From contig QPMI01000477.1 in the NCBI GenBank assembly GCA_004431415.1, positions 558,001 through 622,000 on the forward strand: a DNA stretch of 64,000 nucleotides, read 5' to 3'. The DNA is from Cyanophora paradoxa CCMP329. Its lineage: Eukaryota > Plantae > Glaucophyta. The notes beneath the pieces were generated by a model. It made no database searches. It saw only the letters and a list, made by a program, of their open reading frames with translations, and was not told where the DNA came from. Made by a program: the position numbers and the translations under genes. Within the stretch, counting starts at the first letter, position 1. Each line of letters begins with the position of its first letter. Positions 1-64,000 of this stretch are shown here, one piece after another.

Positions 1-3000
1 GTAGGAGCTCCCCGCGTCCAGCACGAACGCGTCTCCCATGAAGATGGGGCGGTTGCCCCCGAGCACGATCGGCACGAGCGGCGACGGATCCACCTTGATC
101 AGCACCTGCAGAGGGCCTCAGCAACTGAAAGAAACAGCGACGCTGCAAGAGGCGCTACGGACCTCGTCGTACGAAGGCGAGACGAAGGGAGTCGGCGCCC
201 CAGGCACGCGGTATGAGACTTGCACACGGAATCGGTACGTCGTGAAGGGCGATAAGATGTTCTTCTCTATGAGCAGGTTGCTCTTGGAGAGCGATTTGAT
301 TTGCCGCGTGACGTCCGGGCGGTTCGGGCTCATGAGCGTCCAGCTGCGCAGGCCATCAGATACGAGCAAGCGAAATCGGGAACCGCCAAAGCGCGCACTT
401 GAAATCCAGCGTGCGGAGGTCGTTCAAGCATGCGGAGAGGTTGGCGCGGGCGACAACGTTGACCTGCTGCGGCCGCAGCGTGGTGACGTTCTTGGCGCCG
501 CGAATGTACACCACCGGGAAGTCCTGGTTGATCTTGGAGAGCTGTGCGAGAGTAGCCGAAATAAGCGAAAGTATGCAAGAGGACAAATGCAGAAAAGCGA
601 ACGGGAATCGGGACGAAGTCGGACGACTGGTTGAACTTGTTCGTGAGGTTCAGGCGGACCAAAAAGTTCATCGGGATCGAGTCGTGCGTTGGCAGCTGCT
701 GCGGCAGGATCGTGATGCGCCGCGCGTTGACGCCCCTCAGCATCGCGGTAAGCTGCGAGGCCGGGTGCGGTCAGGCGGGATCCGCATGGGCGCAGCGATC
801 AAGCGCACGTTCTGCATCTGGCGGGTGTAGAAGACCGACGCCTTGATGAGCGTCGCGGTCGTGTTGTCGCCCGCCAGAATCTGCCACTCCCACTTGCGCC
901 ACGCGAAGGGCCCGGAGCCCCGCGAGTCGCCTCCGTCGTACGTGATGACATCGCACTGGCCGGCCACGATAGGACCCTGCGTTGCGCATTCGCATCAGGG
1001 GCTCCAGAACGGAACCGGTGCGACCTCGAGGCAAGCGGCAGCACGCACCACGAGGACGACGGTGACCTGCGGGAGGAAGCGCGCGCGGATGCGGATCGTG
1101 CTGTTCGAGGTGAACGAGTTCTCGAAGAAGGTCATGATGGAGAAGCGGTTGTCGTCGCGCGTGGTCAGCTCGCGGTTGACGGGCGGGTCGGCGTCCTCGC
1201 CGATGAACCCGAGCGAGATGACGAGGCGCTTGTTGGAGATCCACGAGCACTTCGACTCCGTCGCGTCCGTGGGGCCCCCGAGGAAGGAGACGTCCTTGAA
1301 CATGTACGCGCAGCTGAATAGGCCCTCGAGGTAGCGCCCGTCGTAGATGCCGCGGTTCGTGTCGAAGTCGAACTCGACGACGACCTGCTTGCCGAGCTCG
1401 TCCAGCGTCGCGGACAGCATCTGCGGGGCGGGCGCTGCAGGGGGCGTGTCAGAACGCTGCCGCGATCGGGTTCAACGTAGCCGGACGCACCGCGCTGGAT
1501 GTTGATGCGGAAGTCTCGGATGCCGACGTTGGGGCTGTAGATGGACGTGAAGGTCGAAGTGACCGCCTCGAGGTACTCGATGACGGGCAGGCCGTTCACG
1601 GGCGCGTTGCCATTCGCATCCACCAGCCACGCGCGCAGGATGTACACGCCGGCCTTCATGAACTGGTACCGCACGCCGTACGTGCCGTCCAGGTTGTCGG
1701 TGATGAAGATGTCCGTGTTGTTGAAGCCGGGCACGTCGCGGCCCGCGACCCGCGTGATCAGCTCCGCCGTGATGACGAACACGTCGCCGCCGGCCGTGCG
1801 GTTGTTGCCGAAGCGATCGCGCGAGCGGATGGTGAAAAGCGAGTTGAAGCTGGCGACGCCCGACGTGAGACCCGTCCCGTAGGCGATGCAGGCGCGCGCG
1901 TCGGCGGGCGCCGGGTTGACGAGGATGGTGTAGACGCCGTTGTACGTCGTGCTCGTGGGCGTCTCGCCGTCGTCCAGGAGCTCCGTGTTGTTGCCGACGG
2001 GGAGGAAGGGCCCCGCGCCGCTCACGCGGCCGGTGATGTTCAGGACGTACGTGCCCGCGCGGCTGAGGCGGAACCGGAAGCGGTAGAGGCCCGTGTCCGT
2101 GATCTCGAAGGGGGCGCCGAGCTCGGGGAACTGGGGGTCCCGGTCGATATCAAAGACGTGCTGCGAGGGGACCGGGATGGGCGTGCTGGGGTTGAGCGGC
2201 TGGATGAAAATGTAGAAATTGTCGCCGCGGGTGAGCCGCAGGTTGCCGAACCGGTCGCGCGCCTCGATGGTGAAGTTGGACCACTCGCCCGCAGTCGACT
2301 GGATGATGCCCACGTCGACGCGGTCCTCGCCCGTGATGGTCGACCAGAGCGGGTCGGTCGGGGCGGGCAGGACGTCGATCAGGAACGGGCTCCCGATGAC
2401 GGGCGTGCCGCGCACGGCCGCCGTGAGGCGGTACTGCCCGCTCCGCGTGATGGTGTACGAGTACAAGCCGAGGCCCTGGTTGAAGTTGTAGAAGTCGTTG
2501 CGGATGAAGCGCTGCGAGCCGGAGTCGCGGGCGGTCATGTTGGTCGCGATGAGGCCTGGGCGGTCCGGCGTGCCTACGATGGTCCGCTGCAGCGCCGTGT
2601 CGGCGTATCTCGTGTCCGTCTTGATGTTCCCGAAGCGGTCGCGGAACTCGACGACGTAGAACGACAGCGCCCCCGCGACGGAGCGCTTCAGGTTGTCGAA
2701 GGTCGGGTCCACGTCCTGCGAGTCCGAGACGGAGATGAACTTCGGGTTGGTCGGGTTGGGCCGGTTCGTGAGCAGCGTGCCGCGGGCCGTGCACGAGGGC
2801 GGGTGGAGCTCGTCGGGGATGACGAGCATCGAGACGCGGCCGTTCTGGATTGTGATCCGGTCCATGGTCGCGTTGCCGAACTGGACGTTCATCACGTAGC
2901 GCCCGGCGCGGGTGATGTTGTAGTGCACGAGGTACTTGTTGCCCACGGTGCGCTGCTCGAAGATGTCGCCGGCCTTCATGCCCAGCGCCGTCTGCAGGGT

Positions 3001-6000
3001 GTTCGGGTTGAGCGTGACGACCACGGGGCCGAACGGCCCGGGCAGGATGGACGTCGCCGGACGACGCTCGATGGTCGGCCCAGCGGGCGAACGCGGCTGG
3101 GGGAAGTCGATGTCGACGGTTGTCGCGTCTTGGAAGAAGATGGTGAAGTAGTCGTACTTGGGGTGACCCGGCTGCTGCGCCCGCCTGATGTTCCTGAAAC
3201 GATCCCGAACCTGGATTTCGTACGGGGTCTGGCGACCGGCGACGATGCCCCTAGCCACCGTCAGGGTCCGCAGATCCGTCGTCGAGATAAGGCACTCCAG
3301 CGGGGCGGTGGCGGCGGGCTCGATGATGACTGGGCGCCACGGGCTGCTCTTGATGTGCATGCCGCCCGCGGTGATGCTGAGCGTGTAGTTGCCCGCGCGG
3401 GTGATCGACGTCGAGCGCACGTAGTAGGAGCCGTCGTTGTTGTCCACGACCCCGCCGTTGGCGAGGGTGCCGCGGTAGCGCGCGAAGCCGTCGAGCGCCC
3501 AGCGGAAGTCGTCGCCGCCCTTCTCAATGCGGCGCCCGTTCACGTCGTACGCAATGATCTGGAGCTCATACGGCTCGCCCGCCACGCTGCCCACGAGGCC
3601 AGAGCCCGTGGCGATGCACTTGGACGGGTCCATAGCAGCTGCGAGGAGAATTAGAATAGCTCGCAACGTCATTCGAAAGAACGGGCCACGCACAGTACCA
3701 CAACCGCGCGCCATCCACCTCGGCCGAGTAGAGCGTGTTGTTCGAGCCGGGGTCGTTCGACACGAGCAGGTAGATCATCAAGATCTGGTCCCAAGTGGGC
3801 GCGTACGAGAGGACGAGCTCGCCGTGCATGAAGTGGGTGCAGGGCACGTTGCCCGTGACGGGCGAGCAGATGGCCGAGACCGCGCGCTTCAGGTTGAGCA
3901 TCTTCGGCGTGTTCGGGTCCACCTTCCAGATCGGGTCACGGAACCAGACCGTGAGCGTGTCCAGCGCGCCGAAGTTGGAGCCGCTGATGCGGATGGGGAC
4001 GTCCGGAATGTTGCGCGGGATGCTGAACGGGTCGATGCTGCGAATGACGGGCGGCTGGCGCGGATCTGCAGACGAGTCAGCAACCACGTATCGTAAAAGA
4101 ACGAGGCCGGCCCACCGTAAATGTTCAAGGGGACGCCGTTCATTGAAAATTGCTGCCCGTTGAGACCGACCTCGACGGCCCAGTCGCCGACGGGAAGCGG
4201 GGGGACGTTGCAGCTGATGACGGCGTCCACCTGGTTGCCGGAGATGTCGAGGATCTGTGTAACCGTCGCCTCCGTGATGGCCAGGCCCGGCCCCGGAACG
4301 TAGGTGGACTCGTCAAACTCGTTGAAGGTCACGCGCGGCCCGAACTTGCACTTGACCTCCCCCGTATCCACGAAGCTGTGCCCCAGGTCGGAACTTGGAG
4401 CGGAAAGCATAAATATAAGAAGCTGCGCACCGGTTGCCGTACACCGTGAGCGCAGTGCCCGACGTGTCGTTCAGGTTTGTGCCGTCGACGGTGAGCACTG
4501 TAGGGCTAATGCGGGACACCATGATCGGGCCATCTGCGCGGCGCGTCAGGTCCAGGGCAACGCAGACATGCGCCGGCGCGCCGCACCGAAGTACTGCCAA
4601 ATAGCTTCGCCGTACACCGTCTGCTGTCCGTTGAGCGAGACGCCCATCGCGGACTCGAGGGAGCCGCCGGACTGCGGGCTGGTGCACGTGATCGTGTAAT
4701 TGTTGACCACAATCGCCGGCGTCAGGGCGCCAAAGTCCAGGTACTCCGTGGGCGGCAGGACGGTGTCCGGGTCGGGAATGTCGAACTCCGGATCGGGGAA
4801 GATGGCGGGCCACACGCAGTACGCCTCGCTGGAGGGGCGTGAGCGACCGAAATTTCCGAGGGGGTCGTTCGCAGCGCGAACCCGGTGTTGACGAAGCGGG
4901 TGCCCGTGATGGTGACGTTCGTGCCTCCTCCCGTCGGTCCCGAGCGGGGATCGATGGCAAGCACCTCGAAGAACGGGTCTGCAGGCGGTTCAGCACACGA
5001 AAGCACTCAACATTGCGAACGGAGCGGACCGTAGAACAGGAAGGTCTGCCCCGAGTTCGTGAACTCGATCCCGTTCAGGGAAATTTCGAAGGAGACGAGG
5101 CCCTGGACCTTGACCGGCGCCGACGTGCACTGGATCGTCAGGTCGTCTATGACAGTCGCCGGCACGAGCATCGTGTCGAAGCGACAGTATGGCCGGACGA
5201 GGGGGTTGACGGCCGAGCCGCTGGGCGTGTAGTAGCCCGCGAGGCCATCCGGCCGCAGGTTCGAGTAGACCGTGACCGTCGTCCTGTCGATGTCGAAAGC
5301 GAAGCCGTTGGGGCCCGAGCGCGGCGAGATGCTCGAGATGTTGATGCGCTTGTCTGCGGCAGGCAGTAAGGAAACGCAGGCGGCGGTGGAACGAAGAAAC
5401 CCGGCGATGCGCACCGACATACTGGTACAGCTTGCGACTCTGCGTGTAGAACTGGCCGTCGAGCGAGACCTCGACGACGACTTGGCGCGAGGTCATCTCG
5501 TCCGGAAGCACTGGCGACGGGCAGATGAGCGTCGCGTAGTCGGTGCCCAGGCCGCGGTTCTCGGGGCTGTATGTGGCCGGGGTGAAGCGATCGCCGACGC
5601 GAATGATGCCCAGGATCTGGCCACGGTCCTCGTTGCCGATAGACCAGCGGCAAGTGAGGTAGTCCGTCGGGATGTAGCCGCGGCCGGTGATGTTGACGAC
5701 GGTGTTTCCTGCCGTGAGACCCGCGGACGGGTTGATGTACACGACGTTCGTGACGTTGGGGTAAACGATGAAGTTCGGGTTCTGCGTCGTGAACTGCTGC
5801 CTGTTGTACGAGATCTGCAGCTTCAGCGTGTAGTAGCGCTTGCGGAAGGGCCCGGGCGCGTCCGGATTCGGTACGTCGAACTTCGGCGTGATGCACGTTA
5901 TGTACAGCGACCCGTCCGGTCGTTTGCGCATGTTGCCGTCGACGAGGTAACGCATGTTGGGGACAGCGCCGGGCGGGTCCTCGATCCCGAACTCGGTCTG

Positions 6001-9000
6001 GTAGTCGATCCAGCGGCACGAGACGTTGTTCTCCGGCGTCCACCGCGTGCGGGCGATGCCGTTGTCGCCGACGATCTCGACGTTGTTGGTGTAGTTGCCG
6101 ACCAGGAAATCGAGGGAGGAGCCCTTCCACGATTCGACGTCCAGCAGGTTCGTGCCCGACATGGAGATGTTGTTCCCGCCGTCGCCCGTGCCGACGTTGG
6201 GGGTGACGGTGCCCAGCGTGGGCTCGGGGTAGAAGAAGTAGTCGACCATCACGTCCGCCGGCTCCGAGGACCAGAAGACGCTGTTCATCGACACGTCCAG
6301 CTTGGCGCGTACGGTGCCGTTCCGAACGTCGGCGATGTTGGGCGAGACGCAGGTGAGGCGGTCGTTGCTCAGGACGAAAACGGGGGTGCGCCGGTCGTCC
6401 TGGATGAAGGTCGTGACCGTCGCGAGGTCGTACACGTTGGAGCAGTCGTCCAGCGTCCGGCACAAACGCCAGCGGCAGGCCTTGCCCTGCGCCGACTGCC
6501 GGAAGTTGGACCCGCTGACGGTGACGACCGTGCCGCCCGTGTTGTAGCCGAGGTTGGGCCCCGCGCCGCCTCCCGTGACGTTGCCGAGGACCTCGTAGCG
6601 GATGCGGTTGACGGAGAAGTAGACGTCGTCCACGGAGACCTCGAGCGTCGTGTTCACGGACGACAAGCGCACCTCCGACGCCGGGAACATCGGCGCGCGG
6701 CAGATGATCTCGGTCGGGCTGACCCAGGTGACGTAGTCAGGGCCCCAGACCTTGCGCTCGAAGCGCCCGTCGTCGATGGCCATGTTGTTCTCCATGGTCG
6801 AGCGCCAGCGGCACGTCAGCTGCGGCGTGTTGACGAAGCCGAAGCCCCTGACCGTGATGCGCAGCGGCTCCGGCTCGCGGTCGCCCTCCCAGTACATGCC
6901 AGAGTCGGGGAACACGCTCGTGACGACGGGCAGGTAGTAGAACAGCTTCCCGTCGGTCGTGAACTGCTGCCCATTGAGGCCGACCTCGCCCGTGACGAAG
7001 CCCGCGTAGATGCGCGCGGGCAGCGTGAAGAGGACGGAGTACGCGTTGACGGTGTTGTCCAGGAACACGACCCCCGTGGAGTTCAGGAGGGTGTCGGTGT
7101 AGTTGCTGGGCGGGCCCAGGTTGACGATGATCTCCTCAGTCTCAACGAAGTTGAAGCCCTGCGCCGTGATGGAGACGCCGCCGTTCGCCGGGCCGAAAGA
7201 CGGGATGAAGCCCGTCGTGCGCACGGGTGTCTCTGCGCGCTCTCAAGTCAAAACGGGTGTCGCCGCAGTGGCGCAGGAGGAGCCGCACGGTAGAAGAGGA
7301 AGGGCTGTGTCGCAGCGTTCGAGAACTGCTGGTTGTTGAGGGAGACGTCGAAGAAGACGGGGAAAGGGTTCGGGGCCGGCGGCGCGTCGACGGGCGGGGA
7401 GGTACAGGTCAACGTCGTCGACTCGCACTGCGGGTTGGACGCCGGGCACTGCCGCGCGGCGAGGTCTGTCAGCGCGTGCAAGATCGCGCTCTGCACGAAA
7501 GGCGACGCACAACGACGGTCGCGTTGGCGAGGCCGAGCTCTCCGAACCGGCAGACCGACTCGGTGAAAACTGTGGGCAGGAAGTTCTGGCCCGTCACTGA
7601 TATGAACGTCTCTCCGGTGTTCGGTCCTGATCTGGGCTTCATGAACGACACGGTCGTAGGGTCCCCTGTGTGAAGGTTAGGCAAGCCACACAAGAGCGGA
7701 TTCTGCGCCGGGGCGCACGGAAGAAGATGAAGGGGAGGCTGTTGTTGTAGATCTGGGTGTCGAGCGAGAGCTGGACGGAGCTGATCGCGGTGGTGAACGT
7801 CCGGTCGGAGACGGACGGCGTGACGCAGATGACGCCGCCCGTCGCGTCGTCGAACGTGCCCTGGGAGACCTTCGTATCGTCCGCCGGGCTGCCGAACGTG
7901 CCGAAGCGGCACGTCGTGTTGACAGTGCGGACGAGGCCCACGCCCAGTATCAGGATGCGGGTGTTGCCCGAATTCAAGCCCGAGCCGGGGATGACCCGCG
8001 TGATGTACACGGGCAAATCTGCAGCAGCAAGTTAGGTTAGGGAAGGCGGCGCAGGGCGGTGGCGGGGCATGGGGAGCAAGGGGCCGCACTGTAGTACTGC
8101 CACGTGAGGCCGCTGAGGGTGTACTGCTGGCCGTTGAGCGCCACGTCCAAGGGGTACGACCCGTTACGGCCCGTCGGCGACGGCGGCGCGTACACGAAGA
8201 TGGTGAGGAAGTTGAGGCCCAGCATGTCCAGCCCCGTGTAGATGCCGGGGGAAGTCGAGTTGAAAGTGTACCCCCGGCCGGGAGGGGGGAAGCCAACTTG
8301 GATCTCCCCCGTCTCCGTGAAGTTGTACCCGAACAGCGTCACACGGTTGCCACCCAACACCGAGCCCACATAGATGTTCGCCCGAACGAGCACGACAGGG
8401 GCAGCTGCGCAGCAGTCGGTTAGAACCACAGGCAAGAGTGCGAACGGGGAAGGGGGCGGCGGCGGCGGCGGGGCCGCGGGGGAAGGGGGGGGGGGGGGGG
8501 GAACGGGGGGGAGGGGGTACTGCCGGTCGCACCATAGAAAGTGAAGTTGAACAGGAGGGGGTACCGGGAGACGCCGTCGAGGGCGATGGAGACGTCAGAT
8601 AGGGTCTTGCCGAGGCGGTACATGAAGCCGATGCTCGGCGTGTTGCACTGGACGAAGCGGTTCGGGGAAGACGGGACGAGAGCGCCGTCCACGGGAATGC
8701 CGGGGTAGCCCGTGATGTTGAACCAGACCTTGATGCCGCTGAGCTGCGTGGTCACGATGGGCAGCTGAGAGCCGTACATCGACAAGACGGTGGCGCCCGT
8801 GCTGGGGCCCGTCCGGGGGGTCATCTTCCAGATGAGGTCTGCGCGGGCCGGCTCAGGAAAACGAAAGGAAAAGAAAGGAAGGAAAGGAAGGAAGGAAGGA
8901 AAGGTCACCGTCCGTGGTGGCGTGGAGGAAGGAGAGGCTGCCGTCGAAGGTCAAGGGGATGTCCGTGGTGATGTTGCGCGTGGCGGGCTGCAGGCCGATG

Positions 9001-10092
9001 CCCTTGATGCGCTCGCGCCCCAGGCCGGCCCCCGTCTGGATGGACGTCGTCAGGAAGAGCGGCTTGCCCGAGACGGGGTCCGTCGGGTCCACGGCCTGGA
9101 CGTAGAGACCCGAGTACTCGTCGTCGATGTTGGCCCAGAAGCTCGGCACGCCCGTGTTGAGGTCCAGGTACACGACCTGGTTCGTGCCGTTCACGATCTG
9201 GGCGAACAGGTTGCCGGTCACCTCGTCGAACTTGAGCATGCTGATCGACGGCGTGACTACGCTGGTCGAGACGGCGGTGATGTTGCTCTTAATGTCCGTC
9301 GTGACGAGGTACGAGGGGTAAGAGTTGGACACCGCGTCGAAGCTCGAGGCATCAACGAGGATGGAGAAGTAGCGGCCCGTGTTTACGTCGAAGGCCGAGA
9401 GGCCGGGCTTCACGTACTTGAGCGACAGGTTCGGCCGCGGCGTCGGCGTGAGCGACGCCATCAGCGCCCCGTTGTACCGCACATACTCGCGGTAGGCGCC
9501 CGTCGTGGGGTCCACCTCCACCAGAATGATGTCGTCCTGGTTGTACGCCACGCCATAGAGCTTCCCCGTGCTGGCGATCTCGAACGAGGACACCGCATAG
9601 GGGAACTCTGGCGGCGTGGAGCTGCCGCCCTCGTTCCAGGTGTCCGAGGACGTAACCTGCCCGCCAAAGGACTTCAGTTGGGGCCGCCCGCAGGGCGCGG
9701 CGCGCAGAGCTTAGCTACGAGCCGCACGGACCCTAGATAAGGCAAAGTTCTCTGGCCGGGACTGCACTGTCCGCAGCATGTGCTGATCCGCGGAGAAGGA
9801 CGCGGTGCCGAGGATCATAGCTGTAAGCTCCGGGAGCGCAACGATAGGGATCACATCGCCTGTATACCGGTTGATGAGGACCCATTTGCTCTCTCCTCTC
9901 ACGTTTGCGACACCGAAGAGCGCGCCTGCGCGGGGGCTCGGGTCAAGCACGAGTGCCAGCCTGTCCCGCGCCAGGGCTCCCGCTTGGAAGAAAGTGCGCA
10001 CCGGCATGCACGCGCGTGACCAGTACAGCTAAGAGCAGGCCGACGGCTAGCAGCAGGGCCGCGCGGGCACTGCTGCCAGCCGTTCGCCGCAT
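1..10092 (-). CDS. Very large secreted/surface protein: signal peptide, possible beta-propeller-like region, multiple IPT/TIG repeats, then filamin/ABP280 Ig repeats; multi-exon, 3' end runs off the window
   Basis: ATG at 10092 gives MRRTAGSSARAALLLAVGLLLAVL (signal-peptide-like). Exons at about 4100-8900 repeat IPT motifs (PRSGPTGGGTNVTITGTRF, VEVGLNGQQF, LEVSVDDVYF). ORF 1165-3714 repeats filamin motifs (TIEARDRFGNLR..GD.F, DNNDGSYYV, TRAGNYTLSI..G..I.SSP). Short GT-AG introns separate the ORF pieces. Confidence 0.85.
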
Positions 10093-10396
10093 TGCGGCGG
10101 ATCTGGACCGCTCACTATCGGTTCCCTGATATCAACATGCTGTTCTTGCGCAGCCTGACGCTACAGGCACCGCCCAGCTCGCGCCAGCAAGCTGTCGCCC
10201 GCTTGTTCCCGCTCGCCTGCAGCACGCCGGGAAGCTGCAGTACTTCTCTCTCTGAGGAAGCTGATGCAAAGGGCTCGCTCTGGGGCACACTCGGGGCGAG
10301 GAAGCGCGCGACGATCTGGGTACTGCAAATTTAGGCTAGATCTCGGGGGCGAGATCTGTCGGCCAGAGGTGGATACGAGTAGCCTCACGAGGCACG

Positions 10397-12512
10397 ATGG
10401 CGTTCGCATTCAGCACCCCCGCCTCCCCCGCCGCGCGCCGTGCGGCAATCTCTCTCGACGGACAGTGCTCGCCGGTCGCCCCCCAGCATGCCGGACGTAG
10501 CCATGAGCAGCCGAGCCCCGCTCGTATGCAGGCGCCCCGCCCCCGCGCGGCGGTCCCCCGGCGCTCGATCCTCCCGGCGAAGTCTTTCATGGGCTCCGGG
10601 CTGCGCCGCGACCTTGGCAGCGCGGAGACGTTCGCCTCGTACCTCAAGGATGTCTGCTGCCAGCTGACTGCCGACACCTCGTCCGCTGCGTCGTCCGGTT
10701 CGTCATTAACACTATGACGACGACGACGCGCGCGCGCGCGCGCGCGCTTCCCAGCTCGCCTCACCCCCTCTCCCGCAGGCGCGGGCGCGTTCCTCGATGA
10801 GCTCAGCAAGCGGGAGGGGGCGGGGCGCATCCCTGCCAAGGAGGCGAACATCCTGCGCGAGCTCCTCGTCTCGTACAGCAAGGCGCTCAAGCACGCCGGG
10901 AACGACGCGTTCGACAAGGAAGCCATGCTCATCCGCTACCTCGACCTCATCGAGCAGCAGGTCTCCAGCCCCCACAAGTTCGACAACTACCACCAGCAGG
11001 CCCGCCCGAGACGCGGCCGCGCCCTGACCGCCCCGCCCAGCGCCGCTCACGGCCGCCTCCCGCAGCTCCTGTCCCCGGTGGACTACTACAGCTTCGCCAA
11101 TGACTTCCTGCGCCCGCTTATCGACCGCCGGCACTCGTTCGTGAGCGGCAAGGACACCCTGGACCAGATGCAGGTCCGCGCAGGCCTCTGGCCTCGAGCG
11201 CGCGCAGCGGCGGCGCGCCCTGAGCTCGCTCGCTCGCAGTCGTGGCTCGCGGCGGGTCACAACGTCGTTCTCCTCGCCAACCACCAGAGCGAGGCTGACC
11301 CCGTGCGCCGCGCCGCGCCGCGCCGCGCCCGGGCGGCGGCTCCGGTCCTCGGCTGATCGAGCACGAGCAGGGCCTTCTGGCGCTCGTGACGGAGGGGCAC
11401 CTCCCCGAGGAGATGATCAAGAGCATGATCTTCATCGCCGGGGATCGCGTCCTCAGCGACCCGCTCATAGTGCCCTTCTCGCTGGGGCGCAACTGCCTCA
11501 CCGTCATCTCCAAGCGCCACCAGGTCCGATTCTCGTTACCTGAGGCGCGGTGCCCGCGGCTGAGACTCGGTCCAGGGCGATACCCCCGAGGAGCAGATGA
11601 AGGCCAAGGCCCACAACGCTGCCACGATGAAGAAGATGGGTACACAAAGCTTGCCGCGTTCCTCCTGGGAGGCGGACCTGACTTGCGCGCCCGCAGGTGA
11701 GCTGTTCGCGCGGGGCGGAAAGTGCGTGTACGTGGCGCCCAGCGGCGGGCGCGACCGGCCGGCCGCCGACAACGCGGCCTGGAAGACCGGCGACCCCGTC
11801 GAGGTCCGGCGCCCCCGTACCCCCAATCCTTCCGGCCCCCGGGTGCTGACTCGGAGGGGGTTACAGGTGCACGCCTTCGACCCCTCGAGCGTCGAGCTCT
11901 TCCGCATGGTCGGCCAGACCGAGGTGCGCGTACCCCCGCCCCGTCCCCCCGTCCCCCCGTCCCCCCGTTCCCGGGCTTGACGCACGTACCCCCCACCCCT
12001 GCCGCAGGGTCTGCCCCCCTGCCACTTCGTTCCCCTGGCGATGGACACGCACGACCTCATGCCGCCCCCGCGCACCGTCGAGGCCGCCCTCGTGCGCCCC
12101 GTACCCCTCCCGCCCGCTCCGCGCACCCTGTCCGACAATGCGGTACGCCAGGGCGAGCGGCGGGACGTGCACCACGTACCCGTCTGCCTCCACTACCTGC
12201 CGGAGGTCCCCCTCGGGACCCTCTTCGCGTGCGCTCGGGTTCGAATCCTGCGGGGCGCCTTTCTCTCTGACCGGGCGCGTGCAGGAGCGGCGAGGGCGCG
12301 CTTAAGGGCCGCGCGCTTCGCGAGGCGCGGGGCAAGCACGTCTGGGAGCAGGTGCGATCCAATTTGATCCGGGCGACGGAGCCCCAGGCCGCGCCGGCCC
12401 GCCTTGGCGTGACGCGCCCTCGTTTCCCGCTTGCTCGCAGGTGCGCGACGCGTACCTGCAAATGAAGGCGGAGCTTAAGGCCAAGGGGTACGTGCCTCCG
12501 GCGGACGACTGA
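10397..12512 (+). CDS. ATS1: Plastid glycerol-3-phosphate acyltransferase (soluble GPAT), multi-exon, with N-terminal transit peptide
   Basis: Catalytic HX4D motif VVLLANHQSEADP; IFIAGDRVLSDPLIVPFSLGRNCLTVISKRH; YVAPSGGRDRP; FVPLAMDTHDLMPPP. N-terminus MAFAFSTPAS is Ala/Ser-rich. Stop TGA at 12510-12512. Confidence 0.92.
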
Positions 12513-12701
12513 GCTGCTTCTGCTGTGGTTCGATGTTTAGGTATACGTAGCTGTAGCAGTTTCATGAGCTTTTGATTCGTGTGCCGCGGGCTTTTCTGTG
12601 GGTCTGTATCGCATCATTTTATAATTACTAGATAACGCCCCCCTCCGAGCTCTTTCCTGTTTGTTCGCGACCTTCGCATGACCATGTATCTTCTTTGAAG
12701 T

Positions 12702-13800
12702 TGTTGCGTGCAGTGTGAGGACCCGGGATGATTCGGGGAATCACTAGCCTCTCGCGAGATGGCCTATTGGTAGAACTGCCGCCTTGACACCCCTTAGTCG
12801 TTGGTTCGACTCCGGCTGGGTCCGGGTCGCAACGCGTCCATAACATGGGGGCTGCTAACGGACCTGGTTCGACTCCCGACGAGGGATAGACCGGGCTTCG
12901 AATCCCACGCGGGGCGCTAGGAAGCGCTGGCTGAGGGCCGCTGCATCGCGGTACCCCGATAAGCCCGGCACCTGCATCGGTGGCCGCCGAAGAGCCTAGA
13001 AACTGCGCGCGCGGAAAAAGCGGCAGTTGCGGCTGTGTGATCATGAGTGGGTGTCACGTGCGGCATGTGACCGAGGTTGAGATCGCGAGTTGTGAGGTGA
13101 AATGCAGCAATGGAACCGCACGGAAGGATCTCGGGGTCGAGATCACCGTGGCGGGGGGGATGTTGCGTGCAGTGTGAGGACCCGGGATGATTCGGGGAAT
13201 CACTAGCCTCTCGCGAGATGGCCTATTGGTAGAACTGCCGCCTTGACACGCGAGATGGCCTATTGGTAGAACTGCCGCCTTGACACCCCTTAGTCGTTGG
13301 TTCGACTCCGGCTGGGTCCGGGTCGCAACGCGTCCATAACATGGGGGCTGCTAACGGACCTGGTTCGACTCCCGACGAGGGATAGACCGGGCTTCGAATC
13401 CCACGCGGGGCGCTAGGAAGCGCTGGCTGAGGGCCGCTGCATCGCGGTACCCCGATAAGCCCGGCACCTGCATCGGTGGCCGCCGAAGAGCCTAGAAACT
13501 GCGCGCGCGGAAAAAGCGGCAGTTGCGGCTGTGTGATCATGAGTGGGTGTCACGTGCGGCATGTGACCGAGGTTGAGATCGCGAGTTGTGAGGTGAAATG
13601 CAGCAATGGAACCGCACGGAAGGATCTCGGGGTCGAGATCACCGTGGCGGGGGGGATGTTGCGTGCAGTGTGAGGACCCGGGATGATTCGGGGAATCACT
13701 AGCCTCTCGCGAGATGGCCTATTGGTAGAACTGCCGCCTTGACACCCCTTAGTCGTTGGTTCGACTCCGGCTGGGTCCGGGTCGCAACGCGTCCATAACA
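12702..13800 (+). mobile_element. Tandem-array TRIM (non-autonomous miniature LTR retrotransposon): LTR-internal-LTR-internal-LTR
   Basis: Three LTRs with TGTT...AACA ends at 12702-12845 (144 bp), 13161-13341 (144+37 bp) and 13657-13800 (144 bp), separated by two 315-bp internal segments that look identical. PBS-like TGGGGGCTG directly follows LTR1 and LTR2, and purine run GGGGGGGA directly precedes LTR2 and LTR3. 5-bp TSD GAAGT at 12697-12701 and 13801-13805. Confidence 0.93.
12719..12823 (+). promoter_or_regulatory. tRNA-like Pol III module inside the LTR (also present in LTR2 and LTR3)
   Basis: A-box-like TGGCCTATTGG at 12760-12770 and B-box GGTTCGACTCC at 12803-12813, at tRNA-like spacing. 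T-arm GTTGG-TTCGACT-CCGGC. GGACCCG (12719-12725) can pair with TGGGTCC (12817-12823) as an acceptor-like stem. Confidence 0.65.
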
Positions 13801-13911
13801 GAAGTAAACTCTATTCTTTCTTCGCTTGCAGGGAGGGGGCGGAGGGGGGAGCTGCGGGGGCAAGGGGGGGGGGGAGGGGGGGGGTTGATTCGAAGGGCGG
13901 AAAGGCATGCG

Positions 13912-14057
13912 CAGTGGAAAGTGGCCTCTCAAGAAAAGGCGCGGAGAAATAGCCTAAGGTGGCTTAGGTGTGGCTTAGGTGTAGAGTCTAAACTCTACCG
14001 CCACACCTAAGCCACTTAGGCTATCTCTCAGTGGAAAGTGGCCTCTCAAGAAAAGGC
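13912..14057. repeat. About 86-bp imperfect hairpin between 29-bp direct repeats
   Basis: CAGTGGAAAGTGGCCTCTCAAGAAAAGGC at 13912-13940 and 14029-14057. Between them ATAGCCTAA-GGTGGCTTAGGTGTGGC...GTAGAG-TCTAAA-CTCTAC...GCCACACCTAAGCCAC-TTAGGCTAT folds back on itself. Confidence 0.85.
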
Positions 14058-16130
14058 TGCAGCTGGAAGGCGGGAGCGCTCGCACTCCAGCAGCGGGCGC
14101 CCCGCAAAGAGACCCCGGACGAAGGCCTCGGCCTCGGCGAAGGCGTGGCGCCCCATCGCCCCGGCCTCCATGTTCAGGCCCAGCCGGCTGAAGTCGAGGC
14201 CCACCGCGACCCCGGGGGCCAGGCCCGCGAGGACCTGCGGAGCAGGTCACGGGCGCGATCGATCGATCGGGCGGGGCGCGCTGCATGCGTGCACCTCGAA
14301 GGCGCGGACGGAGGCGGGGGAGGCGAGCGCGGAGGAGACGCGGAGGCGCTGGAGGGCCGGGAGCGTGGCCATCGCGGCGGCCTCCGCCTCCTCCAGCTGC
14401 CGGAAGACCTGCAGGTCGAGCTCGACGAGGGCCCGGCGCGCGCCGGCGCTCCGCAGGAAGGCCACGACATCCTCCGGGTCCGCGACGAGGACTGAGAAAG
14501 GGGGCGCGCGCGCGTGAGTGAGGAGGGCCTGGGCTCGGCTGACTTTAGATGGGCCGAAGCACTCGCGCACAGTCCAGCTTCAGCGAGAAGCTCTCGAGGA
14601 GGGGCAGGCATGAGAGCGCCGCCGCGAGGTGCCGCAGGGCGGGCGCGTTCACGCTTGGGATCAGCGAGAAGCTGCTCAGTTCGAAGGCGGCCTCCCGGAG
14701 CTTCGCGGCGCGGCCCAGGGCCAGCAGCGCTGCTGGGTCCGCCAGGCGATCGACTTCGATCTGCGCGTACGATCAGAACTAAGAAGAGAGGGGGAGAGAG
14801 AGCGAGAGAGAGAGTGGCTCGCCTGGAGCTCGCAGATGCGCTCGAGCTGTGGGAGGAGGCCGAGGGCCAGCAGGACGTCCTGGGGGGCCGCGAGGCTCGG
14901 CCCGGGACGCCCGGCCTTCTCGCGCCGCTTCGAAAACTCGCCCGTGCTGCGCCGGAAAGGCTCGAAGGAGGCGACGATGCAGGGAGGAAGGAGGAGGCCT
15001 CGACGCACGCGTACAGGGTCCCCTCCACGAGGCGGAGGCTGCGGAGCTCCCTCCCCGCCGGGCCGCGGGCGAGCGCGGCCACGCCATCGCCGAGAGACAC
15101 GGAAGGGGCTTGCGCGCTGATCAGCGAGAGGTGCTCCAGGCCGCCCAGGCGCGCCAGCTGCCCCAGGACGAGCGAGCCGGCCTTGTCGTTCGGGCGGAGG
15201 CTGAGGGAAGTCAGGAGGGGGCAGGCGTCGGCGATGGCCGCCGCGATCTCCGGAGTGGCGCCCGCGTCGAGCTCGCCGAAGAACAGGACCAGGGACCGCA
15301 GCGCGCCGCCGAAGGGGGCCAGGGCGGCGCGCAGGTCGGCGGCCTCGGGCCAGGGCATCCGCGCGCTCGCGCCATAGAATGTCTTGTCGTCGCTGGTGAC
15401 GGCGAAGCTGAGGCTCCTGAGGCCGCTGGCCGCCCCGCCCGGGGGGTACGGGCGAAGCGCCCGGAGCACCCCTAGAAGGAAGTCGATGAGGAAGCGACTG
15501 TCCTCGCCGCCGCCCCTGACAAAGGGATCAGGATTGCCCCTGCAGAGCTCTACCAGCACTTCCCGCGGCTGCCTCGGGCCGGCGTGGCTGCGCGCGACCG
15601 CTTCGAGGACGCTGCACGCCCCCTCCAGCGTGCGCCGGTGGCTCTGCCGCGCTGCGGCCACGGAAGCGCCCCCGTCGGGTCTCACGTTGACGACCGCGGC
15701 TCTCGAGAGCTCCGGCCTGAGCGAGAAGCTGGCGCCCTCTGCGAGCCGCAGCTTCCGCGTCTCGAAGGCCGCCGACAGAGCGCAGAGCGCGTCATTGCTG
15801 TCCGCGCGCGTTGCCTGATTGCAGCCCATGATCCGCAGGTCGAGCTCCTTCCACTCCATCTCCTCGACCAACTGCCGCCACCGCCTGAGGGAAGTTAGCT
15901 AAAGCAGCGCGCGCGGCGCGCGCGCCGGGGCCGGTTGGGCGCGCGGACCTGCACACGCCGCGCAGGGGCCAGCTCCCCCGCGCACCGAGCGTGCCGAACG
16001 CTATGGCCAGAATCGAGTCCGGCAGGGCGTCGAATGGACCCGAAGCTTGCGAACCCGACGCTGCAGCTGCGTCGACCCGGGCCCGCTTCTCCGCGCGCTC
16101 TCCCGACGAGCCCGCGGCGGCGCCCGACAT
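14046..16130 (-). CDS. F-box protein with RNI-like/leucine-rich C-terminal region, multi-exon
   Basis: N-terminal GPFDALPDSILAIAFGTLGARGSWPLRGVCR (F-box). LRR-like ACPLLTSLSL, LGGLEHLSL, LPALQRLRV. Last exon reads ...LPAAAFS-TGA (14048-14046). Confidence 0.75.
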
Positions 16131-16345
16131 CGCTGGAGACTCACGCCGGACAGCAGTCGTTGCAGACGTCAAAGTCGCGGGTAGGTCTATCCTGACGGCT
16201 AGCGCTCTCCGTTGATCTGCTGTGTCTGCGGCACACTGGCTTTAAGCCGCCTGGAGACCGCCGCGGCCCGGCGGTGGCCGCGAAAGGGGGTACAAAGGCT
16301 AAAAACCTTCCGGCGGGTACAGGCGCAATCGAGCTTTTTGGGTCG

Positions 16346-18071
16346 ATGGCCGACTTTGCGAAGCTGTGGACCGGCCGGCACGAGGTCGTGCAAAAGTTCT
16401 TCGAGAGCACACGGTTAGCTCGCCCGCTCCGCCCCAGCTCGCCCGGCTGGGCCGCCCTGACGCGGTTTGCTCCCCGGCGCCACCCGGGCTCGTAGGGATG
16501 CGGAGAGTTCCAGGCCAGTTGAAATACAGTCCGCGATCAGAATACAGCGGCTGTGGCGCGGATACAGGGTCCGGAAGCGGCTCTGGATGATGAAGTGCGG
16601 ACTCCCGCCTGCCCCGCACGCGGCGCCGCGTTCTTAGGCGCCGCTGCTTGTGATTCGCAGCTGGAGAGCGATGCAGATCCAGCGGCTCTTCCGGGGCCAT
16701 CTTGGGCGCCAGCGCTTCGCCGTCATGTACAAACAGAGGCTGCTGGAGGAGCGCATGCAGTACTTCAACCAGGCAGCGACGCAATTCCAGAAGATGTGCG
16801 CTGCTTGGGCCGCTCCGGCGGCACATTCCCGGCGTGCCGCCCAGCGCTCAAGCCGCCGTGCCTCCCCGCAGATTCCGGGGCTACTACTGCAGAAAGTACA
16901 TTCACAACTACTACGCGCGCAAGTCGTACCTTACCACAATCGTAGCTAAGGTTCGCCCGCCCGCCCGCCCGCCCGCTCCGCGCCTGCCCTGCATCCCCGC
17001 GCTTGCCCGGCGGCCCGCCGACCGCCGCCGGCCGCAGAACGCGGAGGTCATGAACACGCTGCACATGGAGAACCTTAGGCAGGCGCGGTACGAGGAGGAA
17101 GAAAAGCAGCGGAAACTGGCGCAGGAGTTCCACAACACAGTCAGCAGGTCAACGGCACCTCGCCTGCCCGCGCGCGTGCACGCGGGCCGACCCCGTGTGC
17201 GCCGCGCGCAGCCTGCACCACCTCGTGGGCACGCGGACCGTGCCCTCGGCCCTGAAGAGCGCGTACGCGTTCGGACGGCCCATCGAGGAGCACTTGAAGG
17301 ACGCCGCGAAGGTCGGGCGCTCTTCTCTGCCCCGCCGCCGGCCGTCGCGCGCGCCGCCGAGCCCCGGCTGCAGGTGTCCATCTCCAAGTCGCAGAAGAAG
17401 GACGGGAGCTTCAAGCCGTCGCCCATCCCCCAGGGAACCCTCTCGACAGGCTCGGTCAAGCCTCCCATCGGGACCCAGGTGCGCGGGGCGGGGCGCCCCC
17501 TCTCCTCTCCGCTGAGTGAGGTGTCCCTCTACCGCGGCAGAGGAACCCCAGCCCGAGCAAGCGCAACAAGCTCTCGGTCCAGGCCCAGTCCGAGTACGGC
17601 ATTGCCGTCGAATCCATGCGGTACCCCCGTTTCCCTCTCCCCCCTCCCGCTCTTCCTCTGGCATGTACCCCCCCGCCCGGCCGACCCCCGTTGCCCCCCT
17701 CAGGTCCGAGGCGAGGTACAGCAAGCTGCGTATGGTCGGGGGGGAGATCCGCACGGGCAAGGCGCGCGCCGCGCCGGCTACCCCCCCCCCCCCCGCCGCG
17801 CTGACGCTGTACCCCCCGCAGGCGAGCATTATCGGGAAGTACGTACCCTCGGTCACGAACGGGGCCCCCTAGTGCGCTGTTCTCCCCCGCCTCCCCTCAC
17901 CGCCCTCCCTCCTGACCGGCCGGCCATCCCCGTACCCCCCTCAGCGGCCCCGGGTTCGTGTTCCGGCAGGAGGACCGGACGAAGCGGGTGGCCAAGGCGC
18001 CCTACTACCTCGCCTACGGCTCGGGCAAGGTCTTCGAGGACTCGCTGCCCGTCTCCGAGAAGCAGCCGTAG
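16346..18071 (+). CDS. IQ-motif calmodulin-binding protein, SPATA17-like, multi-exon
   Basis: AMQIQRLFRGHLGR and AATQFQK(I)FRGYYCRKYIHNYYARKSYL IQ motifs, followed by LHHLVGTRTVPS, which resembles the SPATA17 family. Confidence 0.75.
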
Positions 18072-18279
18072 CTAGCTCCTGGGGTGCCCACGGCCCGGCC
18101 CGCACCGAATTATCGAATGGAACGCACAGAGCAGCGCACAGGGCGAGGTGGATGCCTGTGGGCGGCGGAGGCGATTGCAGAGGGAGATGGGCGCGGGAGG
18201 ACTCAAAGTATCAGAAAGGAGGACTAATACACATACATGCAACTAAGAACTCACGGCCGCAGTACGCGTACGATACGCG

Positions 18280-20398
18280 CTAGCTCGCAGCGGCGCCGGC
18301 TCTTCGGCGGGGCCTGAGCACCGCGTTGAGGAACTGGTGCTGCGGTCCCACTTCCAGGGTCACCTGAGTCGGAGAGGCGACAAAGTAGATCAGATCAGAC
18401 GAGAAGCAGAGGGGATGACAAGGGGCGGGGCGGGGCGGACCTTGCGCTCGAGGAGGGCGGTGGGCGACGCTACGAGGGCGTCGACGAGGGGGTACAGGTC
18501 GCCGGGGAGGGACCAGGCCTCACGCGTCCCGAGGGAGACGCGGGCCCCCTCGTCCAGCGCCTCGACGACCCTCACCAACGCCCCCAGCTCTAAATCAAAG
18601 AAAGCGAGGCGCTTCATTGTTAGGAGAGGGAAGGAAACGGGGCGATGGCTTGACGACAAGCTTTAGAGCACGAGAGGCTTGGCGTATCAAGCGCGGGGTG
18701 GAGGGGCGCGCACCGCGGCTGCCCTGCTCGTACGGGGCGCCCAGCGGCGGGTCGGCGGCCGGATCTTCGTTCTGCAGCGGGTCGTGGCTGGTGAGCCACG
18801 CCGCCAGCAGCCGCACGCCCCGCAGGTGCCGGTTCTCTGGAGTACGTAGCCTCAGGAAGGGGCCGGGGGCGGAGAGGGGGAGGTGCGCCGGGGGTACCGG
18901 CGAAGGCGCGCTCCCACGGGATGAAGTCGAGCGGGTTGGTTATCAGCTCCAGGCTGCGAAAGAGGAGGGCGCGGGCGCGTTGAGGGTGAGCTGTGCGTTC
19001 GCAGGGGGGTACGCGCGCGGCGCGTTTGAGCACGCACGTGTGGATGCCCTTGAAAGCCCCTTCGGGCCAGGAGTCGGGCAGCCTGCGACGCGCTCGGCGC
19101 TTCAGCGCCGGAGAAAGTAAAGGGTCCTGGGCCGGGCGCGAGTGACTTCGCACCGGCAGAGGAAGAACGAGAGGTCCGGCTCGTCGTACGGGTCGTGTTC
19201 GAATCCGGCCGCCTCCGGATCGAAGAGCGCCGCGACGCGGGCGGCCGCCTCGGGGCTCGAAAGGACGGTGCGCTTGAAGGCGAGCGAGGCGCAGACGAGG
19301 CGGCGGGCGGCTAGGTAGGCGAGGAACGCCCCCTGCGCGTCGGAGACGCCGGCGGCGGCGAGCTCGCGCGAGCCCTCGTCGACCAGGAGAGACCGCACGC
19401 GGCGGAGCGAAGGGAGGTCCCGCTCGAGGCACAGGAGGTGCTTCGGATCGCAAACGCACAGCTTCCCGTCGAACGCCGCGAGCCGCGGGAGCGCGGGGAT
19501 CTGAGAGGGCGAGGGCGGCAGAATTGGACCGAGGAGCCGCTCCTGGCGCGACGCGGCGCACCTGAGTGGGCCGGAGGTACCCGGGCGGATGGGACCAGGA
19601 GAAAGGCTGCGGCTCCTGCAGGGGTTCCCGGTACGACAGCCGCACGAGGTTCGGAAGGCGGGCCGCGAGGGGCAGGCCCTCGAGCGCATCCTGCCAGCGA
19701 ACCGAGGGGCACCTCCACCCCACGGGGACGAGCTCCAGCTGCGTCACGCTGGCCGGGGCCCCCGCGAGGGACTGCTCGAGCTGGCGCCACACATCGTCCG
19801 TCGAGGCGACGGCGAACCCGACGAGGAGCGTGAGCCGCTGCAGCTGCCGAGATTGGTGCCTGTACATGTCCCTGAGGCGCCGGGCGACGGCCTCCGCGCC
19901 GGCGATGCGGGCGTCCCCGCCGGGCAGCGCGAGCTCGCGGACCAGGCGCCCGAGAAGGCGCTCGTGCTTCTTGCTCACTGTAATGCTGTGCAGCGCCGCC
20001 AGCGCCTCCCGTGCGGTGACGTGTTCCGCGATGCTGCGCGTTCGCATGCGGCCTCGCGTCAACGCGCGCGGGGGCCGCGTCGGAAGCTCGAGCTGCTGCA
20101 GGCGAGCGCGTGCGCACCCGACCGTAAGGGATGGCAAGGTAGGCAGCTGCTCGACGATTCCGCGCCAGTGGCGGCAGGTCGCTGCGGCGGCGCACTGGTC
20201 GCACTCGTCGAGTAGGCCAAAGATCCGCAGCCAGAGCGGGTCGTCCAGGCCCAGGCTGTTGCATGCGGCGGCGGGCGCTGCGGCTGTCGCGCTCGTGGAC
20301 GCTGCGGCTCCGCCGCCGCTGTCATGGCTCGCGTTGCAGTCCATGAGAACTAGTCTGAGCGCTAGCGGCTGAACTGGCGTGCACTGCGGCAGCTGCAT
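18280..20398 (-). CDS. F-box domain protein, multi-exon (ends approximate)
   Basis: LGLDDPLWLRIFGLLDECDQCAAAATCRHWRGIV F-box motif, followed by LRR-like RLPNLVRLSY and DLPSLRRVRSL. Confidence 0.7.
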
Positions 20399-20655
20399 GC
20401 GCAGCTGCAACAGGCTGGGCTTCCGGATCCGTACCCCAAAAGCATGTGCATGCGTACCCCCAGAACCCTCCCCCGAGCCCTTCAGCGCTTTAATTTGGTC
20501 TTAAATTTCTGTATTGGTGTTCATAACCACATGCCTAGGGACCCCTTGGGCGCGAGCCCCCGGGTCCGGCGCTGCGAATTACCTATAGCTACGGCTACCC
20601 CCTGCTCCCTACTAGACCTACCCATGCCCAACCCGTCTGCAGCTGTGCGCCCGCT

Positions 20656-23600
20656 CTACGACGGCACGAACGTTCCAGTGCGCGAGGGACAGTTTGCCAG
20701 CAGCCAGTTCGCCAGGTACTCCACTGCCCGCCGTGCAGAGAGGGTGTCAGCCACCGCAGTGCAGCGCTTGCAAGCGCTTATAATTACAGCCGCGCACCGG
20801 GGTCGGTCCAGGTAGGCTCCTCCTTGCACATGGCGGTGATGCCCTTGATGAGGAGGGGCTGCAGCTGCTGGTGGAGGTACGCCGCGCGGTCCTTGGGCCG
20901 CTGCCCCGCCACCTTGCCCATCGCCGTCGCGTTCGCTGCGGCGAAACCTTGAGAACGAACCCAACAACGAAACGAAGAATACGAGGCGCACTCCAGAGCT
21001 GGGGGAGGCGGGAGCGGAGCTGCTCGATGAGGGCGACGGAGGCGTCCGCCTCGGGGTGCTCCTCGTCCTTGGAGACCAGCACCGTGAGAAGGCCCAGCTC
21101 CTTCGCCCCCCGCTGCCCCCAGGTTCTTGAGAGGGGATTTGAGGGCGGTGGAGGGAGGGGGGGTACCAGGTTCTTGAGGGAGTCGTCGAAGAAGACGGCC
21201 TCGCGCCCGTGCTCGACCCCCGCGATCTTCAGCGCCTGCCGCCCGCCCGCCCCGCGTCAGACAGACGACGCGGAGGCCCCCGCCGCCGCCTCGGACGAGC
21301 GCGCGGACCCGCTTGTAGGCTTCGTGAGAGGGCTTGACGTTCCACTCGAGCGCGAAGATGTCGATGATCCCGTCGAAGCCTGTGCAGGGGCGCGCGCGAG
21401 GCTCGGGCGCCGGCGAGCGGGGCGGGAGGCGCGGGAGGGGAGGGCGGGCGCACAGTCCTCGATGCCGAGGCGCTTGAGCGTCCGCTCGATGTGCTGCGCG
21501 CGCGCGCGCGGGAAGCCGCTCAGAGGACGGCCCTCGCCGGCCCCGCGCCCGGCGCACGGGCTTGTCGGAGTTGGAGAGGATCCACTTGGGGTAGGGGAGG
21601 GACTGGAGCATGGCGCGCAGCGCGGGGCTCGGCTGGATCATGTCGTCGTACGGCAGGCCCCCGTGCACTGCGGCGCGACGCGATGCCTCAGTCGGTGCCG
21701 GGGCGGGCACGGGGGCGGGGCCCCGGAGGGGGGACGGAAAGCTCACCGAACTTGAGGAAGTCGAGCTCGTCGACTGCGCGAAGGAGAGGCAGGCTCAGGG
21801 GGGGAAGGGGGAGGGGGAGGGGGGAGGGCGGGCCCGCACCCTCGTAGGAGACGCCCTGGAGGTGCTCGGGCATGACCTTCTGCCGGAGGCCCGCCAGCGT
21901 CATCCCGTACCTCCTGTACGCCTGCAGGCGGGCACGTCAGGCCCCGAGCCTCAGCGGGCCTTGGCTTCCGTGGCTTCGGACCTCGTCCATGATCATGGGG
22001 ACGACCTGCTCGCCGAGGCCCATCTTCTTCTCCATGTACTCCGCGATCCGCTCCGTCACGATCTCCCACACCCCCAGCGACTTCGGGTACAGCGTGTCTG
22101 CGCGCGCGCGGCGGCGGCGGCGGCGGGTCAGCCCCCGTCTCCTTCTCAGCACTTCTCACTCCTTCCCCGAGCACCGTCGAGGTCGAAGAAGAGAGCCTTG
22201 ACGCCGGCGAAGTCGAAGTGCGCCTCCGGCAGCTCCGGCAGCACCTTCCGCACGTCTGCGCCCGGGTCGGATCAGATCTGAGATGATCTGAGCCGATCGG
22301 ATCGGATCGGTTCGCACCCTCGGCGAGGAGGAGGACGCGGTCGGCGCTGGGGTCCGTCTCGTGGTGCTCCCGGCCCACCCACACCGTCATCAGGCCCACC
22401 TGGGGGGGGGGGGGACGTCAGGTCAGGTCGGGCGGGGGGGGGGGGGAGCCGGGGGAGGGTACCTCCTTGGCGCCCTTGAGGTTCTTTGCCGCGTCATCGA
22501 AGAATATGCACTTCGAGGGGTCCGTCACACCCGCGATCTCCATCGCCTGGGGGGCAGAAGAGGGGTACCCCCGCGTCGGCCGGGGCGGAAGAGGGTACGG
22601 GGGCGCCGGGACGGCACCTTCTTGTAGGCTTCCGGCTTCGGCTTCACGTTCCAATCCATCGCAAAGATGTCGATGATGCCTGTCCCCGGTCGTCGGCGGG
22701 GTACGCGATTGCAGGCAGCACGGGAGGGGGTACCCTCGAAGCAGTCGGTGATGCCGAGGCGCTCGAGCACGCGCTTGCAGTGGGGCATGTCCGAGTTCGA
22801 CAGGATCCACTTCTTGTTCGGGATCCTGCGCGGGTTCGAATCCGGGCGGGGCCGGTTTCGAGGCCAGAGAGAGAAGCGCGGCGCACGAGCGGAGGGCGCG
22901 GGCGAGCTTGACGTTCGGCTTGATGACCTTATCGTAAGGGAGGCCGCCGTGTACGTAGGCCTGGAAGAGGGAGGGGGGTACGCGCGTCCACGTCAGCGGC
23001 CGCGGGGCGCGCGGATTCGGCGGGCGGATCGCACCAGGAAGTCCAGCTCGTCGACCTTGTACTCGATTTCGAGACCCTCAGGCTTGATCCCTTCCCTCAG
23101 ACCCGCGAGCGTCATGCCCCGCGCCTGCGGGGCCGCGGCCGGCGTCAACGCTCGGCTCCGAGTCGCGAACGAGGCCGCGGAGCGGTCAAGCCGGGCCGGC
23201 AGCGGCAGCTCGAGATGCACCTTGTAGCATGCATCCATGATAGCTGCTCGGCGCGCGGTCAGCGGCAGCTGTGCGGGGCCCGCGTCCGGCGCTGCGGGCG
23301 GAAGCCAAGGCACCTGGGACGTGCTCTTCGGGGAGCCCCATCTTCTCGCGCATGTAGTCCGCGATGCGCTCCGTCACCATCTCTGCGCGCGCAAGCACGT
23401 TCATCAGCTCCGGCCTCCGCCCCGCCCGCCCGGGGGCTCGAGCCCCGGTGAAGGGCTAAAACTAGAACAGCCGGGCTCTCCGAGCTCGAGCGCGGCGCAC
23501 CCCAGATGCCGTTCGACTTCGGATAGAGCGTATCTGGTGCCGAATCCGTCAGCTACGCGCCCGGCCGCGGCGCGTGGCGGGCACCATCGAGGTCGAAGAA

Positions 23601-23657
23601 CAGTGTGTGATCGGCGAACGCGGCCGCGGGCTGGGCTCCAACTGCGTCGGAGGGCAT
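20656..23657 (-). CDS. Tandem double HAD-superfamily pyrimidine 5'-nucleotidase (SDT1-like) with C-terminal Dpy-30-like motif, multi-exon
   Basis: Two HAD domains. Domain 1: TLFFDLD, WILSNSD, VKPKPEAY, IFFDDAAKN. Domain 2: LFFDLD(D)TLY, WILSNSD, VKPSHEAY, VFFDDSLKN. Tail AYLHQQLQPLLIKGITAMCKEEP...AVEYLANWLLAN matches a Dpy-30/RIIa-type dimerization motif. Confidence 0.85.
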
Positions 23658-23762
23658 GGCTGCGGCTCTGGGAGGCGGGCGAACGGCCGGCTGCCTGGCG
23701 GCTGGGCAACCGATTAAGTATCGGACGAGAGGTGTACCCGTCCCAGGCTACACCCCTGGAAG

Positions 23763-25220
23763 ATGGCGCCCTCGTCGCGCGACATCCGCATGCGGCGGCT
23801 GCTCCGGAGCTGCGAGAGGCAGGCATTCAGCGACCTGAACTCGCTCGACGAGGACGAGGTCCACCTGCTGCTGAAGGTCCGCGCAGCGCCCCGGACCCCG
23901 CGCGAGCCCGACACCGGCCGCAGTACATCGCAACGGTCAAGGGCATGATCGCGGAGTCCAAGCAGGAGGGCGCAGCGTGAGCCGGCCGCCGCTCGCCGTG
24001 TGAACTCGCTTCGCTTACAGCGGGGCGCAGGTCGGTGGAGCCGGGGCGCTTGGACGAGTGGGAGTCGGAGTTGGAGATCATTGACAAGCGCACGCGCTCG
24101 CTCGAGGAGCTCGTCGTGAGCTTCCAGGTGCGCGGCGGCTTTCGGGCGCGCGGCGCGGCCATCACTGCTCACACGCGCGCCAGAGGAGCCAGGAGCGCGC
24201 GGCAGCAGCCGCGGCGGAGGCGGCGGCAACGGAGGAATCGCACGAGCCGTCGGAAGCGCAGCCGGCGGCGGAGCTTGGGCACCCAAAGAAGGCGACGGCG
24301 GCGGCGGCGCCCACGAGCCCGCAGCGGGGCCCCGTGAAGCACCCAGAGTCCCACCCGGAAGCGAAGGGAGACGGGCTCAGGCACAGGAAAGGCGGCGGGG
24401 CGGCGGCTGCGGCGGCGAAGCCGGCGACGCCGGCGAAGGCGCCTGCGCCGGCCGCGGCGGCGTCGGGTTCGTCGGGCCCGGCCGCGGGGCGGCAGCCAAG
24501 GCGGGCGGCGTTGCGGCGAAGGCGGCGGGCGCGGGCGGCGGCCGGTCCGCCGAAGAGGTGCGCTCCGGGCGGCCGGCCCGCTGCTCGCGCGAGCGCCGAC
24601 GCTGGAACTGATCCGCCGCGCCTCTCGACAGATGATCGCGGTGCACCGGGGCCAGCACGAGGCGCTCACGGACGAGCTCCTCGGCTTCGCATCGACGCTC
24701 AAGCAGCAGTTCCTCGCCATGGGCTCCACCGTCCGCTCCGACTCCAAGGCCCGCGCGCCGTACCCCCCCCCCCTCCCCCCATCTTCTCACAGGGCTTCTT
24801 TCGCAGGTGCTGGACGATATGGGGACGCGCCTGGAGGGCAACACGTCGAAGCTCACTGCCGAGAACAAGTGCGCCCTCGTACCCCTCAACCCTTAGCACC
24901 CTTGTACCCCGGGGGCCTCTCGCTCTCCCTCCGCGACAACCTGCCGGGCCTCCCCTACCCCCTCCGGGCCCCGTACCGGGCCCCCCCTATAGCTACCCCC
25001 TCTGGGGCCCTGCCGGGCCTTTCGCCCCCCTCCGGGGCCCTTTCGGCAGCCGGGCCGGCCGCCCTCTGACGGCGGGGCGGTGCGGGGCAGGCGGCTGGTG
25101 GCGCACACGCGGCGGACGCTCTCGTCGACGCTGCTGGCGTGGATGCTCATGGCGCTCGTCTGCGCACTCTTCTTCGCTGTCTACGCCGTCCTCCGCTTCG
25201 GGCCCGCCCGCCGCCGCTAG
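23763..25220 (+). CDS. USE1: USE1-like ER Qc-SNARE, multi-exon
   Basis: N-terminal IRMRRLLRSCE; SNARE coil HRGQHEALTDELLGFASTLKQQFLAMGSTVRSDSK-VLD; C-terminal TM AWMLMALVCALFFAVYAVLRF; stop TAG at 25218-25220. Confidence 0.8.
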
Positions 25221-25959
25221 CCTTTGTGGCCTCCGCCCCGGGGCAAGCCCCGCCCCGCCCCGCCCGGCCGCGGCCTGCCCGCGCTCGCGCGCGCCCTGCC
25301 TCCGAGGCTCCCTTAAGCTTATGATACTTGGAATTCTTGGAAGTGTGAGAGAATGTACGTAGAACTAGTATCGTTGCGGGGTTTGCAGCTGGACGTTGCG
25401 CGTGGGCTCGCCGCCGCGGCCTCTCATTGGAAGACGGACCCATGGCCAGAAGCTCGAGGCGACCGCCGGCCAGTGTGAAATCAAAGACGTACCGTACGAT
25501 ACGTTCAACTTTCGAATTCCGATTTTGTTGTCGTCCTGCCAAGCTGTCGACGCCCACGTACGGACCCAAGGGCCTCTCCAGGCCTAGACTCTCTGTCGAA
25601 TTCTCCGAGCTAATTATAAGGCCGGCCTAAGCCTTGAAGACCCGACGCCCGGCGCCTTGGAGACCCGGGGGGGGCCCACAGGCTAAAGCTAGCGCTACAG
25701 GCTACAGCCTACAGGCTACAGCCTACAGGCTACAGGCCCCCAACCTTGACGGGGCACTGGGCACAATTTCCCCCAAATTCCTCCAATTGCAATTTGCAAG
25801 GCCGATACATTTCGATTTATGCACAGGCGAATTTCGCATTCATGGCCCCGGCCCGGCCCAAAGCTGATTGGCCCAGTGAAATGAAAGCTCGATGATATCG
25901 ATTGTCTCGGCCGGATCTCAGCCGTGCACAGGAGTGGTAGAAAATAGATCGGGCCACGC

Positions 25960-27250
25960 GCCAAAAAGCGTCACCGACCGGGGGAAATCCTTTCCGTCAC
26001 AGTCCGGCCGTCAGATCGCCAGATCATCGGATGATCGCGATCGGCTGCAGCCTGCAGCTGCCAGCCTGTGCCAGGCTGGGGATTCAGTGTGGGGAATCAT
26101 CCGATGATCCGCCGCCGATAATCGGAAATTAAATGCCATATGCTGCGATGATATGCATGATGATCCGATGATCATCGAATCGGCCTGCCGGCGCCACTGG
26201 CTGCCGCAGTGCCAGTGCTGCGGCACTGCTGCCACGGCGCTAGCAGTGCTGAGTCACTGCTGACTCACTGCTGAGCTGAGCGCTGGCCATGGCCTCAGTT
26301 GGCCTGCCAGTCTGACCGACTCGGCGTCGAGTCGGCGATCGGCGAGTCGACGGCGCGACTCGGCCAGAGTCGGCGACAGTACACTGTACAGTGTACACTG
26401 AGTCACTGAGTCACATCATCGACTCACATAGCCGCATGCCATGATGAGCGTGCCACGGGCCACGGCGCGCGGTTATACTATGATAGCCTAGTAGGCTCGG
26501 CGGCTAGCGCGCGCTGATCGTGAGCACTGAGCTGCAGCAGCGCTAGCTCAGCTTAGCTGGCCCAGGCTGCAGCTGGTGATCATGATCATGAGCGGCGGTG
26601 AGCGCAGCCGCCACCGCCGCGCAGTGATATATCGGTCATGATTATGAGCACTGCAGCTGCAGCTAAGGCTGGTTGAGCACGCGCTGCACGGGCCTGCCAA
26701 GCTGCAATCTGTCGACGTCACAGTGTATTCGAATTCGTATATACGTACACATTTAGCACGCTATAGCGTATCGTATATATATGCGAGCGCGCTATAGCTA
26801 GCTATAGCTATAGCACGGGCACGGACCAGCGGGCCGGGCAGCTGTATACGTTGCGCATGCTAGCTCATGATCATGATCATCAAATGCAATCGCGACCAAC
26901 ACGATCGATTTCATGATCATGATCGGCTAACATGCATTTGTAGGCGTGTGAAGCCTGCAGCTGCAGCGCTAGCTGTTCGAACGCGTTTGAATTCGCATAC
27001 GCGCGTTGCTACATGCCTACAGTTCGCGATATCGGTCGGCCTGCTACATATACAGCTGTGCATACTGCAGCTGCAATCGGCAGGATCCGGATTTGGTGCG
27101 CTTGCAATTGCGCATGCCGCAGTGCCCTGCGCGTGCCCATATGTACTACGGTACATATAGAAGCATGTACTACGTATACGGGACATGCATAATGCGTAAT
27201 GCGTATGCATCTTACGTGTATACGTTTCGTTTCCCAGCTGCAGCTAGCTC
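25960..27250. repeat. Non-coding tract saturated with short palindromes and micro-duplications
   Basis: Examples: ACAGTACACTGTACAGTGTACACTG, TGATCATGATCA, GCTATAGCTAGCTATAGCTATAGC, CTGCAGCTGCAG. No credible ORF. Confidence 0.7.
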
Positions 27251-28719
27251 TGGAGGGAACCCGAGCTGGAAATCGCCATTGCTTTCAACCTGCACAGGAA
27301 CGGCGTTGCACAGCTCCGACAGCTCCTCGCATTTTCGAGTACCTATGAGATTCTCCATAAAAAGATTACATATATCGATCCGCTCAAGCTTGCCGCAGGT
27401 TGGCAACAAGCATATGGCAGCGGTCTTTGAATCCGAAATGGTCCTCGGGAGCGAAGCAACCATCGAGCTTTGGGTGCTTTCAATTGAGTACCCACGTATA
27501 CCGGGCATTTTCATTTAAATTTATATTGCCTGCTGGAGCCAGGCCCTGAGGGGGTCTAGATCTTGAACTTTCCACGGGCGCCGGCCGTCCGACGGTCTGA
27601 CATGCAGGGCGCTCCGGATCCCCCGAGCCCCCTGAATATTAATCTCGCAAAAACAAAAACCCTCCTCCCCCTCCCTCCTCCCCCACTCCTCCCCCCGGGC
27701 CCCGGCCCGGCGGCCCCGGGGCCCCTGCCCTTCGATTAATTCCCCTCGCCCCCCCCTCCCTCCCCCTCCCCCCTCCCCCCCCCCCCCCCCCCCCCTCTTG
27801 CTCTTTCATGTAAAGGCCTCTCTCATGCAAAGGCTCGAGACTGATCCCACGATCGGTTCGATTTCGCGCACAGATCCGGCCCGAATATGAAATCGGCAAT
27901 CGCGAGGGCATCGATATCAGAACTAGCGCTGGCGGCCTGCTTCCTGTTTTGCAGCTCCACGCACGATCGGAGTCCCTGCTTATACAAGGTTAGCGCTCAA
28001 TCTCTCGAATATGAATATCAATTATGCATATGGTCATACGCAGCATGACATGATCCGATTTCGCTTTCATCTGCAGCGTCGAACTCGTCTTTTCTCTCCG
28101 TGTTCCGCAGAGGGGAGTCCGTCCAAACGGGCGGCATTATGCGAGCATCAAATGCAGCACGGGCACTGCTGCCCTTATCGGCGTGGACGCACGTTGCCTT
28201 CACAATCAGGTCTAGAAAGACCTCGAGCTCGGCAGAAACGTATAATCGCAGGCTGGTCATAAAGGCGATCGTGAACGGAGCCCCTTTCGGAGAGACATCT
28301 TTACCTCTTACCGGCCATGAGCCTCCAACTGTGCGCCTCAATAACAGTTCATCAAACATATGCATCTCAATCTCATATGAGTTCCACGCATGATTATTAG
28401 ATTCTAGACGGTCCGGTGGTGCTGACTACCTTTACAATTGGATGTATGAAACAGGTACGTATACTATATAGCTAGGACTGGGTTTAACTCGATGCATATA
28501 CATCAAGTTCGAAAATTTGATGATATCGATCATGATCGATCGCGACTCGTTTCGTTCAGCTCCGTGTATGGAATCTGTTCCGTTCGGCAGCAGACGTGGA
28601 GTCATCTTTGCGCGTTCGGTATCTGCCTTCTTGCCTGCCTCGCGAGCTTCTGTTCTTCCGTGCGCATGCGCCCCAGATTTCCTCGCTCCAAATTTCAATT
28701 AAACATCAATCGCGATGCA

Positions 28720-31700
28720 GTTCCCCTCGACGACCAGCAAGAGGGACCGCGGCCGGCTGCGGGGGGAGCGGCAGCAGATCTAGAGGCTGCGGTCATCCAC
28801 GCTTTCGGGTCCCTATACGCAACCGTTCGGCTCTTGGCAAACGCATCGTTCGAGTCGGAGCCGGAAGCCTGCTCGGAGTTTATCGATGCGAGCTGCGGCT
28901 GCACGGACGGACTCGGATTCGGAGAACAAAACAGTCCGCTATCGGCAACCGGAGCTGCAGACCTAGACGCCGATGTCAATCGCGAGAAGCGGGCAGGGTT
29001 CCGAGCGATGGGAGGGTGTGGATATCTGCGCCCCGAGGGTAAAATCGAGGTACGTACGCGTGTACGCAGTACACGCGCTCGCTCTTACACGTGCGCGCGC
29101 GCATTTAAATATTGCTCATCGTATTAAATTTAAATTCTGCAGCTCGAGTCAATCGCTCCTGTGCCTGATGAGATTTTATGGGGGCCCGAGCAAAACCGAA
29201 CCTACGAACTCTGGGTGAGCCGAATGGATTTTAAACGCATCATCATCAATACGAAAATATTGACAAGCACGTGCGCGTGCGAATACCGGTAGATGAGAAG
29301 CACCTACGCAACGTATGGAATGTACACAGTATCGTATCTGAAACCTCCAGACTTCAATTTCTTCCAGTTCTTCGATTCGTGGAGCGAAGAGTCATGCATG
29401 CTCTGTTTATATCGTGCGCGCGTTGAATCAGACCCAAAGCGTCTTGCGATCTTGCGAAACGTCATCGCTAATGCACTCCTGTGTTTGAGTAGCCACGCTA
29501 CCAGATTGGGAGCAGCTGGCCCTGCAGAATTTGAATGCGTCCCATGCGGTTGTCTCGTCGTTCTATCTTCAGTGGATTGACGGATCGGGCTCGAAAGTCG
29601 TCGTCGAAATGCGCGGATCCGAAGGCCGGTCTTTCTCCCTTGCATCCATGTCTTTCTGGGCGCATTACTCGTTTTCACTCGCGACTGAGGCCGAAACCGG
29701 CCGGGCATTCGTTACAATCCACGTCAACGGCACACTGTTTGCAGAGGGCTTCCCGTCTCGGCCTGGGTTCCTTGCCCCTACCTCGTCTGCTGCTGCATAT
29801 CAGTCGCCAGCTTTTGAAAGCGGGCGCTTGCGGATGCGCATTCACCTGGAACGGCGTATTTTGCATCGCTCTCCAGTGCACATGCCGGAGCGTGATGACT
29901 CGCAGGGCGTGTTGGCGTTCATTCTCGGGCGCCAGGTTCGGCCTTCTCATTCAGAATGTGCATAATCATGGATTTAATTTATAGTCAGGACTGACGTCTG
30001 CCGATCAGTTCAGAATCTGGACCGCTGTTAACACCAGTGTCCAATCCACCTTCCGCGTGCGGTACAGCTCCACCTGTTTGCCATCTGCGTTGCTCTTCTA
30101 CCGTGCGCAACTGTTGCGAATTATTACAAATTAATACAGTGTTACTTGCAATTGGTGCTTAATATTAATATTTGCACACTTAAGCTTGCCTGTGAACAGT
30201 GCCGCTCGACGAGGGTCCGGCTGGGAGCGCGCCTTCATTCGGCGGCGTCGCGGAGTTTGGAAGAATGGCAATCGCATTCTGGTATAAGTGGCAGTTGGGC
30301 GGAACCAAGACCGGTGTGTATGAGGCCGATGCGGCGAGCTGCCTGGACCTCCCCAGGAGTCGCCCCTGCCAAGAGAAAGTGCAATCGAACACAACGCCTT
30401 TTCCTGGTAGCGAATCGAATAGAATCCGTGGCTCGGAAAACTCTAATGTCCTGCAGGTCGTTGCGCGAATTTCGCCATGGAGGCAGATTACAACGAGCCA
30501 TATTCGGGGTTGGGATTCAACGTTCGATTTTTCTTAAGCTTTATGCTAACTTCTTCTTTCGTTCTCTGATTTCATATTATGCTTGAAATCAGATTGAGAC
30601 GAGCCCCAATAGTCTGCCGCGAGAGCTAATTTGGAGCCAGTTGCATGACGTTACCTACGAATTTTGGGTTCAATCGCGTATATATGCGCGATTCTTAGAA
30701 ATACTACTGATTTTGGATTCGCGTCTCTGCAGTACCGGACAACGCTTCCCGACTGGATCTATGCGCAAGATATGGGCTGGAGCGATGTCGTTCCGCTAAA
30801 CGTGCACACACCATTCTCAGAAGCCTACAAGCTTCAGATCAGGCGTACGTATACGCGCTGGCGCACACCTCGCGATCGAGCTACTTACTTGGCCGACGTG
30901 ACGCGAAATCCCAGTTCTTTGCGGGTACGGGATGATGGTCGTACACATCGAGTACAGAGAAAGCTCCCGTGGAAGGGACGCCAACATCGTCGTGTCCGGC
31001 GACCGTCCTCTGCCCTCTGGCTCGGCCAAATACTGGACGCACTATTCTGTGGCCTTCTCGACGGATCGCGAGACAAACAAAGCTTTTCTCCGAGTTCTGG
31101 TCAACGGATCGGTGGTGGGCGAGGGTTATGTGACGCCGGGCGCCGGCGTCTTTGCGAACTGGCGGCCCGTCGAGGGCCTCACGCCCCAGCCGCGCGAGGA
31201 CAGCTTTTACAGCCCGACGCCGCCCGCCTCTTCGCCGGGTCTCGACGTGCGGCTGCAGTTGACATTGGCGTCGGGGATTCTGCGCAGAACGCGCCTACTT
31301 CGTTCCAGCATAAAACAGGCCAGTATGATGATATTTATGCGAAAAGCATGAAGTCAGTTTCTCACGTCTTTCTGTAATTCCTGTCACCCTCGCTCGGCAG
31401 GTGAGGGTTTGGAACAAAGCGAGAAATGCTGCATCTGTCTCAAGCACGGCCCACTTGCGCTTCAACACTGCCTGTCTCCCTGCGGAGCTCCTGTTTTACC
31501 GTGCGCAACCTGTAATTAAGAATTCGAACGATATCGGATTACATGCTGCCAGTTGCGCTCGACGACGCCAACACGACCGTCGCGGATGCTGGACCTCGCT
31601 CAATCCCACTGAGTACATCCAGCTCCAAACCGACTGTCGTAGCTGACGCCGCCGCGTGTGCCGGTATGGAGACAGAGTGCTGCGCGCCAAAGCCTCTAGG

Positions 31701-34700
31701 TTCGAATTCGCTTCTGGGACAATCCGATGATCCGAGCCTTTTTAATTTATATTGGTATTTACTGTAAGTCGCATGCGCGCAGCCGTCTTTCGATGCCCCG
31801 TCGTGTGGAGCGCCTCATCACCCAGCGGGCTAGCCCCAGCTGCATTCTCGAGCTCGACTCTGGAATCGCCCGGGACAAGCTGCAACCGTTTCGTAGGTGC
31901 ATCGCCGATTATTCCTGGAGTCGGCCTTCGAGACTTTTTCTCGGTGAGAGCTCGCGATCGGCTCAACATTAGCTTCTTTAATTTGTTTTTTCCCGACACG
32001 GCTGCAATTCCAAACCTGCCTTTTTGTAGGGACTGGCACCAAGTGAGAAGCTTCTGACCGAGATTTACGGCGCACGTGCGCCAGCCAGCTGCTCAACGGA
32101 GGAGAGAGCAGTGCCGGAGAACTCCTTCCTTTCGCTTGCGATTGGAAACAAGCTCGATCCGGAGCCACCTGTAAATATATATGGGGAGCACGCACGTGTT
32201 ATGCAAATATCAGGGCTCGCCGTAGAGCCCCTTCGAACCTGGTGCGTTATCTTTAGATATAGAATATTAATGATTTCAGAGATAGGTTAAAGTTGGAATC
32301 AGGCGTACGAGCCGCGAGCGCAGGGACAGCATAGCGCTGGGCATTCGCTGGAGTCTGGATAAATTTGCTCGTCGTTTGGACGATCCCCAACTTCAGGCGA
32401 CGCTGCCGTGGTCCCGGGCACTTTTCCTGGACTCGGGCGACTTGCGAGGAGGGGTCGCGCCCTACGGTGCGAACGTCTCGATCGCGATCACGACCTGGCA
32501 GCCAAGGGAACCGCCGTTTCCAAGTGCGGAGCTCGATCCAGCATGCAATGCAATCATTCGGGAGAGACCCTCCCTTGACATTATGTGCTACACGCAATCC
32601 ATCACCTCTATCGCCGCTCTCACAGTGTTCATCTCTGGCGCTGCGCTGCGAACCAGCGATCAGCTTCTGGAAAACGTTTCGAATTCGTCATACCGTGTCA
32701 GCAACGTCAACGGAATGGTTATGTGGCTTCCGGTAGCGCGAAAAGCTATCCCGATAGCAGCGGATCCGAACACGCGGAAGGATCCGATTGTACCAATTGC
32801 AGGGAACCCGTCCCCGAATTCGAAGACAAGCCCCAACATCGTCGGAGTCACAGTCGGTGCAGTTTCGACTGTCGCGGTCGCGCTTGTTCTGTTCTTCGGC
32901 GTCTATATGCGCAACCGCTCGTACAAACGAAGGCGAGTCGATCTCGAAGAGCAGGCTGGCGCCAGAGCGCAATCGGTTCCTCCAGTGCACGCGGAATACG
33001 AAGATTTATGCGAATCCAACTCCAATCCCGCACAGCCGCTCCTTTCTGCACAGATTGCACATCCAATCTATGTCAACGAGTTCGAGGTGCGCATGCGTTC
33101 AGGCGCTATTGATTGTTGTAAAATAAATTTATACTGGAAAAATCTCGCATGCAGATGGTGGAGTGCGATACTGACGATCAATTGTTCGAGCTTGAATCCA
33201 CCAGGCAGCTTCTCCAATCGAGATATGCATATGCCAACGACGACTTGGAGCGTGTGACGGATGCAACCGATGACTTGGAAAATCTCATCTTAAGATTGCA
33301 AATGCTACCTGCAGACCTTGCAGAAGCTTGTGCGAAGCGAAATCGAGTTTTGGGCAAGGGAAATTTTGGGGAAGGTTCGGTCGCGTTCGAATTTGGATTG
33401 ATATTGGATCCTTTGAGTTCAGATCCGGATTGGATCTTCCTGACTCTGCTTCGAAACAGTTTTGGAAGTTGTCGTTCCGAAAGGTCAGGCGTCTTGGCTC
33501 CCAGAAGGCGGCGGCTCTGGTCCTGGAACCCTTCGTCGCGCTTTGAAACGAGTCATTTTATCAATCGAAAATTTACGGAATGTTCAGAATGAAGTTCGCG
33601 GGGCGAAACTGCAAAGCGTAAGTGCTATATATTGAAGAAAAACAAGCTCAGCTGATTGTTTTGAGCTGGACAAGAAATGCTGGCACGAGAACATTCTTCC
33701 TGTGGAAGCGATTTTTCGAGATCAGAGCTACGCATACATAGGTCTGCCCACGCAACTTTCATAAGTATCCGCAAGTAATCGCTCTTAAATTCGGAAATCA
33801 TATCCACACTTTTCGCGCAGTTTTTCCAAAAGCATCCAAGTCGCTGGAGAGTATATTGACGGAAACGAAGCTGAAGGAAAAAACAGTCCTTTCCTATGCG
33901 ACCCAGATTGCAAAAGGTGTGCAGGTGTTTGCTGTAGATTCTAGAATCCCATGCGCATTCATGCAAGCATGAGCAGGCATGAGATATCTTCATTCGAAGG
34001 GAATCGCTCATCGCGACTTGAAACCTCCAAACGTGCTCCTTTTCCATGGCGCCGGCCGCCAAACAATGTCGAGTGTCGAAAAATGGCTGGTTTGTTTGAG
34101 CGACTTCGGTGCGTCTGGAATGATGTTTCGTAATGCCAGCTTTCACTGATGCCCTGCATTGCGCCAGGCATTGCGCGTCATGCAGGAACTGCCACGGGAA
34201 TGTTCGGAACAGAGTGAGCTGCGCTGGATAGCGAATTTGATCGAAATTGCTTTTTTAGAGTGCACGCCATCTCCGACGTTGACAGTATATTTTATTGCTC
34301 GTAGCATGTACCTGCCGCCGGACGGAGATGCGAAATTCCCCTGCTCGTGCGATGGAGATTGCAATGTGTCTCATTCTGCGTGTGGAAAGCACATGGTGTT
34401 GAGCGAACGGCTGCTCAAAGCAGACGTAAGTATCATTGATCGTAAATAGTAGACACTGATCGCGGAAATATTTGTAATAAGTACGACAGGTCTGGGCTTT
34501 CGGACTCATCGTCGTACAAATGGCGACTGGTCCGCCCACATTTTATTCGTAGAATTGATATATATTGAGCCTTCTTGGGCTGAGAAAATTAAACGAAACA
34601 GGAATAGCCCCGCACGCACGGCAGGCTACGCTTTATGACAGAATTGACCTGCTTAGCCCACCATTCGCCCCAGGTGTGCTCAAAAATTACATACATATTT

Positions 34701-34972
34701 ATCGTCGCGAGAGAGTTCGAATTCCGCAACAAATTGTGAAATGATTTTATGCAGGCGTTTCTGAGAGGGTCCCAACACCAGTGATCGGAATCGTCAGCAA
34801 GTGTCTCTCGTCGGAACCTCGAGACCGGCCTTGCTTCGAGTGCGCGTGTTCATATGCATGCCCTTATAAACTAAAAGCTCAGTGGCTGGAGTCCTTACTC
34901 TGCTTTCTATTCAGGCAAATTCATTTGATGTTCCAGCTGGCTATTGAAGGCCTGGATAGGCAATCGTCCTAA
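28720..34972 (+). CDS. Receptor-like protein kinase (TKL-like) with duplicated LamG/pentraxin-like ectodomain, multi-exon; start uncertain
   Basis: Repeated ectodomain blocks FWAHYSFSLATEAETGRAFVTIHVNG / YWTHYSVAFSTDRETNKAFLRVLVNG and VRIW...STCLPSALLFY / VRVW...TACLPAELLFY. TM IVGVTVGAVSTVAVALVLFFGVY then RNRSYKRRR. Kinase motifs LGKGNFG, GMRYLHSKGIAHRDLKPPNVL, LSDFG, VWAFG, CLSSEPRDRP. Confidence 0.85.
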
Positions 34973-36078
34973 ACGCGCATGCAAATGTAGCTGCCTGAGT
35001 AAATTTCTGAGCTTGAATGTAAACAGAGCATAAGGTAACAGAGCTCCGATATCGATGATCATGATGCGTCATGATCGAAGTCGATAGCTTGTGTCATGCG
35101 TCATGATCGAAGTCGATCGCCTGCGTTCCCGATCGCAATCTATCCGATGAGGCCGAACCGCACGCGACGAGCTCGAGGTCCGACGGGCTCCGCTCCGGGG
35201 ATCCGCCGCGGCAGCGGCTGCGCGGGCGACAGAGCGCAGCCGCTCCACTGCCTCCACCCGCCCCAGCCGCTCCTCCATGTGCGCCATGGCTAGCGCCTTC
35301 CTAGACTCTTTTGCAGGCGGAGATCAATTTTTATTAGAGGCGCGCGTCAGGCTGGGGATCAGCGTCGGCTGCCCGCAGCAGGATGCCGCAGTGCTGATAC
35401 GCGCCCCGCGTCCCGCCTCCACCTGCCGTCAGATTAGATTAGATCAGATCAGATCTGATCTGATCTGAGCGGATCTCGCCCCACCAGGGTCCAGCTCCGC
35501 CGCCCGCTCGAAGCTCGCCGCTAGCGCTAGCGCCAGCTAGACTCTGAGAACAGCGTGTCGAGTTCAAATCTGGAGCGTAAATGAAGGGCGGGGCGGATGT
35601 AGCAAGGCGAAGCCAAGCTAGTCAGGGACGGAGGCCAAGTCAGGCGGGGAGAGGGGGGGAGGAGGAGGAGCCACCTTCTCCCTGCCCGCAGCACGGGGGG
35701 AGAGGGGGGGAGGAGGAGGAGTTCGGTTAGGCCTGCTGCTCCACGCGTGGCTGGCAAATCAAAGTGGCACTGCGCATGCGGCACGCTCGATCTCCATATA
35801 CGCGCAACTATTGCTGCTACCAGCTAGAAAGGGGACTCCGGGAATTAAGAGGAGAACCGGTACCTGGATCGAGAAGGGCGCCGGCGCCGGCGCCGGCGCC
35901 CCCGCGGCCGGCCAGCCCCTAATATTAATTAATTATATACAATAATAACCTTTTTGGATTATAATTAAACTCCTCTAGCTCGGCCTCCTATATAGAGATC
36001 TCGGCTCTAGCTATAGCAGGATCTCGATCTATAGCTAGCTATAGATCTGATCGCCTTTTCTAGCTGCGGGAGCTGAAA

Positions 36079-38780
36079 ATGCGAGCGATGCCTGTGTCCA
36101 GGTGCCCGCGCGCGCGAATTCGAATGCACAGCCCGTCACGAATTCTCACTTTCCGCAGCCGGCCGCGGTCGCGGCTTCGCCTTCTTCTCGGAATCGCTCT
36201 GTTCGCGGCAGCGTTGGGAGCACTCATGTTCTGGGCCTCCGAATCGTCTCGCGACGCGAGCGTGGCGGGAATTTCGCTTCGAAGCTCGGGCCGCGAAAGC
36301 GAGGAGGTCGCGCCCGCGACCGCGCACCTCCGGCGCGCGAAGCAGGCGCGAAAGCGCATGCCATACGTTCGCAGATTCCAGTGCTCATGATTTCGCGCAG
36401 GAAGGCCCGCGGGCGATGCGCCAGGCCCTTCTCGCCCTGCAAACGACGAACCCGCGAGGTGATCGACGCCCTGGAGCGCGTCTCTGCGCGTGCATGACCG
36501 CCGCGCATTCGCAGAGCCGCACGTGCCCATCCTCCATCCGCGCGCGATCGCCGAGATGGAGCCGTGGTCAGGCGAAGTGCCCCGCGGGTTCTACCGCAGC
36601 TTCGTCGGATGGATCCAGGTGAGCGCTGAGGCCGAGCTCGAGCTCGGGACGCAATGTAGTTGCAATGACGAGAGCGCAGCGCCGGTATTTCTTGGGAAGC
36701 CACCCGCAGGTGCCTTAGCAACGCACACCTCGACTTCTAGACGTCGACCTGCACGGCAGGGAGACTTCTACGAAGGCTCTCGAGCTGCGTCCGCGGGCGA
36801 CCAGGACGCCCCGATTGTGTGGGACAAGGCAGAGACCGCGGCGCCGAAGTATCGGCTCACGACGCAGGCAACCCCGGCCGCGCGGCCCCGAGTTCATTCT
36901 AATCTAGTGCTAAAACATTGCAAGCTCGATTTGCACTGATCATGATTTTCGCGTGATTTCATCGGGGCTCGAAGGCGCCACAGCCTCAAGACGAGTACTA
37001 CTTTGAGCTTACGGACGTTCTCACCGCTGTCCGGAACGCGCGTGGCACCTTCACGATCGTCGAGCTGGGCGCAGGATGCGGCGCGCGAAGTCACATTTTT
37101 GAATTCGCTCAGCGGCCACGAGCGCTCTAGATATGAGCGGGGGATCGAATTTTCGCGCAGGGCCCTGGCTCGGTACGGCGTGGGCGGCAGTGCAGAGGCG
37201 ACCTTCGGCGCGGGCCCTGAAACCCCTCCTGGTTTCCGTGGAAGCCGGTAATTAAAAGCGAATTTGAATCTACGATTTTCTAACATATTTTGTATACATT
37301 TCGAAGCGCCCGTGAACTTTTATTTGCCCTCAGACGAGTACAAGAACATGATGCTGGAGGTGAACTTCAAGGACAACGGGATCGACGCGAGCCGCCACGT
37401 CATCTTGAAGGGTTCTATTCTGTTCTTATAATCATATGCATATTCTGTTTCGCAACCGTCGGGCGCGTTCGCGTTTCTGAGATCTAGATCGAATCCAGGA
37501 GCGATCAGTGACGAGGACGGGACTCTGAACTTCACGCGCCCAATCAACGGCGGGGTCGAGAGCCGGGGCGAGCTCACTGGGATCGCGTATATATATTCAG
37601 TTCGCTGCAGCTTACGGGGCTCGGGCTGGCTCGCGCGCGCGCTCGCAGGCGACTGGGGCCAGCACGTGCACAGCGCCGAGGCGGCGCAGGACGCTGTGCT
37701 CGCGGCCGAGCAGCGCCACCGGAAGGTCCGGATCCCCGCGCGCCAATCGCGACGCCCCGGATTATAATTCGATATCGCGGGGGCGGGCGCGGTCGGACAG
37801 GAGTTCTACTCGGTGCGGGCGTTCGGGATCAACGGCGTTCTGGACCGAGTCCCGGAGGGCCGCCCCATCGACATCCTCATGGGTCCGCCAGCCCCGCCCG
37901 CCCCGGGCGTCGATTAATATTCGAACTCGAAAACAAATCCGACCCGGATATATATCTGTTGAGTCCTTAAAGCTCTGGCCTTAGGCTATATTAAGTCCTT
38001 AAGCTCCGGCCTTCAGCTTTATAGAGTACTTAAGCTTCGGCCTTAAGCTTGATTAAGTCCTAAAGCTCCGGCCCGGATATGTGTTAATTCCTACGCTCCT
38101 TGACTTGTTCCCAAGCTTATAATTATATAATTAATTATAATGCCCTTCGAATTCGTGCGGGGGCGCAGTGGACGTGCAGGGGCACGAGGGGGTGGTCCTC
38201 CCGGCGGCCGCCGAGCGGCTCCAGCGGCGCGTGCGGCGCGTCCACGTCGGCACGCACTCGACCGCCATCGAGGCCCGCCTCCGCGCCCTCTTCGACGGCA
38301 TGGGGTGGGTGCGCGGCAATATAAATGACTTTAATCTGTTTAATCTAGCAGGGGATGGGATGTTAAATGTGTTCCAATTTAATCTTTTTTGGTGAATTAA
38401 ATCTGCCTCATCGTCTTTAGTCCGCGTAACTATAATGCTGTCTTCCATTATGATCAGCATCGTTCTTGGCTAAAATCTGCGTATACGTAATGCTGGCTTT
38501 GATATAATCTGCCTCATCTTTATAATTTAGGCTGCGTAATGCTCTCTTCAGTTTACTTTGCCCCTCATCTTTAGCCCGCGTGCCGCTCTCTTCGCTCCGC
38601 AGCTGCCTGCAGCTGACGACCGCGACGGGCCAGGTGAAGGTGTTCGACCTGCCCATGTTCAACGGGACGGCGGCGGCGCGGCGGCTCGCCCCCTCGCCGT
38701 TCGGGCCGATCGCGGTGGCCGACGGCGTCCTCTCCTACGCCAACCCCGCCCTCTTCGAGCCCTCCGACATCCTCTACTAG
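36079..38780 (+). CDS. FkbM-like SAM-dependent methyltransferase, type II membrane anchor, multi-exon
   Basis: TM LLLGIALFAAALGALMFW; TIVELGAG; AISDEDG; IDILM-VDVQGHEGVVL; VRRVHVGTHS. Confidence 0.78.
37961..38072. repeat. About 30-bp degenerate minisatellite (4 copies) in an intron
   Basis: The unit AGTCCTTAAGCTCCGGCCTT... recurs four times with variation. Confidence 0.6.
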
Positions 38781-39610
38781 CTTTAGCTTTAGCTGACATA
38801 TGCATCAGCTCCGAATTATTCCTCGCTTCGTCGAATTCGATTTGTTCGAAACCAATCAAAATCATATAATGACAGGATTTGAACGCGGGGCTGTAATCTA
38901 AATTTTCAGCGGGCGAAAGGGGGCGGGGGAGGGAGAGGGCACCCTGAACTTGTGAAAGAGTACTTCTGCCCCCTGTACCCGGAACTTTCGGAAGAGTATA
39001 CGTACGTATACGTCTGCCCCTGTACACGAGTATACGAAGCTGCGACCGGCGCCGGCCGCGGATCCGGAAGAAAGATGGGAATCGATATATATAGACAATA
39101 TGCATATGTTCGCGATGCACGTGAGTCTCGCGATTTAGTTCTCGAATTTGAATGTGTGAAATTCGTGCTAAGCTGCAGCTAGCGCTGCAGCTGCGCATGC
39201 GCGCGTCTCAGCTGCAGCTGCGCGTCCCCGCGCCTCTGCAGCCCCCAACAGCCCTCAATGCGTCAGCTGCAGTGGCCCGGTGGCTCCTGGTTGCAATTGC
39301 ATGCATCGATAGCTCAGTGGCCAGGCGCAAATTCGAACTCGTACTCGAGCTGCGGACATGTATATATACGTAAAGCGCTGCTCATGAACTGCGCATGCGG
39401 CTGTACTGGTGACGTATGCGTAGGCTATTATAAAAACGTACTCTATATATACACTAAACGGATTACATAGCTATTTATAATACTCTTTCTCATCAGAGCT
39501 TGGAAGCGTTGTGCATGTATGCACAGGAACATAAAATGACCGATGGTGAAAGCGCAGACGTCGACCGTCGAATTAACCGTTCATGCGCATTTATATCTGA
39601 ATATAAATAA

Positions 39611-42600
39611 TTACACGTCGTCTACCCAGAGAGGAGCTGCTCGCTCGCCTCGTTGACTCCATCGTTGGGGAAGAATATGCTCCGTCGTTTCAAGGTGGCG
39701 CCTGGAGGCCGCGAGGTGCGGGCCCGGGGGGCGGGGCGTCGTGATCAGCTGCGGGAGCCCGGGGCGCAGGCCTAGGGAGGGGGGTTTCGCATCGCACCGG
39801 CTGCGAAGGCGATGGAGGAGAGCGCGTCCTGAACGGCCGAGGCGACGCTCGAGCGCCGCCGGGAGCGCCGTCGTTGCAGCGCCGACTTCGAGGCCGCTCC
39901 CTCCGCCTCCCTCGCCTCTTCCTCTCTCGACGAGGCTGCGTACCCCAGCGCCGCCGAGCCCCGGCGGGACCTCAAATGCGCATTCGACGCGGCTGGCGAG
40001 CACGCTGTGCGCTGCAGCTGCGAGGGAGGCCTGCTCTTGTTGGTTACGTCTCCGTCGATCGCGACAGCTGCGTGCGATCGCGACGTCGACGCCGACGACC
40101 GCCGCGCACGCGAACGCGTACGGCCATCGATATCGCGACGGCCAGCGGAGGCTGGACACGATGGCGATGTCTCCGGCCCAGTTTTGCCGTCGCTCGTGCC
40201 AGCTGCAGCCGCGGACGCTGGTGCTGTCCACTCCATCGCGATCGCGAGTTGTGGACGCAGCTGTGGGCTCGGTCGGAGAGACGGAGGCAGAGAATGAACG
40301 ATTCCGGAACCAGCGCCGATCTCGAGGCCGCCTTCATTTGAGCCCGCCAGCGTGAGGGGCGGCGGCGTCGATGGCCGAGAAATGGAGGCGTGTCGTGCCG
40401 GGATGCTCGAGCTCGAGTCGTGGCTTCGGACCCGAGCCGGGGGCGAGAGCCAGGCCGCGCCAGGCATGGCGACAGCCGGCGGCCGCGAGGGGCGGGTTAT
40501 GGCTGAATTCGAAGTCCAAATCGCAGCGGTGCTTGTCGATCCGCGGCCGGATTGAGGGCGGGATGTGGGGGCGACGATCGCCCGCCAGTGTGCGAGATTC
40601 TCCTGCGCGCGCTGCGGGCCGGGCGGGCGGGCGGATCAGCGGAGGTGTCCCGTTATAGATAGCTGGGCCCTGAAGGCCCATGGAGCGAACCTCGACAAGG
40701 GTTTGCGCCGCGGGGAAGCGGGAGGCCCAGGCCTGAAAGAGGGGTACGGCGATGAAGGAGGCGAACCCCGCCTGCGGGGGGCGCGAGTTGGTGCGCATGC
40801 CTTCATATCTATGGCCCGATGGCCACCACGGTTCACGGCGCGGGCGCACCGAAGTTGCGGCGGCGGAGCCGGAAGTGCGGTCACAGAACTGGCTGACAGG
40901 GAGCCCGATGCCCCGCTCCTCGTCGCCCTGCCGATAGAACTCCTCGTTGACCCGCGCACACCATTCGACCTGTACCGAAAGTGAGGAGAGCACGATGAAA
41001 AAAGCGACGTTCGAGGGGTACAAGGGGCCGCGCACGTGCTGCTGGAGAGGGCGGGCGGCGTTGCTGCGCAGAGCGCACATTGATTAAATATTAGGGGGTG
41101 CGTGCAGAGCGCCGACCAAGGAAATCCAACGCCCTAATCATATGCATATAAGAAGCACCTAATGTCCGCAACCTGGTCATGATCATGATCATAGGAGGCA
41201 ACGTTAGCGTCGCGAGACTCCTGTGAAGGGGGAAATATTAATGGCGCACTTTGAGGGCCATAGCCAGGAAGAGGGCTCGGTCCTCCGGAGCGAAAGGGCC
41301 CTCCTCGGGAGCGAAGGGGCCTGCTCCGCGCAGATTTCCGCTCCTGGAGTCGATACCGACGGGCCCACGGGCGTGCCATCGTGATCAGTCGGAATCGAAC
41401 GACAGGCGCAAGGGAGCAGCGCCGGCGCGCGCGTGCACACGTTCGCTGATCATGGCGACGGGAGCCGCGAGGCTCGTGACGGGAGCCGCGATGCTCGCAA
41501 TCGCCCCCATTCCGGGAGGGCCCCAGGGAGCTCGCCAGCACCCGCGCCTGCGGCCAAAACATCAACGTCGTTAGCCCAGCACGCTCCTCGGCGACCTCTC
41601 CCTATGGCTGTACTGGAGAGCTCGATATATCCGCATACCTTGAACTTGCCGAGGCGCTGCGAATGAGAGGTATAAATTATCGTTATTGTGGGCCATTCCA
41701 GATGACGATGACGTGAACCATTAATATTTCTGACCTTAAAGTGTTTCGCCATATCCGTCGCGAGGACTATTTCGATAATGAGCCTCCGAAACTCGATCCG
41801 CTACGCATCCGGGTGTTGCACGTGGCGACACAGCAATCAGCATCGCGAATAGCGCGCGTCGAACTCGGGCCACGCTTGCCTGCTCGCGGCTGAAGTGGGA
41901 CACGAAGTTAATTGCAGGATCCCGGAGAAGAGAGAAGAACCACGTCAGCGAGTTGTTCTCCAGGATGCTGCATTCCGTGGCAGTCAGCATATTTGCAGTG
42001 CCACGGTGGACCGACGCCATCTACGGAGACAAGCGCATGCCTGCGGTCATTGTAGAGAAGCGCAAGCTCGCTTTCTGTTGCAATCTCAAAGGCGCTGCGA
42101 AGAAACGTTCAAAGGGGTCAGCGGCCTTAGCTTTGGGGAGGGGTGCAGCAAGAGGGGGAGCTGAAATCGATGCCCGCCGCACTTGTTTCTGCCTCCATGT
42201 CCCACGTCATGTACAATGGCCGCCACCTGACCCGAAATCGAAGTAAACGGAAGGCGAGCGTGAAATTTACGCGGCACAAATGCATAGAAAGCGAAGTCTA
42301 CCAGGGCAGCGAGGAAATCATTGGAAGGGATGCGGTCGTGGATGTTGCCGCTCGTGAGCAGGAAGAGAAGCGCCTGCACATGTGGCACAGTTGACCATGA
42401 GCGCATAAATTAAATTATCTCGATATCTCAAAATTCGATAATGAACATGATATCTCACGTGCAACACACCTGGAGAACATCCGCAGCGTGGGTCGAGCTG
42501 TGGTAGGGCTGCGGTTGTAGCAGACAGTCGGTGACGTTTTCGATATTGATTGTTATAACGTTAACGATGCATATGGTGCCGATTCGAAACAATGTTAAAG

Positions 42601-44053
42601 TCAATATTAACGCTGCAAGGTCGGACGCACCACTTTTTGGTAGCCCGCCTCGACGGCGGCGACAAACGCTCCGAATTTTGCAGGCTCCACCTGCACATAT
42701 GCGTTCGTGCGAGGCACGCTTGCGTATTGAAATAACCGACAAAAGAAAGCCACGCACGCCCGAAACCTCGAAGATACGACATTTTTCCATCACATGCATT
42801 CTGCGCAAAGCTTTGTATATGTGGAGGCATGCGCGAAATAGATGAGATCCACGCAGGGGCGCACGCAAGGAGCTCAAGAGGCCGCCCGGCTGCCGCCTGC
42901 TCCAGCTGCGTTCGAGTTCGAAGCTGAGAGGTTGGTCCGGTGGCCGGCAGAACTTCGGAAATATCATTATACACTAGCGAAAAACGTTATTAAGACCTTG
43001 AAGGCATCGAATGAATCCCAGGTGGACCAGCACGCAGTAGCCAGGGCGTCCCTCAACGCGTCTGTTGAAAGGTCCAGAACACTGCTGCCGGGCCCGGCGG
43101 CGGCACCAGCAGAGGCGAAAGCCATGGAGCTCGAGGATGAGCGCGAGCGGCCCAAAGAGGTGCGTTTCATCGACAAAGAACGCAATTGCAGGCGGGGCGG
43201 GCCGGGCCCCTGCTCGCATCGTCAAGCGGGGTCATGTCTGTAATTGCGGGGTCTGGGCGACGGCACCATGGTACTCAGCCACCCTTGGATGGACCGAACG
43301 ATCTCATCGGTCTCCCCTCTAGCCGTAGCCGCCATGATTGCCCCCTGTCCGCCCGATTTCGCCATTAGGATTTGGTCACTTTCGATTTCATCTAATTTAA
43401 TTTTCGAATGGCCATGGTACACGCTGGCTGCGCATGCACGGTGCACCTCCGACAGGTCTCCCGATGCAGATTCCGTGACGCACGTCAAGAGGTGTCTGGG
43501 TCGCGCAAGGGTTACATAATTCAAATCCTGTACCCAAAAGTCTAACGCGTCACCGCACCGAAGGGCTGCCGCAGCGCCTGTCGCGTGGATAAGGCTGCCT
43601 TCTGCAAGGCGCCGGCCGCGTCCCGTGTCAACAGCGAAGCAGAAAGCCTTCGAAGTCAGAAAGCTTAAGCCGAGCATTCGAAACGGACCATCGACCAGTT
43701 GCTCAAGAAGAACCGAGAGAGATAGGATTGCGGAAGCAATGGGCGAGTCGAGGTCAATCGCCCCAGACAGGTAACGGAACGACTGCTCCAATAGATGAGC
43801 TCATGTAATAAAAATGAGTAGCGTTCGGACCTCAAGCTCGTCAAACAGAGTGGCATACTCGGCCTTGAATTGCCGAACCTCCGCCGGCGCGTCGAAGCCG
43901 ACGTCGACGTCCCGACCCCGGATAAACCGCTGCAACTTTACATTCAGAAACAGAGATTGCCCGTAATACATATATACGTTTAGACGCGCATCGCTTGTTG
44001 CAACGCTTGAGACAAACCTCACGGGCGTCGGCTTCGTCGCGTGCGGCGGCGGC
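39611..44053 (-). CDS. Class I 3',5'-cyclic nucleotide phosphodiesterase, multi-exon; 5' end uncertain and abutting or interrupted by the viral insertion
   Basis: QPYHSSTHAADVLQ; AAIVHDVGHGGRN; SILEN; VADI; WCARVNEEFYRQGDEERGIGLPVSQFCDR; QAGFASFIAVPLFQAW. Confidence 0.88.
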
Positions 44054-44150
44054 GACACATATGTATAAACTTATTTAAATCCCTCGTTCATCTCGATCGC
44101 TTCGCGATCTCGATTCACTCTGGATTTAAATAAGTTTATACATATGTGTC
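44054..44150. repeat. Terminal hairpin: perfect 29-bp inverted repeat around a 39-nt centre with a small inner stem-loop
   Basis: GACACATATGTATAAACTTATTTAAATCC (44054-44082) is the exact reverse complement of 44122-44150. Inner GATCGC-TTC-GCGATC at 44095-44109. Confidence 0.95.
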
Positions 44151-44460
44151 AAAATTAATACTAAAATACGTATTTATCGATTAAATTCTTTAACTTTTTA
44201 TGCAAACTTTGTATAAATTAATGCAAACTTTGTATTAAAAATGAAAAACGTGTTTAACTTTATGCATATTTACGATTGAATCAATTGATCTTATATCGAT
44301 TGATTATGTTCTTTGTCGATTACATATATAACTGCGATTAATTTGCATTAAACTACTTAAAGAACGAAATAATCGCGATTAAATTGCATAAATTCGCATA
44401 AACTCGATATATCTCTCTTGTATTGAAGTAGACCACCGCCCATTCTGTATCGAAAAACGC

Positions 44461-44726
44461 AAAAAGTGTCACAGAGTTGCATTGTGTCCAATTGAACAAT
44501 CGATGAGATTGCTGATTTGCATTTTTGCACCCAAAAACTGTCACAGAGTTGCATTATCTCCAATTAAACAATCGATTATAATGGGATGGGCACTTTTGCA
44601 CCCAAAAAGTGTCACATAGTTGCATGGTCTCCAATTAAACAATCGATGAGATTGCGGATGTATATTTTAGATCGAAAAGTGTCACAGAGGTGCATGGTCT
44701 CCAATTGAACAATCGATTAGATTGCA
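44461..44726. repeat. Subterminal tandem repeat, 4 copies of about 71 bp
   Basis: TGTCACAGAGTTGCAT...TCCAATT(G/A)AACAATCGAT, with variation, starts at 44467, 44539, 44610 and 44680. Confidence 0.9.
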
Positions 44727-44838
44727 TATGTTCTATAAAACAGAATAATTGAGATCAAGTGTGACAGGTAGTATTCAAATGATATTCAGTAAGAGATAGT
44801 TTTGTTTTTGAGAAAGTCAGTAAGAGGGGTGGAATGTC

Positions 44839-44941
44839 TGTGACGCCTGTGACGGCTGTGACGCCTGTTTTCAGAAGTCTGTCATTTTTGAAAATTTTAA
44901 AAAGTTTGAAAGTAGGTGTCACAGGCGTCACAGGCGTCACA
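44839..44941. promoter_or_regulatory. Origin-like module 1: three 9-bp iterons, 49-bp AT-rich spacer, three inverted iterons
   Basis: (TGTGACG[C/G]C)x3 - TGTTTTCAGAAGTCTGTCATTTTTGAAAATTTTAAAAAGTTTGAAAGTA - (GG[C/T]GTCACA)x3. Confidence 0.7.
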
Positions 44942-45129
44942 CTCAATTAAATTAGGTGTCACAGCGAAATTGCAGACGATATCCAGTAAGACAACTTCGC
45001 ATTTTCAAAAAGGTTGATTAATGGATAGTGTTTTGTAGGTGTCAGAGGTGTCACAAGACGGATTTCAGTAAGACAAGAATATATTCTCGAAAATCTCAGT
45101 AAGAGAAAGAGATTCCATTTTTAATTGGG

Positions 45130-45232
45130 TGTGACGCCTGTGACGGCTGTGACGGCAGTTTTCAGAAGTCTGTCATTTTTGAAAATTTTAAAAAGTTTGA
45201 AAGTAGGCGTCACAGGCGTCACAGGCGTCACA
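45130..45232. promoter_or_regulatory. Origin-like module 2 (direct copy of module 1, 291 bp downstream)
   Basis: Near-identical 103-bp sequence, with extra GGYGTCACA sites following it. Confidence 0.7.
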
Positions 45233-45466
45233 GTCAATTAAAGAGGCGTCACAGTCAATTAAATAGGTGTCACAAGACGGATTTCAGTAAGACCATGTGA
45301 AATTCTGAATTTCTCAGTGTCAACTAACTCGGAAATCGCAATACTCTATGTTTCTCCGATTTCTCCAACCCTGAAAACACACCTGTTATTCTCTCATCTA
45401 TCTCATGAGATACTCTCGTTTCGCCAAAAATTGACAAACGATTTCCCATCATGCTGTAAAGGAAAC

Positions 45467-45733
45467 ATGCCGATTAACCAGCAATATCACAATTTCCATG
45501 GAACTTACATCTTGATTGTGAATAGAATGCAAGATCATTATGAGATCTTTCAAGAGATGGGATTGCGAATTACAAGGAGAACAACCCTTTGTAGATTCTT
45601 GAAAAAGAATGGTGCTAAATGGGATAAGACAATTCGCCGATGGTATACAGAGGATGCTAAGAGTCCCCTTCTTAATATTTTCGAGACAGATGGGGAGTTC
45701 TTCTATCAGGATCGGTTTAATCATTACCAATAG
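45467..45733 (+). CDS. Small viral protein with DUF5710-like GAKWD..RRWY motif (start uncertain)
   Basis: FLKKNGAKWDKTIRRWY in ORF 45317-45733; first ATG at 45467. Confidence 0.5.
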   Translation: MPINQQYHNFHGTYILIVNRMQDHYEIFQEMGLRITRRTTLCRFLKKNGAKWDKTIRRWYTEDAKSPLLNIFETDGEFFYQDRFNHYQ

Positions 45734-46650
45734 CCAAGAACTCCAACTGGAATGAGTTGTCAATCCCATTCATATCTACAAGATCACCATAATAATCTCG
45801 AAACTCAACTGTTAACTCTCTAATGACCAAATTGCGATCGGTTATTTTTATGTATTCACTGTGCTCTCCACTGTGATAAACATACTGTCCAATATCTTTA
45901 CTCAATTGCAGTCTGAGAATTGCTCCTTGATTCTGTGGTTGTGATCTTGGGACAATATTGTGGTTTGTAGCAAATGGGGAGAGTTCTTTAATGTGCATGT
46001 ATAAATACTGTTCTGCATTCATGTCTGTCATCTTGGCTGCTTCTAACTTGTAGTTTAAGCGAGATGCCTCGAATTCATATCCTGTGAATGTTATTCCCCA
46101 TTGGGGATGGTTTGGGGTGATTGGGATTCCTGCAAAATAGAGGAAATTCTCGGGAGCATATAAAGACCTTGCAGACTCTGGGAAATCGTAGTTCTGCTCT
46201 AATGAAGCGACCCAGTCAACAGAACTCACCCCAAGAAGTTTACCCAATCTCTGTGTAGATGCTACCATCTCGAATTGAACATTGCTGTAAAACTCCAATT
46301 TGTAGGAGGTAGGATTGTAGTAGACCTTGAATGCATATGTGAGATTGTTGCTCCCAGTAAATGTGAAATTCAGACCATAATTATATGGACTGGTGACCCC
46401 GAAATGCCCTTGATTAATATAACCACTTGGGAGAAGGAAGACCTGCTTGGTTTCAGAGATGCCTTGGTAGTAGAATCTGACAAGAAGGTGGTCTGTTCCA
46501 ATGGAGTTATAAGATGCTGTTGGGGATCTCTGCATACAAAACTCGACATTCTCTTGGTTTGGTCACTGGGGTTGTGAGTGAAACTTTGTAGGAGTTTTCT
46601 ATTTGTCCATCTGATCGGTCTCTGCTATCTATATTGACCAGCCGAATCAT
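45717..46650 (-). CDS. Minor capsid protein (penton) 1, with one frameshift near 46512
   Basis: ATG at 46650 gives MIRLVNIDSRDR...KVSLTTP...VLYAEIPNS, a typical penton N-terminus. One extra base shifts into ORF 45717-46535 (YNSIG...), which ends in the penton motif IRELTVEFRDYYGDLVDMNGIDNSFQLEF. Confidence 0.85.
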
Positions 46651-46678
46651 TTTAATATATGTTTATAGATAAAAGAAG

Positions 46679-47688
46679 ATGCCTGTGGATTACATCGAAG
46701 TGAGCTCTTTCAATACAATTTCGGGAGATGGACCAACTTCGAGTTTTATTGCTCGCCTCCCCAGCACCTATGAATTTGTGAGAGCAGTAAGACTGGTTTC
46801 AGCAGAATTCTATAACAGCATTCCCATGGTGAGTGGTGAAACCAAAGTAGGAGATGTGACAATAGATAATGCAATCTACCTTTATTGGTCTGAATATTAT
46901 TCTGGTGCAGGAAGCACTGGTATTCCAACTGATCGACCTGCTGCCGATTATGAGCAATGGAAGCACATTGTGATAAGTCGCAGCACACCCATTCAAAACC
47001 ACCAACAACTGGTGAATGTAATTAACTCCAAACTTGCATTGAGAGAGCCACCAGTAGCAATTCGCTGTAAATGGGATGATACACTGAAACGAGTAATATT
47101 CCATTCCACCATACCGTTTTACCTGGCTTTCTCAACTGCAATAAACCCAACCCAGGCGCAGATTCAGAGGTTTTGAGTTCTGCTCGACTGCTTGGTCTTG
47201 ATCCTGGGAGATATGGTAACACCCCAATCCAATCACAAGTTTATAATACTCTGACTGATGGTATCTTTACTGGGTCGATGGTGCATGGTATCATATCTTC
47301 ATTTGAACCTGAAAAGACCAGGGATAGTGTTCTGTTTGTGAGAGTAAAGGAGTTGGGTGATCTGGTTCAATGTGGTGATGGTCTCCTCACTGGATATTTC
47401 CACAAAATCGTTGTTCCAGATAAAGATTATGGTGAGCATGTCGTTTATAATTCGACAGAAGCCCATCCGATTTATAAATACTATAACAAGAATCTGGGAC
47501 TTTCCACATTTTCGGTTGATATTGTGAATGCAGTTAATGAACCAATTGATTTCGAGGGTCAACCTGTCCACCTCACCTTCGAAATTCGATATGGTGATGA
47601 ACCTGCTGGTGATCCTGTGTACGAATACTTCAAGAGGAGAATGGCGGAAACACATCCATCTTATCCTGTTATTGCGAATTTTGCGTAA
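46679..47688 (+). CDS. Minor capsid protein (penton) 2, split by one frameshift near 47130
   Basis: N-terminal SSFIARLPSTYEFVRAVRLVSAEFYNS. C-terminal ARLLG, VLFVRVKEL, LSTFSVDIVNAVNEPIDFEGQPVHLTFEI. Restoring one T joins ORFs 46679-47176 and 47173-47688 (YLAFLNCNKPNPGADSEVLSSARLLG). Confidence 0.8.
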
Positions 47689-47714
47689 AATCAAGGATCA
47701 TTGGTGAATTTTTT

Positions 47715-49115
47715 ATGTTGCAGTATAATAAAAGAGATAATCATGGATATTACTTCGACCCTCCAACGTCTTTCTCTGAAAGAAGCTCTAACAACCCGGA
47801 AGAAGCCAAGGCGTTCTTCTTGGACAACTCTCTCATGCTTGGTCTTGAATCCAAGTCGAAGCCAGTTCTTGTTGTTGTGAACCCAAGCAACACTTTCGAG
47901 AATAATGCTGGAAATCGCATTTCTTTCAAGCTCCCTCGCTACAATTTCTGTGGAAAACTCGAACTTGCGTTTGACCTTCCAGCTGTCACTTTTGCTGGTG
48001 ATACCGACCTTGTTCGCAATGGATACGTTCGCCCAGTTGGTGCTCTTGTCTCTCGACTTGAAATTACCTATGGATCTTACACCTTCCATGTGCCTTCTGA
48101 TTTCCTTGCTCATTTCCCTCTTATCTATTACAGTGAGGATCAACTCGCCAAGAAGAAGCGTTCAATGGGAATGGTTCATGGTATCCCTGCCCATGGAACC
48201 AACCGACTTGGTGGGTCATTTTTCACTGAAATCCCAGTCCCATGGCTAAACCACTACCTACCTCTTGGTGCTCTCTCAGGAGAAATGGTGGTAACTGTCT
48301 GGTTCAAGGATGCTGGAAAGGGTTATGTTGAGACTTCTTATGGTGGTCGTGCTCTTCCTGTTGTTGGTGGAACAGCTGCTGATAAGACAGAGGATGATGG
48401 ACTTGGTGCTACTGCTAATGCTACTCTTGCCCATGTTGGTCAACAAATCACCACTTTTGGAATTGGTGCAACAACAACCCCCGAAATTAAAGTCACTTCT
48501 CCTCGTCTTTACATGCATGCTATTAATGTTTCTGATGAACTGTTTGCTACTGTCATTGAGAAGGTGAAGACCACTGGTATGGCTATTCCTGCTCTGGATA
48601 TTGGTTTTGTTGACAGTGTCAATTTTGCTGCAAAAGGCAATGCTCAACCAAATCGTATTAACCTGTCACAGATCTCTGGTCTTGTCTATGGTCTTCTTGT
48701 TTCAGTTCGTGATGCCGCAGGTATTGATGGTTTCAATGGTTCCCACAGTGTCCTAAAAACGCATGCTAACTCAAAAGACATTACTTTCACTGTTGAAATT
48801 AATGGTCAACGTCTCTATGCTACTGAGCCCATCCCTCTCCTCAAAGGTGCCGAATTAATTGCGGATGCCTTCAAGTGCTCAAATATGGACAAGGTTGCAG
48901 ACAAATATGTCCTCAGTGGTCTACCATTCTGTGTTGATGGAGAGAAAGCGATTCGCAACATTGCCCAGTCTGGCTATGTTGATCTCACGAACTCCTCCTC
49001 CTCTTTCCTCACTCTATACATGCCTTCTGACCAGACAATCACAGTTAATGTTCGTGCTCTCATGCACAGTTTCATTATTGTTGACAAAGATGGGCTCCGA
49101 CGAATTAATCTGTAA
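47715..49115 (+). CDS. Major capsid protein (double jelly-roll), PLV type
   Basis: 466 aa, beta-rich; GNRISFKLPR...LELAFDLP, VSRLEITYGS, EIPVPW..YLPLGAL..EMVVTVWF; lies between the penton and the ATPase. Confidence 0.85.
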   Translation: MLQYNKRDNHGYYFDPPTSFSERSSNNPEEAKAFFLDNSLMLGLESKSKPVLVVVNPSNTFENNAGNRISFKLPRYNFCGKLELAFDLPAVTFAGDTDLVRNGYVRPVGALVSRLEITYGSYTFHVPSDFLAHFPLIYYSEDQLAKKKRSMGMVHGIPAHGTNRLGGSFFTEIPVPWLNHYLPLGALSGEMVVTVWFKDAGKGYVETSYGGRALPVVGGTAADKTEDDGLGATANATLAHVGQQITTFGIGATTTPEIKVTSPRLYMHAINVSDELFATVIEKVKTTGMAIPALDIGFVDSVNFAAKGNAQPNRINLSQISGLVYGLLVSVRDAAGIDGFNGSHSVLKTHANSKDITFTVEINGQRLYATEPIPLLKGAELIADAFKCSNMDKVADKYVLSGLPFCVDGEKAIRNIAQSGYVDLTNSSSSFLTLYMPSDQTITVNVRALMHSFIIVDKDGLRRINL

Positions 49116-49177
49116 AACCATTATCAGTAACGTTTCGTTATTTTTATCTATCTTTAATAAGAAAGATCTACTACGCC

Positions 49178-49936
49178 ATGTCTGACGTTCCCGAATTTAA
49201 TGCTGCTGAGATGATTAAACCCCCTTTTCGCGTATTAGCAATCGGAAAAAGCGCGACGGGCAAGTCAGAAGCCGTAAAATATTGGCTAAAACAACTTCAC
49301 GATGCGAAAAAGTTAGATGTTGTTCTTGTTATAAGTGGGACATCATTCAATCATTTTTGGGATGATGTTGCAACATTACAGCTCGGTAAATGGGATGCGC
49401 CTTACATCGCTAAACTTCTCGATGAAAGACAAGAGAAAATTGAGAAAGGAGAACCCGTTAATCAATTATGTGTTGTTCTCGATGATCTTATAGACAATGA
49501 GATTGTAGACCTTACCCGTGATAAAATTATTGGATCTCTGTATTCGCGCGGCCGCCACTCGGCGATTACAATTTTCTGCATAACTCAGAAACTGCGTAAG
49601 GTTTCTTCAACCATTCGCGTCAATTCGGATTATGCAATGTTCCTCAGTGCCGCCAATCGCAAAGAACTGGAAGCCATTGAAGAAGAATACAATATCATGC
49701 GGGATAAAGACGCTTTCTATAAGATGTTTGAGGAATACGTTCACTCCTATCAGTTTCTCATTTGGAGTTCTGCGAATTATTCGGTGGAATACTACGTTGA
49801 TAAAGCGGAACTCGTTAAAGACTTTAAGTTTCCTCGGTTCCACAGGAAGCCCAAAAAGAAAGAGGACGAATTACCACCTCCACAGAAAGAGGAAGCCCCA
49901 AAGAGGTCAAGAGTGGTGTTCATTCGAATAAACTGA
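49178..49936 (+). CDS. A32-like genome packaging ATPase
   Basis: Walker A IGKSATGKS, Walker B VVLDD, family motif SRGRHSAITIFCITQ, IRVN. Confidence 0.95.
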   Translation: MSDVPEFNAAEMIKPPFRVLAIGKSATGKSEAVKYWLKQLHDAKKLDVVLVISGTSFNHFWDDVATLQLGKWDAPYIAKLLDERQEKIEKGEPVNQLCVVLDDLIDNEIVDLTRDKIIGSLYSRGRHSAITIFCITQKLRKVSSTIRVNSDYAMFLSAANRKELEAIEEEYNIMRDKDAFYKMFEEYVHSYQFLIWSSANYSVEYYVDKAELVKDFKFPRFHRKPKKKEDELPPPQKEEAPKRSRVVFIRIN

Positions 49937-49987
49937 TGCGATATAAGAGAGGTTTATAAAATAATCTCTGCTTCTAATAAATATACA

Positions 49988-50722
49988 ATGCCTTCCAAAC
50001 GCAAAGTTGGTGTTCCTGCTGGTGCTATGTCATATTCTGCATCCTCTGGAACCGGTTCTATTAACACAGAGCCCATGAAATTCAATGGTGTCAATGAAGT
50101 TAAAGCATCACAGCAACAAGAAGATCCCCTCAATGCTGCTTACGAAGAATCACCAGATGATAAAGCTCCCCAAGCTTCCACAAGTGACCAGTTGAATATT
50201 TCGCCCGAAACCTCTAAGATGAAGGCAGTTGGTGAAGGTGCTCGTCGAATTATTGGTGCTGCTGATGACAAAGGACTGGGTCTCCAAGATCTGTCCCTTG
50301 CTCGCAAAGGTGAAGGTGTCTCCAAGGAATCAGACAAGGTAATTCAATCCATGGCTGGTGAGGTGACCTACAAGGTCGCACCTACACAGAATATCCACCG
50401 AATTCCCAAAGCCCAATGGGACGAAATGACTGCGAAACTGAAAGATCTGGAAGCGAAATCCAGTGCTCTTGAACAGTATGTCTCTGAGAAGAAAGAGAGA
50501 GCGAAATTAAAGGAGATGCTGCGAAAGGAGGTGTATAGAATGGGAATCACTGGTCTCCCAGATAAGCAATTCATTGGTAAGAAAGAGACTCAAATTGATG
50601 AGCAGGCAGTTGATGAGATGAAGACCAAAACCCAAAAGGGCACCATTGAACCTGGTGCTACCAAATCAGAGGTCGATAAAGGTGTTGCCCCAACAGTATA
50701 TAAACGACGAGTATGGCTTTAA
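49988..50722 (+). CDS. Viral hypothetical protein (hydrophilic, coiled-coil segment)
   Basis: Intact 244-aa ORF with AT-rich leader, co-oriented with the virion genes. Confidence 0.7.
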   Translation: MPSKRKVGVPAGAMSYSASSGTGSINTEPMKFNGVNEVKASQQQEDPLNAAYEESPDDKAPQASTSDQLNISPETSKMKAVGEGARRIIGAADDKGLGLQDLSLARKGEGVSKESDKVIQSMAGEVTYKVAPTQNIHRIPKAQWDEMTAKLKDLEAKSSALEQYVSEKKERAKLKEMLRKEVYRMGITGLPDKQFIGKKETQIDEQAVDEMKTKTQKGTIEPGATKSEVDKGVAPTVYKRRVWL

Positions 50723-50749
50723 TTATCTCGCATTAAGAGAGAGAGCATC

Positions 50750-50983
50750 ATGGATTTCTTGCGAAAAATCATAGAGATGTTTAATCTCCACATTGTGAGC
50801 AATTGTCACAGTGGCTGCTGTGAAACCAAAGTCGAAATCGAATTCTCTGACACTGAAAGTCATGGATCTGGTGGTAGGCGATTATCCACAGACTCGGTTG
50901 ATTTCGAGGAGCATATTAAGACAGAGACAGTGAGGCGACGCTCTGTATCTTTCACAGATCCGAAATTAAATCTCGGTAATTAA
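50750..50983 (+). CDS. Small viral hypothetical protein with SNCHSGCC motif
   Basis: 77-aa ORF tightly packed after the previous gene. Confidence 0.55.
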   Translation: MDFLRKIIEMFNLHIVSNCHSGCCETKVEIEFSDTESHGSGGRRLSTDSVDFEEHIKTETVRRRSVSFTDPKLNLGN

Positions 50984-51184
50984 TATCGAATGCTCAGTCT
51001 CTCTGAGATCTATGCTATCCTGGACAGGAAATCCGCTGAATATGCAACAGAAGACGCAATAAAAAAGCGTAGACAGGAACTGGTCTCGATCTGCAAAAAA
51101 TGACAAGGGATTTAAGGGTAAGGTGTGTTTGATTGGTGAACCCGGACAAATTATTTTCTCGTCCAAATATAAGGAACATATCAA

Positions 51185-51412
51185 ATGGAAACTGAATCTG
51201 TGGTCGAATTCGAACTTGCAATGAGCGAAATGGATCCCAATGAGAGGAAAAGGTTGTATGACCGCTTGTATTTCCAGAAACGCTATCAAGATGAGGAGTT
51301 TCGTGAATTATATCGTAAAAAGGCACTGGAACGATATTATCGCAGGAAAGCTGCTGAGATGGATCCCAATAATCCAGTAAAACGCCCAGTTGGTCGTCCC
51401 AGGAAATACTGA
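51185..51412 (+). CDS. Small basic protein with C-terminal AT-hook
   Basis: Arg/Tyr/Lys-rich helix ending KRPVGRPRKY. Confidence 0.7.
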   Translation: METESVVEFELAMSEMDPNERKRLYDRLYFQKRYQDEEFRELYRKKALERYYRRKAAEMDPNNPVKRPVGRPRKY

Positions 51413-51606
51413 ACCGCCCCCAAAGTCCCAAATATCCGCTGAATCCTTTTTGTTACCATGATCAATCGACTTTTCGATGGATCATTACCATATATCGAGC
51501 GCCAATCGGAGAACCCAAAGGTATTTAAAGGTTAGCCGCCAAAAAATGACAAGGATCCGGAGAAATTAATTTCTCCATTAAGGATAAGAAGCACCCGATT
51601 GTTGAA

Positions 51607-53970
51607 ATGAACGCTGCCGCCAAGAAATCCCTGAAACGCCTTGTTGAATGGCTTCGTGAAGACGATGTCCTGTCTGAGAATATCGTAATTCCTGTTGATC
51701 CTGATACCAAAAAACCCCTTTTCGCTCATAAAGACGGAACCTGGGATTGGGATAAATTCGATGAAGCCCTGAAATCCGGTAAATATACTGCTTGGGGCAT
51801 TCTCGCTCGTAATATCCTGGTAATTGACTTCGACCAAGAGGAGGATTTCGCCAAATTCGAGGAGCAATTCCCTGATGATTTCGGTGGTGTTAATCCTCTT
51901 GCTAAAACCAAAAAAGGATATCATGCATTCTTCGCTCGACCTGCTGAATTCGACACCATTAAGATCTGGGATAAAGCGGGTGCATTCAAAGGAAACCCCA
52001 AGATCGACTGCAAAACGATTGCATCCACTGGGACTGCTGGGGTGATTAATGTTTGCCCCAGTCCCAACAAAACATGGATCAGAGAGCCATGGGCATCTGA
52101 GTGTGAGTTAAATGAACCCACTGCTGAGTTGCAAAAGTGGATTGTTGAAAACTACGAATTCCCCAAAGGTGCACATTCTTATTATGCAAGGTGCGCTGAG
52201 GAGAATTTGCAGAAACATATTCTTTCTAAACTCGAAGAATTCGGTTTCATCTTGCCCACAATCATCAATGAGACCAAGATGGGATACAATTTCACTGCTG
52301 AGAACAAAGGTTTGGTCTGTCCCTGCTGCAAGGGAAGCCATGACTCGAACAATTGGTATATTGTTCAAGGGAAGGAGAAGGACAAATATATTGTTTCGAG
52401 TTACAGTGCAAACTGCAAGAAGCGACTTATCACAATTCGTGTGAAGGAAGAGACAGATGCGAATATCGAAAATCTGATTGATCGGTCTGCTGGATCTGAT
52501 GGTGCCCATTATGATGTTGCACAGGTTGCCTATCTTGTTCTGCAAGACAAATACAAGTATTCCAACAAGACCTGGTTCAAGTTCAATGATGTATGTGGGA
52601 TTTGGGAGATGGATGAAACTGGGAAGCGAATCTTTCTCTGTTTGAGCTGCAAGGTCTGTCCAGTTTATCTTCAACGTTCTGTTCAACTCGCACAGAGAGC
52701 TCTTCGTGATGAAGAGAACCGCAATTCCTTGGAGGAAAGGTCAAAGATTCTGCTGGGAATTGCTAAGAGCCTCAAACAGACTACATACAGAACTGCACTT
52801 ATGTCTGATCTTTCAGTTCTGTTCAGTGACAAGACCTTTTTCGAGAGACTTGATACTGTTCCCAACATCATTGGGTTCACAAATGGTGTGTTTGACTTGA
52901 ACTCCATGACTTTTCGAAAGGGACTCCCAGATGATATGGTGAGCAAGACTGTCGGCTACGATTATACCACAGAAATCGACCAAGAGAAGGTTGCAAAGAT
53001 TAAATCCATCTATGCAGACATTATTGAATCGGATACAGACCGCGAATTCATGCTGGGATTAATCGCCTATGCCCTGAGTGGTTTGACAGAAAATCAGAGA
53101 TACACTTGCTGGACTGGAATTGGAGCAAATGGGAAATCACTGCTCCAAGAGTTGGTGAAAGACACATTTGGTGAGTATTATGGGTCACTGGACATGACAT
53201 ATTGGACTAAACCCAAGAAGAGTTCGTCAGAGGCTTCCCCAGAACTCGCTTGCATTCTTGGTAAACGAATTGTTTTCAGTAATGAAGCAGAAGATGGTGA
53301 TATGCTTCAACTGAACAAAATCAAACAGGTTACTGGTGGGAATGAGATGAAGGTTCGAGCTCTTTTCAAAGATCTTGTTACATTCATTCCCATGTTCCAG
53401 TTGTTCTTGTCCACAAATGACAACCTGGGAATCAGTAAACCAGATGCAGCAATCCAAAGGCGAATTATCTACTACCGATTCGAAAATGTCTTCAAGGTCG
53501 ATCCTCAGCCTGGTGAGAAGAAAGCAGACACCACTCTAATGCGCCTAATGAAGAATGATGACGATTATAAAATGGCGCATATGTCCATTCTCCTGGAAAT
53601 GTGGAGAACCCATTCTCTCAATGAATTCGTCACCAAACCACCCCAGTCCATTGTTGATCAAGGTGTTGAATATTTCAATGAGAATGACAAGATTGGAGAA
53701 TGGATTCGTGAGAGTTATGAACTCACCAAGAGTCAAGGGGATTTCGCCACAAGTGAGTCCATTATCAGTCACTTTAAGATGGATCACATGGGCAAATCTG
53801 ATGAGAAAATCACAGAATGCACTATCTTGAAGAGACTTCGCGAAGTCTTTAATGTGAAGGCTGAGAGAAAGCGAGTCAATGGTGTTCTTGCTCGTGGCTA
53901 CTTTGGGATCAAAAAGAAGCATAGTCGCAAGTTGGTGGATGACAGTGATGTTGAAGGTGGGGATGAGTAA
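51607..53970 (+). CDS. Primase-polymerase (primpol) / D5-like SF3 helicase fusion
   Basis: AEP motifs ILVIDFD and KTKKGYHAFF; Zn site CPCCKGSH...C; D5_N IGFTNGVFDL; Walker A GIGANGKS; IKQVTGG..MKVRALF; LSTN; AIQRR; wHTH-like tail RGYFGIKKK. Confidence 0.95.
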   Translation: MNAAAKKSLKRLVEWLREDDVLSENIVIPVDPDTKKPLFAHKDGTWDWDKFDEALKSGKYTAWGILARNILVIDFDQEEDFAKFEEQFPDDFGGVNPLAKTKKGYHAFFARPAEFDTIKIWDKAGAFKGNPKIDCKTIASTGTAGVINVCPSPNKTWIREPWASECELNEPTAELQKWIVENYEFPKGAHSYYARCAEENLQKHILSKLEEFGFILPTIINETKMGYNFTAENKGLVCPCCKGSHDSNNWYIVQGKEKDKYIVSSYSANCKKRLITIRVKEETDANIENLIDRSAGSDGAHYDVAQVAYLVLQDKYKYSNKTWFKFNDVCGIWEMDETGKRIFLCLSCKVCPVYLQRSVQLAQRALRDEENRNSLEERSKILLGIAKSLKQTTYRTALMSDLSVLFSDKTFFERLDTVPNIIGFTNGVFDLNSMTFRKGLPDDMVSKTVGYDYTTEIDQEKVAKIKSIYADIIESDTDREFMLGLIAYALSGLTENQRYTCWTGIGANGKSLLQELVKDTFGEYYGSLDMTYWTKPKKSSSEASPELACILGKRIVFSNEAEDGDMLQLNKIKQVTGGNEMKVRALFKDLVTFIPMFQLFLSTNDNLGISKPDAAIQRRIIYYRFENVFKVDPQPGEKKADTTLMRLMKNDDDYKMAHMSILLEMWRTHSLNEFVTKPPQSIVDQGVEYFNENDKIGEWIRESYELTKSQGDFATSESIISHFKMDHMGKSDEKITECTILKRLREVFNVKAERKRVNGVLARGYFGIKKKHSRKLVDDSDVEGGDE

Positions 53971-54069
53971 ACAAAACAGAATCGATTCTAATACTGATTG
54001 AATTTCTTATTTTTTAAAAACCTTACTGTAAATGGTTTGTGTGACAGCTGTGACACCTTTTTAATTGAG

Positions 54070-54172
54070 TGTGACGCCTGTGACGCCTGTGACGCCTACT
54101 TTCAAACTTTTTAAAATTTCAAAAATCTACAAACCTCTGAAAACAGGTGTCACAGGCGTCACAGGCGTCACA
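54070..54172. promoter_or_regulatory. Origin-like module 3 (inverted copy), 100 bp downstream of the primase-helicase gene
   Basis: Reverse complement of modules 1 and 2 with a few differences; two more TGTGACA sites at about 54040-54056. Confidence 0.72.
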
Positions 54173-54323
54173 CCCAATTAACCACAGACTCCCCCTGTGG
54201 GTCGATGACTTTTTCGATTCTTTATCGGACAATATAAAAACGTATCGTAAATCGGTGTGTTTTGACAAAAATTGACTGGCGATTTAAGGGATCGTTGCGT
54301 ATTTCACTTGACTTGGACAGAAA

Positions 54324-54590
54324 ATGGATTATTTTGATGAAATTCGGCAGCAGCTTGTCGAAAAGAATGATATTGCACAGGTGGCGGAATATATTGCAAA
54401 GATCAGAGCAATCAATGGTAGACCCTATCAAAAGAAGCGAGTGTATGCAAGCAGACTCGACACAGTAAATGTATATGTCCCAAAGGCACGAATGTGCGAA
54501 TTATCAGAACCTGAAAAATGGGAAATGCGTTTAAAACGCCCAAAAATAATATGTTCCCTTAAAGTAAAAGATGCCCCGCCAATCCAATAG
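54324..54590 (+). CDS. Small viral hypothetical protein
   Basis: 88-aa ORF overlapping the pPolB start. Confidence 0.45.
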   Translation: MDYFDEIRQQLVEKNDIAQVAEYIAKIRAINGRPYQKKRVYASRLDTVNVYVPKARMCELSEPEKWEMRLKRPKIICSLKVKDAPPIQ

Positions 54591-57500
54591 AATCATCAAA
54601 GAGAAGAAAAACGAAATACTCGGTCTTTTAGGAACCCTTTTAGTCACTGGTGATATTACAGAATTCGAATATGATCGCCAGGCAGCAATCCTGGATAGGA
54701 GACCAAGGTTATCTCAACTCACAGAAATTACAAATCGCCTCTATGATCGTTTTGAGAAAATGGAGGAATTCAGGGATGAAGGTTTAAGGTTGGGAACAAT
54801 TGAACCCGAGATTGAGGATGGGGAAGCAATGAACAAAGCATATTCTTGGTTAACCTATCGAGCAAGAGGGGAGGTTATCCAAGATGGGATTGAATTCTTG
54901 GAGAGAATTGCACCCACTCTACCTCAGAGACTCAGACAGAAACTCCAAGACCTGAGAGCAATTAAAACTCGGTTGACCTTCATTTGTAAATTCACCAAAG
55001 TGAGTGATCCCAGGGTGTGGATCACGAAATTCATTTACAGTGATTACTTTGTCATCACAAGATCACGAAATATTGATGTTGAACTGCGAAATGCCCTTCA
55101 ATCCATGCAGGAGCAGATGATGCAGGTGGACAGTTACAGACTGGATCGCATTGAGATGCTGAGAGTGGTAATAATGTCTTATGCTCCTGTGGGTGGTTGC
55201 TTCTTCTCAACTCCTGAGTGGATTGGATCAAAGAGAGCAACTGTGAATGTCAAGAATATTGATGGTCAAGATTGCTTCAAGTATGCAATCTTGGCTTACC
55301 TGCACCGAAATGATATTAATAAACACAAGAGCAATGAACCCAGCCAGTATAGAAGATGGTTAAACGAACTCAATTTCGAAGGCATCCAGTTTCCAGTTGC
55401 CTGTGATGCAGAGGTTATTGATCGATTTGAGGAGCAGAACCCTGAACTGAGTATCAACATTTATGGTGCAGATAATCAAGCACAGTGTTTCTATCCTCTC
55501 CATCAATCCAGCAACCCGAGGAGAAAGACCAAGATCAACCTTTTATTAATCGAAAACGAAGAGGATGATAGAGGGCATTATATCACCATCATGTCTCTGA
55601 GTAGACTCCTGAAAACCACCTTTGATAAAGCCCATGATGGTCGCATTTATTACTGTGAGACCTGCCTGTCTCGTTTCAGAACTCAGGAGAAGCTGGACAT
55701 TCACTTAGAAGCCAATCGCTGCATTGATTGGAGGGAGAGCAAAGGTAAATGCCCGAAATCTGGAAGTCACATTGCATTTGGGCTTCAACACCTTCGCAAA
55801 ACTGTGTGGCTTCCCACTATCTGCTATGTAAAAATGGACAGTCACTCGGTTCCAATTGATGAGAACCGCAGTAAAAGAGAGGTCAAATCGGTTTCTTTAA
55901 CAGTTGTGATGGGGGATGAGGTGATCTCTCATTATTTCGAGGGATCAGATCCACTTGGTGCTCTGTTTACCACTCTCACAGAGATCAGACCCCAAGTAAT
56001 CCGCACTCTATTCACCAATATTCCAATGCACCCACTCACAGAGGAGCAGAAAGCAAAATACAAGATGACTAAACACTGTTATATCTGTGCTGAACGATTT
56101 ACCCATGAGAATTTCCCAGTGAGAGACCATTGTCATCAAACAGGCGCTTTTATTGGAAAAGCATGTCGGAACTGCAACCTCCACAGGAGAATCTCAAAGC
56201 AAACCAAAGTAGCAATTGTGGTGGATCACATGGATGAATGTGGACACGAAATATTCCGCAAAATTGCACAGCAAGATGATAAACTTCGTGTTGAGATTCT
56301 GAGCAAGAATTTCGACCAATACCTCTCCCTGCAATGGGGCATGTGGAAATTCATAGATGCTTCGCACTTCATGGACTTCCAGGCAGTGGATGCAAGTGAT
56401 CTAATGGGTAAATTCCAGACATTCCGAGAATTGGCGTTTTCCCAATATGGATTGGATCCTGCCCACTATGTTTCGGCTCCTGGATTATCCTGGGATGCAA
56501 TGCTCATTTACACCAGAGCAAAGATTGAGCAGATCAGTGATGTAGGGCAATACGAATTTATTGAGAGGGCAATTCGAGGTGGGTTTGCTACAATGCCTAC
56601 TCGATATGCAAAGGTGGAAAACCCAGATGACCATATAGTTCTCTTGGATGCAAATAATCTGTATGGTTATGCTCTCAGTCAAGAACTGCCCATTGGCGAT
56701 TTTCGATGGGAAGATGTCTCAGAGGCACTTAAAGAGACCCCAGGACGAAGTGCCTTCATTGAAGTTGACCTGGAATACCCACAAACTCTCACAGATCATT
56801 ACGATTTTCCACTTGTAGTGAATAAAGAGCATGTCACCACCGAAATGCTGGGTGGGTATCAAAGAAAGTTACTGGATATCACAGGTGAGAAGATAAGCAA
56901 AGACCCCAAACTCACAGCAACATTCTCACCCAAAAACAACTATGTGATTTCCCAACCTCTCTTGGTCTATCTTGTGAGCAAAGGTATTATAATCACGAAG
57001 GTTCACAGGGTTCTCTCATTTGCAACCTCTGCATTTATGAATAGTTATATTGATCTAAATACGAAATTGAGGCGCCAATCTATGTCCAGATTCGAGAGTG
57101 ACTTCTTTAAATTAATGAACAATGCAATCTATGGTAAATGCCTCGAATCATGCAGGGGTCGCTCTGTGGTAAAGATTGCAAACAGTGAGAAACTCTGCAA
57201 GAAATATGCTGCAAGTCCACTCATCAAGGCAACCAATGTATTAAACGAAAATGCTGTTGCCTTTGAGATGTATTCCAAGCATGTTCACTTAGATAAACCT
57301 GTTGCAATTGGTGCTTTCGTGCTGGATTTTGCGAAACTCCATAATAGCAGGTTCTTTTTTGATGTGGTGAGGAGAACTTGGGAAACAGCAGAGCTACTAT
57401 TCCATGATACAGATTCTTTCTGCCTACTGCTGCATACCAATGATCTAAATAATGAGATGAAGCGAATTTCTGAACACCTGGATTGCAGTAATTATGATCC

Positions 57501-57678
57501 CTCCCACCCTCTCTTTGATAGGAGCAATCGTTTGATTCCAGGTAAATATAAAAACGAGTTTCCCAAAGCTCAGCACTGCGCCGTGTCTCCAAAAAAATAC
57601 CCGCGAAAAAATCAAAAACAAATCAGAAAACAAACCATTCCCAGTAACCCAATCTTGAATATCAGTAAATCTCAGTAA
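54571..57678 (+). CDS. Polinton-type protein-primed family B DNA polymerase, apparently C-terminally truncated at about 57575
   Basis: VNVKN...CFKYAI; C2H2 finger CETC...H; EndoVII-like insert CYIC...VRDHCH..G...AC..CN; GLDPAHY.SAPGLSWDAM; DANNLYG; KLMNNAIYGK; HDTDSF; GKYKNE, after which the ORF runs into repeat DNA. Confidence 0.93.
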   Translation: MPRQSNRIIKEKKNEILGLLGTLLVTGDITEFEYDRQAAILDRRPRLSQLTEITNRLYDRFEKMEEFRDEGLRLGTIEPEIEDGEAMNKAYSWLTYRARGEVIQDGIEFLERIAPTLPQRLRQKLQDLRAIKTRLTFICKFTKVSDPRVWITKFIYSDYFVITRSRNIDVELRNALQSMQEQMMQVDSYRLDRIEMLRVVIMSYAPVGGCFFSTPEWIGSKRATVNVKNIDGQDCFKYAILAYLHRNDINKHKSNEPSQYRRWLNELNFEGIQFPVACDAEVIDRFEEQNPELSINIYGADNQAQCFYPLHQSSNPRRKTKINLLLIENEEDDRGHYITIMSLSRLLKTTFDKAHDGRIYYCETCLSRFRTQEKLDIHLEANRCIDWRESKGKCPKSGSHIAFGLQHLRKTVWLPTICYVKMDSHSVPIDENRSKREVKSVSLTVVMGDEVISHYFEGSDPLGALFTTLTEIRPQVIRTLFTNIPMHPLTEEQKAKYKMTKHCYICAERFTHENFPVRDHCHQTGAFIGKACRNCNLHRRISKQTKVAIVVDHMDECGHEIFRKIAQQDDKLRVEILSKNFDQYLSLQWGMWKFIDASHFMDFQAVDASDLMGKFQTFRELAFSQYGLDPAHYVSAPGLSWDAMLIYTRAKIEQISDVGQYEFIERAIRGGFATMPTRYAKVENPDDHIVLLDANNLYGYALSQELPIGDFRWEDVSEALKETPGRSAFIEVDLEYPQTLTDHYDFPLVVNKEHVTTEMLGGYQRKLLDITGEKISKDPKLTATFSPKNNYVISQPLLVYLVSKGIIITKVHRVLSFATSAFMNSYIDLNTKLRRQSMSRFESDFFKLMNNAIYGKCLESCRGRSVVKIANSEKLCKKYAASPLIKATNVLNENAVAFEMYSKHVHLDKPVAIGAFVLDFAKLHNSRFFFDVVRRTWETAELLFHDTDSFCLLLHTNDLNNEMKRISEHLDCSNYDPSHPLFDRSNRLIPGKYKNEFPKAQHCAVSPKKYPRKNQKQIRKQTIPSNPILNISKSQ

Positions 57679-57966
57679 GCCTCAGTAAGAAACATTGAAT
57701 TAATCGAAGTTATATCATAATCTCGATTAATTATATCTTATCGAAGTTATATCTTTTTTATGCGCCGTGTCTCCAAAACAATTCCCAAGAAAAACAAACC
57801 ATTCACAGTAACCCAATTCCAAATCTCACTAAATCTCAGTAAGCCTCAGTAACAAAAATCGAATTAATCGAAGTTATATCTTAAATCTTATTTATCGAAG
57901 TTATATCATAATCTCGATTAATTATATTTAATCGAAGTTATATCCTTTTCATCCGCCGTGTCTCCC
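57577..57966. repeat. AT-rich tandem duplication (about 184-191 bp units) between the convergent pPolB and integrase genes
   Basis: CGCCGTGTCTCC at 57579, 57763 and 57954; ATCGAAGTTATATC five times; AAATCTCAGTAAGCCTCAGTAA twice. Confidence 0.85.
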
Positions 57967-57971
57967 ATGAT

Positions 57972-59033
57972 TTAGCGTTTCGTTAAACCACTTCTCAAAT
58001 TGTATCTCCTCCGAATTACATTACTCCGATTGGGTTTTATGCCTTCTTTTGCTACCAATCGATTCACTTTATTCGTTTTATTAACCTGCTGAATCCGTTT
58101 TTGTGATGGTATCTTAATGATATCATCTTTATTCACCTTTTGCAATTCTTGTTTCTTAAATCTCCTCTTCACTTCTTTTGTTTCCTCACCATCATTATCT
58201 TCAAGCACTTTGAAACGATTCCTATCAGCCTTTGCAACAGTGTAGACCTTCTGACTGAATTGCGCACCTTCTTTTTCAAACAATCCCTTTGGTTGCAAAA
58301 CTCGAACTGTGTCTCCTGGTTTCACTTGATTAGTATCAGCCTCCTTTACACGATTGTTGTGAACAGTATCCCTCATGTAAATAAATAACTGTTTATCTTC
58401 ATTTGTATACACTGCATTTGGAGAGTCATTTTTCAATGCAGAATGGGGACTGCTATTATACAAGTCAATTACATCACTAAGTAGATCGATCCATTTCGTG
58501 GTTCCCTTTGCTGTCATCGATTTTCTGAGATACTGTTTGAAAGTCCTAGTGAACCTATCAATTATCCCCAGTTTATCTCCTACTGTGATGTGGTCATCCT
58601 TTGCCACATCTGTGTATAGCATTACACCATGTTCACTGCACCAATTTCGGTATACTGCCTGGGAAAACTCATTATCCCCAGAGAGAGCATTAACTTTGCC
58701 TGCTTCTTGCTTGAACCTATTTAAAATGCTCGGGATCTCACTGCTGTTTTTAAAAGGATAAACAAATCCTTTGCGACTAAGTATGTCTACGAAACTAAGC
58801 ATTTTGAAAATGCCATTGTTGGCAGTCTGAAACCCTCTGAAATATGTTATATCGATTTGAAACGATCTAGGCTTTGCCACTATGCGAAGAAACGATTTGG
58901 GTTTCCTTGGTTTCTTGTAAATTTGCTGGAGTTCTGAGTTTTTGAACTTCTTTTTCAACTCTTTTTCATCAAAACTCACTTTTTCATTAATCAGTTTCTG
59001 CCTATACTTTTTGAATGATAATACACTATCCAT
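57972..59033 (-). CDS. Retroviral-like (RVE) integrase of Polinton type
   Basis: FQIDITYF; FVDILSRKG; LSGDNEF; GIIDRFTRTFK; WIDLLSDVIDLYNSSPHSAL..SP; GDTVRV. Confidence 0.93.
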   Translation of the reverse strand: MDSVLSFKKYRQKLINEKVSFDEKELKKKFKNSELQQIYKKPRKPKSFLRIVAKPRSFQIDITYFRGFQTANNGIFKMLSFVDILSRKGFVYPFKNSSEIPSILNRFKQEAGKVNALSGDNEFSQAVYRNWCSEHGVMLYTDVAKDDHITVGDKLGIIDRFTRTFKQYLRKSMTAKGTTKWIDLLSDVIDLYNSSPHSALKNDSPNAVYTNEDKQLFIYMRDTVHNNRVKEADTNQVKPGDTVRVLQPKGLFEKEGAQFSQKVYTVAKADRNRFKVLEDNDGEETKEVKRRFKKQELQKVNKDDIIKIPSQKRIQQVNKTNKVNRLVAKEGIKPNRSNVIRRRYNLRSGLTKR

Positions 59034-62000
59034 TATTGGGCGGCACAGTTACACTTAATATGAGAGAGGAAACAATTTTTGGTAATGTGAGCCACAGCAT
59101 TATTAATTCGATCTACCGAAATATCTTCAAAGTCCATGGCATTGTAGCATCGCAGGCAATGCCCATACTGCTTCCCATATCGCTGCTTGATCCAATCCCA
59201 TGTGATGTAATCATGCTCATCGAATTGTCTGTTTGCTGCTCGGTCCTGATCCTTGTAAGTCGAAATCTTCTCGTTATTCTCTCTTTTCCACACTTTCCAG
59301 TGAGCCATTTCGAAATTATCATGGTAAATAACAACATCATCCAGCCTTGTGGTTCGAGTGAGAGCAACATATAGCCACTTCTTTGAAACAAATGGCGCCC
59401 CAGTTTCGAACACGACTACCCTGTTCCCTTTGCAGCGAATCGTATCACCTTGAACAACATGGCAGGTGTTTGCGTAAGCCAGGGCGAAATGTTTGACTGC
59501 ATCCCTGCTGAGAACAATCTCATCCTTCTTGTTGGCAATGTCAGCAATAATGAAACTGTCCTTTGAGAGCTTGACAATCTTGTAGACAAATCCATTATGA
59601 ACTATCTTCCCACCCTTTGCAATACGAGTCTTTGCAACAACTTTGATCCCGCCAGCATAAATGGAAACATTATCCCCGTAGTTCATTTTGTGAAGGGCTA
59701 GGTTCACCTCTGCACCCTTGCGGTTTGTATACACAATGCCTTTATCTGTCTTTGCCAATTCGTCCACAACCTTGAACCCGTACTTTGCTAGGACCTCACT
59801 TACACTCAAACCTTTCTCGAATAAATCAATTCGAATTTGCTCAACCTTTCTGCGATCTTCCTCAGTCTCATGGCGCTTGTTCACTTGGAGTAACAATTCG
59901 TTGGGGAACAGGCGATGGAGGATATCAAGGTAATACTCATCTTGATCAACACTCATATCCTGAATGGTGGGTTCTGATACGGGTCACCTGTGGCAATGTA
60001 TACCTTATCTGGGAACTGCTCATTCATGATGTGGTCCAGGGCTGCCAGTTCTCCAATCTTAAACTGACAGATCTCATCAATAACAATGCAATCAAATTCT
60101 ACCAAACCAGATGCATTCCCTCCTACGATTTCATCCATGTTCGACTCATCGATTTTGAGATGAAGGGCATCATAGATTGTCTTCACATTTTTCAATCCTT
60201 GCTCTTTCATTTCCTTCACTCGCTTGTTGGTCGGAACAATATAGAGGGGATTTTTGAAACGCTTCCCATATTCAACTGTCATGTGAGTCTTTCCAACTCC
60301 TGGAACTGATCCGAGAAGAACCCATCGTTTTTGTGTAGCCAGCAAATCACAAATCGCGGTTGTGTCATACTCATCAACCACAGAGTGTTTGGTATAACTG
60401 TAGTTCTCGATTTTCACAAAGTCAGTCGCTCTCTCAAACTTTCCGTAACGAATTCGTTTTGCCTCGAGGTCTTTCTTCTCACCTGAAAACTTTTTAGAAA
60501 AATTGGGGCAGCATTTCACACTGAATTTTCCAATATTCTCAAAGGCATTGCGATCGAATGACACTGGGGCAATGGGTTCATAAGCGATCCCATAAACACA
60601 ATCGGTGTTCAAAGCGAGTGGTCGGATCTGCTGTTTAGCGAGTTCGACACACTTCTCATACATACACATCCTCATAATTGACAAGAGGGTAGTGTACAAT
60701 GGCATGAAGCCATCAATGAGCTGCTTTTCTGCTACCTGATTGACATAGTAGATATGGGGTTCGGTCATCTCTTCCTCACACAGAACGAACTCTGTCTCCT
60801 CATAAGTGGCAAGAGTCTCACCAAAGAGGTAAATTTTAACCTCCCTCCGTTCTGTTTCTGGAACTCGATCGCATCGTCTCTGTTGTGGAAAATGGTGGTT
60901 TTCACTCTGCTATTTCGTTGCTTTCCAGTTTGCCCAATTGCACTCACCAAGATCTGCTTCTTATCAACAGGATCGAGGTCGCTATCTAAGATTCGAGCAA
61001 CTGTGTTGCCTGCAAGGTTGGGAATGAGTTTGTAAGGTCGCAGAACCGCTTTGATGGAGATGTCATCCTTGAAATCCTCGAAATGCTTTTTGAGAACCAA
61101 ACCAGGAACGACATTGTACTTGGAATCAATGATCATCCTCTTGTATCTGTTGTAGGTGTTTGCTTCGTACTCCTTTCCGTTCTTGTCTTTGGCTTTGAAA
61201 AAGTATTTGTCGTCCAGTTTCACGTAATAGAAGCTGTATTCCTCGATTTGCTCTGCATCTGTGATTGTCACACTCTTGAAGACATCGAACTTGCTGAGAA
61301 CAGGAACGAATTTGATCATCAAGGCTACAATGTAAGGGTATGCTTTGCACATATCGAACTCGTAAATATCTGTGTTATAGCGAATTTCATCAAAGGTCTC
61401 CTCATCCACATCAAAGAGACCACGAAGGGCAGTCTGCACTCCATTCTTGAATGCATTTATGGTTTGCTCATTGTAAGTACTCTTGTTGGAAGTGTTGATT
61501 AGAGACCTATACATATCCAGATTTAGTTTCTCGAATTTATCTCTGTACTCAGCATTCTTGAAGCTAATCTCGAAAGCTGTTTCCACATCTGTATCGTTAC
61601 CAGGTGGGGTCACGACAACATCCTTATCGTCAATAGTGAAACGAATATGGGTTGCCTTTCCGATTTGGGAGAACCCAGGTTGGACCTGATAATTATGCAC
61701 CACAATGAACTCTCTGAGTAGTTCATCCAGTGAACCACCATAGCAGATTCGAATGCTCGATTGGTTCTTTGGATTGTCAGACCTGACAATTCTCAGAATG
61801 TCATCGGGATTTGTGGCAAACTCCTTGAACCTTCTTTGCTTTATAATCTTGTAACGAGAACTGAGTGGAACATTGGTATCTTTTGGCTTGGAGCCATTGA
61901 AGGACTGTGTGAGAGCCTTAATATTGTGATTTAACAAATACATGTGACCATTCTCAATCTTCACATATGCAACAGAAGGGGTCAAGTGTGTGTTCCTGGT

Positions 62001-63117
62001 CTTGGGCAGGAAAGTCAGTTCAGGGACAGGGGTTCTGTCGTCCTTTCCAATTGTAACCATGCCTAGGCGCAGTGGGTCAAGAACCTTCTCCGAAATGGAC
62101 TTGAAAGAAATGCCCCAATCATCTCCTTCAACAGGGTCTCGCCCATTCACCATCTTAAAGAGTCCGTTGTAAGACCAATCGATTCGCTTGTATTTCCCTT
62201 TGGTCTTAGCCTTCTCAAACGCTCCTCCAAACCATTTGATGAGGACATCGAAAACACACTTCCCAACCTTGAATGAATCACCTTTCAAGAACATTTCCTT
62301 GAATGTGGTGGCTTGGGGGTTCCCTTCGTTTTTAATGAAATTCGAAATAATCATTGGAGCGTTTGTATTGTCTCTGAGGACTTGTTCATTTCTTGGATGT
62401 ATTCTTCATTATCTGTCGTGATGACTCTTTCAATTGTCATAATATCGGGTAGGTATCTTGCTCAATTAGTTTTAGGTAGCGGAAATCTTGATTGGTCGAG
62501 TTAAACTCAATAACTGCTGCAATAAATTCAGCAATGACAGTCCCCTCAACACATGGGAACGTATTGAAGGTGGATTGAACCAGACCGAGAGCATTCAGAA
62601 AAGCTGCCTTGGTACACTGGATACCAAAGGGGCGATTGTTCCGAAGCCTCTTCGATTCAATGTAGGTCACACCATTCTCAGTGACCCTGTTTGCATTTGC
62701 AGGGGCTTGTTCTCCCTCTTGCAACTCACGGAAGAGTCTCACATTCAGGGTGACCATGTTTCCAGGTGAGTTTTCAACAAACTCACGGAGGTTAGCAATC
62801 ATCTGCTGGAAAGGAGTCAAGCGCTTCCGCTCTCTCGCTTGCTCCGCTTTCTTGTTTTGCTTCTCAACATTCTTAGCGGCTCTCTCAGCCCTCTTCTCCT
62901 TCTTCTCCTGCTTGCGATACAAACGAGGCTCTACGATACCTCTCAGTGTATCTCTGATATCAATCAACTTTGGAATTCTAATTGCTTTGAAAGTAAATTC
63001 TCTCAAGAAATAGATATCCTGCTCTCGGGTCAATTTGTCTTCTACTTTTGCTTGCATGTAGTAGCCAAGAATCTCATCCTGCAAATTTTTCGAAATTCGA
63101 TTACTTGGTCGAGGCAT
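59033..63117 (-). pseudogene. Second polymerase gene: divergent PolB + SF1 helicase + HNH fusion broken by about 4 frameshifts (real decay or assembly indels)
   Basis: In order across four ORFs: N-terminal domain (62437-63117); PolB motif A YEFDMCKAYP and motif B KQILVSAIGQTGK (60765-62354); motif C LNTDCV, then Walker A GVGKT, IVIDEICQ, GDPYQ (59953-60768); AYANTCHVVQGDT, LYVALTR and HNH SVDRINNAVAHITKNC...CN (59033-59956). Single-base additions rejoin the frames (NGGEVKIYLFGET near 60843; NPPIQDMSVDQ near 59965). Confidence 0.82.
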
Positions 63118-63358
63118 TTCTTTGTTCACTCTATTAATATATACCTACAAAAGTTTTCTTTAAATACTTTTATACTCGCGTCAAATTTTACCGACAAAAC
63201 CAAAAGTCTCCAACAAAATAAATTTAGTCGAGGGCATTCATAAAAATAACAAAGGGTTGGCTCGATCATCGAACTCTAAAAATAACAGAATGATTATATT
63301 TGTGGTTCCAGCGCGTTTCCCACGGGTTTCTCAGAGCAGATCGCGCTGAGAAAAACGA

Positions 63359-63616
63359 TTAACAGAGATATTTCGATTTGCGACCACGGTTAGAATACGG
63401 GACACCATAGAGATACTTCACAAAGCAGACTGCATTGGAAGCATAGAGACGCTGGGAACTCTCAACGATCTTCATGGCTCTGTAACACTCATCAGTATGG
63501 TATAAGTCACGCATTTGCTTTGCAAATCTGGCATTGTACTTTTTCAAATATTCCTGACCTTTTTCAGTTTTACGATAACGATAAGTAGCACGCTTCTGAG
63601 CCTCACTGATTGGCAT
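63359..63616 (-). CDS. Small basic viral protein (SEAQKRA..RY motif)
   Basis: MPISEAQKRATYRYRKTEKG, preceded by an AT-rich leader. Confidence 0.65.
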   Translation of the reverse strand: MPISEAQKRATYRYRKTEKGQEYLKKYNARFAKQMRDLYHTDECYRAMKIVESSQRLYASNAVCFVKYLYGVPYSNRGRKSKYLC

Positions 63617-64000
63617 GTTGTCCTTTTCTACTCTCTTAATATATGTTAAGAAATCTTTAAGTAGTTTTTCTGTCTGTATATAGCGAATAAACTCCTGTCA
63701 AATTTTGGTCCCGATTGCAGAGCATCCAGTACGAAAGAAGATGCTGGAAAAATGATAAAGCCACCGATACCCAGAAGGTTCACTTGTCGGCTGCAAGTTT
63801 CTACCACTGAACCCGGTAGAACAGGTGATTAAAGTGATTTACCTATGGATATTTCACTTCGCTCTACAACGCCTCCATAAAAATGAAGAAGTTTTGAGCC
63901 TACGGGATAGGATTGGTTACGTAGCGCTAACAATGTTTGAGAAATTATATTATTCAGATTGATCCTTAACGGCGATAACCGGGTCTTATACCAAGCTTGG

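Follow-up and report, generated by a model that had tools for sequence, protein, structure and literature searches.

Tlr1-like helicases (pPolB-S1H) are known from polinton-like viruses (PLVs), Tlr1 and transpovirons, and the available text on Tlr1 pairs such a protein with an RVE integrase (PMC11161782, PMC5499653). For polisuvirus elements, the accessible parts of two preprints describe nesting, the presence of two replicases (pPolB plus a D5 primase-helicase), repeats bracketing the replication block and terminal palindromes accompanied by non-pPolB replicases (bioRxiv 10.64898/2026.10.13.758929, 10.64898/2026.07.28.741278). The replication module of mavirus, as presented in the sections available, combines an exonuclease-less pPolB with a separate SF3 helicase gene (PMC11161782). 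SaPI origins are described, in the portions of the sources at hand, as short iterons of about 300 bp in all, opposed around an AT-rich middle and located just downstream of the SF3 primase-helicase gene pri-rep (PMC9371898, bioRxiv 10.64898/2026.10.17.759575). A large SF1-pPolB fusion, reportedly with its exonuclease domain kept, was described in an endogenous protist PLV, OmPLV (PMC12721341, excerpts).

The window analysed here is a stretch of 64,000 nucleotides from Cyanophora paradoxa, in which the GC content drops from 0.56-0.67 in host DNA to 0.33-0.43 from position 44054 to the window end. The original prediction saw in this region one contiguous low-GC insert with three replicase genes. 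Physical contiguity, the GC step and the three DNA-copying genes are confirmed, but an element end lies at 57567 and the three genes are most likely split between two nested virus-like elements, A and B, rather than carried by one triple-replicase virus (Table 1). Both elements are most likely multi-copy, the insertion of B into A's pPolB gene having probably been carried out by the integrase that B encodes. Element A would be a PLV with capsid genes, a primase-helicase and a pPolB, within which B is inserted. Nested elements, elements with two replicases and the Tlr1-like fusion have all been described before; less usual here are a polymerase without proofreading motifs and a predicted replication origin directly behind the primase-helicase gene.

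Table 1. Features of the low-GC insert, in window coordinates
Feature	Position	Strand	Remarks
Element A	44054-57566		Terminal hairpin, double-jelly-roll capsid gene, A32 ATPase, AEP-SF3 primase-helicase, pPolB
Presumed left end of A, 97-nt imperfect palindrome (hairpin)	44054..44150		Begins exactly at the GC step
71-bp tandem array, subterminal	44460..44725		3.7 copies
Palindromic iteron array, copy 1	44839..44964		GTGAC recurring every 9 nt, with inverted repeats and an AT-rich middle
Palindromic iteron array, copy 2	45121..45254		94% to copy 1
Probable minor capsid protein 1	45717..46650	-	Listed ORF 45717-46535; putative identity
Probable minor capsid protein 2	46679..47688	+	Split in the window; putative identity
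Double-jelly-roll capsid gene	47743..49115	+	Atlas and structural comparison
A32-family packaging ATPase	49178..49936	+	PF04665, E 3.9e-9, above cut-off
244-aa ORF	49988..50722	+	No family found (Pfam, PHROGs)
Small basic ORF	51185..51412	+	C-terminal end with what we take to be an AT-hook-like motif
AEP (Prim-Pol)-SF3 primase-helicase	51607..53970	+	787 aa, single intact ORF; Prim-Pol + D5_N + DUF5906
Palindromic iteron array, copy 3, predicted replication origin	54048..54181		~80 nt behind the primase-helicase stop
Polinton-type pPolB	54571..57566	+	DNA_pol_B_2; EndoVII insert; truncated at 57566, at the junction with B
Element B	57567 to beyond 64000		RVE integrase and Tlr1-like pPolB-SF1 protein with a putative HNH-like tail
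End of element B	57567..57971		Starts with AG, then duplicated unit of ~190 bp; 14-nt motif at 57577, 57761 and 57952
RVE-type integrase	57972..59033	-	Pfam rve-like
Tlr1-like replicase (vOTU, pPolB palm, SF1 helicase, putative C-terminal HNH-like)	59033..63117	-	Four ORFs in the window
85-aa basic ORF	63359..63616	-	No family found (Pfam, PHROGs)

Among the window ORFs, Pfam recognised the A32 ATPase, Prim-Pol + D5_N + DUF5906, DNA_pol_B_2, the rve-like integrase and SF1 pieces. No maturation protease was found by Pfam among 16 window ORFs, and the only visible integrase is that of B; element A has none within the window. None of five window proteins searched in an exact-sequence collection was present there. 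When the window was compared with short-read contigs, at least 12 indel differences were counted in the insert region among the matches listed (39 further). Contig depth differs between the integrase/helicase stretch and the remainder, and is unsuited to ranking genes.

The boundary between A and B was placed at 57566/57567 because public contigs break at this identical base from both sides (reciprocal breakpoints). In a contig of run X1, agreement with the window ends after 57566, and the sequence that follows reads on in frame as pPolB usually does (alignment columns 1490-1510). A contig of run X18 begins with 191 letters unlike the window, of which a 17-nt piece is absent from the window, and then matches 57567-57732, that is, the end of B on a different flank. 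This evidence consists of two contigs, one per run, X18 being guessed to be RNA; the source sample may be among the runs, all of which derive from a single organism. Position 57567 can be considered an element end because subterminal repeats follow and because it starts with AG, as common Maverick end motifs do according to the available text of PMC8097293. The cut of pPolB at 57566 is confined to this locus.

The RVE integrase proposed earlier was confirmed: beside the Pfam match, its acidic catalytic positions D61, D120 and D159 are invariant in 18 aligned sequences. Elsewhere too, members of this integrase family are found immediately after a large replicase gene: of 82 loci, 24 gave a match to pPolB and 3 to the helicase-HNH tail, and 3 additional upstream ORFs, out of 9 proteins scanned, contained SF1+HNH by Pfam. 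A contig of run X10 covers the integrase and the helicase tail with no difference from the window (57968-59728). The assignment of the integrase to the Tlr1-like helicase of element B, and not to pPolB, is thus supported.

The second PolB-SF1-HNH fusion corresponds to the described Tlr1-like helicases and is most likely encoded by one ORF of ~1,360 aa. Contigs over this gene are longer than the window by four bases (59790-62658, X16), three bases (59996-62658, X10; 60310-62658, X1) or one base (59790-60213, X1). The frame offsets are exactly accounted for by these extra bases (net counts; three runs, four contigs), so that the frameshifts can be regarded as an assembly artefact. The SF1 helicase domain was recognised as AAA_19 (E 2.4e-8) and by hhalign against four related fusions (91.9%), with which its motifs align. 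The pPolB palm was recognised by Atlas (0.91-0.94; DNA_pol_B_2 on 18-26% of the cluster members); palm motifs A and C line up with those of the four relatives, while motif B is misaligned and was judged by eye. Aligned vOTU residues are found in 3 of the 4 relatives for Cys and in all 4 for His. A C-terminal CxxC...DR...H...CN pattern is common to this protein and to L013, L014 and L017, with no Pfam HNH match. The middle piece gave no hhalign match to pPolBs or to the four fusions, and a weak search among 7,639 candidates returned no longer relatives of it. Moreover, the first 70 residues of the two PolB-type replicases are alike (score 69, 0 of 5,000 shuffles), a likeness chosen after an all-against-all comparison of 17 proteins; it fits a past exchange, but also a nearer relationship of A with B. 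Following the scheme put forward for Tlr1-like elements, B would replicate by protein priming through its pPolB-SF1 fusion and would integrate by means of the neighbouring RVE integrase.

With a predicted double-jelly-roll (DJR) capsid, in part deduced from a low-confidence model, and an A32 ATPase, element A can be classed as a PLV. Pfam and PDB sequence searches with the capsid ORF were empty and a single-sequence structure prediction was uninformative (pLDDT 31). Atlas related this ORF to Capsid_N/Capsid_NCLDV clusters (0.98, 216-222 features in common), with a recognition value of 1764 that is under the tool's bar. With a model of low confidence (pLDDT 38), the best six of 48,161 chains were all DJR-type viral proteins, aligned over the first jelly-roll only (Z 7.7-9.1, rmsd 4.1-8.0, 151-168 aligned). 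Among 1.84 billion representatives, just 2 relatives of the capsid turned up, too few to assign it to a PLV group. No hhalign match was obtained against five other capsid candidates, and scans of viral contigs for related loci returned none for the capsid, the SF1 piece or the primase-helicase. The two minor capsid genes are probable: Pfam and PHROGs gave no match for either, and the first has weak phmmer matches to ORFs of PLV-like contigs (E 0.02-0.04). Reads have one base fewer at 46511, which would shift the start of minor capsid protein 1 upstream of the listed ORF, and one extra base at 47170 in minor capsid protein 2. Thus, of the full virion module initially proposed, the ATPase (Pfam) and the DJR capsid (Atlas, structure) stand, while the minor capsids are only probable.

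According to the alignment, the pPolB of A keeps the vOTU Cys/His residues and polymerase motifs A, B and C. Its exonuclease motifs I and II are altered; all 10 relatives that span Exo I retain it, and all 12 that span Exo II retain that motif. About 100 aa including motif III are missing, and the distance from EndoVII to YxLDP is 108 aa versus 204-220 in relatives (both anchors found in 5 of 14). Judged from its sequence, the enzyme therefore appears to depart from the TP-vOTU-EXO-PALM layout of Polinton (Maverick) pPolB by the loss of exonuclease motifs I-III. In a tree of 15 rows (14 of 21 hits retained by length, no mavirus sequence included), it sits on a long branch inside an unresolved 11-row clade. 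Among the variant sites listed, 31 of 37 are synonymous, versus 21-26% expected, and no stop is seen. In intact A copies, this proofreading-less pPolB would act as an elongating or end-replicating polymerase; the present copy, without the pPolB C-terminus, would depend on such copies. The original prediction considered both PolB genes damaged and raised the possibility of a lineage caught replacing its replicase. The damage is not borne out: the frameshifts of the Tlr1-like gene correspond to four bases missing in the assembly and pPolB is cut only at this locus. Because this premise finds no support, with frameshifts matching assembly indels and pPolB variants mostly synonymous, the replacement scenario is unsupported.

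The primase-helicase is intact, as first proposed. The repeat at 54.2 kb behind its gene, previously taken as a seam, is more likely its iteron origin, because the layout is SaPI-like and because the motif is placed behind SF3 helicase genes elsewhere. Copy 3 is inverted relative to copies 1 and 2 and 91-92% alike. Immediately behind the SF3 helicase gene, its short iterons appear opposed around an AT-rich middle, a predicted SaPI-type layout. A 16-nt piece of the repeat occurs at 47 viral loci. An SF3-type helicase gene is present at 8 of them, 7 of which carry the motif 97-244 nt downstream from that gene (0.17 expected); this count represents about four independent lineages, since two of the ORFs are identical and three are 56-61% alike. 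The helicases at the 47 loci were recognised by Pfam and by a local profile whose seed ORFs had initially been picked up close to the motif, whereas phmmer with the window primase recovered none of them. In the mechanism proposed for A, the inverted GTGAC iterons downstream of the primase-helicase gene, together with the two arrays close to the left end, would be bound by the SF3 helicase, which would melt the AT-rich middle and prime with its AEP domain. A targeted literature search returned no publication on iteron-based replication origins in PLVs. Contigs of X1 and X10 run from the primase-helicase tail into the repeat with zero differences (53830-54089). Of the 6 loose ends listed for 54048-54172, 5 were assigned by eye to one of the window's other two copies or to the inside of the palindrome; the remaining one, of 10 letters, is unassigned. 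No contig among those listed spans the whole repeat (54.05-54.26 kb), and the primase-pPolB link is thus indirect. Joining ORF 54324 to pPolB by an extra base at 54478 was rejected, as the offset changes from 247 to 248 and is still out of frame.

The question of how many units are present must then be considered. The locus could be made of a small capsid and primase-helicase PLV, a separate pPolB unit and element B interrupting the latter, the right inverted repeat of the PLV surviving only as 54048-54181. The inversion of copy 3, which brackets the capsid-primase block with copies 1 and 2 like a cut-short TIR, agrees with such an arrangement, as does the fact that none of the listed contigs spans this repeat. 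In addition, the available text of the Barth preprint describes a contig made of three units, two of its parts being transpoviron-like, which also has an AEP gene, and the association of pPolB with a primase-helicase, called uncommon in the accessible part of PMC3671162, counts against the preferred reading of two nested elements. However, the repeat can be accounted for independently, by an origin that follows the helicase gene directly, its likeness to the left end stops at the palindrome and no alternative neighbour emerges from the listed loose ends. The three-unit arrangement therefore seems unlikely.

The region has many uncorrected indels and none of the listed contigs (706 pieces and 40 loose ends further) crosses the window's own 57566/57567 junction, as would be expected if two real multi-copy families had been joined by a chimeric assembly. 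Such a chimera is nevertheless very unlikely, because the join coincides with the base independently marked as the end of B by another run and nothing would lead an assembler to a mid-gene position that happens to be an element end. One virus whose three replicases and integrase move as a unit, the primase-helicase replacing two decaying PolB genes, would account for the physical contiguity, for the similar GC (0.37-0.43) and GC3 (0.36-0.51) across genes and for the N-terminal stretch common to both PolB-type proteins. This is highly improbable, being largely refuted by the existence of an uninterrupted pPolB and of a relocated B end; moreover, the Tlr1-like gene is most likely intact and pPolB variants are mainly synonymous. 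Two nested elements thus remain the preferred reading. They agree with the composite initially envisaged, except that the cut lies at 57566/57567 inside pPolB and that the integrase goes with the Tlr1-like helicase.

It is possible, if doubtful, that A is a working two-enzyme replicon, in which a self-loading primase-helicase hands over from SaPI-like iteron origins to a pPolB with independently lost proofreading, and that B is a capsid-less, integrase-bearing, transpoviron-like nuclear parasite jumping into such viruses. If true, one more case of 'exonuclease lost, helicase gained', at an early stage, would be on record, along with a defined origin sequence for a PLV. The two-element reading removes the apparent oddity of three replicases in one virus and would provide a base-exact example of one polisuvirus-type element lodged in another; such insertion has been put forward as a way in which replicases are swapped. 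How AEP-SF3 PLVs start replication is a question on which the predicted iteron origin bears, and the occurrence of a pPolB without exonuclease motifs next to an SF3 helicase is relevant to the published view that helicase gain goes along with a loss of proofreading. Broken genes in uncorrected long-read assemblies call for a short-read check.

Compared with known systems, B's protein shares with Tlr1-like helicases the vOTU Cys/His, palm and SF1 motifs and perhaps a C-terminal HNH-like domain, as well as the RVE pairing seen in Tlr1; no close relative was found for its N-terminal two thirds. It resembles the OmPLV fusion in being a large SF1-pPolB protein of an endogenous protist element, but no exonuclease motifs were recognised in it. 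The probable nesting, the two replicases, the repeats bracketing the replication block and the terminal palindrome all have counterparts in polisuvirus elements. Unlike in the preprint texts, whose figures may contain a similar element, the insertion point is base-exact and an internal palindrome is read as an iteron origin. As in mavirus, the pPolB of A appears to have lost its exonuclease and lies next to an SF3 helicase gene. In contrast to mavirus, this pPolB still shows 25-29% identity over its length with complete polinton-type pPolBs and has their EndoVII insert, the helicase of A has an AEP primase domain and its capsid resembles NCLDV-type clusters. Finally, A's iteron array has the position and opposed layout of a SaPI origin, with a predicted binding to iterons of another sequence, in a shorter array (~135 bp), in a eukaryotic element and with two extra copies near the element end.

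The GC content of the window falls in steps, from 0.67 at 1-26 kb to 0.56 at 26-44 kb and 0.33-0.43 from there to the window end. The flank of the low-GC insert is GC-rich and eukaryote-like, with fragmented ORFs; the stretch leading up to the insert (GC 0.46-0.68, mean 0.56) holds few long ORFs. Also on the host side are a long gene whose repeats we take to be filamin-like and IPT/TIG-like, a direct repeat that aligns at 89% over 677 columns and includes 144 nt of exact identity, and an 86-nt palindrome. Pfam searches of 16 ORFs matched an A32 ATPase, a primase-helicase (Prim-Pol/D5_N/DUF5906), a polymerase with an EndoVII insert (DNA_pol_B_2), pieces of an SF1 helicase and, weakly, an rve integrase. 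The protein encoded at 47.7-49.1 kb is a double-jelly-roll capsid: it scores 0.98 in the Atlas against Capsid_N/Capsid_NCLDV clusters, recognition being under the Atlas bar, and a poor three-sequence model (pLDDT 38) ranks DJR-type viral proteins as the top six of 48,161 chains (Z 7.7-9.1). The gene inventory of the original prediction thus holds, two minor capsid genes being probable only. A 59% relative of the capsid, P0001, was also found.

Coordinates of the features in the window
Feature	Position	Strand
Long host gene	1165-7242	-
Host-side direct repeat and palindrome	12702-13800 / 13944-14029	
Lower-GC stretch leading up to the insert	26000-44000	
Element A (probable polinton-like virus, PLV)	44054-57566	
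Palindrome	44054-44150	
Iteron array, copy 1	44839-44964	
Iteron array, copy 2	45121-45254	
Iteron array, copy 3 (54.2-kb repeat)	54048-54181	
pPolB of element A, N-terminal likeness	54571-54770	+
Element B	57567 to past the window end	
RVE integrase	57972-59033	-
Third replicase	59033-63117	-
Third replicase, N-terminal likeness	62890-63117	-

Contigs from the public short-read runs X10, X1 and X18 were compared over 53.7-58.4 kb. An X1 contig departs from the window behind 57566 and continues, in frame, with the conserved stretch that complete pPolBs have at this point. An X18 contig (depth 13.8) carries 191 unlike letters before 57567 and then matches over 57567-57732; a 17-base piece of its flank has no match in the window. 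The two contigs, one each from X1 and X18, thus agree to the base, the first with the pPolB uninterrupted and the second with the end relocated, and we interpret this as an insertion of element B into element A's pPolB. The end of element B starts with AG, like the common ends of Mavericks (PMC8097293), and then has a duplicated unit about 190 bp long; the 14-nt motif of this end is on its own not rare (7 of 100 shuffles with two mismatches allowed).

Of the words sampled from 54-64 kb, about 80% occur in public short-read contigs, all from one organism and one run possibly from the source sample (at least half in 17 of the 24 listed runs). When contigs of X1, X10, X16 and X18 were aligned onto 44-64 kb, one-base differences appeared at 46511, 47170 and 47794, where window ORFs change frame; that at 47794 is independently backed by P0001. 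Over the third replicase, contigs exceed the window by 4 bases (X16, 59790-62658), 3 bases (X10, 59996-62658; X1, 60310-62658) and 1 base (X1, 59790-60213), as net counts per contig with positions outside the rows listed, and otherwise show 0-2 differences. Joining the four window ORFs requires offsets of 2, 1 and 1, so that the third replicase is most likely a single ORF, about 1,360 residues long. The gene breaks are mostly assembly errors, and the damage claimed for this PolB is not confirmed.

In alignments, the third replicase shows the Cys and His of the vOTU, motifs A and C of the palm, the SF1 motifs and, at the C-terminus, an HNH-like pattern. Its middle, with no match by hhalign, gives Atlas values of 0.91-0.94 to Preplasmiviricota and DNA_pol_B_2 clusters, and its helicase part reaches 91.9% by hhalign against four related fusions. 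It is a Tlr1-like helicase, a known kind: such helicases are described in PMC5499653 and PMC11161782, those of PLVs ending in HNH and Tlr1 carrying an RVE integrase. The three acidic residues of the integrase are kept in 18 of 18 aligned sequences (17 of the 25 matches entered the alignment). Among 82 integrase loci (2 viral and the best 80 of 132 metagenomic, many just 1-3 kb long), a same-strand upstream match to pPolB occurs in 24 and to the helicase-HNH tail in 3; Pfam finds SF1 and HNH in three further proteins upstream of related integrases. Replicase-then-integrase is therefore the usual block of this integrase family. In the SF1 fusions of three such blocks (L009:1621-7657, L010:2273-7097, L079:762-5661) the HNH lies mid-protein (about residue 480-620) rather than C-terminally; L009 and L010, both with 16-17% GC, belong to a bin whose label is that of a giant virus genome. 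An X18 contig covers the integrase (1,075 nt, gap-free, 28 differences), and the run also contains other, more distant integrase-like contigs; the window regions concerned are 58022-59096 and 63344-64000. There are probably further families of B-type elements.

Over its length, the pPolB of element A shares 25-29% identity with seven environmental pPolBs of the polinton type, and it retains the Cys/His of the vOTU as well as polymerase motifs A-C. Exo I and Exo II are altered; among the relatives that cover them, 10 of 10 keep the former and 12 of 12 the latter. About 100 residues including the motif III region are absent: the anchor-to-anchor span is 108 residues versus 204-220 in the 5 of 14 relatives with both anchors, and a KGVYPY-like motif present in 9 of the 14 is missing. 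An X18 contig with 19 differences crosses 56027-56612 gap-free, and no indel occurs there among the rows listed at 40% share, where copies less than 90% alike would escape; as far as shown, the deletion is common to more than this copy. After dropping 3 upstream of the gene from 40 listed variants, taken from different contigs, 31 of 37 are synonymous (21-26% expected), six look conservative and none is a stop. The claimed decay of this PolB is thus not supported, and the family is probably maintained. Diverged pPolB and capsid paralogues in the same runs (56170-56243, 55492 and 47173-48130; loose contig ends) indicate that A-type elements comprise several subfamilies. About 70 starting residues are similar between this pPolB and the Tlr1-like protein (score 69, 0 of 5,000 shuffles), a hint that the two families once exchanged an N-terminal piece.

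The 54.2-kb repeat sits about 80 nt past the primase-helicase stop, with GTGAC every 9 nt, an AT-rich middle and then three inverted copies. A 16-nt piece of it is present in 47 viral loci. VapE-like or DUF5906 helicase domains occur in 7 of 18 scanned nearby ORFs, one also with Prim-Pol, and when all 1,681 ORFs were searched locally, 8 of the 47 loci proved to have an SF3-type helicase. In 7 of these 8 the motif lies 97-244 nt downstream of the helicase (0.17 expected), with opposed arrays as in the window; the seven represent about four independent lineages, and the helicase profile was built from ORFs first found near the motif. These unrelated viral contigs, with opposed arrays directly behind VapE-like/DUF5906 genes, are L099, L101, L102, L115, L116, L129 and L130. 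The layout is shared with SaPI origins, which are bound by their own SF3 Rep (PMC9371898 and bioRxiv 2026.10.17.759575), and we infer a putative origin, of which the element has two more copies near its left end. Literature searches, with most subscription journals outside them, found no paper combining PLVs with iteron origins and none for GTGAC with a primase-helicase.

We consider it likely that the insert is a nested pair of elements, both of known kinds. As a single unit, the triple-replicase virus of the original prediction most likely does not exist, since the uninterrupted pPolB and the relocated end of element B meet at the same base; that all belongs to one element is very improbable. 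Hardly more credible is a misassembly, although the window's own 57566|57567 junction is spanned by none of the contig pieces listed. Three units, with the 54.2-kb repeat as a cut-short TIR, appear unlikely though better placed than these; the idea arises because copy 3 is inverted relative to the two copies near the left end. A contig (53830-54089) links the primase tail to the repeat, and among the contigs shown none crosses it.

Of the nested pair, the module of element A is worth keeping: its primase-helicase has a predicted iteron origin and is accompanied by a polinton-type pPolB that lacks the exonuclease. Helicase gain accompanies exonuclease loss in mavirus and Tlr1-like proteins (PMC11161782), and this pPolB would be another such case; its tree contains no mavirus or Tlr1-like references and so does not bear on whether the loss was independent. 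Searches leaving subscription journals mostly uncovered listed no paper seen to describe a polinton pPolB with inactivated exonuclease together with a primase and a helicase. Further literature for comparison comprises PMC10120064, PMC12220804, PMC13215967, PMC8502044, PMC3671162 and PMC12721341. The text of the Barth preprint (bioRxiv 10.64898/2026.10.13.758929) reports multi-replicase genomes, tandem integration, replicase-bracketing repeats and a three-unit contig, and that of the Halocafeteria preprint (bioRxiv 10.64898/2026.07.28.741278) nesting, pPolB with a D5 primase-helicase within one element, and terminal palindromes; their figures and supplements may contain the same or a similar element, the comparison being by text alone. 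The palindrome that begins element A is like the terminal palindromes of the latter.

Follow-up and report, generated by a model that had tools for sequence, protein, structure and literature searches.

Opposed TGTGAC Iteron Modules as the Likely Replication Origin of a Polinton-like Virus

The Element and Its Genes

The window, i.e., the whole stretch of 64,000 nt that was analysed, holds a multi-copy Polinton-like virus (PLV) that starts at position 44055 and extends beyond the window; about 20 copies are integrated in the host genome, which is likely algal. Its class is indicated by an NCLDV/PLV-type capsid protein and an A32 ATPase encoded in the same element; among the further marks of PLVs (terminal inverted repeats, a target-site duplication and a length of 14–40 kb), the left end and a contig branch at 45419 are seen here. 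The features discussed are as follows.

44055..44149, no strand, left virus end with a 95-bp terminal palindrome, at the host/virus GC boundary
44055..45419, no strand, inferred left terminal inverted repeat containing modules A and B, from contig branch and depth
44457..44738, forward, four direct repeats of ~71 bp with one GTCACA word in each
44839..44941, forward, iteron module A, 3+3 words around a 49-bp AT-rich core; extra word at 44958
45130..45232, forward, iteron module B, second unit of a ~290-bp tandem duplication; extra words at 45050, 45248 and 45269
45717..46535, reverse, ORF, possibly minor-capsid-like (weak); no Pfam match, weak likeness to an ORF of the relative L181
46679..47688, forward, two ORFs, probably one gene (possibly minor capsid, weak likeness)
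47715..49115, forward, major capsid protein (NCLDV/PLV capsid type), Atlas 0.98 to Capsid_N/Capsid_NCLDV clusters, where 12–30% of cluster members carry the family and the recognition score is low
49178..49936, forward, A32-type packaging ATPase (Pox_A32, E = 4e-9)
51607..53970, forward, Prim-Pol/D5_N/SF3 primase-helicase of 787 aa (Pfam; model pLDDT 88.5)
53689..53916, forward, C-terminal winged-helix domain, aa 695–770 (76 residues), predicted from the model to bind the origin
54070..54172 (54040..54172 with extra words at 54040 and 54049), reverse, iteron module C, directly 3' of the helicase gene; best origin candidate
54571..57678, forward, protein-primed PolB (pPolB), outside the 9-kb block between B and C (DNA_pol_B_2, E = 6e-12)
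57972..59033, reverse, RVE-type integrase, outside the 9-kb block (rve_3, E = 0.0025; rve, E = 0.0097; below the Pfam cut-off)

A single-copy host contig stops at 44082. At 45419 the contigs branch in all four runs, and contig depth, which is a rough guide, drops there from ~3900–4000 to 1260–1460 (runs X1 and X10). The left terminal repeat (44055–45419) thus probably encloses modules A and B; its boundary is inferred, since the right end of the element falls outside the window. The split of the gene at 46679..47688 is likely an assembly error, because the contigs of three of the four runs differ by one base near 47170. The major capsid protein has one homologue in EukProt (59%), while IMG/VR single-protein locus searches with the helicase and with the capsid returned no relatives. 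Besides pPolB, the element also codes for an SF1 helicase.

Satellites of the SaPI, PICI and P4 kind live in bacterial hosts, carry a tyrosine integrase and are packaged by a helper phage. The element was ruled out as one of them by its GC-rich, intron-bearing flank, its own capsid and ATPase, and its RVE-type integrase.

Structure of the Iteron Modules

Modules A, B and C are 103 bp long each and consist of three 9-bp units, a 49-bp core and three inverted units, which places 3+3 TGTGAC words at a 9-bp period. The core is 77.6% A+T, a richness reached by just 1.5% of the element's 49-bp windows. The initial annotation had reported this module at 44839, 45130 and, reversed, at 54070, and the coordinates and identities bear it out: A and B are 97% identical, and they match the reverse complement of C (90% and 89%) better than C read directly (80% and 77%), so C is the reversed copy. 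Orientation is readable from the core only. The three identical units proposed for each side hold as a 3+3 layout but not as exact copies, as TGTGACGGC and TGTGACACC occur among the units in place of TGTGACGCC; of the latter, the window has 15 exact copies where 0.54 would be expected, and all but one lie in or adjoin the modules. Flanking similarity, put at about 140 bp before, gives B and C an inverted arm of 134 bp at 90% identity, and it reaches ~230 bp when gaps are allowed and the extra words and a CAGTAAG motif are included.

Module C begins 100 bp past the helicase stop (53970), with its extra words starting at 70 bp, which makes the earlier placement of the reversed copy right after this gene more exact. 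Modules A and B are not adjacent to the helicase gene and lie 480–780 bp from the end of the nearest long ORF. An exact 24-bp repeat search gave five matches, none of them mirror modules: four are Thr-Pro-Val-type coding repeats and one lies at a phage contig end. Annotated phages gave no meaningful blastn match to the A/B region.

One could suppose that what spread within the element was a small non-autonomous repeat, or dead copies of an origin, without function. A and B did arise as a tandem duplication of ~290 bp, and one Paludibacteraceae genome holds six dispersed similar modules, none of them by a detected helicase gene. However, no copy is present in 44 kb of host DNA, C occupies the same position as in relatives, and the core hexamers are intact in 18 of 18 cases while spacers and core vary, so that we regard this explanation as very unlikely.

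A transcript-end signal without any origin function is very improbable as well. Hairpin-directed polyadenylation is known from mimivirus and Sputnik, and C, lying 100 bp past a stop codon with a strong fold, would suit it; yet no other gene of the element has such a module behind it, A and B lie 480–780 bp from where the nearest long ORF ends, and in prokaryotes the same word follows helicase genes. Rfam gave five matches to miRNA precursors, all of which are generic hairpins, as they score far below the gathering score.

The 9-kb Block

As the initial annotation had it, the block between B and C carries the capsid and primase-helicase genes, and the A32 ATPase is found there too. The further proposal, of 45.1–54.2 kb as an autonomous mini-virus or as an invertible segment whose terminal repeats are the origins, we consider highly unlikely. 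The inverted 134-bp arms could recombine, the block contains capsid, ATPase and replicase, polisuviruses with repeats bracketing replicase modules have been reported (10.64898/2026.10.13.758929), and one low-depth X1 contig skips 53930–54357. Against this, the integrase and pPolB lie outside the block, which is without integrase or recombinase of its own, no target-site duplication surrounds it, and B is inside the inferred terminal repeat; the element itself starts 1.1 kb to the left, with its terminal palindrome. Contig depth, as a rough guide, is similar inside and outside the block (X1, 1323–1782 and 1250–1328; X5, 860–1394 and 798–962), with no depth step at 54.2 kb in the contigs of four runs. 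A change of strand was seen at none of the 14 listed joints; the short-read contigs break in a shared identical stretch of 47 bp and are blind to inversion.

The Primase-Helicase

The model of the primase-helicase superimposes on SaPI5 PriRep (7om0; Z 26.0, rmsd 5.6, 407 residues aligned) and, with its primase part, on the pRN1 primase (1rni; Z 13.6, rmsd 3.0, 163 aligned). The predicted winged-helix region shows a helix-strand-helix-helix-hairpin order in the model, matches Pox_D5 clusters at 0.96 and aligns with the C-termini of module-linked phage helicases. A single-sequence fold of this domain was discarded (pLDDT 63, no wing). The P4 alpha protein has a C-terminal domain of the same Pox_D5 family; its primase is of the Toprim type, while the window protein is a Prim-Pol (AEP), and P4 has a second site, crr, to which no counterpart is apparent here.

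In a quick tree, from which three rows without a Walker A match were dropped (L160, L161 and L189), the window helicase clusters with eukaryotic-virus helicases, apart from 11 phage helicases with the same word (SH-aLRT 99). Since the word is not lineage-specific and the helicases that share it lie apart, TGTGAC may have been arrived at by convergence.

Word and Layout in Other Elements

The pattern TGTGAC-N3-TGTGAC-N45..75-GTCACA-N3-GTCACA has 87 matches in IMG/VR against three for a permuted word, compared by count. Among the 80 matches with long flanks, 46 have the stop of a D5-type helicase within −204..+70 bp (eight clusters at 50% identity, one of which has 36 members) and nine more adjoin a VapE, DUF5906, DUF927 or DUF3987 gene, so that word and layout stand at the 3' end of a replicative helicase gene in 55 of 80. 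The same holds for 12 of 26 matches in prokaryote genomes. Across phage contigs and genomes, the neighbouring genes include D5, VapE, DUF927, DUF3987 and AAA_25. The pattern in opposite orientation gave 63 matches, of which 34 adjoin the 3' end of an AAA_25, VapE or DUF5906 gene and six the 5' end of D5; as it is itself helicase-linked, the permuted word is the sole valid control. The Paludibacteraceae genome accounts for six of the 26 genome matches; its four copies with an adjoining long ORF are all at non-helicase genes.

Among relatives in eukaryotic viruses, L181, which carries an A32 ATPase, and L253 have the same 9-bp-period layout with different words, 18 and 32 bp past the helicase stop, where a generic module scan has a background of 0.003 modules per 800 bp. 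The expected linkage of module and helicase gene therefore appears in IMG/VR, in prokaryote genomes and at these two loci, but not at the other 142 of the 144 related D5 loci that have sufficient downstream sequence, a sample with many giant-virus core genes and few true PLVs. In a second set no module was found at 70 of 71 loci, the single positive being L181's contig again. This absence may explain why giant-virus core D5 genes behave unlike the D5-like genes of small elements.

Because many elements of bacteria and archaea have the same word and layout behind their primase-helicase genes, the modules are likely the sites where copying of the viral DNA would begin. The agreement in word, period and position with dozens of prokaryotic elements ties eukaryotic small DNA viruses to an initiation design of phages and plasmids.

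Probable Replication Origin

In PMC9371898, a SaPI-type ori is defined as an AT-rich region, immediately 3' of the gene, that is flanked on either side by two or more iterons facing in opposite directions. All three modules have such iterons around their core, C lies directly downstream of the helicase gene, and the SF3 helicase has a fused primase and a C-terminal winged helix. On these sequence features, C is likely the replication origin of the PLV, with A and B as extra copies, probably in the terminal repeat, and the 9-kb block internal to a larger virus. The satellite-like iteron origin suggested at first is thus retained as regards domain layout, 3' position and linkage of word and layout, but "satellite-like" is too narrow, since phage contigs of 25–60 kb and genomes of bacteria and archaea contain many of the matches.

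By analogy with SaPI Rep/PriRep, we infer binding, melting and origin firing at the modules. In this scheme, the hexameric SF3 helicase would recognise the opposed TGTGAC words through its winged-helix domains. Two such hexamers, self-loaded on the flanks of the AT-rich core, would then melt it, and priming of DNA synthesis would fall to the Prim-Pol domain at the N-terminus. With copies also at the termini, the same protein could load near both genome ends, and the right terminal repeat, beyond the window, is predicted to be ~1.36 kb long and to hold two mirrored modules. Other routes of initiation exist, since the element has pPolB, an SF1 helicase and a terminal palindrome.

SaPI5 PriRep5 with its ori resembles the present system in the fused primase-SF3 helicase with a C-terminal winged helix and in hexamer iterons that face each other across an AT-rich core just 3' of the gene; the SaPI ori is, however, ~300 bp long with the word TGCAAC(C), in contrast to a compact symmetric module of 103 bp with TGTGAC (PMC9371898 and 10.64898/2026.10.17.759575). 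Unlike SaPI, the present element is a eukaryotic virus that itself encodes capsid, ATPase, pPolB and RVE integrase, and it has extra module copies in its probable terminal repeat. P4 alpha likewise unites primase, helicase and a winged-helix origin-binding domain in one protein, as described in PMC4234260.

pRN1 ORF904 also combines Prim-Pol, SF3 and winged helix with a palindromic element of ~100 bp soon after the stop; according to PMC4234260, pRN1 requires a stem-loop of ~100 nt located 54 bp past orf904 and primes at GTG, and this origin has no iteron structure, whereas the arms here are made of repeated words. It is conceivable, though unlikely, that the PLV origin is recognised by shape in the same way, through an extruded stem-loop or cruciform, with the GTG in the word as a possible primase start. 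Each module does give a long hairpin on folding with DNA parameters (−30 to −46 kcal/mol), and the primase domain is pRN1-like. Yet the words are spaced at a regular 9 bp, single ones are also found in the 71-bp repeats and elsewhere beyond the palindrome, the arms of A and B contain mismatches, and the word is conserved across distant elements, while pRN stem-loops conserve shape and little sequence; moreover, pRN1 replication survived GTG mutations. Recognition of the iterons remains our preferred reading.

With a candidate 103-bp site, a six-letter word and a 76-residue domain now defined, the origin reading is testable by a simple binding assay, and L181 and L253, with other words, offer controls of cross-specificity. 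A broader idea, possible but rather doubtful, is that TGTGAC at a 9-bp period, opposed across a core of ~50 bp, is an origin code common to primase-helicases of bacteria, archaea and eukaryotic viruses, kept here and copied to the termini, with helicase plus origin as the cassette that moves between PLVs. If so, a phage-type origin could respond to a eukaryotic viral helicase, and vice versa.

In the literature found, the replication start of PLVs and virophages with a primase-helicase is unmapped, and inverted repeats are only proposed. Our search returned no account of iteron origins in Polinton-like viruses, and the word "iteron" is absent from the main texts of PMC11296320, 10.64898/2026.10.13.758929 and 10.64898/2026.07.28.741278, although the bioRxiv supplements may annotate such repeats. 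These three sources propose inverted repeats as origins for PLV primase-helicases and, like the present element, describe pPolB and D5 together with terminal palindromes; in contrast to that hypothesis of end modules, a discrete module is mapped here both 3' of the gene and within the putative terminal repeat.

Iteron modules in the Polinton-like element

At 44 kb the GC content drops from about 57% to 36–45%, and a 95-bp palindrome at 44055 opens an element that continues beyond 64000. The element carries genes for a capsid protein, A32 ATPase, Prim-Pol/D5/SF3 primase-helicase (51607-53970, + strand, 787 aa), pPolB, RVE-like integrase and split SF1 helicase, and because of this gene set it is a Polinton-like virus (PLV). 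The palindrome resembles those reported for Halocafeteria elements. For the capsid, a EukProt model was the sole homologue found; from its identifier style we take it to be from Cyanophora paradoxa. In seventeen DNA runs, 70–73% of sampled sequence words were present; in three of these, contig depth was 40–100 for the host flank and 760–1780 for long element contigs, therefore the element has roughly 10–35 copies, varying with the run. The three iteron modules of the initial annotation were recovered at their positions.

Repeat features at the left end of the element and beside the primase-helicase gene
44055-44149, terminal palindrome of 95 bp with internal mismatches, virus end
44457-44738, four repeats of ~71 bp, one GTCACA word in each
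44839-44941, module A, three 9-bp units, 49-bp core, three inverted units
45130-45232, module B, three 9-bp units, 49-bp core, three inverted units
54070-54172, module C, three 9-bp units, 49-bp core, three inverted units

TGTGAC (inverted GTCACA) is the core word of each 9-bp unit, the 49-bp core is 77.6% A+T, and single extra words lie on one flank of every module; TGTGACGCC occurs 15 times in the window against 0.54 expected. A tandem duplication of ~290 bp accounts for modules A and B (97% identical), one in each unit. Both are 89–90% or so identical to the reverse complement of C and 77–80% to C read directly, and the sequence 3' of the helicase gene mirrors the B region across ~230 bp. 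That the modules are inert copies is very unlikely. CAGTAAG, possibly a second binding site, has 11 copies in the element against 2.5 expected (shuffle maximum 7), with clusters adjoining the modules and the pPolB/integrase junction (44787-45285, 54022, 57673-57837).

Primase-helicase and putative origin

In the model of the 787-aa helicase (pLDDT 88.5, from 85 sequences) the primase is pRN1-like, the motor is of SF3 type, and aa 695-770 form a C-terminal domain with the order helix-strand-helix-helix-hairpin. Residues 279-771 align with SaPI5 PriRep over 407 residues (Z 26.0, rmsd 5.6), structural scores are higher to ASFV and poxvirus D5 proteins, and for the C-terminus the match is to Pox_D5 clusters (0.96). 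In PMC9371898, 10.64898/2026.10.17.759575 and PMC7581432, the SaPI origin is defined by opposed penta- or hexamer iterons flanking an AT-rich region directly 3' of rep, the iterons being bound by a winged helix. In sequence, module C shows this arrangement. We consider it probable that winged helices of the helicase would bind the opposed TGTGAC words, that two hexamers would load and melt the AT-rich core, and that the Prim-Pol domain would prime synthesis at the fired origin. With a pRN1-like primase, the modules might instead be a stem-loop origin like that of pRN1 (PMC4234260), which we regard as unlikely, and a hairpin marking the transcript end, for which the site of C 3' of the helicase gene could be considered, is more doubtful still.

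Linkage of the word to helicase genes

Requiring two words per side, a search of IMG/VR retrieved 87 loci, and 3 with a permuted word. Excluding seven loci with only 300-bp flanks, a D5-type helicase ends within -204..+70 bp of the module in 46 of 80; these form 15 clusters at 90% identity and 8 at 50%, one cluster having 36. At nine further loci a VapE, DUF5906, DUF927 or DUF3987 gene (the last presumably a helicase) ends 25–158 bp upstream. A stricter pattern in prokaryote genomes gave 26 loci, of which 12, including two archaeal ones, lie where D5, DUF927 or AAA_25 genes end. The opposite word orientation gave 63 loci; judged by cluster representatives, the module adjoins the 3' end of a helicase gene in 34 of them and the 5' end of a D5 gene in 6. 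The word is thus a marker of primase-helicase replicons from several families, phage and chromosomal, beyond satellites. The proposed origin is supported by the SaPI arrangement of module C, but "bacterial-satellite-like" is too narrow a term for it.

One Paludibacteraceae genome has six similar dispersed TGTGAC modules (L390, L397, L400, L401, L408, L414), with no helicase gene detected beside any of them, possibly a non-autonomous element derived from an origin. At loci L403, L409, L043, L050, L126 and L133, modules lie where ORFs of 580-650 aa end. These ORFs belong to no Pfam family (L409 has a weak winged helix only) and are candidate initiator proteins of a new type, two of them archaeal.

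Among eukaryotic-virus relatives, the supposed association of module and helicase gene held, with other words, in 2 of 144 loci having room downstream, and the module was absent from the other 142. Both have a 9-bp period directly 3' of the stop: L181, also encoding an A32 ATPase, has GGCCGT words and L253 has GTAGGG. A second scan found the module in 1 of 71, on the contig of L181, so no additional case. Many module-less loci, on GVMAG or long contigs, are giant-virus core D5 genes. Within the L253 helicase coding region (L253:210-265), a 9-bp repeat encoding Val-Thr-Gln/Asp looks like a captured iteron array, its word differing from that of the downstream module.

A quick tree groups the window helicase with L181, L253 and 15 unplaced proteins, with weak support (86), and leaves 17 module-less proteins outside; a branch with support 99 divides all these from 11 phage helicases. 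Either ancient retention or convergence therefore explains the TGTGAC common to window and phages.

Probable terminal repeat and the 9-kb block

Contigs branch at 45419 in all four runs, with a roughly threefold depth fall there in runs X1 and X10; we therefore infer that the terminal repeat has its inner boundary at 45419 and encloses A and B. The orientation of this repeat would account for the inverted relation of A/B to C. Two further module copies are predicted at the right end, beyond the window, and terminal copies would load the same helicase close to the genome ends.

The block between B and C (45.1-54.2 kb), bracketed by inverted modules, had been proposed as a self-contained mini-virus or invertible segment. 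It holds no integrase, no target-site duplication was found around it, no contig depth step was seen at 54.2 kb, and none of 14 listed contig joints changes strand; one low-depth X1 contig apparently skips 53930-54357. A mini-virus is thus highly improbable. Recombination between the 134-bp arms may have inverted the block unseen, since short-read contigs end within the stretch common to B and C, but nothing supports this.

The opposed-iteron origin design is already known from bacteria. For PLVs, inverted repeats were proposed as origins for primase-helicases (PMC11296320), internal repeats around replicases were noted (10.64898/2026.10.13.758929) and terminal palindromes were described (10.64898/2026.07.28.741278), the term "iteron" being absent from all three main texts. 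Our literature search found no published description of such modules in PLVs; new here are the cross-domain survey of the TGTGAC word and the negative outcome for the mini-virus reading.

Other observations

The pPolB frame stops about 25 residues past its KxY-like motif (region 54571-57965). The sequence there holds 164- and 191-bp duplications and CAGTAAG words, and the protein may not have a thumb region. The integrase and SF1 genes face it on the opposite strand. The SF1 helicase is split over two frames (59033-62354), and a preceding 529-aa ORF with no Pfam match may be the N-terminal part of the same protein. Frame breaks at 46511 and 47170 are likely assembly errors, since contigs from three of the four runs have a single-base difference to the window at both places. 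Perfect duplications of 300 bp and 144 bp in the host flank (12702-13800) are possibly an assembly artefact.
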